Positions 1 through 64,000 of a stretch of 64,000 bases of DNA are shown one piece after another. The DNA lies in NCBI GenBank assembly GCA_036172245.1, contig JAYWIR010000123.1:1-64000 (forward strand), read 5' to 3'. The notes below the pieces were generated by a model. It was not told where the DNA came from. It saw nothing but the letters and a program-made list of their open reading frames with translations, and ran no database searches. The stretch's first letter is position 1, and the number at the start of each line of letters is the position of its first letter. This DNA is from Raillietiella orientalis (taxonomy: Eukaryota). The translations under genes and the position numbers were made by a program.

Positions 1-1102
1 TCGGAGGAGGAAATGAGGTCGGACCACGACGACGGGGATTCGATGTCTACGGGGTCTCGCGACTCTTCTCTAGAGGCGGTCCTGACCAAACAGGATCCTC
101 CAATCTCCACCACAAACACCGACGGACCAACTGCTTGCGAGGAACAGCCCGTCGCAATGGACACACAACTCCCGCCTTCTGAACAGCAGGTAAAGCCCGG
201 GAAGCAACCATAAACACACCAACACGTGTACTCTCCTTCTGTCGGCGGCTGCGCGTAATCTGTTAAAACGTCATCGGGTTGCACGACGCCGGCAAGAGGA
301 GAGAAGTGGCCACCAGCCTGCGGAACTTCGACGTGGCGCTTCTGCAGGAAACGCACGTGCTCCACGCAGAGTACGCAAAGGAAATCGAACGGATCGAAGG
401 CGGGCGGCTTATATACGAGAAAGGGAGACCGCACCCGCGTTGTGGCTTTCATGCTAAAGCCAGTCGTCGTTAATGCGCTGCCCGACGTGCACTTCAACGG
501 GGAAGGTCAGATCATGCAGCTTGTTGCCAAGTGGTCCGAGGCCATCGACCTCGTCGTGACCAACGTGTACGCGCCCGGCGCGAGCCACAGGCGCGGGGAA
601 CACACTGCGTTCTCCGATGGCCTGCGACGAGATTGGCTGGCCGAAGCAGACATGCGAAAGGCGCACCTCATTGCCGGGGACTTGAACGTCCGCCTGCTGG
701 TAGGTGCGGCGGACATTCGCGCGCAGCTGGTCAACAAGATGTGCGCTGCCATCCACGCGCGCAACTTGTTGGCCGGTGACGCCGGGACGGATACGAGGAT
801 CGACCACATGTTCTTCGACAACCAACTGTGTTCGCGGGCTGGAAATCGAGGGGCAGTGCCATCCGAACTTTCCTATCATCCCCGGCTCGTGCTAGGAATA
901 CACCTGCGATGTAGAGGTCCACCCTCCACAGCGTGGCATCTGCCAATGGATTGGTTGCGCCTCGCAGGAGCAGCGCAACATCTTCGCTCGTTCCTGTAAG
1001 GCTTCCATCTGCAGTCACTCGCGGTCAGAGACGACTTGAAGAGCTCAGTCCGCGAGTTCTGCTACCAGTTTCCCATGAACCGTCTTTCTCCAGGTTTCGG
1101 CG
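1..1102 (+). mobile_element. L1/Tx1-like LINE copy Z, 5' part: ORF1 tail and frameshifted APE endonuclease, broken at the GFG site
   Basis: ORFs 279-473 and 442-999 carry APE motifs LLQETH, TNVYAP, HLIAGDLN, IDHMF. The reading continues as REFCYQFPMNRLSPGFG up to the insertion junction at 1102/1103. Confidence 0.9.
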
Positions 1103-1696
1103 TTATCACCCGGGTGCGCCCGGGGCGTTTATTAATAAACTCTACATGCGTGGTACAAGGCAACAGCAAGGCCGTAAACACAGGACCTGTCAGGACACCG
1201 GGACGCAGCCCGGCGTGGCACTCCCCGAGAGCGAAATGGGATGAGGGGAAGAAGCAAAAAGAAAAATAAAGACATAAAATACAAAAAGAGTTTGGAGGGC
1301 AGGGTAGGTATCACTGGTCGCTGTGAGGAGGGCCCATCCTTCGAAGAAAGCCCTCGAGGTCTCTCCGCATATATCCAAGCTGGGCCATCCGGCAGCTCTC
1401 CGCAAGATGCGTTGTGCATACTGGATGACATTTCTCGCCTGTGGACTCACTCCTTCGTTGTTGGCGTCGCTCCATGCCGCCACGAAGCCACGGACGCAGC
1501 ACAAGGCTGCGATGGCTGCGGCTGGCTGCAGTGCGTCCTCCACGAAGAGGGGCCGAAGAACGTCTCTGGGGGTGCTGCCCGTAGGGAGCCCGAGGGTCGT
1601 CCCGAACCGTTCCCAAAGGGGTCGGAGGGCAGCACAATCGACAATAAGGTTGGGAAGCGACTCCTTCTCCCCGCAACTGTCATACGCAGGATCCAG
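1103..1696 (-). mobile_element. 3' end of LINE copy A (ORF2 C-terminal zinc finger region, 3' UTR, terminal hairpin)
   Basis: Minus-strand DPAYDSCGEKESL and ALQPAAAIAALCCVRG are homologous to B 10840-11222. It ends AATAAACGCCCCGGGCGCACCCGGGTGATAA (reverse complement of 1103-1133). Confidence 0.85.
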
Positions 1697-1910
1697 GTGC
1701 GGCTGAGAAGAGGAACGGCTGAACTATAGACGCCTATCCCCATCGTCCTCCCCAATTGATTTATTTATTTTCCCCTCCCCCCCGTTCCGTACTCTCTGAG
1801 TGCCCGTCCTGCGTGCCGGGGAATCTACTCCCCATCTTTTTTTCCCTTGCCTGGGAACACGGTTCCCAGATGTTTTTTTAATAAATGTTCCGTCGCAACC
1901 GGGTAATAAA
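1697..1910 (+). mobile_element. Short 5'-truncated LINE 3' end (subfamily also present at 47479-49440)
   Basis: Similar to the reverse complement of 47479-47690. Ends AATAAATGTTCCGTCGCAACCGGGTAATAAA. Confidence 0.75.
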
Positions 1911-2720
1911 CGTCAACGCTGCATTCTCTTGAAGACTCGCTACCTTGCTTGTTTTTATTTTGATATGCGAGCGGCTTTTCAAGTCGGGGTTCTTTTTTAG
2001 ACTTTTTCTTTTTCGTTGTTGCTGCCTGCCATTCAGGCTCCTGGAAGCTTTACTCTATTCTTTCGGCGTTTGCTGCCCTGATCTCCGCTGTGTCCTGGAC
2101 CGTGGGCGTGGGTTGCATAGCTTTAGCCGCAGTATTCGCCGCCAGCCTTTTTTGAAGAGGCCGGGAGAGTTTTTTTTGGTTCCTCGCGGAAACCACGTGC
2201 ACAGCGGATTGTGGGCACACCTCCCTCGTGTGACCGAATGTCCTGCATACTTTGCACTGTACGTTAGGGCACCTACTTTTGATGTGGCCAGACGTGCTGC
2301 ACAAGCCACAGTATTTGGGTTTCCCCACGTCACAGACCTCTGTTACGACGCTTTCGCCGCCGGCCACCAGTTGGTGGGGAAAAGTAGAGCCCTCGCGGAC
2401 GGTTGTGCGTGCAGCCGTGAGGCTGCATTTGACTTCAGTATAGTCCTAGAAAGGAATAGGCTTCTTAGACAGCATGGACCGTTCCTTGTTCTTTCAACGT
2501 GGCACGTACTTGGTCTTTCCGTATCGGCGATGTTTCTCCTAACAGGTAGACCACCATGCTGAGGTCCACCGTAGTGGGAAGGAGCCTGAGTGCCCCCAGC
2601 ACCACAGGGGTTTTTAGCAGTCGTTGGAACGACTCTGCATGTTTGCAGATGACCTCAACGTACTTAGCCCCGCTGCGGATGGTCATAGCGCTGAGCTCCT
2701 CTTTCTCGTCGGCTTTTTGG
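1911..2720 (-). pseudogene. LINE ORF1 (gag-like) fragment with two CCHC knuckles
   Basis: ORF 2050-2367 reads YCGLCSTSGHIKSRCPNVQCKVCRTFGHTREVC. Homologous to the ORF1 at 46399-47226. Confidence 0.85.
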
Positions 2721-4272
2721 AGCCTGACCTCCAATGGAGCGTCCCGCCTGCGCGAACTTGCAGATCTGCCGCTTGCTGCTCGAAGATTGCGTGAATCTCC
2801 TGCAGCAGGGCCAGATCGAAGTCGCGCAAGACGTTCGCAACCAATCGCTACTTCTCGTTGTCCTGCAGCCCGTTGACGTTTCAACAGGCCACTCGGACGC
2901 GACAGGAGAAAGCAAGACCGCGCATTGCAGCTACGGACATGGAGGTGCGTTCCTCGCCATGTCCGGCAAGGCGTCAGCGGGGAGCACGGCGGATGAGGTA
3001 GCGCAAGCGCAACTTGTCCCCGCCGCGCCGTTCGCGGCATGCTCGGTGGAGTCGAGGGCCATTGGCTCGAAGGAGCATCGGGAACCGTTCTTGGCATCAA
3101 GCTCTTGCTTGGCAAGTTCTGCTCTGCGCCAGCTCTGGCCTCGACCGGTGGCTTGGATAACCTTAGCTCTGACCTCGGTCTCCACCTCGGAGTCCGAATT
3201 CCGTGCGCGCGGCGGGAGTTCCGCTTGCCTCTTTTTTTGCTTGCAGCCCGGAACTGCTCCAGCATTCTTAGAGGCTGCCTTCGTCACTGATCCCCCTTTC
3301 GGGGTCACGGCTTCGACAGCTCCCCTCTCGCCGCGGGTGTTTGCGACGGCGCGCGCGGCGGCAGCAGAGGCTTTCTCTTGCACGTTTTTTGGCGCGTGGG
3401 GCTGCCACTCCACCCGGCCTACCTTTTTAATCGGTAAGTGGAAAGGATCGCGCGGTTTGCGGTCCTTCTTATTTCCCCCAACAAAGGTCCAGCCATCTTT
3501 GCCGCCTTATGGTTTGCCTCGGTTGAGCGCGTGGGCTTTTAGTGTCCTTCGCATCCTTTCCAAGTCCTCGGTTACGGCGATGGAGACCAGTGTCTCCTTC
3601 GCCTCGTCTGCCTTTTTCACCTCCTTTCCGGAAGGTGCGAGCAGAGTGGTAGTATTCTCGGAAGTCGAGCGAGGCTTTTCAGCGTTTCCAGGCGTCCGGC
3701 TCACCGTGGCCGGCTTGCATGTCTCGAGCAAAGGGGAGCGCGATTTCTTTTTGTACTTCCAGAGCGTGCCACTGTTATTTCTCTTCGGAGCAAGAGCGGA
3801 CGGAAGCGGTGGTTTCGCAGCCTGCCCGATGTTATCGGCGGGCGGGGTCGCTCGGGGCTTCACTGAAGCAGCTTGCTGAAGGTTCTTGTCCTTTTGCGTC
3901 GCCTTTATAGGAGCATTGCTCCCATACACGCCCGCGCAATCGGACTTCCTGCTTGTCCGTTGCGGAACTTCGTTCCCGCCGGATTTCTTACCCGACGACG
4001 TTGCGTATGGAGTCGACGCGGACGGCGATGTTGCGGGAAGGTTCCTCGCCCCCATCTCACGTTTTAGCTCGGCGCACTCGTTAATCGAGTGGCGGAGCAG
4101 CTTACAGTATCGGCAACGGCGTGTTGGGCACTTCCGCGGACGGTGGCCTTCCTTTTCGCAGTCGCTGCAAGCAGGGGTTTGCCCGGCAAACCGGAGATAG
4201 ACGACGACATCACCGAGGAGGATCTGCGAAGGCATGAAACTGCGGTCGTCCATGGTGACGCGCGCCGTGGCG
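2720..4272 (-). mobile_element. LINE fragment of another subfamily: ORF1 C-terminal half plus start of the endonuclease
   Basis: ORF 3507-4253 reads CSDCEKEGHRPRKC..CRYCKLLRHSINEC. ACxNVNGL and LLQEIH occur near 2790-2890. Segment 2720-3585 closely resembles 18012-18880. Confidence 0.8.
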
Positions 4273-4620
4273 ATTCACACCCGGATGTGCCGGGGCATTC
4301 ATTTCAGTGTAATAAAAATACAACTAATTGTTGCGTGGCGAATCCGAAGGTCCACTACTCCAAAACAGCTTGCTGGTTGCCGGCTCAATGCCGGTGATGT
4401 CCTTCCAATGCGCGAGGATGGGAAATAACAAACAAAAAGAAACAAAAAGTTAAAAAGTGAGTGGGGGGGGAACAGATGTTTCAGGGGTGGGAGGGCAGGG
4501 TAGGGATCACGTTGGGCGTGGACAGGTCTTCTAGATCCTATTAAGGATCCCCACAAGCTGAGTCCTTTGAGCGCATAAGTGGCGCCACTTGCAGACACTG
4601 CGCGCGAAAAGGCGAGTCCA
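4273..4620 (-). mobile_element. LINE 3' end fragment (3' UTR with terminal hairpin)
   Basis: Reverse complement shows GTGATCCCTACCCTGCCC after the stop, a pyrimidine tract, and ends AATGAATGCCCCGGCACATCCGGGTGTGAAT. Confidence 0.7.
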
Positions 4621-4649
4621 GCCTTACCGCTGAAAGAGACAGTAATCAT

Positions 4650-5811
4650 CGCCGGGGTGGACATAGGTAACAGGAGCAGAAGATCGTCGACATAAACACT
4701 TACGGCTCGCGTGCCGAGGCACGAGCTCGGCAAGGGGGCCAAAGTCACCCTGTACGCTCTCAGCACCAACTCAAATTAGGTGCTAAAGAGCAGGGGGTTG
4801 AGACTATCTCCCTGCCTTATGCCACGCCGCACCGGCACGCCATACACTTTGTGACCGCTGAAAAAGACGGTGAACATCGCATTCAGCCAGCAAGAGCGCA
4901 GGTAGGATATCAAGGAGAGTGGGAAGCCCATGCGACCCAGGAGCTCCAAGAGGAGTTCCTGGTCAACACAGTCGAATGCCTTATGGAGGTCGACTGCGAT
5001 CGCTAAAGCAACCTTTCCCGCATGAGGGTCCCTACCCTGTCCCGCTGGCTGCCCCAAAGTATGGTTACAAATTTTCCCTTTCTCTTCTGTCTTACTCCGT
5101 GCGAATGCATCCATGTGCTCGCGAAGAAGTGGTTGTCCTCCATACTTCGCCCGGGAACAGCGTAAGTCTGCTCCGGGCTAATTATGGAAATGGACACCTG
5201 CCCCAATCGGGACGCCCACAGCCCGGCAATCAACTTGGCGTCCGTGTTCACAATCGTGATCGGACGCCAGTTGCAAACTTTCCTGAGGTCTGCTCCCTTC
5301 GGGAGGAGCCTCACCCTGGCTGACCGAAACGAGGCGGGAACATCGCCTTCGTCTCGGATTCGCCTTGTCAACTGGAACACCAGGGCGGCCAGCTCTTCCG
5401 CGAAACTCTGAAAGAACTCCGCGGGCAAGCCGTCCTCCCCTGGCGCCTTACGCCTCTTGAAACTTTTGATACCGGCGAGAATTTCAGCGGTCGTGAAAGG
5501 CTCATCGAGGCTTTCCTCTTCTCCTCCCCAATCGCCACGGAACCACTCATGAGCAATCGCTTCGAGACGTCTCGTTCGGGTCATGTTTTGGCGCAAAGGA
5601 AGGAATAAAAACACCCCACGAGATTCCGTACCGCAAACGGGGACGAACGTTTCCGGCCCAGGTCATCCAGCATGCAGACTGACGCGGATTGCCTGGCTTG
5701 TCGCTCGGCTCCGCCGCGGTATTTGGCCATGCGACGGACATTGGGATTCCTCTCGTGACGAAACGCGTGCAAATACGCGCGTTCGTAGCGAGCTCCTTCG
5801 CCAAATCCCCG
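4650..5811 (-). pseudogene. Copy A middle part: ORF2 linker and reverse transcriptase (frameshifted, truncated)
   Basis: Motifs RGFGEGARYERAYL, KAPGEDGLPAEFF, NWRPITIVNTDAKL, DLHKAFDCVD, RGIRQGDSLNPLLF, YVDDL. Confidence 0.9.
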
Positions 5812-5908
5812 CTGTGGAGAGAGGACGTGCTTTTCCTGCGCTCCGCCTGCGTGGCAAAGCGAGTGGTTTCTTCTTGAGTGATTTGTGCGTGCACATCGTC
5901 GGTGTCCG

Positions 5909-7662
5909 ATGGCAGCGTTGCCAGAGTACACCGCGATGGAAGTAGGCGTTGGGGATCCTTGTTCTCCCCCACAGCCTACTGGATCAGGGGCATTCGCCCC
6001 GGAATCGTCCCCGGCGACGCCCAGGTCATGGATCGCCATGGTGGCAGCGTTTAGCGTTGAAGCCATGGCCGAGATGGAAGCCTACAGGAAAGCGGGGTAT
6101 AAACCCTTGCTAGTCTACAATGTAGGCAACCTTTTTGATGGGCGAACTGCACGCGCTTTTTCGAGAGCGTTGCAGAACGCCAACGTGTTAGAAAAGGATC
6201 TTGACGGTCTATCCGTGCTCAGCAAGGGTCAGCGCGTCGAGGTTGTGTGCAAGGACATCACCTTGGCGCAAAGCTTGATTACCACTTCGCTGAACGTGGA
6301 CGGACGCAAGATCCTACCAGTCACGATGGAACCCTCCGTAGTGGTCCATCTGACAGGGATCACCAGCCGCATGACACGGTCTGCGGTTGGTGATCAGTTA
6401 AGAAAGTATGGCGATGTTAACGCGCTATGGCCAAAGGCCACAATCTTCGATGGCTACGATAGCCTTTTTGGAGAACCGGCTGCCGCGCGTGTGACCATTT
6501 AGAAGGATAGTGGGCCTCCCCACAAACAAGAGGTCAATGACCAGGACGTAGACCTCTGGTACGTGGGGAAACCCCGCTTTTGTGGCTACTGCAATGCAGT
6601 AGGAAACTTGCGCAAGCGGTGCCCGAACATTGTGTGCCACTTAAACGGGGAGAAGGGACACGTGCGCCGCTTATGCCCTAAACGTCTCACTCCGGTGCCG
6701 CCTGCCGCAAAGAAAGCGCAGGCAAAACGCGGAAAACTGGTCGAAAGACCAAAAAGAGATACTGGCCGGCAGCAGCCGCTAGCCCCCGTTCCTCCCACAC
6801 AGGCGTCGGAAGAAAAACCTTACGAAGACGCGGGAGTTCAAAACGGCTGGCAGCTTGTCAAGGCCAGGAAGGACAAAAAGGTGCCCCCCGCGGAACCCGC
6901 GAAAGCGGTAAACAAGACAGCCGGCAAAGCGAAAGAACATGCGCCGCGCTCCAAGACCATGCGGGAATGTACGGTGGCACTGGAGCGCATAGCCGTTCCC
7001 GAGACTGCCACCCGGGGCGACGAGCCTTCCCTCGCCGTTTCCGCCGCGCCCGAGGTTCGCGACGACGAACCCTCTGTTTGCACAGAGGGTGAGCCGCGCG
7101 AAGCGCGCGCCGAAAGCGAAGACGCCGCGTTCGCGCAGGCGGCGGAGGAGCTAGCGGCCACGCTGGCCGAGCGTGAGAACTCCTCACGCAAGGCCTTGCG
7201 CAGGCCGGCTCCGCCGAAGAAGGCCCCCGCAGGTGAGTGCGACCTGGGGGCCGGAAGTGCATCCTCCTCGTCGGAGGCACCCCCCGGAAGAAGGGACGCA
7301 AGTCCCAAAAGCCGAGGAGGCGCTTCCCCTCCACGAGCGAGGAGGAGAAGCAGGAAGCCGACGGCAGCGTGGGAATCCCGAATGGGGAAATCCCACGCGC
7401 GGATGTTGTCGAGCAGGTCACCTCCATGGAGGAGGGTGAGCAGGGGGGCGAAGTCCTCCTTGCCGGCGCAAACGCTGTACAGCCCACCCTTATGGAGGAG
7501 GGCCAACAGGTAGGCGCGACCCCACCGGAGGATGACCCGCCCTACGCGCCGTCACCGATGGAGCAGGGGGACCAGGTGCTCGAGGCACCTGTCCCTCCTG
7601 CTCCACCTAGCGTACCGCCCCAACAGGTGGCAGACGCCGCAGAGCCGCTTTTCCAGGAATGA
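5909..7662 (+). pseudogene. Copy B ORF1 (gag-like nucleic-acid-binding protein), interrupted
   Basis: Starts MAALPEYTAMEV. Stop at 6500-6502, knuckles FCGYCNAVGNLRKRC and CHLNGEKGHVRRLC, frameshift near 7250, acidic/Pro-rich tail ending at TGA 7660-7662. Confidence 0.9.
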
Positions 7663-10600
7663 CACCTGGGCTCGCCAGTCGCCGTCGGATTCGCGCCGCC
7701 TGTTGGAACGTCAACGGGCTGCGCGACGACGGTAACAGGCGAGATACGGCCGACACCCTGCGTGAGCTCGACCTGGCCCTGCAGCAGGAGATCAACGTGA
7801 TCACCGCGGCAGACGCACAGGAGATCGAGACGATCGCGGGGGGTCGGTTGTATTGGCGATGCGGCCTCCGCAAAACCTGCTGGGTCACGTTCTTCGTGAA
7901 GCCGGCCATCGACGCTGCCGTGAAGGGCGTGCGCTTCGATGACGACGGTCGGGTCGGTCAGCTGATTCTCAGCTGGTCAGACTCGATCGAACTGATCGTC
8001 ACAAATGTGTACGCCCCCAGCGGTAAACAGGGATACAGCGACCGCACCAGGCTGCAGGAATCCCTGAAGCGCGACTGGCTGAAGGACACGAACGTGCGGA
8101 AGGCTCACCTGATAGCAGGTGATTTCAATCTCCGTCTGCTTACAGGTGAGCCAGAAACACAAGAGAACGCGATGAACGAGTTGTGCGCCGCCATGCGTGC
8201 GCGCAACTTGTTCGCGGATGATAGGGGAATGGTCCGTAGCATTGACCACGTCTTCCTCGACGCTGACCTGTGTTCACTGGTCGGGAAACGGGGCAGGTTT
8301 GCGTCAACGTTGTCGGACCATTCCCGGTTAATTTTCGAGATGCGGCCTCGCGACAAGGAACCGCCATCTAGAGATTGGCGTCTGCCGGGGGACTGGAAGC
8401 GACTTTCAGGTGCGAAGGAACACCTTCGCGAATTCCTGAGAGGCGTCATGCTCCAGAATCTCTCGGATTGGGACGTTCTCAAGACATCGGTCCGGGAGTT
8501 CTGCGAGCAGTTCCCCCTGGACCGCCTGCCTTCAAGATTCGGCGAGGGTCCTCGCAAACATTGGGCCTATTTACAGGCTCGTAGGTACGAGAGAACACCT
8601 AATGTCCATCGCCTGGCCGAATACCACGCCGGGGCCAAACGCCAAGCCTGGCAATCCGGGTCGGCCAGATTGCTGGACGACCAGGGCAGGGAATGTTCGT
8701 CCCAAGCGTCGGTACGGCATCTCGTGCGGAGTTTTTATTCCTCTCTTTACGCCAGGGAGCCCTCGGATCGAGACACCTCTCGACGCTTGCTTCCGGATGG
8801 CGCCCCGCCAATAGGGGAGGAGGAGATGGAAAGCCTCGACTAGCCTTTTACCACCGGCGAAATTCTCGCCGGTATCCAAAGACTCTAAAGGCGTAAAGCT
8901 CCAGGGGAAGACGGCTTGCCCGCGGAGTTCTTTCGGAGCTTCTCGGAAGAGCTGGCACCCCTGCTGCTTAAGTTGATCAGGCTGATCCGATACGAAGTCG
9001 ATGTTCCCGCCTCGTTTCGGTCAGCCAGAGTGAGGCTCCTTCCGAAAGGAGGAGACCACAGGGAGTAAAAGAACTGGCGTCCGATCACGATCGTGAATAC
9101 GGACGCCAAGTTGATAGCAGGGCTATGGGCTTCGCGTCTGGGGCAGGTGGCAGAATCCATAATTAGCCCGGAGAAGAGTTATGCTGTTCCCGGGCTAAGT
9201 ATGGATGCCAACCTCTTCTTCTGAAGCACATGGGTGCACCTGCAGAGAAGAGAGAAGAAGGGGATAGGAAAAGTCGGCAACCCCACATTGGTTCCACCAG
9301 TGGGAAAGTTAAGGGGGTCTTAGCGATTGCAGTCGCCATCCATAAGGCATTCGGCTGTGTTGACCAGGAACTTCTCTTGAAGCTCCTGGGTCGCATGGGC
9401 TTCCCAACTTCCCTGATTTCCTACCTGCGCTCTTGCTGGCGGAATGCGATGATTACCGTCTCTTTCAGCGGCCACAAGGTGTATGGCGTGCCGGTGCGGC
9501 GGGGCATAAGGCAGGGCGATAGCCTCAGCCCCCTGCTCTTCAGCACCTACTTTGAGTTGGTGCTGAGAGCGTACAGGGTAACTTTGGCCCCCTTGCCGAG
9601 CTCGTGCCTCGGCACGCCCGACGTGGCAGCGTACGCCGACGATCTTCTGCTCTTCTTGCCATTGTCCTCCCCGGCAAAGGCGGTCGGAGACTTCTTCGAT
9701 CTGCTCAGGCGCGGGACCGGACTGCAGGTTAACAGGGCGAAGTCGTCAGTGTTGCCAGCTGGAGCAACGTGGTCAGGGCAGCGGGACTGGGTCCGTCTGG
9801 GGATCCCCACGGTGAGGTGCATTAAGTACCTCGGTGTACCGTTGGGGGACTACTCCCCTGCGGAAGCGTGGTAAAGCTGCCTCCAAAAAGTCGAGACGGC
9901 GATCGGCCCGTTCCTGGAAGGCAAGTTTCACTTGCCGGAATGGGCCGCGGTTTGGAACGCCTTCGCGGCCCCCATCCTCCGCCTCTGTCTTTTTGTTTGC
10001 CCTTCCACTGTGGAATCGAAGAAAAGGACAAAGGACCTCCTCCGTATCGCCCTTTGGGGCAAGGGGAGGCCCCGTGTCCCTCTGAAGGACTTGTGCGCTC
10101 CGTGTCGGGACGGCGGTCTTGGCCTTCTGACGCTGGAGCGTGTGGAGAAGCAGCTGCGGTGGCGAACCATCGCCATCGCAGCGAAGATGTGGAGCACCCC
10201 TTGGTGTACTCCGGCCCGCCTCCTGGCCAGCCGTGTTTCCCGGTGCGATGGACTCGCGTCTTTTCTGTTGATCCGTGGCCGGAAGAAGCGAAGATGCGGC
10301 CTACTGCTCGGGCGCATGGCAACATTGGCCAAGGAGAACAGCTCGATGGTTTGCTGCCCCGCCAACTGTCCCGCCTGGCTGGAGGAGAATATTGGAACGT
10401 GGGAAGCGGTTAACCAGAGGAGCCACGAAACGTGGAATCGTCTCCGATGCACCCCCTACGCCCGCTGTACGCTGCGAAATCTCCTGAAGAGTCCAGCAAG
10501 ATGCACGTGGGCAGAGACGACCTGCCTAGCTATGGTGCTACTCTTCCTGAGGAGGGCACTTCACAGCAGCCGAACGCTAAGCTGGCAAGTCTCCTGCTGC

Positions 10601-11222
10601 ATCGAGGGACGCGAGAAGTTGATCAGCGGCTGGACAACAAGAGAACTGTGCGACGCCACTACACCGAGCGTCCAGCCGTGAGGACTAAGAAGTTGGGGCG
10701 AGCTGCTGGCCATCCCTATGGATGTGCTGCAGTGGCCCCCGCTTCTTTAGGAATCCAGGATCCTGCCCCTTAAGTGGAAAGAGTCCGCGTTGCTGTTGTT
10801 GCAACGCACGCCGCTCTCACTGGACAAGAGGAGTTGTGGATCCTGCGTGTGTCAGGTGCGGAGAGCGGGAATCTCTCTCCCACCTTATTGTGGACTGTGC
10901 TGCCCTTCGTCCCCTTTGGGAACGGTTTGGGACGATCCTCGGTCTCCCTACAGGCAGTTCCTTTAGAGACGTTCTTCGGCCCCTCTTCGTGAAGGACGCC
11001 CTGCAGCCAGCCGCTGCCCTTGCAGCCTTGTGCTGCGTCCGAGGCATCGTGGCGGCATGGAGCGAAACCAACAAGGAAGGAGTGGGTCAACACGCGAGAG
11101 ATGTCATCCCATATGCCCAACGCTTCTTGCGGAGAGCTGCTGGATGGCCCCAACTGGGGAATCTACGGATGGACCTCGAGGGCTTCCTTCAACGGATGGG
11201 CCCTCCGCTCAGCGAACAGTGA
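7659..11222 (+). pseudogene. Copy B ORF2: APE endonuclease, reverse transcriptase, C-terminal CCHC; several stops and frameshifts
   Basis: Motifs ACWNVNGL, TNVYAP, LIAGDFN, IDHVFL, SDH; RGIRQGDSLSPLLF, YADDL, KYLGV; CVRCGERESLSHLIVDC. Confidence 0.95.
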
Positions 11223-11401
11223 TCCCTTCCCTGCCCCCCAACCTCACTTGTTTGTTTGCTTTTTTTTTTTGTTTTTTTTGTTTTTCCCCATCCCCTTTCG
11301 CTGCCGGGGAGTGCCACGCCGGGCTGCGTCCCGGCGTCCCCGTAGATCCCGTGTATAAAGCCGTGAGCGGGGCTTGGTACCGCAATTGTAGAGTTTTTAT
11401 A

Positions 11402-11432
11402 AATAAACACCCCGGGCGTACCCGGGTGACAA
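11402..11432 (+). other. Family-wide 3'-terminal signal: AATAAA followed by a GC hairpin (representative copy)
   Basis: AATAAACACCCCGGGCGTACCCGGGTGACAA. Variants occur at about 15 element ends in the window. Confidence 0.85.
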
Positions 11433-14170
11433 CGCCGAATCCCCGGGGCAGACGTTGCACTGGGAACTGTTCGCAGAACTCCTGGAACGAGTCCTTAAAT
11501 AGGTCCCAATCCGCGAGACTCTGGAGGGTGACGCCTCGCAGGAATTCGCGAAAATGTTCTTTCGCTCCTGACAGGCGCGTTTAGTCCCCTGGCATACGCC
11601 AATCCCTGGATGGCGGTCCCTTGTCGCGCGGGCGCATCTCGAATAATAACCGGGAATGGTCCGACAGCGTCGATCCAAGTTCCTTTCGTTTTCCGACCCG
11701 TGTGCTCAGGTCTTCGTCGAGGAAGACGTGGTCCACGCTGTTGACCATCCCGCTTATTTCTGTCAACAAGTTGCGCGCGCGCATGGCGGCGCACAACTCG
11801 TTGATCGCGTTCCCCTGTGCTCCGGGCTGATCTGAGAGCAGACGGACGTTGAAATCCCCTGCTATCAGATGCGCCTTTCGCACGTCCGCGTCCACCAGCC
11901 ATTCGCGCTTCAAGGTTTCCAGTAACGCGTTGCGCTGCTGGTATCCTTGTTTACCGCTAGGAGCGAACACATTGGTGACGATGAGGTCGATCGAATCGGA
12001 CCATCTGAGAATCAGTTGGCCGATCCGTCCGTCGTCCCCAAAGCGCACGCCCTTGACGGCCGCGTTAATGGCTGGCTTTAGGAAGAACGCGACCCCACAA
12101 GTGTTGCGGGCGCCGCATCGCCAGTACAACCGCCGTTCCGCGATCGTTTCGATCTCCTGGGCGTCTTTTGCGGTGATCACGTGGATCTCTTGCAAAAGCA
12201 CCAGGTCGAAATCTCGCAAGGTGGCGGCTGTATCTCGTCTGTTTCCGTCGTCGCGCAGCCCGTTAACATTCCAACTGGCCGCGCGGATCCGACGGCGACA
12301 GGCGAGCCCAGGTGTTATTCCTGGGAACCTGGCGGTGGTGCTCCCGCCACCTTTTGGGGCGGGTCTCTGGACGGGGTTGGCGTCTTGCTCACCAACTGCC
12401 CATCCTTCTTACGTGCCGACGTCTCCGGCTGCCCGTGCGAAGGGGGTGTTGTTCGTACCTGTTGGCCCACGTCCATTGGTGCGGGTGGTTCAGGTTCGGC
12501 GGTTTCAGAGGGCATTGCTGACCCCTAGTTACCCTCCTGCATTGGAGTCGCCTTCTCGTCGGCTTCCGCACGTGGGTGATGCCCGACATGGGCTCCTACG
12601 CTCTCATCCACTGTTTCCTTCTCCATTGGATCCCCCTCGCGCGGAGGCGGAATGCACCTTCGGGGTTTCTGGGATTTTTGCCCCGCTTTCCTTGATGGTG
12701 CTTCCGCAGAGGAGGATGCACTTCCGGCCTCCCGGTCCGACTCACATGCGGGGGCCATTTTAGCCGCTGCCGGCCTACGCAACCCCTTTCGCGAAGGGTT
12801 TTCGCGTTCGGCAAGCGTTGCCGCGAGCTCCTCCGCGGCCTTCTCCAAGGCTGCGTCCTCGGTTTCGGGGATTTTTTCGTCCGGCTGACCCTCTTGGCAA
12901 GCAGGGGGCGGGTTTTCGCGCGCATTCGTCGCGGCGGGAAAATCGATCGAAGCCGTATCGCCTGCGGTGGTGTCAACGGGAACGTCAATGCGCTCCAGCG
13001 TAACCGTGCATTCTCGGAGAGTTTTTACGCGCAACACGGATTTAGCTTTTGTTCCGGCCGCCGCCTTCTCTCCTTTCTTCGGGACATGCTTGTCCTTTTT
13101 CCCATTTTTGGCTTTCACTAGCAGCCAGCCCTGTTCTCCCTCTGCGTTCTCGGGAAGATTTTTCTCCGATGCCGCTCTGGGAGCTTGGGTTATTGGCAGC
13201 TGTTCTGGGCCAGTTTCACGGTACTCCAATTTTTCTTTCCCCGCGCGTTTCCCTTGCGCCTTCTTGGCGGCCGAGGGAATCGGGGTGGGGCGTTTAGGGC
13301 ACAAGCGACGGACGTGTCCCTTCTCCCCGCACAAGTAGCATACGATGTTTGGGCACCTCTTTCGGATGTGTTTGACCGCATCGCAGTAGCCGCAATACCG
13401 GGGCTTGCCCGCATACCAGAGGTCTACCGGTTCTCCCGCGACCTCAAGTTTGTGGGGTAGCTTCGCTTCGTCTTTTGGGGTTACACGTGCTGCGGCGAGG
13501 CCCCCGAAGTGGCGTCTGTAGCCCTCAAAGAATGTGGGCTTCGGCCAAAGCGCGTCTACGTCCCCGTACTTGCTTAATTCGTCCTTCACTGCAGTGCGCG
13601 TCATGCGCTTGGATATTCCTGTCAAGTGGACCACAACCGAGTGCTCCATTGACACCGGGAAGGTCTTTCGGCCGTCCATGATCAGCGGGGTATTTATAAG
13701 GCGATCGGCTAGGCTGATGCTTTTGCACACCAGCTCAACCCGCTGCGCCCCGCTGAGCACGCACAGACCTTCCAGATCTTCCTCACGGACATTAGCATTT
13801 TTAAGCGCTCTGCTGAAAGAGCGCGCCGTGTTTCCTCCAAACAAAGGGCCTACCTTGTATACAAGCGATGGCTTGTATTCAGAGGCCCGATAGGAGGCTT
13901 CCTCGGCCATGGCCTCCGCACTGGGGGCGGCGACCATTTCACTCCAAGTCTTCGCCGGCTGCGAAGACGTTCCAGGAACTATTGCCCCAATAGCTGTAGG
14001 TCTTGTGGGAGGACTAGCCTCCCCCACAACTACATCCATCGCGGTGTCCTCTGGCACAACTGCCATCAGACACCGACGACCCACACTTTACACCTGACTA
14101 CACTAAAAGAACTCCGGGTGCTTCCCAGACAAGCGCTGGCGGAGTGACCAAAAAACACGTCCACCCACAT
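11433..14170 (-). mobile_element. Copy A 5' part: 5' UTR, ORF1 and endonuclease up to the GFG site
   Basis: Long ORF1, then EN ORF 11581-12219 (LLQEIH, NVFAP, LIAGDFN, SDH), ending QRLPRGFG at the B junction. Confidence 0.93.
12315..14066 (-). pseudogene. Copy A ORF1, nearly intact (open 14066-12525, tail in another frame)
   Basis: Starts MAVVPEDTAMDV and contains YCGYCDAVKHIRKRCPNIVCYLCGEKGHVRRLC. The tail ORF 12315-12515 ends GSQE*, like B ORF1. Confidence 0.9.
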
Positions 14171-17160
14171 CGGCTTTCGGCGAATTGCTGAGGAACTACC
14201 GGGCATACCACCACGCCCGTCTTTACTCTAAGACTCCCGACGTTCCACGCCTGGCGGAGTATAAAGCTGGGGCTGAGCGACAGACCTGGCAATCCGGATC
14301 GGCCATCTTGCTGGACGCCCAAGGCCAAGAATGCTCAGCTCCGGCGAGAATAAACCGCATCCTTCGGGACTATTACTCCTCCTTGTACGCGCGTAGAACA
14401 ACAGAGCGCGCTGTGGCGCAGCGCTTGCTGCCGCAAGGCGCCCTTGCGCTGCAGGAGGAGCAGGCACATCAACTCGAGGAGCCTTTCTCGATGGCGGAGA
14501 TCGTCTCCGCCATCGGAAAGCTCCGAAAGAGGAAAGCACAGGGGAAGACGGTCTGCCCGCGGAGTTCTACCAAGGCTTCGTGGCGGAGCTAGCCCCCCTG
14601 GTGCATCGGCTATGCATGCTGATCCGAGAACAAGGGGACGTCCCCAAATCGTTCCGGTCAGCTAGAGTACGTCTCCTGCCGGAAGGAGGAGACAATCGCA
14701 ACGTAGGCAACTGGCGTCCCATCACAGTAGTGAATGCGGATGCGAAGTTGCTTGCCAAGCTTTCAGCTGAGCGACTGGGACGGGTGGCGGAATCCGTGGT
14801 GAGTCCGGAGCAGACATACGCTGTTCCCGGACGAAGCATGGAGGCCAACCTGTTCCTTGCCAGTACATGGTGGCAGTTGCAACAAAGCGAAGAGCAGGTA
14901 GGTCGAGAGAATCCTGGATTCTCCTCTGACCAGGGAGGGGACGCCCTTCATGGGAGAGCCGCGCCCGGTGCTCTTGCGGTCGCAGTCGATCTGCGTAAAG
15001 CGTTCGATTGCGTCGACCAGGAACTGCTTCTAGAGCTCCTGGAACGCTTGGGATTCCCGGCCGTCTTCCGGGATTACCTGCGCTCCTGCTGGCTCTTCGC
15101 TCTTATAAACATCTCTTTCAGCGGCCGGCACGTGTACGGCGTGCCGATTCGGCGTGGCATAAGGTAGGGTGACAGTCTGATCCCCTTGCTCTTTAGCATC
15201 TACTTCGAGCTGTTGCTGAGGGCATACAGGGAGACTCTGGCAACCCTGTCAAGCTCGTGTCCCGGCACGCCTGCCGTGTCGTCCTACGCCGACGACCTTC
15301 TGCTCCTGCTCCCCGGGTCCACCCCGGCGTCGGCGCTCGAAGATTTCTTTGAGTTGCTGCGCCGCGGGACGGGCCTCGAGCTGAACAGATAGAAATCCAC
15401 AATCGCTCCTACATCACCACTACTTTCAAACAATACGGCGTGGGCCGGACGGCCGGACTGGATCCGCTTGAGGATCCCCACGGGCAGGTGCTTCAAGTAC
15501 CTTGGCGTTCCGTTGGGGGACTTCTGCGTTGCAGAAGCCTGGTCCGACCGTCTCCAAAATGTGGAGTTGGCGATCGGCCCGTTCCGGAACGGCAAGTTTT
15601 ACTTGCAGGAGCGGGCCGCGGTGTGGAACGCGTTCGCGGCCATCCTCCTTCGTCCCTAACTTTTTGTTTGCCCCGCCCCTCTCATCATACAGAGACAAAC
15701 CAAAGCCCTCTTGAGGACTGCCCTTTAGGGCACAGCGAGTTCGCGAGTCCGATTGAAAGACTTGTGCGCTCCACGCAGGGATGGTGGCTTGGGCCTCCTT
15801 ACGTTGGAGCGCATCCAACTTCAAACAACAATTCGAAAGTTAGCCCTTGCTGCTAGCTTATGGATGACGCCATTGTGCGATCAGGCACGGCTCCTTGCCA
15901 GAAGAGCAACCGGCTGCGAAGGATTGTCCTCGATCCTCGTGGCGTACCAGCGCAGCCTCTCCAACTGTGGTCCCGATTTGCGCCAGATGGTCGCCCTGAT
16001 GAGGGAGAATACCTGGATCTCCTGCAACCCCGCGAATTGCACTGCTTGGCTTCAGGAGTCAGCTCCCGCGTGGGCTAAGATCAACGGAACGAGCGAGGCG
16101 GAATACAACTGCCTACGACGAGGACCGTACGCTCGACAGCCCCTGCAGGATATTATCAAGACGCATCGGAAGTTTCTGTGGGCTTCTTACAGCCCCCTTG
16201 CCCCCGTTCTGTCCTCCCTAAAAAACAGTAGGAGCAGCAACGAGCTGGCATCGTGGGAAGTGTCCTGCCTCATCCGAGGCAGGTAAAAACCTTTAAAGGC
16301 GTGGACGACTCGGGAGCTCACGGACGCTGCCACCCCGAGCGTCCCGCCTCACGGACTTGCGCGCTGGGGAGAGCTGCTCGCAATACCTCCGGAGGAGGTG
16401 AAGTGGCCTTTAGCGTGGTGGGATTGCGGCACACTTCTGTCGAAGTGGCAGGAGACGGCGTTGCTATTTCTGCACTGGGGACTGTTGAGCAGAGCACGCC
16501 TGTCTCACTGGACACTGGGAAATGTGGATGCCCGCTGTGTCGAGTGCTGAGAAAGAGACACCTTCTTGCATCTCACCCTCGAGTGTGTCGCCCTGGATGG
16601 ACTCTGGAGTCGAATCGCCTCAATCCTCCATCTTCCAGTAGGCGACCCTAAGGAAATTTACCGTCGCCTCTTTCTGCGTGACGGCCTGCGCCCCGCTGCG
16701 TCTCTAGCAGTCCTCTGCTGCGTGCGCGGCATTGTGCAAAGGTGGCACGCCAGAAGAAGAGGCCCAAGATGCAAAGACGCCATCCACTGGACAACGATCT
16801 CTTTAGAGACGGCGACAAGGTGGCGTCTACCTTTCACGGTAAAAACTGAACTTGACTGCATCCTCAACAGGATGCGGAGGACCGCCTAAGGCGCCCAGTG
16901 ATCCCTTCCCTGCCCCCCCCTTCTCCCCATATAACTGAATCCCTCCACGTTATCTCTCTTTTTGTTTGTTTTTGTTCTAGTTTTCCCTTCCCATGCGCCT
17001 GGGGAATGGACCTAACCGGTCTATGCACCGGCAACCGACACGGCAAGCAAGGTGGGAGGACACAGTGTTTCCCCACAGAAAAAATCTTTTTAAAGACTTT
17101 ATTATCTAATTTTTGTAAAAAATTAGTATAATAAATGCCCCGGCATGTCCGGGTGACAAA
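14171..17160 (+). mobile_element. Copy Z 3' part: linker, RT, C-terminus and 3' end
   Basis: Resumes at FGELLRNYRAY. Motifs NWRPITVVNADAKL, DLRKAFDCVD, YADDL, KYLGVPLG, HLTLEC. Ends AATAAATGCCCCGGCATGTCCGGGTGACAAA. Imperfect TSD CAGGTTTCGGCG (1091-1102) / CGGCTTTCGGCG (14171-14182). Confidence 0.88.
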
Positions 17161-18960
17161 CGTCGGCCGCGCCCGAGCACTCCAGGCCCAGTTCGTCGAA
17201 CAGACAAGCCGCTCCCGACTACCAGACCGGGCGCTCGACCTTGGCCTTGTACTCCGCAAGGTACCGGACGTCCGGGCATCAAGAGAATTGGCAAGCCTGC
17301 AGAAACTCTTTGCTGTTGGCCACGCCTTCCCCGAATCCACGGAGAAGCAGGCGCAAGGGGGAATAGCTGCGGAACTCGCGGACCGATCTTTTCAGATCGT
17401 CCCAGTTTACGAGCTTTGGAACGGCGAATGTGCGGAGATGCTGGCGGAGGTGCTCCGCAGCAATTGGATTTCTCAACCAGTCTGCCGGCAACCTCCAGAC
17501 GTGCGTCGGAGGGCCCTTGCCAGGTGGGAGTAGCTCAAACTCCAGCCTGTAGTTGTCGAAAAGCTCGGCCGTCACGGAACCTTTTCGACCCACCCGACAA
17601 TGCAGGTGATCGTCGACGAACACATGGTCCGGCAAAGCACGCATCCCGGAATCGTCGGCTAGCAAATTCTAGACGTGCACGGACGCGCACACCTCGTTCA
17701 CCAGCCGTTTCTCCCGGCGACGGTGAGACTCCTCCGATAGCGCCTGGACGTTGAAGTCCCCGGCTACGAGGTGAGCCACGTCAGGGCCGGAGTTCCTCAG
17801 CCAGCGGTCGCGCAGTCTCTCGAAAAACTCCAGTTTCTCTATGTGACGCGCGGAGCTGCTCGTCGCGTACACGTCCGTGAGGACAAGGTTGATCGATTCG
17901 GACCACTTGGGAACAAGTTTGCCCACACGACCTTCCTCGTCGAAACAAACGCTCCGCACTGCTCCCTCTACCCTGCCCCGGACAAAGAATGCGACTCCGT
18001 AGTTTTTCTAGGAGCCTGACCTCCAATGGAGCGTTCCAACTGCGCGAACTTGCAGATCGGCCGCTTGCTGCTCGGAGATTGCGTGAATCTCCTGCAGCAG
18101 GGCCAAATCAAAGTCGCGCAAGACGTTGGCAACCAATCGCCTCTTCTCGTTGTCTTGCAGCCCGTTGACGTTCCAACAGGCCACTCGGACACGAGGATAA
18201 GAAGCGAGACCGCGCATTGCTGCTACGGACATGAAGGTGCGTTCCACGCCCCGTCAGGCGAGGTATCAGCCGGGAGCACGGCGGATGAGGTAGCGCAAGC
18301 GCTTCCTGTCCCCGCCGCGCCGCTCGCGGCTGGCTCGATGGAGTCGAAGACCATTGCCTCGGGCTCCGAGGAGCATCGGGAACCGTTTCCGGAATCGGGC
18401 TCTTGCCTGGCAAGTTTAGGCTTGCGCGCAGCCCTGGCCTTGACCGGGGCTTGGCGAGCCTTAGCGCTGCCCTCGGACTCCACCTCGGAGTCCGAATTGT
18501 GCCCGCGCGGCGGGAGTTTGTCCCGCCTCTTTTTTTGCTGGGAGCCCGGAGCTGGTCCAGCACTCTAAGAGGGTGCCTTTGTCGCCGATCCCCCTTTCGG
18601 GGTCACGGCTTCGGCGGCTCCCCTCTCGCCGCGGGTGTTTGCGGCTGTGCGCGCGGCGGCAGCAGAGGCATTTTCTTGCGCCTTCCTTGGCGCGCGGGGC
18701 TGCCTCTTCTCCCCGCCTACCTTTTTAATCGGGAAGTAAGAAGGATCGCGCGGTTTGCGCTTTTTCTTTTTTCCCTTAACAAAGGTCCAGGCATCCTCGC
18801 CGCCTTCTGGTTTGCCTCGGTTGGGCGCGAGGGATTCCAGGGTCCTTCGCATCCTTTCCAAGGCCTCCGATACGGCGGTGGAGTTCTAGGAGTGAAGCAT
18901 CCTGGTGCTTCACTCCTGCAACTGTACCTTCATTGTCGCTGTACTGACGATGCATTGCCC
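17161..18960 (-). mobile_element. LINE copy Y fragment: ORF1 tail, endonuclease and linker
   Basis: Motifs VACWNVNGL, LLQEIH, HLVAGDFN, DHVFVD, RGFGEG. Confidence 0.88.
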
Positions 18961-18974
18961 GCAACACCTGGGGG

Positions 18975-21960
18975 GTCGTGTTTTTAGTAAAGCTGGCTAT
19001 CGATGCTGTCGTGAAGGGCGTGCGCTTCGACGACGACGGTCGGGTCGGTCAGCTGATTGTCAGCTGTTTCGATTCTATCGACCTGATCGTCACGAATGTG
19101 TACGCCCCGAGCCAAAAAAGTGGGATAGAGCGACCGTACTAGGCTGCTGTAAACACTTTATCGCGAATGGCTGGCCGATACGAACGTGCAGAATGCACAC
19201 CTGATAGCTGGGAACTTTAATCTCCGTCTGCTGTCAAGGGCGCCCGAAGCACAAGAACGCACGGCCAACATGTTATGCGCTGCCATGTGCACGCGCGACC
19301 TGTTGGACCACGCTGAGGGAATGGACCGCATTATACACCATGTCTTCCTGGATGCCGACCTATGCCCACGAGTCCGCAAACGGGGAAGAGTGGCGTCAAC
19401 GCTGTCGGACCATTCCCGGTTAATCGCAAAGGTATGCCCGCGCGACAAAGAGCCCCCGTTGAGGGACTGGCAACTTCCTGAGGACTGGACGCGGCTCTCA
19501 GGTGCGAAGGAACACCTTCGTTAATTCCTAAGAGGTGTCACCCTCCGGGATCTCGCTGACTGGGACCTGTTTAAAGAATCGGTCCGCGAGTTCTGCGAGG
19601 AGTTCCCTTTGGACCGCCTGCCCGCCGGATTTGTGGAACGGGCTCGCAATCATACGGCCTATTTAGAGGTTCGGCGGTGCGAGAACCTTCAAAAGTCCGT
19701 CGCCTAGCAGAATACCTAGCCAGGGGCGAGCGCCAAGCCTGGAAATCCGGGTCGGCAAGTTTGCTGGACGACCAGGGCCGGAACGCTCGGCCCCACCCAC
19801 GATCAGGCGACCCGTGCGACGGTTCTACTCCTCCTTGTACGCCAGCACACTCCCAGAGCAGGATGCCTCGCGGCTCCTGCTTACGGACGGAGCTCCGGCA
19901 ATAGGGGAGGAAGAGACGATTAGCCTCGACGAGCCTTTTACCACCGGTGAAATTCGCGCCGGTATTAAAAGGCTCAAGAGGCGGAAAGCACCAGGGGTGG
20001 ACACCCTGCCCGCGGAGTTTTTCCAATGCTTCGCAAAAGAGTTGGCACCCCTGGTGCTTCAGTTGACCAGGCTGATCCGAGACGAAAGTGACGTTCCCGC
20101 CTCGTTTCTTTCAGCCAGAGTGAGGCTCCTCCCTAAGGGAGAAGACCTGAGAACATTGAACAATATGCGTCCGGTCACAGTTGTGAACACGGATGCCAAG
20201 CTGATTGCTCGACTGTGGGCTTCGCGTCTAGGACAGGTGGCAGACTCCATAATTAGCCCGGAGCAGACATACGCTGTTGCCGGGCGAGGTATGGATGCCA
20301 ACCTCTTCTTCGCGAGCACATGGTTGCATATGCAAAAATGTCACCATGAAACAGCAACAAGGATTGACAACTCCACTTTTAAGCCGCCAGCTGGCCTGGG
20401 AACGGACACCTAAGCAGGAAAGGGGGCCCTAGCGATCGCAGTCGATATTTACAAGGCGTTCGACTGCGTCGACCAGGAGCTACTGTTGGAGCTTTTCGGT
20501 CGCTTGGGCTTCCCACCCTCTCTTGTCTCCTACCTGCGCTCTTGCTGGCGGAATGCGCTAATCAACGTCTCCTTTAGCGGACAAACAACGCACGGCGTGC
20601 CGGTGCAGCGAGGCATACCGCAGGGCGATAGCCTCAGTCCCCTGCTCTTCAGCACCTACTTCGAGTTGGTGCTAAGAGCGTACAGGGTGACTTTCGCTGC
20701 CTTGCCTAGCTCGTGCCCCGCTACGCTCGCAGTAGCTGCGTACGCCGACCAACTTCTGCTGATGTTGCCCATTTCTGCCCCGGCAGGCGCAGTCGAGGAT
20801 TTCTCCAATCTGCTAAGCAGTGGGAATAAAATAGCAGGTTAACAAGGCGAGGTCGTCGGTGGTACCGGTGGGTGCGATGTGGGATGGACGGCCTGAATGG
20901 ATCCGCTTGATGATCCCCACGGCCAGGAACCTAAAGTACCTGGGTGTCTTGTTGGGGGACTTCTGCCTCGCAGGAGCCTGGTCAGTTCGTCTCCGAAAGG
21001 TAGAGTTGGCAATCGGCCCGTTCCTGGAAGGCAAGTTCCTTCTGCCGGAAGGGGCCGCGGTGTGGAACGCGTTCGCGGCTTCCATCTTCCGCCCCTTGCT
21101 TTTTGCTTGTCATATCCCCCCCAGTTGAAGAAGAGTACTAAAGGCCTTCTCTGCATCGCCCTCTGGGGCAGCGGGAAGCCTCGTGCGCCTCTTAAGGACA
21201 TATGCGCTCCGCGTCGGGACGGAGGTCTTAGCCTCCGGACGTTGGAGCGCATGGACATACAGCTGCCACGGCGTACCCTAGCAATCGCAGCAAAGACGTG
21301 GAACACACCCTGGTTCGTCTCGGTCCGCAACCTAGCCAGCCGTGTATCGGGGACGCAAGGAATCGCGTCTTTCCTTCTGTGCCCCGGTCGGAAGGTCAGG
21401 AGATGCGGTCTTCTCCTTGGGCGCATGAAATCCCTGATGAGAGATAACGGCTGGACGGTATGCAGCCCCGCCAACTCCTCCGCTTGGCTGGAGGAATTTG
21501 TTGAGACGTGGGTCAAGCTCAAACTCAAGACTGGACGGGAATGGAACCGCCTGCGACTCGGCCCCAACGCCTTTTGCACCCTACGGACCACTCTGGAGTG
21601 TCCCGCCAGGAGCACGTGGACAGAAACCACCCCTTTGGCTGCGACGCTGCCCTTTCTACAAAGGGCTCTAACCAGCGTTCGGACGCCCAAGTGGCACGTC
21701 TCTTGCCGGATCGCAGGCAGGGAAAAGAAAATGAGCGGTTAAACCATGGGTGAACTGGCAGATGCCACGACCCCGAGTGCCCTCCCGCGTGGACTTGTTA
21801 GATAAGGCGAGCTGCTCGGCAACCCGATGAATGATCTGAAGTGGCCCCCAGTATTAATCGGATCAAGGCTTCTCGCGCTGAAGTGGCAAGAGTCGGCACT
21901 GCTGCTGTTGCACTGGGGTTTACCCTGCAACGCGCGCCGCTTCCACTGGGCCCGAGGAAG
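18975..21960 (+). mobile_element. LINE copy C, 5'-truncated ORF2 (EN-RT to HWARGS), interrupted by D
   Basis: Motifs HLIAGNFN, SDH, KAPGVDTLPAEFF, RGIPQGDSLSPLLF, YADQL, KYLGV, HWGLPCNARRFHWARGS. Confidence 0.9.
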
Positions 21961-24900
21961 TTTTCACCCGGTCACGCCTGGGCAATTATTGCTAAACACC
22001 TTGTTTTCGCGATAGAGGCCCCGCTACGGCCAATAGTTCTTTGGACCTGCCGGGAAGCCGGCTCGCAGGCCGGCTTGTCCTCCTCGGCAGTGGAGGGGAT
22101 AGGGGGTAAAACAAAAAGAAAAATAAATGAAATAACCGAAAAGAAACTATTTCGAGTGCCAAAAAGGGATCACAGCCCGCTGGAGGAAGAGACCATCCTT
22201 TCGAGGATGCCCTTGAGGTCTCTCTTCATTGTTCTTAGATGGGACTAGCCGATCGCAATTCGCAGGTATCGACCACCGTGTAACATGGGATCCCTGTCGC
22301 TGCTTCCTCTGTTGGCTGCGCTCCACGCGGCCACAATCCCTCGGAGGCAGCAGAGCGCTGCCAGGGCTGAGGCTGGTGTCAGGGCGTGTCGCACGAAGAG
22401 GAGTCTCATAACGTCTCTGGAGGTGCTGCCTACCGGCATTGAAAGGTTCGTAACAAAATTTTCCCACAAAGGCCGGAGGGCAGCGCAGTCCAATAACAGA
22501 TGGGGGAGGGAAACCTTCTCCACGTACACAGCACAATTCTGTTCGACATTCCCCCACGTCCAGTGGTGGCGGCGCGCGTAGCAGGGAAGACCCCAGTGCA
22601 ACAACAACAGCGCCGTTTCCTGCCAATTGAGGGGGAGGGTGGATGAATCAATGAACGACGGGGGATACTCTAGGTCATCCGTGGGGATGCCGAGCAGCTC
22701 TCCCCATCTCCGTAGTCCATGCGGGTAAACTCTTGGGGTCGCGGCGTCAGCCAGTTCCCTCATGGTCCACCAAGTCAGATCCTTCCCTTTGCCCGCTATC
22801 CGGCAGGAGACTTGCCATCTCGGCATCCGGTTGTTTTGAAGCGCCCTTCGTAGGAAGAGCAGCGCCGTGGCCAGTGGGGTCGTCTCCGCCCAAGTGCTTC
22901 TGGCGGGATACACGATCATGTTCCGCAGCATGCAGCGGGTGTAGATGCCGGTGCGCAGGCGGTTGCAGGATTCTTCAGTGATGTGTTTCAACTTTGCCCA
23001 CGTTCCAACTGTTTCTTCCAGCCATGCGCTGGAGTTAGCGGGGCTGCAGGCCATCCACCCATTCTCCTTTGCCAGGGTGGCCATGCGTCCCAGGAGAAGT
23101 CCGCATCTTCTTTTTTTTCGGCCGGGGCACAGAAGAAAAGACGCGAGTCCTTCAGTCCCGGACACACGTCTGGCAAGAAGGCGGGCCGGTACGCACCACG
23201 GTATCTTCCACATTTTTGCTGCGATGGCTAGAGTACGCCACCTCAGCTGTGTTTGCATTCGCTCCATCGTCAGTATGCTGAGACCTCCGTCCCGACGTAG
23301 AGCGCAAAGGTCATTTAGAGGCACAAGAGGCCACCCGCCGCCCCACAGGGCGATACGTAGGAGGTCCTTCGTTCTTTTTCTTAATTCACGGGATACATGG
23401 CAAAGAAAAAGCAGGAGGCAAAGGAGGGAGGCCGCGAACGCGTTCCACACTGCTTCCCGTTCCGGCAAGTGAAGCTTGCCTTCCAGGAACGGGCCGATCG
23501 CTGACTCCACTTTTTGGAGACGACCTGACCAGGCTTCTGACTGACAGAAGTCCCCGAACGGAACGCCGAGGTACTTTAAGTACCTCGCCGTGGGGATCCT
23601 CAAGCGGATCCAGTCAGACCGTCCGACCCACGTCGCACCAACAACTACCACCGATAACTTCGCCTTATTTACCCGTAGTCCAGTCCCGCGGCTTAGGAGA
23701 GCGAAGAAATCCTCGACTGCGGCTGCCGGGGCGGACATGGGCAAAAGGAGCAGAAGATCATCGGCGTAAGCCGCTACGGCTGGCGTACCTGGACACGAGC
23801 TTGGCAGGGCAGCCAATGCCACCCTTTATGCTCTCAGCACCAGTTGGAAATAGGTGCTGAAGAGCAGGGGACTCAGGCTGTCGCCATGCCGCATGCCGCG
23901 CCTTACCGGCACGCCGAACACGTGCTGTCCTCTGAAAAACAAGTTGATGATGGCATTGTGCCAGCAGGCGCTCAGGTAGAGCGCTAAGGTGTCCGGGAAG
24001 CCCATGCGATCCAGGAGCTCCAGAAGGAGTTCCTGGTCCACGCAATCGAACGCTTTGTGCAGATCGACTGCGATCGCTAGAGCCCCTTCCCTTTCCGGTC
24101 GTCCCTTACTTGCTGCGCTGGCGCTCTCAAATCAGGTTTGTCGACATTCCGTTCTTTTTCTAAATTTTTCTAGCGTTGCACATGGAACCATGTGCTGGCG
24201 AAGAAGAGGTTCGCTTCCATGCTTCGTCCGGGAACAGCGTACGTCTTTTCCGGGCTGACGAAGCTGTCAGCTACCTGCCCCAGTCGCGCAACCCACAGTC
24301 CAGCCAGCAGCTTGGCGTCCGTGTTCAGAATCGTGATCGGACGCCAGTTGCATAATTTTCTGAGGTCTCCTCCCTTAGGAACGAGCCTCACCCTGGCTGA
24401 CCGAAACGAGGCGGGAACATCGGCTTCGTTTCGCATCAACCGTGTCAATTGGAGCACCAGGGGGGTCAGCTATGCCACGAAGCTCTGGAAGAACTCCGCC
24501 GGCAGGCCGTCCTCCCCTGGCGCCTTACTCCTCTCGAGCCTTTTAATAGCGGTGATGATTTCACCGGTCGTAAAAGGCTCGTGGAGGCTTTCGTTTTCCT
24601 CCCCTCCTATGGTTGGGGCTCCATCTGGCAGCAAGCGCCGCGAGACGTTTCACTCCGCAGGTACCCTGGCGTAAAGGGAGGAGTGAGATCCACGTACGAG
24701 GCGACGTTTCGATGCCGGGTCCGAGTTTTCCTGGTCCACGTCGTCCAGCACGCTAGGCCGCCCGGATTGCCAGGGTTGACGCTCGGCCCCGGCTATGTAC
24801 TCGGCCAAGCGACCGATGTCAGGGTTCCTCGCGAAACGACAGGCGTGCAAATATGCTCTTTCGTTGCGGGCCCCCTCACCAAATCCCCGGGGCAGGCGGT

Positions 24901-27572
24901 GCACAGGAAACTAGTCGTAGAACTCATGGACCGAGGCCTTCATGCGGTCCCAGTCATGGAGATTCCGGAGGATGACGCCTCCCAGTACTTGGCGAAGGTG
25001 TTCCGCCGCACCTGAGATGCGCGTCCAGTCCCCGGGCAGACGCAACGCCCTGGATGGTGGTCCATTGTTGCAAGGCATAACCTCGAATATCAACCGGAAA
25101 TGGTCCGATAGCGTGGACGGAAGTTTCCCTCGTCTGCCGACCCCTGGACAAAGGTCGGTGTCAAGGAAGACGTGGTCTACGCTTTGGACCATTTCCGGTA
25201 GGTCCCCCAGCAAGTTGCTCGTGCACATAGCAGCGCACAGCTCGTTGGCTGCGTCTTTTTGCCCGCAAGGCACACCGGAGAGCAATCGGATGTTGAAATC
25301 CCCACCGATCAGATGCACTTTGCGTACGTTTGTATCCGCCAGCCAGTCGCACCTCAGGGTTTCGAGGAACCGGGAACATTCCCCATACCCGCATCCTCCG
25401 TTCGGAGCCCACTCATTGGTCACGCAAGGTCGATCGAGTCAGACCACCTAAGGATGAGCTGCCCAACCCGAATGTCGTTATCGAAGCGTACGTCCTTGAC
25501 GAAGGCGGCGACTGCTGGGCTTCATAAAAAAGGCGACGCCACAGGTGTTACGAGCGCCGCATTGCCAAAACAGACGACCCCCTGCGATCCTCTCGATCTC
25601 CTGGGCGTTCTCCGCGGTGATCACGTGGATCTCCTGCAGTAGCGCCAGGTCGAAGTCACGCAGGGTGTCGGCCGTATCCCGCTTCTTGCCGTCGTCGCGC
25701 AGCCCGTTGACGTTCCAGCAGGCTATGCGGATCCTACGGCGACAGGCGAGCCCAGGTGTTAATCCTGGGAAAGTGGCAATGGGGCTCCCGCCACCTTGTC
25801 GGGCGGCACGCTAGGCGGAGGGGGTGCGTCGCGCACCGCTTCTTCCTCCTCCATGGGGGCCAAGTCTTCGTCAGGGCCGCGCAGAGGAGGGAAAGTTTTA
25901 CCCACCTGTACTTCCTCCTTCATGGGGGTAGCCAGCTGCATGCTGTCGAGAAATGAGAGATTTCCACATTCGCCTCCCACGCTGCCGGTGTCCCCCTCGG
26001 GTGCCAGTTAATCCTCCTCCTTCTTGATCCGTATGCGCCTCCTGGGATTCTGGGACTTGTGTCCCGTCTTCTTTGGTGGCGCCTCCGTTGACGAGGACGC
26101 AATTCCAGCATCCGGTTCGGCCTCACCTGCATCCAAGCCTTCCTCGCGGCCAGACTTCGTAAGCCTTTCCAAGATTTCTTCTCACGGCCTTGCAGTTTTT
26201 GCCTCGAGTTTTTCCACCGCCTGCTAGAAGGCGGCCTCCTCGATCGCATCGAGCGCGGCGCGCGGTTCCCCCTCTGTTTCTTCAGAGGGTTCGCCATCGA
26301 CCGTCGCGGCTTCGGCGGACGCGAGGGGGGGGACTGCTCCCCAGGTGGCGGCATCGAGTGCCTCCACACGCTCTAATTTTACCGAACAAAAGCGAAGTTT
26401 TTCGCGGCACGGTTTTTCGCGCTGCGTTTTTGTTTTCCCCGCGCTTTTTTCGGGACTTCACGGCTTTCTTCTGGGCTGTACCGTCTGCCAGCCTTCGCCG
26501 TCGCCCCCGTCGTCAAGAGTGCTTTCAACCGACGATTGTTAGGATGGCCTAGGGACTGGCAGCTGGCTCCTTACGGCCTGCTACATGGTATTCGTCTCTC
26601 TTGCCCGTTTCCCCTGTGCCTTTTTGGCAGCAGGAGGGACCGGGATTTCTCGTCTTGGGCACACCTTGCGGATGTGGTCCTTGTTTCCACATAAGTGGCA
26701 TTGGATTTTAGGGCACCATTTTTTTAAGTGCCCTGTAGCATCGCAATGGCCACAATATTTGGGCTTTCCCAAGTACCATACATCGACTTTTTCTGCGCCG
26801 ATATTTTGTTTGTGGGGAAACCCAACATTCTCCGATAGTGTGACGCGGGCAGCGGCCATCCCACTGAATAGCCTTCCGTACGTTCGGAAGACCGTGTGTT
26901 TGGCCCAATACCCGTGCACTCTACTGTGGTTTGACAACTCCTCATGGACGCTGTTTTTGTCCATTCGGAGTGATACGCCCATGAGGTGGACCACGACGGA
27001 GCGGCCCTCCGTCACAGGGAAGATCCTGCGGCTGTCCACCGTAATGGGGGTGGTTAGCAGGCGCTGCGCTAGACTTGCCTCTCTGCAAGTCAGCTCAACT
27101 CACTGCCCCCCACTAAGGACGGAGAGGCCCTCGAGGTCTTCCTCCCTCACATCCACTCTTAGCAGCTCCATTTCAAAGGAGCGTGCAATATTCTCATCGA
27201 ACACACTGCCTACCTTGTAGATCAGCGACGGTTTGTAGCCGCTGTTTTTATAAGCAGTCTGCTCCTTCACTGCAGCCGGGGATGGTGCAGCAAAGACGGT
27301 ACTCCAACTCCTCGCCGTTGGCGAAGAGGGTCGCGAAGGGGCGGCTGCCCCCGATTCCGATGGGGCAGGTGCCCGGATTCCGTGAGAGCGGACGCAACCA
27401 CTTTCATGGGTTTTGGAGAGCAAGTCGCCTCTTCTCTCCCAATTTCCATTGCGGTGTCCTCAGGCATTTCTGCCATGGGACACCGGCGCTCCTACACACC
27501 AGACAAAACCACTGTAAACCTTTGCACTAACTAGACCGCTGAGCAATGCCAAACCACCTCCGCTCCTTAGAA
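21961..27572 (-). mobile_element. Full-length decayed LINE copy D (about 5.6 kb) inserted antisense in C
   Basis: ORF1 from 27476 (MAEMPEDTAMEI; YCGHCDATGHLKKWCPKIQCHLCGNKDHIRKVC), EN, RT, and a 525-aa ORF 22245-23822 with YADDL. 3' hairpin at 21961-21990. Imperfect TSD GGGCCCGAGGAAG (21948-21960) / GGACACGGGGAAG (27573-27585). Confidence 0.92.
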
Positions 27573-27585
27573 GGACACGGGGAAG

Positions 27586-27667
27586 TTTTCACCCGGTCAT
27601 GCCACGGCGTTTGTTAAAAAACACTTTACAGTTGCGGTACTAGGCCCCGCTACGGCCAATATTACAT
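27586..27667 (-). mobile_element. About 80-bp, severely 5'-truncated LINE 3' end at the same site as D
   Basis: TTTTCACCCGGTCATGCCACGGCGTTTGTT...GGCCCCGCTACGGCCAATA parallels the D 3' end at 21961-22035. Confidence 0.8.
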
Positions 27668-28267
27668 GGAAGTGGGAACGCAAACTGTGCCCGGTGTGGT
27701 GAGCGGGAAACCCTTCCGCTCCTTTTAGTTGACTGTGCTGTCCTCCGGCCCCTGTGGGAACGTTTCGGTTCCACCTAAGGGATCCTGGAAGGTAGTCTTC
27801 CCTGAAACGGTTTTCGGCTCCTCTTCGTGCGGGACGCCCTGCAGCCAGCTGCTGTAATAGCAGCTCTCTGCTGCGTACGCGGTATCGTGGCAGCTTGGAG
27901 TGGATCCGACGAAGCAGAGGATGTTAACGGAAGGGTTCCATGGAGTATGCAGCTCGCTTTCTGCGAATTGCATCCCGATGGCCCCACCTAAAAAATCTGT
28001 ACCAGGACCTCGTCGTCATCCTGCAAAGAATGGAAGCTCCACGAAACGGACAGTGATCCCTTCTTGGCCCTCCCAATGACCAGTGTTTCTACTTTTTATT
28101 TTTTTATATTTTGGTTTTTTCCCTAACCCCATCCGTTGACGTGGAGGATTATGTCGGTCTGTGCACTGACCATCAGACAGCTCCATAGAACTATTGGCCG
28201 CAGCGGGGCTTTGAACCGCGAATACTGTTAGTTTTCAAATAAACGCCCCGGCTTGACCGGGTGAAAA
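27668..28267 (+). mobile_element. Copy C 3' part (CCHC region, 3' UTR, terminal hairpin)
   Basis: Resumes at (G)SGNANCARCGERE. Ends AATAAACGCCCCGGCTTGACCGGGTGAAAA. Confidence 0.85.
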
Positions 28268-29290
28268 CTTCGGTCTCATCACCGAACAACGACAAGTGCT
28301 CAAAAATGTTGGAACCAAGTGTTCCTCCACGATCCTATCAGTTCACAGCTGCAACAGTAGAAATCGTTTTCGCCTTCGGCACCCTCTAGTATGATTTCTC
28401 AGGCTCGCTGCGAGACCTTAGAATATCTTTGCAATTTTTGCTAGTTTCGGTTTTCTGTAGTGCAGTCTGAGGCTTTATGACGAATCCCTTCTTTCGCTTC
28501 TTTTCTTCTGCCCATTTTCTTGTGGACAAAAAAGTGCATTATTGCGCGTCTACACTCGTGCTCTTTTTGACGATCTCACTATTCTCTTTCTTCCAGTCAC
28601 GGCTTTTATTTGGCAAATCTACACGCGCTTTATTTCGGTGCTTTTGTAAATTTTTCAGGAGCTCCGAACACCTGTTCGTGCAGCTAGGCTCGTGGCAGTA
28701 ACTTGAAAGGATTGATGGTGACTTCATAATGTGGTGTCCCTCTAGATCCCATTCCGTGCAGGTACGCGGTTGCTTCGCAAATCACAGGCGGATGGTTATT
28801 CCGTTTTCCTGCAGTCCAGTGGACATGGCCCCACGTTCCGCCACCATCACCCGCAATTGCACGAACTGCTGAGTTGGTCTCTGAAACGCTCAGCAGCGCG
28901 TGGAGGATGGCGGTATCTTGAATGGCCACAATGAACTCAGTATGCTAAACGGTTTTCTTCACACCATTTAGCCGCACCACGAACTAATGGTCCCCTATGT
29001 CGGACACTTTCCTCTGCCCATGAATAGGCAGTAGAGTGTGCATCAAACGCTGCGTTAGGAGAGTGTCCTTACAGGACATTTCTTAGTAGCCTCATTCACT
29101 CATGTGCATGATGAAATCCAGCTGGGCTGTTTCAACTCCAATACGTTGGATATTCTGCCCAAAGTCGTGCCCAGCACTCTCAGACATGAGAACACTCTCC
29201 TAATACATTGGTGCAAACGTGTAGCCATTTTTCTCATAGACCTGTAGCTCAGGGCTGACGGGCGAAGGTCCCTTTGCAGCTGCGCGGTCA
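28268..29290 (-). pseudogene. Highly decayed LINE ORF1-like remnant
   Basis: Minus-strand GPSPVSPELQVYEKNGYTFAPMY resembles the ORF1 block APSAEAMAEMEAYRKAGYKPLLVY. A Lys-rich tail follows. Confidence 0.5.
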
Positions 29291-30808
29291 GTGACCTATG
29301 AGAATATCCTCGCTGTTGTCAAGGAAAGGGGTTCCCTGCTAGCAGACGTAGTCGTCATCGCGGGATCAGAAACCGTTTCCTTGTGTCCATTAGGTGATTT
29401 CATGGCACCCAATGTTTCTCCGCTTCCTGACTCGGTCAAGCTTTCGGCGAAACGTCCGTTGCGGAACGCCTTGTGGGAACTTGCGAGGTCCAGAATCTTC
29501 CTTCAAGGCTTTGAGGCTCTTCGTCGAGTTGGCAGCTTGGGGATGCCCACGCCGAAAAGGATCGGTCTGCTGATGCAGTTTTGCATGCCGACACTTTGGA
29601 AACAGCGTGAAACGACTCCATGCTGTGCTCCAGCGCCGCTGCTGCCGCAGCGCCGCACGGTTGGCGACAGACTTATTTCGCCTCTTCTGCATACGGAGCG
29701 CGCCATAAGAGGATTCAGCTTCCCGATGAGACAGCTCGCCTCGCTTGTGGAGGCACATTCGTGGATCTTCTGTTTGGTCGAATGACTTCAAAGCCTTTCG
29801 ACAAAAAGTCTTATCTTCCAGAACAAGGCAACAGGACGTGTGCCGTTTGGAACTTCGTTGCGTGAACCTTTCTGCAACATGTCCAGTGGAGAAGGCGTTG
29901 CAGAACTAGGAAAAGTGTTATCGCAAGTGCGCTTCGCCCCTCGACTTCGCGCTGTTGGCCTTAAACACATGAGAGGATAGTGGCCTACTGACAAGGTGGG
30001 AGGTCGTGTGCGCTATCGCAGGCGAAACCCGACCCCTTTGTGGCTGGATGATGAATGAGCTGGCAGACGCTGCCACGACACTCCATAATCCGTGGGACTT
30101 CCTTAGTGCAACGAACTCCTGAGGTTGCCCACGGAAGAACTTGTGATCTTTCCCTCGTTCGAGGACTCTTCTGTGTTCCCGCTTTCGTGGAAATCGAACG
30201 TCTTTCTGCTGGAGTATTAAGATTTCTATTGCAACTTACGCGCGCAGCTAGTTTACGGAGAAGTCGAGTCCGCGAACTGCAAATGTTGAGGAGGGCTGGA
30301 ATCGCTACTGCACTTGCTGTTCGGCTGCAGTGCGCTCCAAGGACTGTGGCAGAAGCTACCTTCAGAGCTCCTGCATCCGTAAAACACCACAATGAACTTA
30401 CTAAGACGCTTGTCCACGCTTGACGGCCTATCGATTGTTGAGGTCCTCCCAAACATCTGCTTCTTTCGCGCCTTTCTTAGGGCATTTCGCGTAATGCAGT
30501 TGCGATCAGCATCAACAGCGGTCATCAACAGTGCAGCAAGCAACCTGGGAATGACTGCCGGCTTGGCACAAATCAAGGACCAAGTGAGAAGCAACATCTC
30601 CTGCATGCGGTTTAAGCTAAAGAGCTTTACCCCTAACTGCCTTTCTATTTTGATTCATATATTGTCCCTTCCCTCCTGTTTCGAACTCTCAGCATGCAAG
30701 ATTTGCCATCAGGAATCGCTACCCCTTAACGTCGATTTCCCTTGCCTAAGAACTATGTTAGCAGATAATTCTATTTTAATAAACGTTCCGGCGCAAACGG
30801 CTTACAAA
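29290..30808 (+). mobile_element. Old 5'-truncated LINE (ORF2 C-terminal region and 3' end)
   Basis: CPLGDF...LRNALW...GSLGMPT parallels VPLGDF...LRIALW...GGLGLLT. Ends AATAAACGTTCCGGCGCAAACGG. Confidence 0.65.
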
Positions 30809-31800
30809 CCAGAAGAATGCAGCTTTTAATTTTCTCCCCACGAGACATATGTTGTGCGAGAGCTCGTTTTTATTCTTTTCTGGAGGTTACCAGCTGCCAT
30901 ATAGATTCCTGGCCATTTTTCTCGACCTTTTCGGTGTTGTTCGCGCGTTCTCGAATGTGGCCTGGGCCTAGGGCTCCAGTGGCGCATCTTTCGCGGCTGC
31001 TTTCTTCGAACGCTCTTATTTCAATTGTGTTGCGCCCTTTTTCGGTTTTTTTGTAGACGCGACGCAAACTGTTGCCTTCGGGCATTTATCACAGGTGTGA
31101 TTCATTGCGCTACTTATTTGGCACTGCGCAATCAAGTTGATCTTGAGATGGACCGACGTATTGTGGAAGCCACAGTATTTGGTCTTTTCCACATACTAAA
31201 GGTGGACGGTTTCACCGATGACCTTTATTATGTGGTTAACCTGCAGCAATTACGGACGGTGATACGCACGACCGCGATGCTGCGTTGTAGCCGCGCATGC
31301 TCCACAAAGGGAAAAGGCTTGGACTACTGCGCATGGACCGCGCCGTCCTTTTTGAGTGTGTCGCGAAGGGCTGCCCTCCGCATCCGCGCTGTGACACTTA
31401 ATATGTTGACCACAATGCTGTAGTGCAGCGTAATAGGAAGTAGTCGACGCCTCCCCAAGGCTGCGCAGGTTCTCATCACCCGTTGAGCCAGATCTTCTAC
31501 TTTGCAGATGACTATAAGAAACTTTTCCCCCATCAGATGCTCATCGCGCGCTGTGGTTCCTCTAGCACGTTGACAGCAAGCAGATGCATCGAAAGGGTGT
31601 GGGCACACTCCGGAGAAAAGTTGCCAATCTTGTAGAGCAACAAGGCGTTGGGCCGCTCCTCACTTAGACACTTAATTTTGCAGCGGCTGTAGGCGTAGGC
31701 GCCACTAGCACGGCGCTACATGCCCACTCTGTCGCGGGGAGCGATTCATTAGGGCGGATGTTACCACCTCCAGCGCCTCTGACGTGCACGTCGCTCCCTG
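30809..31800 (-). pseudogene. Decayed LINE ORF1 remnant
   Basis: Minus-strand GETVHL*YVEKTKYCGFHNTSVHLK matches GETVELWYVRKTTYCGFCNTSGHLK at about 47040-47115. Confidence 0.75.
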
Positions 31801-32478
31801 GCACCCGCTGATGGTTCTGTAAGGCATTGCCTTATCCAATACCGAACGACTGAATACAGCGCACTGAAGAAAGGGTTCAGTGCATCGCGGAGCACCAACA
31901 AACGACGTTCATCCCGCGGGTCAAAACTTTCTACTGCATCAAACAAGGACACCTCCTGGAGCTTCTAGAGCTCTTGGGATTGCAGACCAGCTAGAGCGCA
32001 GATATGCCATGGCATATCTGCGCTTTAGCTGGCGCAGCGCAATAGTGAACATATTTTTTCAACGGCAGCCGCGTGTACTATGTCTCGGTTCGCCGCAGCT
32101 AAGTACGACAGCGAGGAATGACGAAGCGAAAGGGAGTTGCCCTTCGCTCCACTTTCTTACTAAAGATAACTTCTAGGTAGTTCCACCTGGAAACGGAGCA
32201 AGAGGAGCTCTCCGAAATCCCTTAACTGATGCAGAAGTCTCACCTAACGCGAAATGTGATCCCTTCCCTTAAACTCAAATAATCAAATTTGGGTTTGTTT
32301 TCGTTGTTATGGTTTGCCATTTTGCTCTTGTTTTATTTTATCCGTTTTTCCCTTTGTGAGACTGATGAGCCTTGCTGGCTTCCACCCACTTTAAATGTAA
32401 TAATTGGGAGCATTTAGCCCTCTTGCTTGACTGATCAGCCTAAGAGATATAAACGTCCCAGATCACGCGGGTGTAAAA
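31800..32478 (+). mobile_element. Decayed LINE 3' end
   Basis: GTGATCCCTTCCC (about 32257) followed by a T-rich tract and ATAAACGTCCCAGATCACGCGGGTG, the same 3' UTR layout as the other copies. Confidence 0.55.
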
Positions 32479-35400
32479 CCATAATCAGAGTGGACAAACT
32501 TGAAATACTTTCCCCCTTGTACGTCAATTTCCTACATATTTCCTTGCAGCGCTACGTGCACTGTCTACAGCGAGGTATCCAGATACCTTAAAAATAAGGC
32601 TGCGTTTGCAAGCCTGTGCCTCACAGGAGTTGTCTTTCGCCCAAGGTACCGCAGATGGTGTTAGTCACACCGCAAAAACAGGAAGTAACTGTTTTTGCAG
32701 TCCAGCTTCTCGCCGTGAGAGCGCAGGAGTGTGTGGGTACGGCCGCCTCGACATCTGTGAAAGAGGACTAAAGGAAGCAAATATCCTCAATTTTTCTGAA
32801 GTCCACCGGTGTGTCCACAGACCGCTTGCTTCTCCACACCGAAGACTAATTTCTCAAATATGCAAAAAAATACTCCAGAAGGCTGGAATGCAATCGTTTT
32901 GATTTCCTTAGGTCCTGGGGACGATCGTCTTTTGTTTTTCTTATACTGTCCACAGGGCATTTGAGCATTTTTGCCTTCGTTTCCTCATTGAAAGAATGCG
33001 AAAATGTCAACTGATGTCGAAATTCGACAGTTCTCAAAAAACACGTGGTCAGAGCCTTTTCAAAGGGAATACGCAGGGATACGCAGAGCAAAATCGGTAC
33101 TTAATGTGTATGCTGTGTTGGTTCAATGTACATACTGGATCCACAGGAGGAACTTCTCGAGGGAGCGATCGAAGTACCTTGATGTTCCGTTAATGGACTT
33201 CTGCTTTAAAGAAGCCTGGTGCGATCGACACCGCAATGTAGATTTAATGACCAGATGCTACTAGCGTACTGGTTTGCCTCGCCGAACGAGTTACGCAGTC
33301 AATGGATGCTGACACGCCTGGCAACGAAAATGCAAACCAATTATTGCGATTATCGCGACTTTCAAATGAGCATTGGACGGCAGCGCAGCCACTTGCGCTT
33401 CTGCTACTTCAAGGAATCTGCGAGTACCATCCTCTACAGAAATGGCTCCCACAATTTTCCTGAGAACAGGGTGCACGGAAGACCTTCACACGTCTCCGCC
33501 TATTTTACATACGATGGGATACAAAAACAGATTAATGTTCTCTTAATGTTTATAATGACCACGTATACCATGAGAAACGAGGGGACACATGTGGAACTTA
33601 TACCTTTTTGACTAAAAAACAATTAAAAAAGGAAACGCTGGGAGAAAAGCTAATTCTCCTTCATTATAAAATTTTATTCCTCAAGCGCGAGGATAGAGAG
33701 AGCATCTTCAAATAAATTTGGTCTCGTAGAGAAATGACGCTGCAGCGGACAATGATACAAAATCTATACCACATAAACTAATCATCTGGCTATTTACTGC
33801 CAAAGTTCAAGATCTTGGACCACTTGCTGCCACTTATCTTCTCATCTTCTGTTTTGTCAGCGAGGGGTGTCCTCTTTAGGCACTGTGTTTAGGATCCTCA
33901 CGTGAAATTTTAGGACTTCAAAATGGAAACAACGTCTGTAGACCACAGCCGCAAGTGCAGAGCATTTGTAACTTCTGGATCTCTTGTTACTATGCTGGTT
34001 GCTTAGTAATAGAAATCTTTGCAATTTGAATGCACTTTATCGTTTGAAGCTACCATCCTTTGTGGCTCAAAACCTTTCATGCTCTCGGCTTTTTTCATCT
34101 TTTTTTTTTCCCCAAGGTGTGCCAACAAAAAGTAGCGTGATAATGACAAAAAGCGTAGGCAGTAATCCGGAGCGCACTATTATGTGTTTACCATGTCCAC
34201 ATAATGAGAAAATGGCTGAACATTGTTTGCAGTGTACTACACAACATACGAAATTTTGCGTTGTCCGCTGCTGAGTGCATATCCTCTTGTATCTTCCCAT
34301 CCTTCTCCTATCCAAATCAGTTACTGTGAAAGTTGAATTAGGAATCTACGTACGTGATGTGTTTTCCTTGCTATTTCTCTTACGGAAGAATTGGCATATT
34401 GTGTCATCCTCGTCTCTTTCAGTTCTTTTCTGGTATTGTCCAGTTAGATTATAATTAACTTAAATACAAAAGTACACTCGTGTACCACTGATTCCCATGG
34501 TGTTGCCTAACTCAACGGGCGACTCGAAAGTCTACTTTCAAAGCACACATTCATCATCGCAAAGAAAGTCAGTGTAATAATTAAACTTGAGTTGAATAAA
34601 AATGCGAAAAAAAACATTTTGGTAGTCAAAGAGAAACACTTGGGACGCAAAGTGATGTTCGAACCAAATAAGCTGGGACTGCCTCTATACTCGTTCATAG
34701 AACAAGATTGATGCACAGCCCAACGATGTATAGGAGCTGAGATGTTAAGGCCATCAGAAAGAAACTTAAGGATAATATATTCATCAATGGGAAGGCAATG
34801 GAGATGTCGTGAGGAGGTGCGGGAGAGACGTCCTAGTCAGGAATTACTAGAAAGCAGGAGAGCCATCAAGAACATGGCTTCAAACCAAGATTTTAAGAGA
34901 TGAATGCCATATTTCGGAAGTGCTCAAGAGTAATGGGACGAAGGGCTCTTGATTTGTTTATTTGTAGAATATACTTTAGGTCATTTTAACACCAGATGTG
35001 AGTGTAGTAAAGGAAGTGCAATCCGCGCAAACATCATTTTGAAAGCAAAGGAAGTCTCTCGCGCGGATATCTTGGAAATAGCATTGCTAAAAATGCTGCA
35101 AAGATATGAATGCACTTCAGTGACGTTCATCTCAATGGAATGGATTCCAAGGATGCATTAAATGTACGCTGCACAGGTCGCGAACTTATCTCTAGCAGGT
35201 GCACAGCACGCGGTGATCAAGATGAGTTTCATAGTCCGATTCGACGAGCTGTGAACGTATGGTGGTGCTGAAGAATATTTCAAGCGCTCATTTCTGAGAC
35301 AAAGGGCAGCAGACTAACCGATTGAAAGCCAACTGAGTTGAGATCTCAATGAACACATGAACGCTTGACATGAGAAGAAAAACTCGAACATGCGGTTTCT

Positions 35401-36016
35401 TTCTGCAAACAGAATTGTCCGAAACGAACCCGTTAATCTCTTGTATGATAGTAATGTCTTTGATGCCTATAGGTTGGAACACAAAACTACCATAACTGTT
35501 TTTATTTTGAAGTAAACTAACGCCATTTGTTTGCAATTTCAACAGAAGTCAGCAATTTGCTATCCCTAAATGTATGGAATAAGGGGTTCCTCAGTTACGT
35601 AGGTTGCGGTTTAAAATGAAATGAACCAAGTGCTTTCCTCTTCTGATATTCTAAACTTCATCTCGACAGACACTGTTCGGACGGACATGGCGCACTCAGC
35701 ATTTTCTGTCAGATTCTACAAACTGATGCCGAAGTGTACATGCGAAGGCAAGGAGAGATAAATCTGTCAAAGAAAGACATCAGAGAAATGTCCAAAGCGA
35801 CAATTCGGGCAATCCAGAATATTTTAATCCTGAACTAGTGTTGACTAGAATTCAAGTGTTATCAGGGAAAACCGACTATGCAGAATTCCATACATAGCCT
35901 TTATTCTCAAAAGGATCGGTATCAAAAAGATTTTTGTAATACTATATGATGAAACGCAGGACAGTGATCTGAATGATAAATAGAAGAAAAGAATAAATCC
36001 TATTTTTCTATCATCA

Positions 36017-39000
36017 TTAAATACTGGATTTGCAGTGATCCTTTTAATATGCATTCAGATTAAACAGGAAGCAAGTGATGAAGAAAGCGGTTTATGAAGA
36101 TCAAAAAAATCATGATATTTTTCTTCAGAGTATGTCAAAGTAGAATTCTGTTGCAAATATTCGGCCCAATACAACACTTTCAAGTAAGGTTGAGTGTTTC
36201 ATTATGCGAACGATAAGTTCGCAGTTAAGTAAGTGGAACTAAGAGACGAAAAGACTCCTTAGAACTAGTGTCATGAGAGAGTTGAAGATGTGCTCTGTTA
36301 AGCAGCTTCAATCCTCACGTGTTCATTTTTGAATAGTAAATGATGGAAATACATTATCAGTAATTGAGCGTCCCAGATAAAAAAGGAATGCATCCTCGAG
36401 GACGAAAGTTCATCAAATGGCACATGTGGACTGGGATGATTAAAAGAAATCTGCATACATAACTGTCCTCAATTAGTTTCCAAGTGCATGTGAGAAAAGT
36501 AGGTCTCCCCATGCGTCTTTAACTTAGCTGTCACACAGGTCCACACAGAAAATTACAAGATGGAATAAACAAGCTCTTTTATTATTTGCAGATGCAAACG
36601 CACAAGGAATCTATGAACTCCTTAATCCTTGACGATAAGGTTTAGTAAGTTGCCTGGACGCCAAGTACAAGATACCTTGGTTGGTATTGTTCCAGCATTT
36701 CGACCGACGGATAGTCTAAGGAAAAAAAAGATCAACTTTACTCCTTAACCTTCGAATATCTTGTATCCGATGTTTTCGAATAGTTCTGAAATCAAGCACC
36801 AGTTTTCTAGTTTAAAATTGTGATTGAAAAGTCTTTGCTATAAAGCATGCTGTCAATGACATAGGGATCAAGAACGAAAGAAAGAAAAGTACAAATACCC
36901 AAGAAACATTCTAACAGATTTCCGGGAATCTTCAACATATTCAAAACGAATATAAGATGAAAAAGTTAGTCTATTAAAAAGAAACTCAAACTCTGTCAAC
37001 TTTCGCAAATCTGCAAAATACATATTACAATGAAATGCTCAAATTGATACAGTTGAAGTACACAGGTTTGCACCAGTCAAAGGAACACAATTAAAAGATG
37101 GTTTGCTTAATGCTCTTCAAAGACAACAGAATTTACAGTGAAATAAATACTTGAAACGTCATACCTCTGTCTCCAACTTGAGTAAACGAGGTCGCACTCG
37201 CCATTGAAAGGGCCCAAATAAAAATAAGCCGTCATAGGTTGACGACTTCCCTTTACCTAAAATTATCAATGATTTTTGAACGAAGCAAAAACATACTTAC
37301 ATATAGTTGTGCAGTGCACCGACCTTGACCTAGTCCATGCGAACGACTATTGATAGACAGTTCACATGTGGCGTGCCTGTTGTCGAAGGTATATTGGCAT
37401 CCACCAACAGGGGCACGCAGACCAATGACGTGTGGGAGAACTTTCAACCCCACAGAAGTAATGTTTTCAGGAGTGCTCATTGCATTGTCAAACATGAGTA
37501 CAGTAGCAACATAAAAAGAACACGACTACAGTTAATATTTGCAACCAAGTAAGCAAATGCGTAGTAGCATCGATGAACTTCGAAGAATTACACAAAAGTC
37601 ATACTCTTGTCATACAAGCACAGCAACCATACAGAACCGAGAAAAAACCCACAAACGACAGATCTACTTCCAATAACGACTGACAAGCGCATGACTCCTG
37701 TACCAGCCATCGAACAAAAAAAACAAGTCTCTTTCCCGAGACAGAAAACGTGAGTTGCAAGAGCCAGTCTTCCATCGTATTCGCCATCAAGATCAAAGGA
37801 TGCAAAACAGCAAACGATAATCCAAAGAAACGAAATGAAAACCAGATGTATCCTGGAGAACAGAGGAAAGAACAAAAGCAACGACTCTTTCATAACAAAA
37901 GAAATAGATCAAGGAAAGAAGTGACGAACCACAAGATGATACGCATGCAGGGAATTCTTGAAGCGGAAATTAAGAAACCGGCAATGCAAAGGAACAAACC
38001 AATCAGGGGAAAAAATCGAAGTACCACGAAGTCAAACACGTGCGAATAAAAGCAGCAGCTACATCACTAAGAAACCCTCCAAGTGACTAGCCGAACGATT
38101 CGTACCACACCGCGCTGTTTACCCTTAAATCGAGGATTAAGTAGACAATGTCCAGAAATCGTCTAGCATACGAAACAAGAAGTAAAATCATACAAAAACC
38201 ATGCATTGAGAAACCAACTACTGCTTACGATATTGAATAGAAGAGACAGCATCCTCTTTCTCGAAATATCAGACAAAACGGGCGCAGAATAGAGCAACGG
38301 ATTGAGAGAAGAACGCCGCTCCGCTGCGTTTTATACAGATTCACTTGCGGTTTCCTCCAGCACATGGGATTTCCTCCTCCCTCCATCTCCCACCTTGTCC
38401 TCCCAACAAGTGCTGCCATCTCTCTCCTCATGCTGCAGAAAAGAACGGATGATTCACTTTCCCACATCCGAGGACGTTCTCGGCAACACGCAGGCGGAGA
38501 AAATATTCGCATTCGTGAGAAAACTTGCACACAACATGGTCAACGGAATGCTCTCGAAGGTAGAAAGAAACCTCAACGAGTTTGCAACATAACATGCGAC
38601 ATCAGAGATTAGAGAGCTGCCTGGAAGTGACGACCCATGACAGAATTCAAGTCGAGTTGGGAGAAAGCATTGAACAAGATAGGCGACGTCCATAAGAAGA
38701 TTGCAACGGGAGAAAAGCAGCACCTGGCGAGAAATGAGTTTTTCGACACCAAAGTTTGAGAAAAGGATTCCCATTAACACGTGGAGATCCCGCTGGAGAA
38801 TGTCGAAAAGGGGCAGATTTGAGAATAACGTTTGCAAGCGCAAAAACGCAGGTGTACACCACCTGTACCGTCGCAGCGAACGCACCACTGACAACATCCA
38901 ACAACTGCAAACAGGGAAGCGCCTATTGTAGGGCGAAGAAATGTGGAACGGAACCATGTGCGAAGGAACCGAGGCTAGAAGTGAAAGTTGCTTTCGCAAG

Positions 39001-42000
39001 CTCACTCCACTCCTCGCATGCGGAAGCTACTTGTACATTCGGCACGTACGGAAAAGTTAAGGGGTTCGATGCGTGGCCCACTCACCTCCAGAAAGCAATG
39101 AAAATGAGGTGTCTCTATAGAATACTGGAATCCACCGCTGACTGCATTTTCATTTCAAACTTCGGAGAGAAATACGAAAAAATATTCTTCAAAAGCTATC
39201 GTACACAATAGTAGGTATTTTATTAGAGGATGTTTTCGTTTTCCTGTGATGACAGTATCAAGCTCTTCGTGACTTCTCAGAGGAACAGTTTGCTCCAAAC
39301 AAGTTGCCGGAAGAGGTTCGTGCAAGGATATTAAAGCATCGAAGGACAAACACAGAAGAAATGAAATCTGATGGAAAACGTGCTAAAATCATCACGGGTG
39401 GCGAAGAAATCGCAGCTTGTCCGCTGCTGTCCTTCTTATCCCCTCAATGATGCTGTCAAATTCGTGCTCGTTGCGTACTATGCGCGTGAATCTCACCGCG
39501 GTTGTTTTGATTCCATATCCTTCGACTATTCGAAGGACATGGCTACTTTATATTTTTTCTACTTCTTTCTCAGTGCTCCTAGCGGTCACGGTTTTGCAAA
39601 CAGAGAAGAATACTGAGATCGCTCAGGCAAGCAGCATTTGTTCGCTCGCGCAGAGAAATAAAACGCCCTCTGGAGGTCTTTCGGAAGTTCTGGAACGTAG
39701 TGAAACGTTCACGCTTACGCCGGTAAGGAGCAAACTCAATAAGCAGGAGTGCCAAGTTTCCATTTTGTCTCCTCTTTTCCATCCTGGTGCCAGACCATTT
39801 CTCATCAACTGATGAGATTCCCTTTGCATGGGTGGTCTGATTGCAACAGTCGCGAAGCAGAGTATTCCCCTCACAGAAGAAGCATCGATTCGTCGCTAAA
39901 CGGCGTGGAGATCTTCAATGCTTGCAACGGGATCTCGATTGATCCGCTCGACGCTGAATTCTTTTCACATGAAAGCAAAGCAAGGTGAATGTTTTAGCTC
40001 TGAAAGCACCGCCCAGTATTTCAACATCAGCATGTTTAATGCATCCTAGCAGTGTATCGTCTATGCTACGGTCTCCAAGCTGTCTGGGTTACTACGTGGC
40101 CATGACAGAGTTACATTAAGAACACTTGTCTGTGCTCAAAGAGTGTTTCTCAGGAAGTCCATTCGATCCTTCACTAAGCAACGAGATCAAAATTTCCTCT
40201 TTCCACCTCCTCTGAGTGCAGAGCATCTAAGCGTCATCTTGAACAGAGGTCATCATCTGCGGATGCTGGTTGCCAAACAGCGGTCACCAGCTTTGGCACA
40301 TTGAGAAAACCATAGTGAATTAGTCTCCGCAGCATGAAAAACAAATGATTACGAGCAATGAGTAAGCACTACGAAGAATGCTGTTCCCAAGTATCACAAA
40401 AGAGCTTCAGCAGCATTAATCGCACACAATTTGGACTCACTTTTACAGTGGCGAGTTGCGCTGCACATTTAAATTGTCATTTGTCAAAATTCTATCCTGG
40501 ATGAGTACGGAAAAGCCCAGTCCACATGAACCCAACACGGGAAGCACGAAGGAAGCATGTGTGAGAAAAGTGCAAGATTCATTTGCAAGGATCATTTGCT
40601 TTGCTAAATTCTTGTTTTTCCTGATCCATGCACTGAGATGAAATGAATGTAGGGGAGTCCAAAAGATGAGCAGTCGCATTCCTGAAGATGAAGAAGAATA
40701 AGAACTGGTACAACTCTCGGCATGATTCTGGAGAACGCAGCACACGCGTGTATTTCAGCGGTTGTGTTTACAATGGCAGACATCTCCAAGCTTCATCACA
40801 GGAAAGGCGACAGAATTCACGTTGCTGCTGGTTCAAACGCGAGTATAATGATCCCATTTATTTCCATACTAAGTGGAATCCGAATGTCTCGAGTCCGGAA
40901 TGGAAGCAGCGGAGATCGCGGCGAGATGCATCGAGAACATGTAAAGTGTTATTGTGGAACGTTCGTTTCTTAGCCACGATACCACTGTCTGTTGGCATGT
41001 TCCTGCAGATTTGCTTGCATGCAGTGATAGACTTGTCCATCTGACATAACGGCGGCAGTGCGATTCTCTTTGAGCGAATCAAATGCTCTCTCTGACACCC
41101 TGCGATTGGAAGAGATTTGCTTCTTCAATGTTATTTCTTATGCACTCTGCCTACGGTGTTGAACACATTAGCAGACAGTATTTTAGTTTTCAGCTGAAAG
41201 AACACTTGCGAATGCATTGTGGAGGGCGCAAGACGCCTTTTTGCGCAAGCAGTCAGGAAAACATTAGATCTTCCAGAATGTTCGAGGACAGCGCTGAAGA
41301 TGCCCGCAAACAGATTTGAAAGGTTTCCAGAATGCAAGCAGTCTACGGTAAAAAAAAAAGTTGATTCAATCAGGTGGAGAATAGTATGCCATTCCGTTTT
41401 GATCATAATTTTGTATGTATAACAAACCTGGATTCGGCTGTCACTACGCGCTTTCATGTTCTGTTGCGTTTTCTTTCGCAAAACGGCAAAAATTCGTTGT
41501 GATTGCATTTTTAGATGCATAATACGCAAACGTCCCGTTATCTCTTGTGAGCTATCCTTCACCAGTACTCGGAGGTGCTGCATTCAGATGATTTTGAATG
41601 TTATAATAACCTTGCAAGGAACAAGCATCTGGTCTGCTTTCCTTCTCGACCACCGCTTCGTCGCGAGTCTCATCCTTGTAGCAACACTGAATTCAATTTA
41701 CTTATTTACTCAACAGCATCACGAGGGCGCTGATAAAATTAGAATTAAACTGCAAATCGTCTAGCAGAATCGATCAGCGGTTCAGCTTGTTAGGCAAAGA
41801 GGAAAACCACTAAATAATCTGAGTAAATCGCAATAAGTTCATAATAACGCCGCTTGAGCATCCGTTTCAAAAAAGGGTGTTCTGCGCTTGTGTCCTTCTG
41901 ATTCAGACTCAAGTGGAATATGTTCCACGTCCTGCAATTTTTGCATGTATTGTGGCTCGCCCTCGCGATGAAGCAGCCTGGAAGCGGTGCAACATATCAG

Positions 42001-42630
42001 AATGCTGAGTCGTTGCACTGCATCTACGAAAGAAAGGCACGTAACATCAAGGACGCCTTGCTGCATATTTCCCATATACACTTTAAACGATGTGCCCAAA
42101 CTCACTTCCAGATTCCAGAAGTATTTCACTCTGCAGGCTTCTGCTAGATGATTCAGAAAGCAGGGAATCCATGCCACGCATTGCGTTTATTTCCAAAATG
42201 CTAAGGGCACATATGATTTTTTCAAGCACAAACAATTGAGGTTCTCTGTGCGGCTTGTTTGCAAAGGGGCGACCAACATTTTTGACTCAAAATGCAAAGT
42301 TCATGTTCATTAAGATGAGAATACTCTAAATAAATTAAAAAATTGGCATCATGAATAAGCTCCACTTTTCGAAAATATTCAATTGGTTTCTTATAATTTC
42401 TAGAAAAAGTAGCGCAATGTATGCTTTCCTGAGAACACGTTTCTGAGGTAGTAAAAAAATCTCACACGATAGAGAATGTCTGTACAGTTGTTGGATTACG
42501 TGGAACCTGGAAGTGTACAATCGATTTCGAAAAATGACAACATCCATTTATACTTTTTTGCATGCCGACGGTTGCAGTGAGAGTGCAAGACCTGATTATG
42601 ATTTAGCAGTGCCACACTGACAGCAGCAGT
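36017..42630. repeat. Unclassified AT-rich repeat, locus 1 forward unit (homologous to 51371-57297)
   Basis: Collinear blocks 36017-37245 ~ 51371-52612, 38423-41400 ~ 52613-56975 and 42395-42630 ~ 57003-57240. Moderately diverged (roughly 70-80% by eye). Confidence 0.85.
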
Positions 42631-44892
42631 GGTTCTTGCAAATCTATTTTGCACTTTTTTTACACATGCTTCCGTCGTGCTTCCCGTGTTGGGTTCATGT
42701 GGACTGGGCTTTTCCGTACTCATCCAGGATAGAATTTTGACAAATGACAATTTGAATGTGCAGCGCAACTCGCCACTGTAAAAGTGAGTCCAAATTGTGT
42801 GCGATTAATGCTGCTGAAGCTCTTTTGTGATACTTGGGAACAGCATTCTTCGTAGTGCTTACTCATTGCTCGTAATCATTTGTTTTTCATGCTGCGGAGA
42901 CTAATTCACTATGGTTTTCTCAATGTGCCAAAGCTGGTGACCGCTGTTTGGCAACCAGCATCCGCAGATGATGACCTCTGTTCAAGATGACGCTTAGATG
43001 CTCTGCACTCAGAGGAGGTGGAAAGAGGAAATTTTGATCTCGTTGCTTAGTGAAGGATCGAATGGACTTCCTGAGAAACACTCTTTGAGCACAGACAAGT
43101 GTTCTTAATGTAACTCTGTCATGGCCACGTAGTAACCCAGACAGCTTGGAGACCGTAGCATAGACGATACACTGCTAGGATGCATTAAACATGCTGATGT
43201 TGAAATACTGGGCGGTGCTTTCAGAGCTAAAACATTCACCTTGCTTTGCTTTCATGTGAAAAGAATTCAGCGTCGAGCGGATCAATCGAGATCCCGTTGC
43301 AAGCATTGAAGATCTCCACGCCGTTTAGCGACGAATCGATGCTTCTTCTGTGAGGGGAATACTCTGCTTCGCGACTGTTGCAATCAGACCACCCATGCAA
43401 AGGGAATCTCATCAGTTGATGAGAAATGGTCTGGCACCAGGATGGAAAAGAGGAGACAAAATGGAAACTTGGCACTCCTGCTTATTGAGTTTGCTCCTTA
43501 CCTGCGTAAGCGTGAACGTTTCACTACGTTCCAGAACTTCCGAAAGACCTCCAGAGGGCGTTTTATTTCTCTGCGCTAGCGAGCAAATGCTGCTTGCCTG
43601 AGCGATCTCAGTATTCTTCTCTGTTTGCAAAACCGTGATCGCTAGGAGCACTGAAGAAAGAAGTAGAAAAAATATAAAGTAGCCATGTCCTTCGAATAGT
43701 CGAAGGATATGGAATCAAAACAACCGCGGTGAGATTCACGCGCATAGTTCGCAACGAGCACGAATTTGACAGCATCATTGAGGGAATAAGAAGGATAGCA
43801 GCGGACAAGCTGAGATTTCTTCGCCACCCGTGATGATTTTAGCACGTTTTCCATCAGATTTCATTTCTTCTGTGTTTGTCCGTCGATGCTTTAATATCCT
43901 TGCACGAACCTCTTCCGGCAACTTGTTTGGAGCAAACTGTTCCTCTGAGAAGTCACGAAGAGCTTGATACTGTCATCACAGGAAAACGAAAACATCCTCT
44001 AATAAAATACCTACTATTGTGTACGATAGCTTTTGAAGAATATTTTTTCGTATTTCTCTCCGAAGTTTGAAATGAAAATGCAGTCAGCGGTGGATTCCAG
44101 TATTCTATAGAGACACCTCATTTTCATTGCTTGCTGGAGGTGAGTGGGCCACGCATCGAACCCCTTAACTTTTCCGTACGTGCCGAATGTACAAGTAGCT
44201 TCCGCATGCGAGGAGTGGAGTGAGCTTGCGAAAGCAACTTTCACTATTAGCCTCGGTTCCTTCGCACATGGTTCCGTTCCGTATTTCTTCGCCCTACAAG
44301 CAGCAGCCCTGGCAGCACTTTTCTGCATTCGTGGTATCGTGGCGGCCTGGAGTGATGCCGAAGATGAAGACTGCATCGTGAGGCATGTCATCGAGTATGC
44401 TTCTCGCTTCCTGCAGAGAGCTACCCGATGACCCATCTAGGAAAAATGAGAAAGGAACTAGAAGGCATCCTGCAAAGGATGGGCCCTCCCAGCAGTTTTC
44501 TGTGATCCCTTCCCGGCCCTCCAAACTTATTTTTGTGGTTTGTTTTTCTCTTTTATTTTATTTTTGTTTTCTCCCCCATCCCCCTCCACTGCCGAGGAGA
44601 GCCACACCGAGCTGCGCTTCGGTGTCCCGGCAGTTCCGGTATTGCGTGGCCGTCAGTGGGGCCTTGTACCACGTTCTGTATTGACCGTTGAAATGTTTTT
44701 AATAAACGTTCCGGCGTATCCGGGTGGCATCGCCCTACAATAGGCGCTTCCCTGTTCGCAGTTGTCGGATGTTGTCAGTGGTGCGTTCGCTGCGACGGTA
44801 CAGATGGTGTACACCTGCGTTGTTGCGCTTGCACACGTTATTCTCAAATCTGCCCCTTTTCGACATGCTCCAGCGGGATCTCCACGCGTTGA
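38775..44892. repeat. Large inverted repeat 1: arms about 38775-40592 and 42631-44892, about 2-kb spacer
   Basis: Identical or near-identical ORFs on opposite strands (39749-39988 + and 43236-43475 -; 39155-39349 - and 43876-44070 +). Confidence 0.95.
44300..44729 (+). mobile_element. 5'-truncated LINE insertion with an 11-bp TSD
   Basis: TSD TCGCCCTACAA at 44289-44299 and 44730-44740. Contains AALAALFCIRGIVAAW and the 3' hairpin. The empty site is in the other arm (about 38920-38940). Confidence 0.93.
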
Positions 44893-44894
44893 GA

Positions 44895-46308
44895 GGAACA
44901 CACGTAAGCAGCACAGGGCTGCAAGCGAGGCCGATGGAGGTAGGGAGTCTCGGACGAAGAGGGGGAGCAAAGCGTTTATTGGGTTTCCTCCGGGGATACA
45001 CAGGACCGCGGCAAAGCTGAAGCTTTAGCTCCAGTTTCGGATTTTGGCACTTGTGGCGGAGTTGTGGTGCACCTGTTGGTGCGTCCCTGCACGTCTCCTC
45101 CTTCAGCAAGCCATCGGCAAGACGGGACTCACGTCCTTTTTTGGATTCCATCGCTCCCGCATGTACCGATGTGGGCTCCAGCTGAGGAAAGTGGCTGCCT
45201 TGCTTCGGAAAAATCAAGGATTGATCACCTGTCGCCCCGCGAACGGTAGTGTCTTGTTGCAGGAAACCGTTCGCACGTGGGCACCATGCGGGATGCAACG
45301 CGCCCAACAGGAACGATGGTTTCTTTTTGTGTGCTACAGAAGTTGTACGCCCAGTGAGATCCCGGAAGTTTTGAAGAAGCAATCGTGGTCAGGAAGAACA
45401 CCCATCGCTGCTGTGCTGGCCTCCATAGTGGAAGATCAGGACTGCGATGTTGCGGCGAAATGGGAGGTTAAAGAACCATCTCCGGAAAGAAGAAGATGCA
45501 GGAAGAGTTGGAGCCGGGCCAGTTAACAGACGCTGTGACACCGAGTACGCCTCCTAATGGAGTTCTGCGCTAAGAAAAGCTGCTCGATGCTCCGATTGAA
45601 CATCTGGAGTGGCCCCGGGTGCTCGTGAACACTTTCATCGTCTTCTTAAAATGGCAGCAGTCCGCTCTACTGTTGCAGCACTGGGGACTCCCCTGCAACG
45701 CCCGCTGACACCACTGGATCTGGTAAGCTGTCGATCCCAGCTGTGTTAGGTGTGGTAAAGGGGAGTCTCTCCTTTATTTTTGAGTGGATTGTGTTGTCCT
45801 CCGGCCTCTTTAGTTTGGCTTTGCCGTGGCCATCGTTGTCCCCTGCGGCAACGCCAGGGACGCATTGAAAGCCCTGTTCGTTGCCGAAGCCCTTCGGCCA
45901 GCAGCCTCGATAGCGGCATTGTGCTGCCTTCGCGGGATCGTTGCCGCCTGGAGCAAGGCTACGGGAGGACCACACGACCAGGGTGCCATCCAGCCAGCCT
46001 CCCTGTTCCTGAGGTGGGCTTCACGATGGCCCCACCTGGATCCAAGCATGCAGCAAGAGCTTGCCGGCATCCTGCAAAGGATGCAACGGCCCCACCAGCT
46101 ACAGTGATCCTTTCCCGTACCCTCCCACTCTTTTTTTTTCTTTTTGTTCAGTTTTTTGTTTTTTCTCCTTTCCCCTGCATCCCTGGTTAAACGCACCTGT
46201 CTGCAAACCGGTCATCCGGCAGGCTCCGTGTTTCTTCGTGCGTGGCTGGAGCATTGTTGCAGTCACTGTCATGTTCTTGTAAAGTTCATTTTTCAATCCG
46301 GGTGAAAA
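44895..46308 (+). mobile_element. 5'-truncated LINE (ORF2 C-terminal third and 3' UTR)
   Basis: HWGLPCNAR, CVRCGKGESL, ALRPAASIAALCCLRG. Ends CCGGGTGAAAA with the 5' side of the hairpin missing. Confidence 0.85.
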
Positions 46309-46319
46309 TCAAATGCTTC

Positions 46320-47478
46320 TCGCGCACAGGGAGGACATGTTTTTTCGTTGCTCCTCGGCACCTGGAACGCTCCCTAGGAGCAAGCGTTCTGTGGTTCGGT
46401 GGTCCAGCAGGCAGCGATACCTGACACGACCACCAGTGAGTGCCAGGAGGCGGCGGCAACGTCGCCCCCAGAGGCAATGGAGGTGGGGGCATCCTCCCCC
46501 GCAGAATCGGTCTCTGCTGCAGCACGGACGTGGAGCGCCGTCGTGGCGGCACCATCGCCTGCATCCGCGGCGGAAATATCTGCCTATGTGGAGGAGGGGC
46601 ATAACCCATCACAAGTATACAAGGTAGGAAATTTGTACACTTCTGAGAGCGCGCGCGAATTCTCGAAAGGGATGCTCGCTCTCAATGTTAAAGAGGAGGA
46701 GCCCTGCGTGATGACCATTCGCAGCGGGGGACAGTTCGTAAAGGTGATCTGTAAACAGGCAGATCCGGCCCAGCATCTGCTCAAAACCACCGTGGTGATG
46801 GGAAAGCACAGGCTCCTTCCCATTACGGTGCACCGTAGCATGGTGGTCCACCTGCTAGGCGTAACGGCACGAATGCGTAAGGAAAGCGCACGCACGGCCT
46901 TAGAACAATTCGGTACTGTGCATGCAATTTTGTAAAACCCTAGTCCCTTTGTGGACTATACTGGACTACAATGCGACCTTACGGCTGCACGCGTCACCGT
47001 CCGGGAACGCTGTTCTCTTCCTCACAAACTGGTGGTCGGCGGTGAAACCGTCGAACTCTGGTATGTGCGGAAGACCACATACTGTGGCTTCTGCAATACG
47101 TCGGGCCACCTCAAAAAGAGGTGCTTCAACGTGCATTGCCAGGTTTGCGGGAACATGAGCCACACGCAGAAGGTGTGCCCACAAGCACCTGTGCGCGTGG
47201 TGTCCGCGGAGAACGCCAAAAAATGAGCCCGGCTTCTGCAAAGACGGCTGGCGACGAAAGCTGCCGCGAAAGCTGTGAAACCCCCTCTGAAGAGTTAGGA
47301 CCCACCCGAGACCGCAACGAATAACGCCAAGAAGGTCGAGGTAAACGGGCAGGAGCCTGAATAAAAAATGGCTACAGCCTATTAATCAAGACAGGAGAGT
47401 AGGGGAGCAAAGAAACTCGCCTACCTCAAGAAAAAAGAGCAAGGTAGTAAGATGTAATTAAAAAATGCAGCGTAGTCC
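46320..47478 (+). mobile_element. LINE 5' UTR and ORF1 (interrupted), truncated by an antisense 3' end
   Basis: ORF 46399-46935 (ARTWSAVVAAPS, VYKVGN) and ORF 46951-47226 (YCGFCNTSGHLKKRC..CQVCGNMSHTQKVC). Confidence 0.88.
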
Positions 47479-49440
47479 TTTATTACCCGGTTGCGCCGGG
47501 ACGTTGATTTCAAATCATCTGGGAACTGTGTTCCCAGGCAAGCGAACAGAAGATGGGTGGAGTGTACCCCACACGCAGGCCGGGCACACTAAGAGTTCGG
47601 AACGGCAGGGAGGGGACAGTAAATAAATAAATATGGTGGGAGGGTGAGGATAAGGGTCTGCAGTTCTATCCGTTTTTTGTCTCAGAACCGGCGGTGAATG
47701 CCGGCAATCTCCGTCCTCACTTCTGCGTCAAGGTGTGCCCACCCGGCAGCCAGTTGCAGGTTGCAGGCTGCAGTGTAAAGGACCGATGTTGGGACCGCTC
47801 GCATCTGTAATACGTGGCGGGCCCTGACAGTGGTGCGGACGCAGCAGATGATTGCGACGACCGCTCCAAGAGAAAGACCGCCACGCGTGAAGAAGCGGCG
47901 CATCCAATCCGTTGCGGTGTGTCCGGGGTGCAGGAGCGCTGAAGACAGCCGCCGCCACAGCTCCTGGAGGGCACCGCATTCAAATAGCAAATGCGGAAGC
48001 AATTCCACCACTCCACATGTTGCACAGTTCGGGGACGCGACTCCCCTGGAAACCAAGTGCGCGCGCTGGATGCAATACAAACCTCAATGCACTGAGGCGC
48101 CATTATAGTGCAGTGTTGTTTTCTTCACGGATCCCTTTCGCGGAAATCGAATCCGAGCACCGTGGACCTCGCACGCGCTAACGTCCAGCTCACGAGCCTG
48201 CTTGCTGTTGTCGCAGGCAGCAAGCATGGGATGCGCCGCCGAACGGAGTCTTTGAGGGAAACGCATGTTCCACGCACTGCTGCTGTGCTGAACAAAAATT
48301 CCGACGCTTATCCCGTCATTCGCGATTCGCGCAACGGGCGTGTGCTACGCTACAGAATGCGTGCGTTCATCCGGACGGTGGTGAAGTACGAGAAGGGCCG
48401 CAGCACAAGTACGAGGTACCTGCGGATATTTCCGGAAACGGAACACGCACGCCTTGGATGCTCACAATGTACAAACGACGAAGGAATGCCGCTAGACGGA
48501 ACGGGAAAAGGGGAAACCAACGAACAGGATGAATTGTTCGCGAGAATCGGGAAAAGGGAAAATCGAGCCAAAGTGGGAGTGCCTGCGTGCGAGAAACGCT
48601 CCGTTTCCGTTGTTTCGCACGTTTCTGTGCATCAGTGTGCACGGAGTCCGGATGAAAGGGCACTCTCCAAACGCATTGCTCGAGCGTCTGCGCACCCGAT
48701 TGTGTGACGTCGGCACGGCCACCTCTCTGTTCGTCAACGATTTTTGTTGCTTAGCAAAGGAGATTCTCCCTAACGGAAGAAACGTGTGCTGCTTGCGAAT
48801 TCGGATGTCGGATGGACTCGTGCATTTCGTGGAAGAGATCGCAACTCGGAGTATCGTACTGCTGCTGAATCCATTGCTTATCTACTTGTGCATCGCTTGT
48901 GAATTCCGAAGTTCATAGAGAAGGGCAACTCCCAGCCGGAAGTAATTAGCATCACTGCGAATCCGGAACTTGGAATTCGGTACCGAAACCAATCGAAAAG
49001 CGAGTCTTGTCGCTTGTAGTATTCTTGCTTTTTCCTTCAAAAAAGACTCGCCTATATTGCCTCCGAGCTTTCGCCGTTCTGTCAACCCAGAAAAACCAGT
49101 GGTCCTTGGATCTGCTTTCCTCAGGATAGCAGATCCAAGGACAAAGCTGAGCACTGGTAAGATGAATGCAAGGTCCGTGAGGATGTCCAAAATCCTGTGG
49201 CGCACGTTTGACGCAGGTAGTGATTTGTGGCTTGCGCATTACTCCCAGGTCGAGTCCCTCGCAATTGGGAACTGTGTTAAGCCTGGGTTGGGATCTCGTC
49301 TACAGTCATGTCCCTGCATTTCGGGAAAGAGGAACCCGATTTTCCGAAGCAAAAATCTTTCATGGGGACAGGACAACGTGAGAATCTGTACGGAAAGCCA
49401 TTCTCTGGTACCGTGCCGGCACACAGGACCCAGAAGAAAA
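47479..49440 (-). mobile_element. Divergent-subfamily LINE, decayed ORF2 (RT remnants, CCHC) and 3' end
   Basis: ORF 47682-48080 reads CATCGVVELLPHLLFEC. Ends AATCAACGTCCCGGCGCAACCGGGTAATAAA. Confidence 0.8.
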
Positions 49441-49444
49441 CGGA

Positions 49445-51145
49445 AGAGGTGGTGGCGGTTGGTGCGACGTGGGTTCGACGGCCTGACTGGATCTGCTTAG
49501 GGATCCCCGCAGCCAGGTACCTGAAGTGCCTTGCCGTGCCGTTGGGGGACTTTTGCCTTTCAGAAGCCTGGTCAGTTCGTCTCCAAAAAGTAGAGTCGGC
49601 GATCGGCTCGTTCCTGGACGACAAGTTTACCTTGCCGGAACAGACTGCGGTGTGTAAGGCGTTCGCGGCTCCCTTCTCGGTTCCCTACTTTTTGTTCGTC
49701 CTTCCACTGAAAGGACAAAAAAGCGGACCAAGGTCCTCCTATGAATAGCCCTGTGGGGTAGGAAGAGGGCCCGAATCAGGCTTGTGTAATTGAGCGATCC
49801 GTGTCGGGACGGCGCTCTCAGCCTCCTGACGCTGGAGCTCCAGCTCCAGCTTCGGTAAATCGCCCTAGTGGCAAAGTATAGGAGTAGCAGCTGTTTCGAG
49901 CCTGCACGTTTCCTCGTCGAACAGGCCACCGGCAAGGTGGGACTGTCTTCCTTCCTTGCGCTATGTCGTCGCCGCCAAGTCGGCCACTGAGGTTTGCAGC
50001 TGCGTAGAGTGGCTGATTTGATGAGGATGAACACGAGATGGCTTTTCTGTCGCCCTCTCAACGGAACTGTCTGGCTCCAGGAAACCGTTTACACGTGGGT
50101 GAGGAGCAACAAAACGCGTTGAACAAGATTGAAGGCAACTGTTTGCTCTTAATGACCGCCTTACGCTTAGTGAGATTCTGGAGAAGCCCCAAAAACGAGC
50201 GTAAGCGAGGAAAACTCTTCTCGACGCAATGCTGTCTTCCCTTGCAAAACATTTGGACAGCAACACTGCGGCGGCATGGGAAGTGTTTGCAAAAATCTGC
50301 GGTACGGAGCAAAAGATCGGGAAATGGAAAACGGGGATTCCATGTGATACTGCGTCTCGGATTACCACGCCAATTAGAGTTTTGCGCTAGGGCGAGGTGC
50401 TGGAAATTCCGACAGAACAACTTAAGTGGCCCCTGGTACTTCCTTCACCCTCCCCTTAAAATGGCAGGAGTCGCCTTTCCTGTTGCAGCACTGGGGAGCC
50501 CCTTGCAACTCTCGCCGACACCATTGGACCTGGGGAGCGGTGAACCCTAATTGTGTGGGGTGTGGAGAAAGGGAGTCCCTCCCCCACCTCCTTATGGATT
50601 GCGTTTCTCTTCGGCCCCTTTGGAACCGCTTCGCCGCGGCAATCGGTATCCCTTGTGGCAACCCCAGAGACGCTATTGGGTCTTTCTTTGTTTGCAACGC
50701 CCTTCGGCCAGCAGCATCGTTAGCAGCTATGTGCTGCTTTCGTGGGATCGTCGCTGCTTCGAGCAAGGCAACGGGAGAACCACGCGATAAGGCTGCTGTC
50801 CAATGCGCTGCTAAATTTCTGAGGACGGCGACAGGATGGACCCATCTGGATTTGCAAATCAAAGAACAGCTTGCCGGCATTCTAAAAAGGATATAACGGC
50901 CCCGCAGTAGACTGTGATCCCTTCTTGTGCCCCCCAGATCTTGTTTCTATAATTGTTCTTATTTTTTTCTTATATCTTTTTGTTTTGTCTTGGCCCCTCT
51001 CCTGTCGTGGCAGAGCCCACTGGACTGCTAACCGGTGACCCGGGTGACTTACCGCTGTTTACTGAAGCGTGACTGGACCATTAGTTAAGCTACAGGCTCT
51101 CGTTTTGTTCCGAAGAATAAACTCCCCGGTGCAACCGTGTGAGAA
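49445..51145 (+). mobile_element. 5'-truncated LINE (late RT to 3' end)
   Basis: WICLGIPAARYLKCLAVPLGDF, HWGAPCNSRRHHWTWG, CVGCGERESLPHLLMDC. Ends AATAAACTCCCCGGTGCAACCGTGTG. Confidence 0.88.
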
Positions 51146-51365
51146 GCGAGAGCGAGCGGACGGGTGTTCACTTCCTTCGTGCGCCGGTTGCGGTTTATTT
51201 CTGTTCCTTTTCTGGTGTGCCTGTGAATTCGGTGGTGGCTAGGCAGCAATACCTGAGATCATCAACAGTAATACGGACGTGGCGACGTTAAAGTGGACCG
51301 CAGATTCAATGGATGTAGTGGCAACCGAACCACAGAGGCGTTTCTCTCGTAAGCGAGAAGCTGCA
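51146..51365 (+). mobile_element. Probable LINE 5' UTR and ORF1 start remnant
   Basis: GGTGGCTAGGCAGCAATACCTGA resembles 46398-46423 (GGTGGTCCAGCAGGCAGCGATACCTGA). MDVVATE resembles ORF1 AMDVVVGE. Confidence 0.55.
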
Positions 51366-54300
51366 GTTGATTAAATATTGGATTCGAACTGATCCTGTAA
51401 ATATACATTCAGGAAATAAACAGGAAGGACGCGCTGAAGAAAATGGTTCATAACAATAAAAACATCATGAGATTCTTCTTTATAGTGTGTCGAAGTAGAA
51501 TTCTGTAGCAAACATTCCGACCAATACAAGACTTCCAACTAAGGTTGAGTGTTTCATTATGCGAACGATGAGTTCTCAGTAAAGCAAGTGGAACTAAGAG
51601 AAGAGAAGACTCTTCTTAGTATCTAGTGTCATGAGAGAGTTGAAGCAGATGTGCTCTGTTAAGCAGCTTCAATCCTCATGTGCTCATATTTGAATAGTAA
51701 ATGATGAAAATACATTATCAGTAATTGGGCTTTCACAGATAGGAAAGGAATGCATCTTCCGGAAAGGAAGTTCATCAAATGGCACATGTGTACTGGGTTG
51801 CGTTACTTAAAGAAATCTGCATACATCACTGTATTCAATGAGTCTGCAGATGCATGTGAGCAAAGAATAGTTTCCGCACCAAAGGACTTTTACTTAGCTG
51901 TAACACACATCCACACAGAGAATCTCAAGATGGAATAGAGAAACTCTTTTATTATTTGCAGATGCAAGAGCACAAGGAATCTATCTGCTCCTCAATCCTT
52001 GACGACAAGATTTAGTAAGGTGTCTGCTTGCCAGTTACATGATAACGTGGTTGGTAATATTCCAGCATTTCGACCGACGACAAGTCTGAGAAAACAACTG
52101 ATCAATTTTATCCCTTGACCTTCGAAAATCAAGTATCCGATATTTTCGAATAGTTTTTTCATCATGGACTTGTCCTCCAGTTTAAGAGCGTGAATGAAAA
52201 GCCTTAGTTATAAAGTATGCTGTGAATGACACATGCATTATTAACAAAGAAATGGGAAGCACAAATACCCTGGGAACATTCTAACAGATTTCCAGGATCG
52301 TTTAGCATGTTAGAAACGAAAATAAGATCAAAAAGTCAGTCGCTTTAAAATGAGCCCAAACTCTTCAACTTTCAAAAATCTGCAAAATACATATAACAAT
52401 GAACTGCTTAAATTGATTTCATTAAAGTACGCAGTTTTTCCACCTGTTGAACGAACACAACCAAAAAGATGCTTTGCGTAATCCTCTTTAAAGCCATATC
52501 AAAATTAATAGTGAAGCAAATACTTAAAACGTCCTCTGTCTCCTATCAAAGTAAACAAGGTAGCAAATACCATCGAATGATGTCAAAGCAAAATTAGCCA
52601 CCATAGTTTGACTCTCTCGTCGTGCTGCGGAAAACAACGGATGATTCACTTTTCCACATCGGAGGACGTTCTCGGCACACCACAGCCGTAGAGAATATTC
52701 CCATTACGGAGAAATATAGCCCACAATATAGTCAACGGAATGCTCTCCGAGTAAGAAAGAAAACACAACGAGTTTGCAACATAAGATGCGTATCAGAAGA
52801 GCCTCGAGCTGGCTGGTGGCGACAACGCACGATAGCTTTCAAGTGTGGCAGGAAAAGGCCTTGAACAAGATAGGCGACTTGAATAAGAAAACTGAGATAT
52901 TACACAAACAGGAACGGGCAGAAAGGAATTTCAGGACATCAAAGGTTGTGAAAAGTGTTTTCCTTAAAACGTAAAGATTCTGCCAAAGAACGTCCAATAG
53001 GAATAGATTTGAGAGAAACGTGTGCAGGCGCAATATGGCGGCAGTATGCCATGTATACCATAACAGCGAATGCACCACCGGCAGTAGGCTGCAACTGCAA
53101 ACAGGGAAGCACCTATTGTGGCACGATGGAATGCTCCAGGGGACCAGGCAGGAAGGCACGAATGTTAGAAACGAAATTCGCTTTCGCAAGACCAAAATAC
53201 ACATTGGATGCGGCAGTACCTTCCGCAATCTGCATGGAACAAAAAGTTAAGGGGTTCCATGCGTGGCACACACACCTTCACCAAACCATCAAACTGCGGT
53301 TTCACAATAGAAAACAGGAATCCAGAAAGCCGACGGCATTTCCTTTTCCATCTTCGGAGAGAAATACGAGAACAAATCCTTCAAACGCTATCGCAGACAA
53401 TGACACGTATTTTAGAAGTGGATGTTTTCGTTCTCCTGTGATGATAACATGAAGCACTTCGCCACTTTTCTCGGGAACGGTTTGCACGAGACCATTTTCC
53501 GGAAGAGGTTCGTGCAAGGGTATTGAAGGATGGAGGAACAAACAGAGAACATACGAAATCCGTTGGAAAAATTACTTTATTCAATAGGGGGCGCGGAAGA
53601 AATCGTAGCTTCTCCCCTACTGTCCCCGTTGTGCCCTCAAGGATGCTGGCAAATCCTTGTTTGTTGCTCACTATGGACGAGCACGTCACCGCGGAAATTT
53701 CGATCTGATATCCTCCCACGAATCGAAGAATATGGCTGCTATATTTTTCCTGCTTCTTTCGTCGCTGCTCCCAGCGGTCACGGTTCCGCAAACAGAGCAT
53801 AATACTGAGATTCCTCAGGCAAGCCAAATTCGGGTTCGCTCCCGCAAACAAATAAAGAGCCCGTTGGTGGCTTCAATGAAGTTATACGACGAAGTAGAGC
53901 GTTCACGCTCACGTCGGAAAGGAAGATACCCAAGAGGCAGGATCGTCATGTTTCCATTTGCCTTCCTCTGCTCCATTCTGGTGCCAGAATATTTCTTATC
54001 AAGTGTTGAGATTCGCTTTGCATTGGTTGACTGAGCCCAACAGTCGCGAAGCAGAGTTTCCCCATCCCACAAGAAGCATCGATTCGTCTCTAAACGGGGT
54101 GCGGAACTTCAATGCTCGCAACGCAATTCCGATTGATCTGCTCGACGCCGAATTCTTGAAATACGAAAGCAAACCTAGGTAAACGTTTAAGCTCTGAACG
54201 CACCGCGCAGCATTTCAACATCAGCGTCCTTATTGCGACCTAGCAGTGTGCCTTCTATGCTGCAGTATGCAATTTGTCTGGGTCACTACGTAGCAATCAT

Positions 54301-54656
54301 AGCATTACAGCAAAAACAGTTGACTGCGCTCGAATGAAGGTTATTGAGAAGTCCATTTTATCCTTCAGTAAGCAACGAGAGCAGTATTCCCTTTTTTGAG
54401 CTCCTCAGCGTGCCGAACATCTATGCGTGGTCTTGAAGTGTGATTATCGTCTGCACATGCTGGTAGCACAATAACGCTCACCAGCTTTGGCACATTCAAA
54501 AAAGTATAGTAACTTAGTAATCGCACCATGAAAAGCAGATGACTGCGAGCAACACGCAAGCACTACGAAGAAAGCTGCTGCCAAGTATTCCAAAAAGAGC
54601 TTCAGCTATGGAAAGTGCACACAATTTGTAGTCACTTTCACAATCCCGAGTTGCGC

Positions 54657-56049
54657 GTCGGGATGCTGGATTGGGTATCCTGACAATGAAGCGAATCGGA
54701 CTGCAGGTGCATTCCGACTGCTGGCACTGTGTGCTTTGCTGTGGACATCGCCCCTGTGTGTGCCAGCACGCATTCTCCTACGGAGATGCGCCGGAAGCGG
54801 ACGACTGCTGCCGCTGTTACCGGGCTCGCAATACAGGAAGCGAAGTTTCAACTATACTTTGCGGCAATTGGCCGCACTTCTGGAGGCTTACTCGTGTATC
54901 TCGTCAAGCCCAATAAACTTCGACGCTAGGCAGTACGAGTCTGTCGAATGCCGGTGGGCGTTTCCAGGAATGCGCCCTGATGATCTTCGCTCCCAGCGCC
55001 ATCTTCTTCCGCGATCTTTGGAAGAGGAACTGCAGGACAAGGTGAAGTTATTACCCTGGCTGCCACGCCTCTCGCCGCAGCGCTGTATGCCCTCAGGGTA
55101 AGAAACGACAGTTGCCAACCGGCGAGGTGGGAGGTTTCCTGCACGATGGCGGGAAAAACGAAACTCCTTGGGGCCTGGAAAACAAGTGAGCAGGCGGACG
55201 CCGCGACTCCTCGTTCTACTGCAAAGGGACTCCGGTGGGCAGAAGAACTTGGTGTCACCCCCGGAGAACATGTAGTCCTTCCACAGTGTGTTGACAGTTC
55301 GCTGTTCCCCTTTGCTTGGAAACAAGACGTGCTGCTTTTCGTTCATTGGAGTTTTAAGTGCAACTAGCGTTGGCATCGTGAATCCGGGGGACCTACGTCT
55401 GCGAACTGCGTTCGGTGCGGCTTGACGGAGTCGATTGCGCACCTATTCTGAACTGCGGTGTCCTACAAGGACCGCGACGTAGCCTGGCAACAGCACTAAT
55501 GCATCCCTTGGACACGGCAAGAGAATTGCTGCGACGATTCTTCACGCCGAGCGGGCTGTCTGCAAGCGCAACGATTGCAACCTTCGGCTGCATACGCGCC
55601 ATAGTTTCAGACCGTCAGGCGCTGGTAATCAACGGGAAGTATCAACAGGTAGTCGGAAAGGCAGCCTCCTATATGAAAGCGGCCGCCAGATGGCCTCAAT
55701 TGACCGAGGGCACAAAAAGGGATCTCGCCGGCATACACCGTCGGTTTGCAGACGCTACTCAGCAGCGCACCCGGTAACCCTTTTCCCTTGCCTCCATCAA
55801 GTTTACGTTTTTTTTCCTTTTTCTTCCACTTCCGTCCTCTTTGGATCCGGAACATTCTGAGTGCTGTCTCTTGTGAATCCCCGTGAGTAAGGAGCCCTAC
55901 CAAAGAGCGGTTACCCCTCCCTCCAGGTTTTGTGTTCAGCAGGCCTTTGTACTGGTAACTTCTCTTTGTTCCTTGTCCTTTGTTTGGTGTGGGACATTGC
56001 CGCTGACCGGTTTATTTTAAATAAACGCCCTGGCGTGACCAAGTGATGA
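54657..56049 (+). mobile_element. 5'-truncated LINE of a divergent subfamily in the left arm of inverted repeat 2
   Basis: GC-rich insert with LFPFAWKQDVLLFVHW and a 3' AATAAA-hairpin. Left TSD 54634-54656; right TSD partly deleted (56050-56062). Confidence 0.85.
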
Positions 56050-58284
56050 ACTTTCACAATCCAGAGGGATGAGTACGGGAAATTTCTGTCCATGTTAACC
56101 CAACATTAGAAGCAGGACGCAAGCATGTGTTAATCAGTTGCTAAATGCATCTCGAAAAACTCTTTGCTTTGTGTTATTCTTGTTTTTCCTGCTCCATGTA
56201 CTGAGATGAAATCAACGTTGTGCCGTCCAAAAGATGAGCAGTCTTCATTGCATCTGGACTACAACCATGCGTTGAAGAAGAACTGGCACAACCCTTGACG
56301 GGATTTCGGAGACCGCAGCTCACGCGTATGTTTCAAGGGTTGGGTCCACCATGCCAGGCATCTCCAAGTACCATTAAAGGAACGACGGCACAGTTGATCT
56401 TGCTGCTGCTTTGAACGCGAGCATAATGATTCCATTTATTTCCATACCATGTGTTATGCGATTGTCTCCCATCCGGGATGGAAGCAGCTTCGAACCTGAG
56501 GAGATGCCTAGATAAAATGCAAAATGCCATGGTGAAATTCTCGTATATTAGCCACGATATCACGCTCTGTTCTCGTGCTTTTGCAGACTCTCTTGCGTGC
56601 GCTGACAGACTCGTCCATCTGACACAGCTTCCCCAGTTCGATCTTTGTGATTTCACGAAATGCGCTCTTTGAAATACTGAGATTGGAAGGGATTTGTTTC
56701 TTCAAGGTTATTCGTGATGCACGCTTCCTCTGATGCTGACAACATTAATACCATCTATTTTTCTTTACACCTAAAAGAACACTTGTGGATGCATTGTGGA
56801 AGGCACCGAAAGCATTTTCATGAGAACAGTGAGCAAGACGTTCGATCACCCGCAATGTTCGAAGAGAGCGCTGACGGTTCCCGGAAACAGACTCGAAGGG
56901 TTTGCAGAAAGCATGGACTCTGCAGCAAGAAACAAAGTTGACCGATAAAGAAGCAGAATAATAAGGCATTCAGCCTCAATCGAAATTTCCAATTAAATTA
57001 TTTCCAGATAAAAAAAGCGTAATATATGCTTTCCTCAGTTCACTTTTCTAAGGCCGAAAATGAAAATCCACGTAAGAGACTGTCAGTACTTTTGTTGCAC
57101 TACGTGGAATCTCGAAGTGTTCAATGGATTTCGTAGGATGACAACATGCATTTGGAGATTTCTGCTTTCACGCTTAACATGCATGTTGACGGTTTCCATA
57201 GGAATCCAGGACTTGGTATCGTGTTGGTAGTGACGCACCGGGTTCAGATGAGCAACCGTTGGGTCTGATAAGACAGCCAGATTCAGGTATTCTCTCTATT
57301 GGAAATTTCGACTGAGGCTGAATACCGTACCATTCTGCTTCTTCATCAGTCAACTTTCTTTGTTGCTGCAGAGTACACGCTTCCTGGAAACCCTGCGTGT
57401 CTGTTTCCGGGCACCAACAGCGCTCTCCTCGAACATTGCGGGTGATCGAACGTCTTGCTCACTGTTTCCATGAAAATGCTCTCGGCGCCTTCCACAATGC
57501 ATCCACAAGTGTTCTTCCAGGTGCAAACAAATATAGAGTGTATTTCTGTTTTCAGCATCAGAGAAAGCGTGCATCACCAATAACCTTGAAGAAACAAATC
57601 CCTTCCAATCTCAGGATTTCAAAGAGAGCAATTTGTTCGATCACAAACAATCGAACTGAAGAAGCTGTCAGATGGACGAGTCTGTCATCGTACGCAAGCG
57701 AGTCTGCAAAAGCACGAGAACAGAGCGTGATATCGTGGCTAATAAACGAGAATTCCACCATGACATTTTGCATTTTACCTAAGCATCTCCTCAGGTTCGA
57801 CGCTGCTTCCATTCCGGATGGGAGACAATCGCATTACACATAGTATGGAAATAAATGGAATCATTATGCTCGCGTTCGAAGCAGCAGCTAGATGAACTCT
57901 GTCGCCCTTCCTTTAATGGTACTTGGAGATGCCTGGCATTGTGGACCCAACCGCTGAAACATACGCGTCAGCTGCGGTCTCCGAAATCCCGCCAAGGGTT
58001 GTGCCAGTGCTTCTTCAACGCATGGTTGTTGTCCAGATGCAATGGAGACTGCTCATCCTTTGGACTGCACAACGTTTATTTCATCTCAGTACATGGAGCA
58101 GGAAAAACAAGAATTCCACAGAGCAAAGAGTTTTTCCCGATGCATTTAGAAATTGTCTAACACATGCTTGCGTCGTGTTTCTAATGTTGGGACAGAAATA
58201 GACAGAAATTTCCCGTACTCATCCCGAATGGAATTTTGAGAAGTGACAATTGGAATGTGCGGCGCAACTCGGGATTGTAAAAGT

Positions 58285-59677
58285 TCATCACCCGGTCACT
58301 CCGGGGCGTTTATTTAAAATAAACCGGTGAGGGACAATGTCCCTAACCAAAGAAAGGACAAGGAACAAAGAGAAGTTTCCAGCACACAGGCCTGCTGAAC
58401 ACAAAATCTGGAGGGAGGGGTAACGCCTCTTTGGTGGGGCTCCGTACTCACGGGGATTCACAAGAGAGAGCACCTAGAATGTTCCGGATCCTAAGGGGAC
58501 GGAAGTGGAACAAAAAGAAAAAAAAACATAAACTTGATGGGAGCGATGGGAAAGGGTCACCGGGTGCGCTGCTGGGTAGCGTCTGCAAACCGACGGTGTA
58601 TGCCGGCGAGATCCCTTTCTGTGTCCTCGGTCAATTAAGGCCATCTGGCGGCCGCTTTCATATAGGAGGCTGCCTTTCCGACTACCTGTTGATACTTCCC
58701 GTTGATTACCAGCGCCTGACGGACTGAAACTATGGCGCGTATGCAACCGAAGGTTGCTATCCTTGCGCTTGCAGACAGCCCGCTCGGCGTGAAGAATCGT
58801 CGCAGCAATTCTCTTGCCGTGTCCAAGGGATGCATTAGTGCTGTTGCCAGGCTATGTCGCGGTCCTTGTAGGACACCGCAGTTCAGAATAGGTGCGGGAT
58901 CGACTCCGTCGAGCCGCACCGAACGCAGCTCGCAGACGCAGGTCCGAGGGATTCACGATTCCAACGCTCGTTGCACTGAAAACCCCAATGAACGGAAAGC
59001 AGCACAGCTTGTTTCCAAGGAAAGGGGAGCAGCGAACTGTCAACACACTGTGGAAGGACTACATGTTCTTTGGGGGTGACACCAAGTTCTTCTGCTTGCC
59101 GGAGTCCCTTTGCAGTAGAACGAGGAGTCGCGGCGTCCGCCTGCTCACTTGTTTTCCAGGCCCCAAGGAGTTTCGTTTTTCCCGCTATCGTGGAGGAAAC
59201 TTCCCACCTCGCCGGTTTCCAACTGTCGTTTCTTGCCCTGAGGGTAGACAGCGCTGCGGCGAGAGGCGTGGCAGCCAGGGTAATAACTTCACCTTGTCCT
59301 GCAGTTCCTCTTTCAAAGATCGCGGAAGAAGATGGCGGTGGACGCGAAGAACTTCAGGGCGCATTCCTGGGAACGCCCACCGGCATTCAACAGACTCCAA
59401 CCGCCAAGCGTCGAAGTTTATTGGGCTTGACGAGATACACGAGTAGGCCTTAAGAAGTGCGGCCAATTGCCGCAAAGGATAGTTGAAACCTCGCTTTCTG
59501 TATTGCGAGTCCGGAAACAGCAGCAGCAGTCGTCCGCTGCCGGCGCATCTCCGTAGGGGAATGCGTGCTGGCACACACAGGGGGGATGTCCACAGCAGGG
59601 CACACAGTGCCAGCAGTCGGAATGCACCTGCAGTCCGATTCGCTTCATTGTCAGGATACACAATCCAGCATACCGAC
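58285..59677 (-). mobile_element. Same LINE insertion in the right arm, with a 23-bp TSD
   Basis: GCGCAACTCGGGATTGT(A/G)AAAGT at 58262-58284 and 59678-59700. The homologous site in locus 1 (about 40440-40462) is empty. Confidence 0.9.
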
Positions 59678-62600
59678 GCGCAACTCGGGATTGTGAAAGT
59701 GACTACAAATTGTGTGCACTTTCCATAGCTGAAGCTCTTTTTGGAATACTTGGCAGCAGCTTTCTTCGTAGTGCTTGCGTGTTGCTCGCAGTCATCTGCT
59801 TTTCATGGTGCGATTACTAAGTTACTATACTGCTTCCAATGTGCCAAAGCTGGTGAGCGTTAATCTGCTACCAGCATCCGCAGACGATAATCACACTTCA
59901 GGACCACGCATAGATGTTCGGTACGCTGAGGAGCTCAAAAGAGGAAATTCTGCTCTCGTTGCTTACTGAAGGATAAAATGGACTTCTCAATAACCTCCAT
60001 TCGAGCGCAGGCAACTGTTTTTGCTGTAATGCTATGATGGCTACGTAGTAATTGAGACAAAGTGCATACCGCAGCATAGAAGGCACAGTGCTAGGTCGCA
60101 ATAAGGACGCTGATGTTGAAATGCTGCGCGGTGCGTTCAGAGCTTAAACGTTTACCTAGGTTTGCTTTCGTATTGAAAGAATTCGGCGTCGAGCAGATCA
60201 ATCGGAATCGCGTTGCGAGCATTGAAGTTCCGCACCCCGTTTAGAGACGAATCGATGCTTCTTTTGGGATGGGGAAACTCTGCTTCGCGACTGTTGTGCT
60301 CAGCCAACCCATGGAAAAGGAATCTCAGGAGTTGATGGGAAATAGTCTGGCACCAGAATGGAGCAGAGGAAGGCAAATGGAAACATGACGATCCTGCCTC
60401 TTGAGTATCTTCCTTTCCGACGTGATCGTGAACGCTCCACTTCATCGTGGGACTTCAGAGAATCCACCAACGGTCTCTTTGTTTCTTTGCGTGAGCGAAC
60501 CCGTATTTGGCTTGCCTAAGGAATCTAAGTATTGTTCTCCGTTTGCGAAACCGTGACCGTTAGGAGCACCGACGAAAGAAGCAGGAAAAATAAAGCAGCC
60601 ATATTCTTCGAATCTTGCAAGTATATGGGATGGAAACAACCGCGGTGACGCTCTCGCGCATAGTGAGCAGCAAGTAAGGATTTGCCAGCATCCTCGAGGG
60701 CACAAGGAGGACAGTAGGGGAGAAGCTACGATTTCTTCGGCGCCCTTTATTCATTACAGTAATTTTTCCTACTGATTTCCTATGTTCACTGTTTGTTGCT
60801 CCATCCTTCAATACCCTTGCACGAACGTCTTCCGGAAAATGGTTTCCAGCAAACCGTTCCCGAGAATAGTCGCGAAGTGCTTCATGCTGTCATCACAGGA
60901 GAACGAAAACATTCACTAATAAAACACGTGTTATTGTCTGCGATAGCGTTTGAAGGATTTGTTCTCGCATTTGTTTCCGAAGATGGGGAAGAAAATGCGT
61001 CGGCTTTTTGGATTCCAATTTTCTATTGTGAAACCAAAGTTTCATGGTTTTGTGAAGGTGTGTGGGCCACGCATGGAACCCCTTAAATTTTCGTTACATG
61101 CAGAATGCGCGAGCTGCTTCCGCATCAATGTGTATTTTGGGCTTGCGAAAGCGAATTTCGTTTGCAACTTTCGTGCGTTCCTGCCTGGTCTCCTGGACCA
61201 TTTCTTCGTGCCAGAATAGATGCTTCCCTGTTTGCAGTTGCAGCCTACTGCCGGTGGTGCATTCGCTGTGATTGTACACATGGCATACGGCCGCCATGCT
61301 GTGCCTGCACACGTTTCTCTCAAATCTACTCCTATTCGACGTTCTTTGGCAGGATCTTCACATGTTAAGGAAAACACTTTTCACAACCTTTGGTGTCCCG
61401 GAATTCCTTTCTGCTTGCTTCTTGTTGTCTACTATGGCAGTTTTCTTATTCAAGTCGCCTAAGTTGTTGTTCAATGACTTTGCCTGCCACACTTGAAAGC
61501 TATCGTGCGTTATCGCCTCCAGCCAGCCCGCCACTCTTTTGATACCCATCTTATGTTGCAAACTCGTTGTGGTATCTTTCTTACTCGGAGATCATTCCGT
61601 TGACTATATTGTGGGCTATATTTCTCCGTAATGGGAATATTGTCTACGGCTGTGGTCTACCGAGAACGTTCTCCGATGTGAAAAAGTGAATCATCCGTTG
61701 TTTTCCGCAGCATGACGAGAGAGATAGGAGCACTTGTTGGGAGGACAGCTTAGGAGAAGGAGGGGGGAGGAATTCCCATGTGCTTGCGGAAACTGCAAGG
61801 GAATCTGTATAAAACGCAGCGGAGCGGCGCTCTTCTCTCAATTTGTTGCTGAATTTTTCGCCCGTTTTGGCTGCTATTTTGAGAGAAAAGATGCTGTCAC
61901 TTCTATTCAACCTCGTAAGCAGTCGTTGGTGTTTGAAACCATGTTCTTTGTAGGAGTTCACTTCTTGTGTCGCATGCGAGACGATTTTTTCCGATTGCTT
62001 TCTGAATCGTTGATCTGAGGGGAAACAGCGCGCTGTGATACGAATCGCTCGGCTGCTCATTTTGAGGGCTTCTTAGTTTTGTAGCTGCTGCTCTTCTTTG
62101 TGCTTGAGTGACTTCGTGGTACTTCGGTTTTTTCATTTTTTCGTTTCTTTCTTTGCTTATCGAATTTATTCATTTTCACCTCGAGAATTCCGAGCAAGTG
62201 TTTCATCTTGGGGAATGGAACTTCTTTTCTTACTATGTTTCAATTGTTCTGAGAGATTTGTTGCTCTTGTTCGTTTCTCTGCTCTCCCGGATACATCTCA
62301 ATGTTATTTGGTTTCTTTTAATTCGTGTTTGCCGTTTACATCCCGTTGATCTTTTTGATGATTGCGAAGTAAGTCATGCTTTGGAAACTCGTTTTTTTTT
62401 TTTGTCTGCAATAGTTCTTGTATTTTTTTCAATGTCTCTTTCTTGCGTGTGGTTTTTGTCGTTGCTGCTTTATTTTCTTGTCTTCACTGCGATGGTTTTC
62501 TTAAATATTGAGTTTTTTAGGTTACTACTTTACTGGTTTTCCATTCGGCAGTAGTTTCTACAGATGTTCCTGCAACCAACTTTACTTCGGCGCCAGAAAG

Positions 62601-64000
62601 ATCTTTAACCGATTTGCTTGATTTTCGTCAGTTTCAGGGATCTTGTGATTTGTTCTTCGACAAGACGGCTGGAAATTGCCAAATGTCTTATGGTTCCGAG
62701 GTTTCTCTGCGTAGCGCGTGTGAGACTAGTATTTTTGTGAGTAAATTTCTGCATTTTGCTAAACGTTAAATGTATTTCAGGTAACGGGTCCCTCTGAAAG
62801 AGAGAACATCATTTTCTTTCTCCATGGATTGTCGAATAGTTGCTACCTTCGTTATCCTTCTAGCACGCAGTGGTATGTCCTTCTCTCGTGTGGATTTGAT
62901 GATGTGTGTATGGATGCTGAACCTCGGTATTCTTTCAGGCAATTGCTGCCGATTCCTTGAATTTGTGGGAGGGATGTATTGGTTTCGAAATATGATGAAT
63001 GGATGCTTTTGCATGGACGAGTTCTGAGGAATGTGTAAAACTATAGGGTTTTAAATCATTCGGCTAGTATGTGTCATCAAGTAACGATCTGTAAACACCG
63101 AACAGGATTCGCTCTGTGAATTGTCATCTCTGCTTATTTCACATCTGAAACAACAGAACGTAGTATCTACCTCGAAGTAGTAGGCTTTGATTTCTCGTTG
63201 TTCATCTTTGCGTGGATTATTTTTGCAGCCATTTTCTTGTTTACCGCCTGTTGCATTCTAGGCTGTTCCCAGGAGAGAATGTTGGATCAGTGCCTTGCAC
63301 TTTGCACTGCGACCCTGTTCGACAACCATCAGTTTTGGTTGACATAAGGAGCATATGATTTGGATGGTCATGGCAGACTCGGAATTTCTGAGAATAAAGT
63401 TTCCTAGTGCAGTTGTGCAGTTTGTTTCGCGAATTGATGTTCAGCAAACCGGTGTTCACTAAAAGATGGTGGGTACATGAAAGGGCTCGTTAGGAACAGG
63501 AATGTAGGCAAGCTCAAAGCTCGTCTGCCTTCTGCAGCAGCGTGTTCTCTTGAGGCCGCAAGGAGGGGAGTTCGGCACTTTCTATCAAAAGCTTCACATG
63601 AAAAATTAACCCAATACTACTCATTTAACGCACATGGAAATTGTTGCTCCCCATGAGGATTGATTTCAAATCATGGAACATTCTTTATGGAGTAAAGATT
63701 TTCAAACACACAGCATTTTTTGGAAACCAAATGTTTTTAGCAGCCTTAAAAATGTTGATGATTTCATTCTATGAACGGCGAGGTTCCAGATCATCAAGTT
63801 ATTTTTTCTGAATGATGTTTGAATGAAGAATTCATATCATAAAATCAAATCTGCAAAAGGCTCTCATAGAAGCAGATCTTGGTTACGTGATCAACGATTG
63901 TGTATGACGATGTTCATTTCAAGCACATGGAATTTGGTCTTTTTGACAACCTCGACAGAGGGACTGCTTTGTTCTTCATCACTGTATCTATCGGCTTTTT

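Follow-up and report, generated by a model that had tools for sequence, protein, structure and literature searches.

Whether a LINE can home into its own coding sequence is the question raised by the first 64,000 nucleotides of contig JAYWIR010000123.1 of Raillietiella orientalis (assembly GCA_036172245.1, forward strand; hereafter the window), in which LINE copies lie one inside another. The first-pass annotation had described two successive antisense insertions at a single nucleotide of ORF2, arranged like Russian dolls. When the coordinates were checked on the sequence, this arrangement proved real: copy B (5812–11432, plus strand) lies inside copy A (minus strand), A lies inside copy Z (plus strand), and the two insertions share one site, in the G-F-G codons of the linker between the endonuclease (EN) and the reverse transcriptase (RT).

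At the left junction of A with Z, Z stops at position 1102 (...CAGGTTTCGGCG) and an antisense LINE 3' end (TTATCACCCGGGTGCGCCCGGG...) begins at 1103; at the right junction Z continues at 14171, reading CGGCTTTCGGCG|AATTG. The 12 nt at the two junctions (1091–1102, plus strand, and 14171–14182) match at 10/12 positions and form a target-site duplication (TSD), which places the first-strand nick after 1102. The insertion of full-length B into A left a 13-bp TSD, CGCCAAATCCCCG (5799–5811) against CGCCGAATCCCCG (11433–11445), matching at 12/13. By arithmetic estimate, such matches at a fixed offset would arise by chance with p ~4e-5 for the first and p ~6e-7 for the second. B served as the ruler for family coordinates, onto which the LINE copies of the window were mapped with nhmmer; the host breaks of Z and A both fall at B coordinate 2733, with host coordinates overlapping by 12–13 nt (Z: 181–1102 = B1810–2733 and 14175–17159 = B2726–5621; A: 14167–11433 = B7–2733 and 5808–4647 = B2724–3868). 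Read in the sense of the host, both junctions are GG(A/T)TTCGGCG | TT(G/A)TCACCCGGG, so the same nucleotide was hit twice and both inserts are antisense. If insertion were uniform over a 5.6-kb element, the probability that two independent events coincide in nucleotide and strand would be ~1e-4.

The outer layer, Z, begins at the left edge of the window, beyond which its 5' end lies. Its left part (1..1102, plus strand; B ~1630–2733) covers the EN-coding stretch of ORF2 as far as the G-F-G codons, as identified by nhmmer (181–1111 = B1810–2742) and tblastn, and its right part (14171..17159, plus strand; nhmmer 14175–17159) runs from the duplicated 12 nt to the 3' end of Z, with an RVT_1 match in 14397–15164 and a stem-loop at 17138–17159. 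Adjoining that 3' end in antisense is a further LINE copy, Y (17160..18215, minus strand; nhmmer 17152–18215 = B1853–2910), which has an Exo_endo_phos match in 17672–18007 and may be a fourth layer of the nest. The 5' part of A (11433..14170, minus strand; nhmmer 11413–14167 = B7–2753) comprises the full 5' end, ORF1 and EN to the G-F-G codons, and includes its copy of the 13-bp duplication. The middle part of A (4647..5811, minus strand; about B2721–3868) includes the other copy and holds the linker and the first part of RT, with RVT_1 matches at 4779–5177 and 5006–5662. B, the innermost and youngest element, is a full-length LINE of 5621 bp with ORF1, APE endonuclease and RT; its reading frames contain several breaks, and it ends in AATAAA, a stem-loop and GGGTGACAA. 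Both full-length elements, A and B, have kept the 5' terminus ..GGACGTG(C/T)TTTT.. and the 3' terminus AATAAA, stem-loop and GGGTGA(C/T)AA.

The 3' half of A had been flagged beforehand as rearranged, and correctly so. A is without B3868–5026, in whose place stands a patchwork of other LINE pieces (1696..4646): a 3'-UTR fragment, T1 (1697–1909, plus strand), an ORF1-like piece, F' (1910–2722, minus strand), the 5' half of a Y-like LINE (2715 to ~4270, minus strand) and a LINE 3' end, K (4277–4604, minus strand). Beyond this patchwork, the segment at 1103..1695 (minus strand; B5026–5621) contains the end of ORF2, the 3' UTR, AATAAA, a stem-loop and GGGTGATAA, as found by blastn (81.6% to B), nhmmer, motif search and folding. 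The same caveat had tied this segment to A by the TSD; the TSD does count, but it is not the sole link. B is the closest copy both to 1103–1695 and to the middle part of A (79.1%), and K, the only other candidate 3' end for A, is very distant from B by nhmmer. For these reasons we assign 1103–1695 to A.

By their domains, the elements are APE-type non-LTR retrotransposons (LINEs), with EN followed by RT in ORF2. Pfam searches of B gave Exo_endo_phos (1.6e-6; 28.5 bits, cut-off 24.5) and RVT_1 (2.9e-14), and EN and RVT_1 were found among A, Z and Y as well; a zf-CCHC match in ORF1 of A scored 20.5 bits, just under the Pfam cut-off of 20.8. Signs of target-primed reverse transcription (TPRT) include TSDs of 13, 12 and 10 bp, truncated copies (M, described below, T1 and an 82-bp fragment) and a constant 3' end. 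Matches of RT and EN place the elements, in all likelihood, in the L1 superfamily (L1/Tx1 group): EN matched human L1-EN at 3e-4, and P0001, the only close protein relative found, matched human L1 ORF2p at 7e-40 versus ~1e-15 for R2 proteins. A HMMER search of 1.84 billion protein representatives returned 34 matches at E <= 0.001, of which only P0001, 56% identical to the ORF2 of the window, is close; another, P0002, is an RT-fragment protein with internal repeats. P0001 was also the one match of a protein word search with the C-terminal part of ORF2, and the same search with EN plus linker gave no match.

The 3' ends carry no poly(A) or A-rich tail; every one has the form AATAAA, stem-loop, GGGTGA(Y)AA and is followed directly by the target. 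In a motif search of the window, the conserved 3' end occurred four times against zero expected. Compared with shuffles, the stem-loops gave z from -1.9 to +0.45, none being individually more stable, so that their case is one of conservation only. Twelve metagenome loci with the 3'-end pattern were discarded as relatives, being chance matches (0/12 with blastn similarity to the window). No Rfam family was detected in the window, and the one array reported by Tandem Repeats Finder is trivial.

The two insertions are independent retrotranspositions rather than one duplicated event, as the first-pass annotation had maintained, and each TSD is made of its own host's sequence. Divergence of the flanks is unequal (35% between Z and A, 15–22% between the 3' parts of A and B), and third codon positions show an excess of differences, for the most part 1.5–2 times the level at the first two positions; sequence comparison indicates that Z, A and B were active while they diverged and that their junctions are not one duplicated copy. 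It is highly improbable, in our view, that there was no recurrent targeting and that one ancestral junction was copied by segmental or inverted duplication, or that the nest is an artefact of assembly. The window does contain duplicated composite junctions: one and the same junction occurs at T1|F' (1909), G|F (47481) and H|F'' (30823), while two inverted copies (52612–56993 and 61723–57298) are 90% identical and both carry the same LINE insertion. Duplication cannot, however, explain how A both interrupts Z and is itself interrupted by B, and both the host-specific spelling of each TSD and the unequal divergences with their third-position excess argue against it. As to assembly, the copies are only 64–82% alike, too different for collapse or mis-joining. 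The three junctions T1|F', G|F and H|F'' were also considered as extra independent events at one site and were ruled out, their insert and host parts co-diverging.

A 5'-truncated insertion with the same type of 3' end, M (44300..44730, plus strand), lies in a repeat, E, that has no LINE homology by nhmmer and no Pfam domain. M is flanked by a 10-bp TSD, CGCCCTACAA (44290–44299 and 44731–44740), and its empty target is preserved in a 98.7% identical paralogue (38926..38937, plus strand), which reads TTGTAGGGCG^AA, the caret marking the nick (38935/38936). GGCG^AA was nicked in all three events with a visible target: GGGGATTCGGCG^AAGG at the site in A, CAGGTTTCGGCG^AATT at the site in Z and TTGTAGGGCG^AAGA at that of M. 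K, the fourth 3' end of the A/B type (4277), adjoins ..GTGGCG. Insertions of this type are not strictly site-specific, two being at G-F-G, one in repeat E and one (K) elsewhere. Among the six copies that span the G-F-G codons, GGCGAA is found there in two, Z and A, precisely the interrupted pair; the four uninterrupted sites read GGCGAG in B (8544/8545), GGGGAA in Y (~17330), GTGGAA in C and GGTGAG in D.

The hexamer GGCGAA is scarce enough to account for the coincidence: it occurs once in the 4079 visible bp of Z, counting both strands, and four times, always in sense, in the 3890 visible bp of A. LINEs make up 61% of the window and contain 29 of its 41 GGCGAA sites, with a strand bias of 19:10. 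Where GGCGAA falls on G-F-G codons, both sites are occupied, versus 1/39 of the others (hypergeometric p = 0.0037; about 0.05, by estimate, under a time-ordered universe), a contrast that hints at specificity beyond the hexamer in a sample of only three or four visible A/B-lineage events, chosen because of the coincidence. In the other nestings, Z entered Y in antisense at a different sequence, about 172 nt downstream of the G-F-G site, and D entered C in antisense near B5033. Every one of the six independent insertions of a LINE into a LINE has the antisense orientation (two-sided p = 0.03), which the motif, with its strand bias of only 19:10, explains in part. An apparent insertion hotspot at B4989 was rejected, the nhmmer map having shown that the tblastn breakpoints there are an artefact of the query ORF start.

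Related copies were also found in a public sequencing run, X1 (Logan contigs), which contains 0.12 of the sampled window words and whose pieces are related to the window rather than identical with it (10/560 at least 99% alike, 332/560 less than 90%). No RNA run was listed among the public runs with window words. Among the joints listed for X1, at least one contig has an antisense 3' end at the exact G-F-G nucleotide; in the joint 19623->1107, the 17 letters between consist of 13 from the host and 4 from the insert. The host of the G-F-G hit reads ..TTTGATG, not GGCG, and a hit in such a host counts against a reading based on the motif only. Most of the listed 'opposite strand' joints of X1 are not inversions; they arise where other copies align with Z and Y in mosaic fashion.

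The first-pass annotation had gone further, proposing that the family targets a defined site in its own EN-RT linker. What stands of this is that the same site was used twice, that both nicks fall at GGCG^AA in the sense strand of the ORF2 that was hit, and that the X1 contig has an antisense 3' end there; what is not supported is the linker itself as the target, as M lies at GGCG^AA in a non-LINE repeat, the copies hit are the only two of six that encode GGCGAA, and other nestings use other sites. On balance, we think it probable that the insertions belong to an L1-like LINE family that nicks at a short motif and acts in a LINE-rich region, where some copies encode that motif by chance. The region would be a graveyard of L1-superfamily LINEs, assembled by serial TPRT. 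An endonuclease of the A/B lineage would nick 5'-GGCG^AA-3', the freed 3' OH would prime cDNA synthesis on the element RNA, and a second nick 10–13 nt off would give rise to the TSD. Where a subfamily spells the G-F-G-E codons ..TTC GGC GAA.., the hexamer would stand on the sense strand, and such copies would be struck at the G-F-G nucleotide with the newcomer in antisense; copies with another codon spelling would be spared, and the same lineage would also enter GGCG^AA elsewhere. The motif presumably reflects endonuclease specificity, and it may be that only this motif and the local density of LINEs steer the element to its relatives. Given a hexamer preference and a neighbourhood that is 61% LINE, the coincidence would have odds of about 1 in 4 to 1 in 20 rather than 1 in 10,000.

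A stronger proposition is that an L1-like lineage homes in antisense into its own ORF2 codons TTC GGC G^AA, burying itself in older relatives and splitting them, possibly aided by read-through transcripts with a complementary flank; we find this doubtful, though a serious contender. In one form of it, which we consider unlikely, self-homing evolved through recognition of an extended site in the EN-RT linker of the family itself, comprising at least TTCGGCG^AA and its context, with older relatives as a safe harbour and LINE-only clusters as the outcome, like those of Zepp in green algae. Such homing would account for two insertions in the window and one in the related run at the same nucleotide, for the 9-mer TTCGGCGAA that is identical in both hosts, and for the full occupancy at G-F-G, and target-specific APE LINEs are known in the Tx1 and R1 clades, as described in an excerpt of PMC4640811. 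It fits poorly with M, whose unrelated host repeat shares GGCG^AA only, with the sole further window copy of TTCGGCGAA, intact at 29443 and empty, and with Z, which has the same type of 3' end and entered Y at a different sequence; the sample is also tiny and was picked for its coincidence.

Read-through offers another route to the same place, one that seems to us quite improbable. A master copy at the G-F-G site would produce transcripts that extend a few bases into the flank (CGCCGAA...), and the tail would pair with the nicked ...TTCGGCG-3', setting daughters at the homologous place in antisense; the CGCC microhomology would cover GGCG at non-LINE targets too. The antisense orientation would then be automatic. 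CGCC does follow all four 3' ends of the A/B type, two related types have constant bases of their own (CGTC; TTC), and repeated use of one site is seen in another subfamily, where D and the 82-bp fragment both lie in C. In R1 and R2, downstream transcript sequence helps to position insertion. Against this, the 3' ends run straight into the TSDs with no added bases, whether untemplated or from the flank, and the CGCC at M belongs to the target itself, for which endonuclease specificity is enough.

In the literature searched, we found no report of a LINE with a fixed insertion site inside its own ORF2; the nearest parallels each differ in some respect. Zepp and Zepp-like L1 LINEs of Coccomyxa and Chlamydomonas are likewise clusters of the L1 superfamily nested in their own copies, comparable to the nests Y/Z/A/B and C/D described here. 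Reported Zepp clusters, however, are tandem arrays, mostly of 3' ends, whereas two inserts in the window are full-length. Zepp carries poly(A); the elements of the window end in a stem-loop without one, and the hits described here are antisense at one coding nucleotide. Sequence-specific nicking by APE endonucleases is described, in the same excerpt of PMC4640811, for the Tx1 clade (Tx1, Keno and Mutsu) and the R1 clade, with transposons and multicopy genes among the targets. These target-specific LINEs resemble ours in their APE endonuclease and in tandem or repeated use of one site. Strict families of this kind have a single target, whereas the insertions described here have only a hexamer in common, with one copy inside a repeat of unrelated sequence and a sister subfamily at a different site. 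The likeness to human L1 lies in TPRT, TSDs of 10–13 bp, 5' truncation and a nick before AA; in contrast to the loose TTTT/AA consensus of human L1, the upstream half here is GGCG rather than T-rich, a poly(A) tail is absent, and ORF1 has a remnant of a CCHC-type knuckle.

In conclusion, we confirmed two independent antisense LINE insertions at one nucleotide of the G-F-G codons. If the motif is the whole explanation, a six-base endonuclease preference that happens to be matched by a conserved pair of codons can mimic precise self-targeting, which calls for caution in interpreting nested repeats; it also provides GGCG^AA as a candidate nick site in a LINE lineage whose matches in public protein sets are few and weak. 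If self-homing were true, this would be a LINE with its own coding sequence as landing pad, creating its own safe harbour and building up islands of LINEs only, and subfamilies with another spelling of the codons (GGCGAG, GGTGAG) would be escaping their kin. The finding would then bear on the origin of LINE-only islands such as the algal centromeric Zepp clusters, and on competition among subfamilies.

Two successive antisense LINE insertions at a single nucleotide of ORF2, as proposed in the first-pass annotation, are borne out by an nhmmer map with LINE copy B as coordinate ruler (positions on it are written as B2733), by blastn and by the raw sequence, which agree with one another. The host copy, Z (+), ends at 1102 (B2733; nhmmer and sequence) and resumes at 14171, with 12 nt repeated (10/12). 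Between these positions lies copy A on the minus strand (1103–14170), with a LINE 3' end at its start and a full LINE 5' end (B7) at its finish. A is in turn split after the homologous nucleotide by the full-length B (+), on whose two sides a 13-nt stretch is duplicated (12/13). In the sense of the host, the junctions at the G-F-G codons of the EN-RT linker read ..CCCCGGGGATTCGGCG|ttgtcacccggg.. and ..TCTCCAGGTTTCGGCG|ttatcacccggg.., and beyond the second copy of the target site duplication (TSD) the hosts go on AAGG.. or AATT... Both inserts are therefore antisense and entered the G-F-G codons at one and the same nucleotide, and the first-strand nick falls at GGCG^AA on the sense strand of the host. 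The caution attached to the rearranged 3' half of A also held: A lacks B3868–5026, and 1696–4646 is pieced together from fragments of other LINEs. The 3' piece at 1103–1695 is best assigned to A, because the TSD brackets 1103–14170, B is the nearest copy to both the piece (81.6%) and A's middle part (79.1%), and the other candidate 3' end, K (4277–4604), is very distant from B.

We take the two G-F-G events to be independent, and the claim that Z, A and B do not stem from one duplicated event is upheld by several features of their sequences. Their divergence is unequal, with a 35% difference between Z and A and one of 15% (coding) or 22% (UTR) between the 3' pieces of A and B. Third codon positions are enriched for differences in most comparisons (0.30/0.29/0.46 for the EN of A against Z; 0.043/0.048/0.069 in a known dead duplicate pair), each TSD matches the codon spelling of the host in which it lies, and A is both insert and host, which duplication cannot yield. 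Elsewhere, a composite junction of a LINE 3' end (+) and an antisense ORF1-like piece (−) is present in three copies broken at the same position, at 1909, 47481 and 30823 (within 1700–2700, 46690–47690 and 30614–31854, respectively). Its insert identities (79, 70 and 66%) track the host identities (73, 62 and 66%); we therefore rejected these as separate insertions, and they look like old duplicates of one.

The family, for which B (5812–11432, +; 5621 bp) is the reference copy, is L1-like, judging by its protein matches. B contains an ORF1 region and gives Pfam matches for an APE endonuclease (Exo_endo_phos, 1.6e-6) and a reverse transcriptase (RVT_1, 2.9e-14). Its 5' terminus is conserved, and its 3' end is composed of AATAAA, a 5–6-bp stem-loop and GGGTGACAA, without poly(A); this 3'-end pattern occurs four times in the window versus 0 expected from shuffles. 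Every LINE copy carries stops or frameshifts. The EN matches human L1-EN at 3e-4, and P0001, a protein relative of ORF2 (56% identity), scores 7e-40 against human L1 ORF2p but only ~1e-15 against R2 proteins. At E ≤ 0.001, a 526-aa ORF2 fragment (22248–23825, −) matched just 34 of 1.84 billion representative proteins, with P0001 the sole close relative among them; the lineage is almost unsampled among public protein sets. The window has a G+C content of 52%, and neither Rfam families nor satellite were found in it.

Further evidence for the nick motif comes from M (44300–44730), a 5'-truncated piece with a 3' end of the same kind, inserted in a repeat designated E. The empty site is kept in a 98.7%-identical paralogue of E as CCTA TTGTAGGGCG^AAGAAATG, and a 10-bp duplication of TTGTAGGGCG lies on either side of M. 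Together with the two G-F-G junctions, this makes GGCG^AA common to all three events with a visible downstream target, which share little else. K, the fourth 3' end of A/B type, also adjoins ..GTGGCG. The flanks of this short fragment (4277–4599, −) read GCGCGCCGTGGCG and GCGCGCGAAAAGGCG (4260–4272 and 4600–4614), and could be the worn remains of a TSD whose nick fell at GGCG^AG. Repeat E itself is an unclassified repeat of at least 5 kb in four copies that are 75–99% alike (36016–41364, 42635–44898, 51370–56993 and 57298–62395). None of its 44 ORFs matched a Pfam domain, and neither nhmmer nor tblastn showed homology to LINEs. Two distinct LINE families have inserted into it: both arms of a 4.4-kb, 90% identical inverted duplication (52612–56993 and 57298–61723) contain one and the same LINE, 1.4 kb long and 5'-truncated, from a more distant family (3' end GGGTGATGAA), lying in E with a TSD of ~22 bp (CTTTCACAATCCCGAGTTGCGC).

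Re-use of a site is not confined to the G-F-G codons. Copy C (+) is broken near B5033, at W-x-W-G codons ahead of the C-terminal Cys/His motif, by the full-length D (21960–27572, −; subfamily 3' end GGGTGAAAAC) and an 82-bp 3' fragment (27585–27666, −). A 12-nt duplication ending GGAA is present there in three diverged copies (21948–21959, 27573–27584 and 27667–27678), indicating that a single nick site was used twice; such re-use fits regeneration of the nick site by the right-hand TSD copy. A head-to-tail LINE pair at 46250–46340 consists of a 3' end ..CCGGGTGAAAATC (~46309), ~16 bp, and a full 5' end (~46326), as would be expected of one target site used twice in the same orientation. At the other side of the nest, the 3' end of Z (17159) adjoins the antisense copy Y (17160–18215 and beyond), with the flank ..GGCCGACGT. 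The G-F-G site of Y is intact, reading G-F-G-E-G without interruption at ~17330, and the break lies ~172 nt downstream of it. One Z/Y junction is within the window and the other lies to its left, and Y may form a fourth layer of the nest.

How far the motif by itself accounts for the coincidence can be judged from its distribution. Six copies span the G-F-G site, and the two that read GGCGAA are the two broken ones; the unbroken four read GGCGAG (B), GGGGAA (Y), GTGGAA (C) and GGTGAG (D). The visible 4079 bp of Z contain GGCGAA on either strand only at the G-F-G site, and the visible 3890 bp of A contain it four times, always on the sense strand. If only GGCG^AA were needed, an insertion landing in Z would be forced to the G-F-G site and one landing in A would take it one time in four, while nesting as such is expected where LINE sequence makes up 61% of the window (our own annotation). 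That the family has instead evolved to home into a site in its own ORF2, as the first-pass annotation held, we regard as improbable, even though GGCG^AA alone does not explain four observations. Occupancy of G-F-G GGCGAA sites is two of two versus one of the 39 other GGCGAA sites in the window (p = 0.0037; we estimate ~0.05 for the second occupation when only sites present at each insertion are counted), p-values that must be read knowing that the finding was picked out on account of this coincidence. In the one related public run, whose sequence is similar but not identical (≥99% identity in 10 of 560 pieces), at least one contig has a C-like copy and an antisense 3' end linked by 17 letters, 13 of host and 4 of insert, which places the break at the same G-F-G nucleotide again, in a host reading ..GGGTTTGATG. 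The six LINE-in-LINE events counted as independent within the window, moreover, all run antisense (p = 0.03, two-sided): A in Z, B in A, Z next to Y, D in C, the 82-bp fragment at D's place in C, and a G-type in an F-type copy (counted once). By contrast, GGCGAA in LINE sequence of the window is split only 19:10 between sense and antisense. Finally, both hosts, Z and A, share the 9-mer TTCGGCGAA, which occurs only once more in the window (29443–29451), where an old 5'-truncated LINE has its left edge; that occurrence is intact and holds no insertion.

Self-nesting L1-type LINEs are already known from Zepp, and target-specific APE LINEs from the Tx1 and R1 clades (PMC4640811). A literature search, with the original Zepp papers outside its reach, listed nothing relevant on a LINE that repeatedly enters its own ORF2 at one fixed nucleotide. 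On present evidence, the window contains an L1-like lineage that is new and poorly sampled and has a short nick motif, GGCG^AA, which a conserved codon pair in some relatives of the lineage encodes by happenstance.

Follow-up and report, generated by a model that had tools for sequence, protein, structure and literature searches.

A 3' poly(A) tail is typical of mammalian L1 elements and of most plant L1 elements. The APE-type endonuclease of mammalian L1 has the nicked-strand consensus 5'-TTTT/AA-3', and target choice by L1-type endonucleases is usually described, as in that account, as structural recognition of the junction between a T-tract and an A (PMC1950540). Tx1L and the Tx1 group are presented as target-specific elements of the L1 clade (PMC3747384, PMC1950540), and R1Bm, TRAS1, and SART1 as sequence-specific APE-type LINEs of insects (PMC1950540). 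Stringent LINEs, with a 3' stem-loop and a short terminal repeat, include UnaL2 and one L1 lineage of maize and sorghum (PMC3747384), and for Zepp and ZeppL, nested clusters of L1 elements have been described in green algae (10.1101/2025.03.28.645958).

Here we analysed a stretch of 64,000 nt from Raillietiella orientalis (GCA_036172245.1 JAYWIR010000123.1:1-64000), called the window, whose first 28 kb are a nest of GC-rich L1-like LINEs without poly(A), with an APE endonuclease, a reverse transcriptase (RT), and a CCHC ORF1. Like mammalian L1, these elements have an APE-type endonuclease followed by the RT, and human L1 endonuclease is among the nearest solved endonucleases by sequence. As far as L1 is characterized in the source cited above, they also share nick-primed insertion, target site duplications (TSDs) of variable length, and a target defined by a short consensus instead of by one unique locus; the class of copies C and D keeps the AA past the nick (GGCG^AA versus TTTT^AA). 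In contrast to that description, the bases 5' of the nick contain G/C (GGCG or RAAG) where L1 has a T-tract. Further differences from mammalian L1 are DNA copies that lack poly(A) and end in a conserved 3' hairpin and a fixed tail, and a CCHC knuckle in ORF1.

With the Tx1 group, as described, the family shares an L1-clade-like architecture, a sequence-selective APE endonuclease, and landing in other mobile elements. Whereas Tx1L is described at one defined site in the Tx1D transposon, the present family uses a 6-bp word at several unrelated places including non-LINE DNA, and instead of a single multicopy target we found three LINE coding positions and two positions in a repeat, R. The precise nick position and 3' junction, and the independence of a long A-tail, recall R1Bm, TRAS1, and SART1; as described, these belong to another clade and have long, unique multicopy targets (28S rDNA, telomeric repeats), not a hexamer. 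Target-matching RNA past the element end has a possible role in R1Bm, TRAS1, and SART1. As in published descriptions of the UnaL2 type, a conserved terminal stem-loop, here a predicted hairpin, precedes a short run of conserved bases at the very 3' end, and as reported for Zepp and ZeppL, L1-type LINEs are stacked into a dense nest. Zepp has poly(A) tails.

Results

Many L1-like non-LTR retrotransposons are present in the window as dead copies from a single, deeply diversified family. A CCHC knuckle is found in ORF1; ORF2 comprises an APE-type endonuclease, an RT, and a putative C-terminal Cys motif. The N-terminal endonuclease of ORF2 matches Exo_endo_phos in Pfam (PF03372, 28.6 bits versus a cut-off of 24.5), among PDB chains it comes closest to ExoIII-type nucleases and to human L1 endonuclease (E 1.4e-4 to 4.9e-4), and GDFN and SDH motifs are visible in six copies. 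The RT domain matches RVT_1 at 53.7 bits, and the RT half had 0 matches when searched against PDB sequences. The C-terminal motif reaches 16.3 bits for zf-RVT, below the cut-off of 27.5; in the distant homologues P0004 and P0010 zf-RVT is above the cut-off. Protein identity between lineages is only ~30-60%, and the 34 matches among 1.84 billion proteins included no close relative and none named Zepp or ZeppL.

On the left lies the host LINE H1. Its endonuclease part (E1; 183..1102, +; tblastn to copy C, reference 7623-8544) is broken at the GFG codons (…GGTTTCGGCG^), and H1-right (G; 14172..17160, +) restarts at the same codons (GGCTTTCGGCG AA…) and has its 3' end at 17160, with the tail GGGTGACAAA followed by CGTC in the antisense ORF1/endonuclease fragment K (17161..18883, -). 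LINE D interrupts H1 and is itself split. Its 3' part (E2; 1103..1696, -) has its 3' end at 1103 with the tail GGGTGATAA, followed by CGCC of H1; its middle part (reference 8536-9775; 4572..5811, -) holds the upstream TSD copy of LINE C (5799-5811); and its 5' part (11433..14171, -), with the 5' UTR, ORF1, and the endonuclease to the GFG codons, includes C's downstream TSD copy (11433-11445). Between the 3' and middle parts of D lie E3, a T-type 3' UTR fragment (1703..1910, +; tail GGGTAATAAA, then CGTC in an antisense ORF1 at 1911-2722); F', the 5' end, ORF1, and endonuclease start of a K-like LINE (2713..4272, -), which begins CGCCACGG and abuts the 3' end at 4273 head-to-tail; and x4273, a 5'-truncated 3' end (4273..4571, -; tail GGGTGTGAAT, then CGCC). 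LINE C is full length (5812..11432, +), with ORF1, APE endonuclease, RT (Pfam), putative C-terminal Cys motif, 3' hairpin, and the tail GGGTGACAA, and sits antisense in D at TT^CGCC. D and C are 81.9% identical in their 3' parts and 80.3% in the endonuclease, an agreement that supports assigning E2 to D.

The 5'-truncated LINE N is divided into N-left (18921..21960, +), broken at …CCCGAGGAAG^ (reference ~10833), and N-right (27669..28267, +), which runs to the 3' end with the tail GGGTGAAAA, then CTTCGG. The full-length LINE M (21961..27580, -), with the same tail GGGTGAAAA, lies antisense in N at CCCA^CTTCC; its TSD copies, read from the junction sequence, are 21956-21960 and 27581-27585. An 83-nt 3' end of the M/N type, 'frag' (27586..27668, -), sits within the word CTTCC directly upstream of M. 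Farther on are x30807, a T-type RT, C terminus, and 3' end (29396..30807, +), followed by an antisense ORF1 from 30808 to ~31933; x46307, a LINE 3' part with a degenerate hairpin (45029..46307, +), which abuts the 5' end of an ORF1-bearing element at 46308-47478 head-to-tail; x47479, a T-type 3' end (47479..48074, -) with the tail GGGTAATAAA, adjoining an antisense ORF1 at a position homologous to 1911 and 30808; and x51144, from RT to 3' end (49425..51144, +), followed by (A)GCGAG, for which a search for a TSD found none.

Two elements lie in the non-LINE repeat R. The 5'-truncated C/D-clade 3' end x44730 (44300..44730, +) has a perfect 10-bp TSD (44290-44299/44731-44740), and an empty paralogous site is present at 38926..38935 (-). 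The 5'-truncated LINE x56050 (54657..56050, +; tail GGGTGATGAA) is inserted at GTCA^CTTTC with a 22-bp TSD (54635-54656); an empty site is found at 40440..40461 (+; …GGACTCA^CTTTTACAGTGGCGAGTTGCGC) and a second one at 42763-42784 (reverse complement, rc). A duplicate copy of x56050, x58284, lies on the other strand (58284-59677, -; TSDs 58262-58283 and 59678-59699).

An nhmmer model made from the 14 3' ends of the first-pass annotation recovered 15 ends at E <= 1.6e-4 and one more at E = 0.2, two of them new (56050, +; 58284, -). All 16 ends have in common AATAAA, located 25 nt before the element end, a short CCGG hairpin, and a TGAnAA-like tail; there is no poly(A) tail, the longest A-run being at most 4. 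The hairpin was predicted in 8 of 8 ends folded, with single-sequence z-scores of just +0.2 to -1.8, and as predicted it is a terminal stem-loop common to diverged lineages. Elements followed by CTTC have a common TATTGGCCG(T/C)AGCGGGGC 3' UTR and a GAAAA tail, as had been noticed earlier and as the alignment confirms. With its conserved hairpin and fixed tail, the 3' end suggests stringent recognition of the template, and the RNA is probably of the stringent type, with reverse transcription starting at the conserved hairpin/TGAnAA end. No partner SINE was seen within the 64-kb window.

Every coordinate and motif of the first-pass annotation is present in the sequence. In element orientation, the 3' ends at 1102 rc, 4272 rc, 11433, and 44731 are followed by CGCC, those at 1911 and 17161 by CGTC, and those at 21960 rc, 27585 rc, and 28268 by CTTC; the exceptions that it listed (30808, 32478, 46308, 47478, 51145) indeed lack the motif. 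The three TT^CGCC pre-insertion sites that it had reconstructed, one in non-LINE DNA, are all backed by TSDs: C in D (GCTCCTT^CGCCGAATCCCCG; 5799-5811/11433-11445, 12/13 identical), D in H1 (GCAATT^CGCCGAAA; 1093-1102/14172-14182, 8 bases exact or 10 with 1 mismatch), and x44730 in repeat R (TTTCTT^CGCCCTACAA, read in rc at the empty paralogue 38926-38935). Because this empty paralogue has CGCC, the word belongs to the target and not to the element. TSDs range from 4 to 22 bp, and the five sites rebuilt from them read TT^CGCC three times and CA^CTTC/T twice, one of the latter being new in this analysis. The same nick in the same word thus recurs, at TT^CGCC in 3/3 cases in the C/D/x44730 clade and at CA^CTTY in 2/2 others. 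Six ends fall outside C[GT][CT]C (30807, 32477, 46307, 47479, 51144, and x56050, with CTTT); at five of them a TSD was looked for without success. Although E3 and x47479 share a tail and lie at homologous positions, the former is followed by CGTC and the latter by GGAC.

The motif C(G/T)(C/T)C had been expected to exceed local background, and among the window's ends it does so by far. With a local probability of 0.026 that C[GT][CT]C follows an A-ending tail, it was found after at least 9 of 16 ends (P = 5.5e-11) or at least 8 of 15 (P = 1.2e-9). CGCC follows 4/15 ends (P = 3.4e-6; 8.8e-4 after correction for 256 tetramers), and TTCGCC is present at 3/5 TSD-verified sites compared with a window frequency of 3.2e-4 (P = 3.3e-10; 1.3e-6 corrected for 4096 hexamers). 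These values come from 15 independent 3' ends in one window, with TSDs for only 5. Beyond the nick, on the side that is not duplicated, the bases are TT in 3/3 sites of the C/D/x44730 clade (probability of TT given CGCC 0.068, cubed 3.1e-4) and CA in 2/2 others (probability of CA given CTTY 0.058, squared 3.3e-3), and such fixed bases suggest that the nuclease recognizes sequence across the nick. The data support insertion that is sequence-directed at a GC-containing word.

Alternatively, segmental duplication could have multiplied a small number of old events into these junctions, or chance could account for them, with a motif discerned post hoc. Composite junctions do align with one another (221-1695 with rc 10837-12316 and 1703-2701 with rc 46696-47685, each at ~71%), and in the three T-type/ORF1 composites the inserts diverge in parallel with their hosts (79/65/66% versus 68/56/59.5%). 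Because the junctions of these composites at 1911, 47478, and 30808 share a homologous position in an antisense ORF1, they may not be three independent events. Likewise, x56050 and x58284 are one event within an inverted duplication, followed by CTTT. The junctions at 4272, 27585, and 46308 are head-to-tail with another element's 5' end, and at 27585 and 21960 either a single target word was used on two occasions or a template jump took place. However, C in D and D in H1 have different TSDs, and because one element is nested inside the other, and the hosts are 63.6% alike versus 81.9% for the inserts, the two insertions at the GFG codons are independent events rather than a duplication. Empty paralogues exist for x44730 and x56050, and the enrichment persists when the doubtful junctions are removed (at least 6/12, P = 2.6e-7). 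We consider an artefact of this kind very improbable, and for the CGCC class it is already largely refuted.

The hexamer TTCGCC is not sufficient, because 38 of the 41 such words in the window are unoccupied. H1 has one, the used one, and D has four, all antisense, of which one was used. All LINE-in-LINE junctions with readable orientation are antisense (n = 7, at most 5 independent; 0.5^5 = 0.03). It had been raised as a possibility that uninterrupted copies owe their integrity to a changed GGCGAA at the GFG codons. The genotypes are as first given, GGCGAA in both interrupted copies and GGCGAG (8541), GGTGAG (24875-24880 rc), GTGGAA (19633), and GGGGAA (17327-17332 rc, in K) in the uninterrupted ones, but the site is necessarily present in interrupted copies, and 2/2 versus 0/4 gives any test of association no power. 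Moreover, three of the four variants are synonymous third-position changes only, between lineages 60-80% alike, C is the youngest element of the nest, and elsewhere in the uninterrupted C and M, 6 and 7 intact TTCGCC words, respectively, remain without an insertion. Protection by these variants is hardly credible; escape is not supported, and the "mutated" sites are ordinary lineage differences combined with ascertainment.

In a tree of the last 100-700 nt of the 3' ends, CGCC fills the C/D/x44730 clade (support 0.916) and CTTC the M/N/frag clade (support 0.821). The four single-motif clades were matched in 19/20000 label shuffles (140/20000 without 'frag'), a statistic picked after the tree was seen, and the Fitch change count was not significant under label shuffling (1680/20000; 5682/20000 without 'frag'). 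The suggested correlation of motif and subfamily therefore stands insofar as the motif follows the tree of 15 ends, but in one of two shuffling tests it was not significant; on this small sample, the data support a motif that follows lineage.

A comparison of endonuclease loops, suggested along with the correlation, did not explain it. The putative specificity loop differs between C and D, which have the same motif, as much as between classes; it holds no class-specific signature, and C=D versus M=N differ at only 4 columns in ~150 aa. Candidate specificity positions include an RA/CT pair immediately preceding the putative betaB6-betaB5 loop. Either the endonuclease or a co-transcribed flank annealing to the nicked target may account for the lineage difference, and both fit equally. 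In the latter case the endonuclease would be loosely selective (e.g., Y-W^C) and the template RNA would read into the parent's downstream TSD, so that read-through …AA-CGCC or …AA-CTTC could anneal to nicked …GGCG-3' or …GAAG-3'. The motif would then come with the location of the master copy, and correlate with lineage without any change in protein.

R1 and SART elements use read-through target sequence for precise initiation. In the present family, AATAAA 25 nt before the end makes RNA cleavage a few bases past the end plausible, the tails are not complementary to the nicked strand, which means that priming must rely on some other pairing or on none, and the putative loop does not sort by motif class. 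The CTTCC between 'frag' and M would be expected had a template jump been followed by copying of read-through RNA, but re-use of the upstream TSD copy explains it equally well. The bases on the far side of the nick cannot derive from RNA, and yet they are fixed within each class. An inherited flank seems to us an unlikely, if serious, explanation.

Discussion

We favor, with moderate confidence, an explanation in which a stringent L1-like family inserts by target-primed reverse transcription following a sequence-selective nick, with an endonuclease preference that diverged between lineages and with antisense self-nesting. On the nicked strand, the site reads 5'-GGCG^AA-3' for the C/D/x44730 lineage (TT^CGCC in element orientation) and 5'-(G/A)AAG^TG-3' for M and the unrelated x56050 (CA^CTTC/T). 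The endonuclease itself would recognize bases 5' and 3' of the nick, with a preference that would have diverged between lineages. The target words are located chiefly on the strand opposite the family's coding sequence, as with GGC-GAA, which encodes the Gly-Glu of the conserved "(R/G)FGE" stretch, so new copies would land antisense in older ones and build the nest. A tentative and more specific proposal, which we think possible rather than probable, is that sister lineages in one genome switched the hexamer of their APE endonuclease (GGCG^AA versus RAAG^TG on the nicked strand) and that the family, whose words are antisense in its own coding sequence, targets itself and thereby forms nests.

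From its sequence, the family, which inserts at short defined words and not at the A/T-rich sites of mammalian L1, appears to be a new addition to the sequence-preferring APE-type LINEs. Re-engineering the target choice of L1-type endonucleases has been difficult so far. An L1-like family with a crisp G/C-containing hexamer that differs by lineage would give comparative material for specificity residues, and if this is true, a natural series of related nucleases with different GC-containing specificities would allow the determinants of L1-type target choice to be mapped. The target words would give a simple sequence-level reason for the antisense pile-up of elements, and for annotation of this genome, the motifs together with the conserved 3' hairpin may allow the exact limits of copies without poly(A) to be set.

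Structure of the LINE family

The composition of the window is strongly uneven, with 56-62% G+C at 1-28,300, where the LINE nest lies, versus 38-46% in much of the remainder, which holds the non-LINE repeat R and unique DNA. Copies of a single non-LTR retrotransposon family, nested in one another, make up the GC-rich part. The best of these, copy C (5812-11432, forward strand), has an ORF1 region and, in Pfam, an APE-type endonuclease (EN; PF03372, 28.6 bits) and a reverse transcriptase (RT; RVT_1, 53.7 bits); zf-RVT matches only weakly, at 16.3 bits, which is under the cut-off. A CCHC knuckle in ORF1 of copy D also stays narrowly under its cut-off (20.5 versus 20.8 bits). The solved EN structures closest by sequence are ExoIII-type nucleases and the human L1 EN (E of 1.4e-4 to 4.9e-4); the RT half matched no PDB sequence. 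When the 525-aa RT/C-terminal ORF of copy M was used as the query, 34 proteins among 1.84 billion were found at E <= 1e-3. The sole close relative, P0001, is 56% identical and is encoded on a 2870-nt JGI contig, and the more distant matches have an EN, RVT_1 and zf-RVT architecture. A homologous-protein search at E <= 1e-10 returned nothing, and related-locus searches with a single LINE protein gave 27 pattern matches in genome contigs, none of them confirmed, and none in viral contigs. Public data thus contain very little of this family, and its host is probably a poorly sampled eukaryote. A lone 46-aa RT fragment (33082-33219; profile E = 8.7e-17) lies outside all delimited elements.

All 3' ends listed in the first-pass annotation are built alike. 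A T-rich tract is followed by two internal hairpin-like blocks, then by AATAAA and a short CCGG(G)-loop-CCGGG hairpin, and a TGAnAA(A) tail closes the element. Poly(A) is absent from the 3' ends throughout the family in the window. A profile made from the 14 listed ends regained all of them and two more, at 56050 (forward) and 58284 (reverse), which represent a single event, one per arm of an inverted duplication; in total there are 16 3' ends from 15 events. Folding predicted the terminal hairpin in all eight ends to which it was applied. Since z-scores of the single sequences lend it little weight (+0.2 to -1.8), we argue for it from its conservation among lineages with proteins no more than about 30-65% alike. 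Conserved 3' ends of this kind are the pattern of "stringent" LINEs, as described in PMC3747384. A search of metagenomes with the hairpin pattern gave 26 loci, all chance-like and prokaryotic, and none had a tblastn match to the LINE proteins.

Insertion sites

Each junction tetramer was found at the position given by the first-pass annotation, and all three CGCC sites that can be reconstructed do read TT^CGCC (where ^ is the insertion point), including one in non-LINE DNA. Copy C is inserted antisense in copy D, between target-site duplication (TSD) copies CGCCAAATCCCCG (5799-5811) and CGCCGAATCCCCG (11433-11445), and the pre-insertion site is GCTCCTT^CGCC. D itself is full-length (5' end 14171, 3' end 1103) and lies antisense in the older element H1, whose halves occupy 183-1102 and 14172-17160; the site is GCAATT^CGCC, with a TSD in H1, TTTCGGCG, of 8 exact bases or 10 with one mismatch. 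The third insertion (44300-44730) lies within repeat R, is flanked by perfect 10-bp copies of CGCCCTACAA, and has an empty site, TTTCTT^CGCCCTACAA, in the other arm. Repeat R forms inverted pairs at 38926-40589/42635-44299 (98.7% identical) and at 52612-56993/57298-61723 (about 90%). As the arms of the first pair are 98.7% identical and one is empty, the insertion ending at 44730 is recent. In the CTTC class, M (21961-27580, reverse strand) is inserted antisense in copy N at TTCCCA^CTTCC with a 4-5-bp TSD. A fifth verified site, new to this analysis, is that of the element ending at 56050 in repeat R, which has 22-bp TSDs and two empty paralogues and reads GTAGTCA^CTTTCACAA. The non-coding repeat R is the non-LINE target of the elements ending at 44730 and 56050; 15 of its ORFs were free of Pfam domains, and ORFs of the 47.7-49.7-kb region gave nothing above noise.

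For eight further junctions (the 3' ends at 51144, 46307, 32477, 30807, 47479 and 4273, that of N, and that of E3, a fragment of the T-type 3' UTR ending at 1910), searches for TSDs returned only 7-8-mers, implausibly placed. The public sequencing run X1 contains a fraction of 0.12 of the sampled window words. Its reads yielded 150 short contigs for 44200-56200, of which 105 were less than 90% alike, and the loose contig ends displayed were dominated by the T-rich stretch 46129-46166, with nothing on the 3' junctions, uncovered stretches being uninformative. One contig that skips 44289-44729 could represent not an empty allele but the empty paralogue at 38926, and was left uncounted. Two short contigs (about 86% alike) run 13-15 nt past the T-type 3' end at 47479.

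The junction motif is more than chance. The four tetramers C[GT][CT]C jointly follow an A-ending tail at a background frequency of 0.026 in the window, and they follow at least 9 of the 16 3' ends (P = 5.5e-11), at least 8 when 15 are counted (P = 1.2e-9) and at least 6 when 12 are counted (P = 2.6e-7). CGCC alone, at 4 of 15 ends, has P = 3.4e-6, or 8.8e-4 once multiplied by 256. Among the five TSD-verified sites, three are TTCGCC versus a frequency of 3.2e-4 (P = 3.3e-10; 1.3e-6 once multiplied by 4096). The bases ahead of the insertion point add to this: the chance of TT ahead of CGCC is 0.068 (cubed, 3.1e-4) and that of CA ahead of CTTY is 0.058 (squared, 3.3e-3).

Independence of the insertions

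The two composite junctions align with each other (221-1695 with the reverse complement of 10837-12316, 71%). Duplication as the origin of this likeness is ruled out by nesting, TSDs and identities: C lies within D and D within H1, the TSDs are unlike, and the host parts are 63.6% alike versus 81.9% for the inserts, the latter being the D-C identity elsewhere (80.3%). C in D and D in H1 are therefore separate events.

An 83-nt 3' end of the M/N type (27586-27668) occupies the CTTCC word immediately upstream of M, and the word between the two is identical to M's own TSD. This fragment could stem either from a template jump or from a second insertion, into the upstream copy of the TSD once that had been regenerated. 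Head-to-tail joints, in which a 3' end meets the 5' end of another, full-length-looking element, occur at 3 of 15 3' ends (4273/4272, 27586/27585 and 46307/46308).

The T-type 3' ends at 1910, 47479 and 30807 each adjoin the 3' part of an antisense ORF1 at a homologous position, in composites at 1703-2722, 46308-48074 and 29396-31933, and are followed by CGTC, GGAC and CCAG, respectively. The divergence of inserts and hosts is congruent across these composites (79/65/66% versus 68/56/59.5%). The trio may be one old event that was copied, or three insertions at one, longer recognition site within ORF1.

The 5' junction of N, which is truncated, holds about 37 nt of filler (18884-18920) with an 11-nt inverted repeat, GGAGTGAAGCA/TGCTTCACTCC, and no TSD is recognisable there. 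The sequence past the 3' end of N (28268 onward) does not continue copy K. An insertion of N into K at CTC^CTTCGCC, with copy F' as proxy, was rejected, the stretch 28240-29300 being without similarity to F' (best E = 0.9). At 1697-4571, D lacks the part that corresponds to 9775-10836 in the numbering set by copy C; in its place stand four unrelated LINE pieces (the element ending at 4273, F', an ORF1 fragment and an inverted T-type 3' end). D's break, at about 10836 in that numbering, is near the CTTCC site that M used in N.

Motifs and lineages

In a tree built from the final 100-700 nt of 15 3' ends, C, D and the 44730 element, all with CGCC, group together (support 0.916), as do M, N and the 83-nt fragment, all with CTTC (0.821). 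H1 and the 4273 element (0.989) are mixed, with CGTC and CGCC. The other clades pair the 46307 and 51144 ends and place 56050 as sister to the T-type trio; 32477 stands by itself. Four clades carry a single motif, and 19 of 20000 label shuffles reach this number; leaving out the fragment gives three, reached by 140 of 20000. This statistic, the better-looking one, was picked after the tree was seen. The Fitch count of nine changes was matched by 1680 of 20000 shuffles, by 5682 without the fragment and by 584 without both the fragment and the 4273 end. CA^CTTY is common to two unrelated lineages, those of M and 56050. An association of motif with lineage is visible in these sequences and rests on few events. 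Of the GC-rich specificity differing between subfamilies that had been proposed, the sequence-directed, GC-containing targets are real and lineage-specific motif classes are likely; an EN basis for them is a hypothesis.

Discussion

The insertions described here have a defined nick position and word, TSDs of 4-22 bp, a precise 3' junction without an A-tail and a conserved 3' hairpin. A sequence-selective APE EN would nick 5'-GGCG^AA-3' in the C/D lineage and 5'-RAAG^TG-3' in M and the 56050 element, and RT, bound to the 3' hairpin, would begin copying at the tail. Alternatively, transcription of the parent copy could run past the element into the downstream TSD, and the four bases so added could pair with the nicked strand; AATAAA lies 25 nt ahead of the element end, and the tails lack complementarity to the target. 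The bases on the non-duplicated side of the nick are also fixed, however, which argues that the nuclease reads the site, with a preference that differs by lineage. EN and a co-transcribed flank are both candidate seats of the lineage difference.

According to PMC1950540, T192 and S202 anchor the EN loop. Six copies were compared over the C-terminal half of EN (about 150 aa). C and D agree with each other and differ from M and N, themselves alike, in just four columns, two of which (RA versus CT) directly precede the putative betaB6-betaB5 loop. We take the S-I/V-D-H of this family to match the T192/S202 region, a reading of our own that makes the loop comparison only indicative. The suggested comparison of loop residues by class thus yields an adjacent pair, but the putative loop itself differs between C and D as much as between the classes.

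Escape from insertion by mutation of the site was also proposed. The genotypes at the GFG codons, the EN stretch at which D and H1 are interrupted, are precisely as annotated: the four uninterrupted copies carry synonymous changes (GGC to GGT or GGG, GAA to GAG) and one Gly-to-Val change, in lineages 60-80% alike. We reject the idea of escape. The two interrupted copies necessarily carry the site, and the window has 41 TTCGCC words, so the GFG word is not the sole target. H1 has one such word (used) and D four (one used), while none of the six in C or the seven in M was hit. Because further words remain in the copies, losing one by mutation protects nothing; C has stayed whole because no other layer of the nest is as young. 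In C and D, 9 of 10 TTCGCC words are on the antisense strand, and this bias accounts for the antisense orientation of LINE-in-LINE junctions (seven of seven readable ones, at most five independent; 0.5^5 = 0.03).

Like mammalian L1, this family has variable TSDs and would insert by an APE nick and target-primed reverse transcription. It differs in using a G/C-containing hexamer instead of the TTTT/AA given for L1 in PMC1950540, and in having poly(A)-less 3' ends of the stringent type, in the sense of PMC3747384. By sequence it appears L1-like, lacking the poly(A) feature of the L1 clade. It shares a precise nick site with the target-specific Tx1 group of the L1 clade and with R1/TRAS/SART elements, but, unlike them, has no single multicopy target. 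In green algae, too, L1 elements form nested clusters (ZeppL; preprint 10.1101/2025.03.28.645958); no sequence relationship to ZeppL was found. A keyword search of open-access text returned no description of this family or of an L1 target of the TT^CGCC type. The family is a new addition to the sequence-preferring APE-type LINEs.
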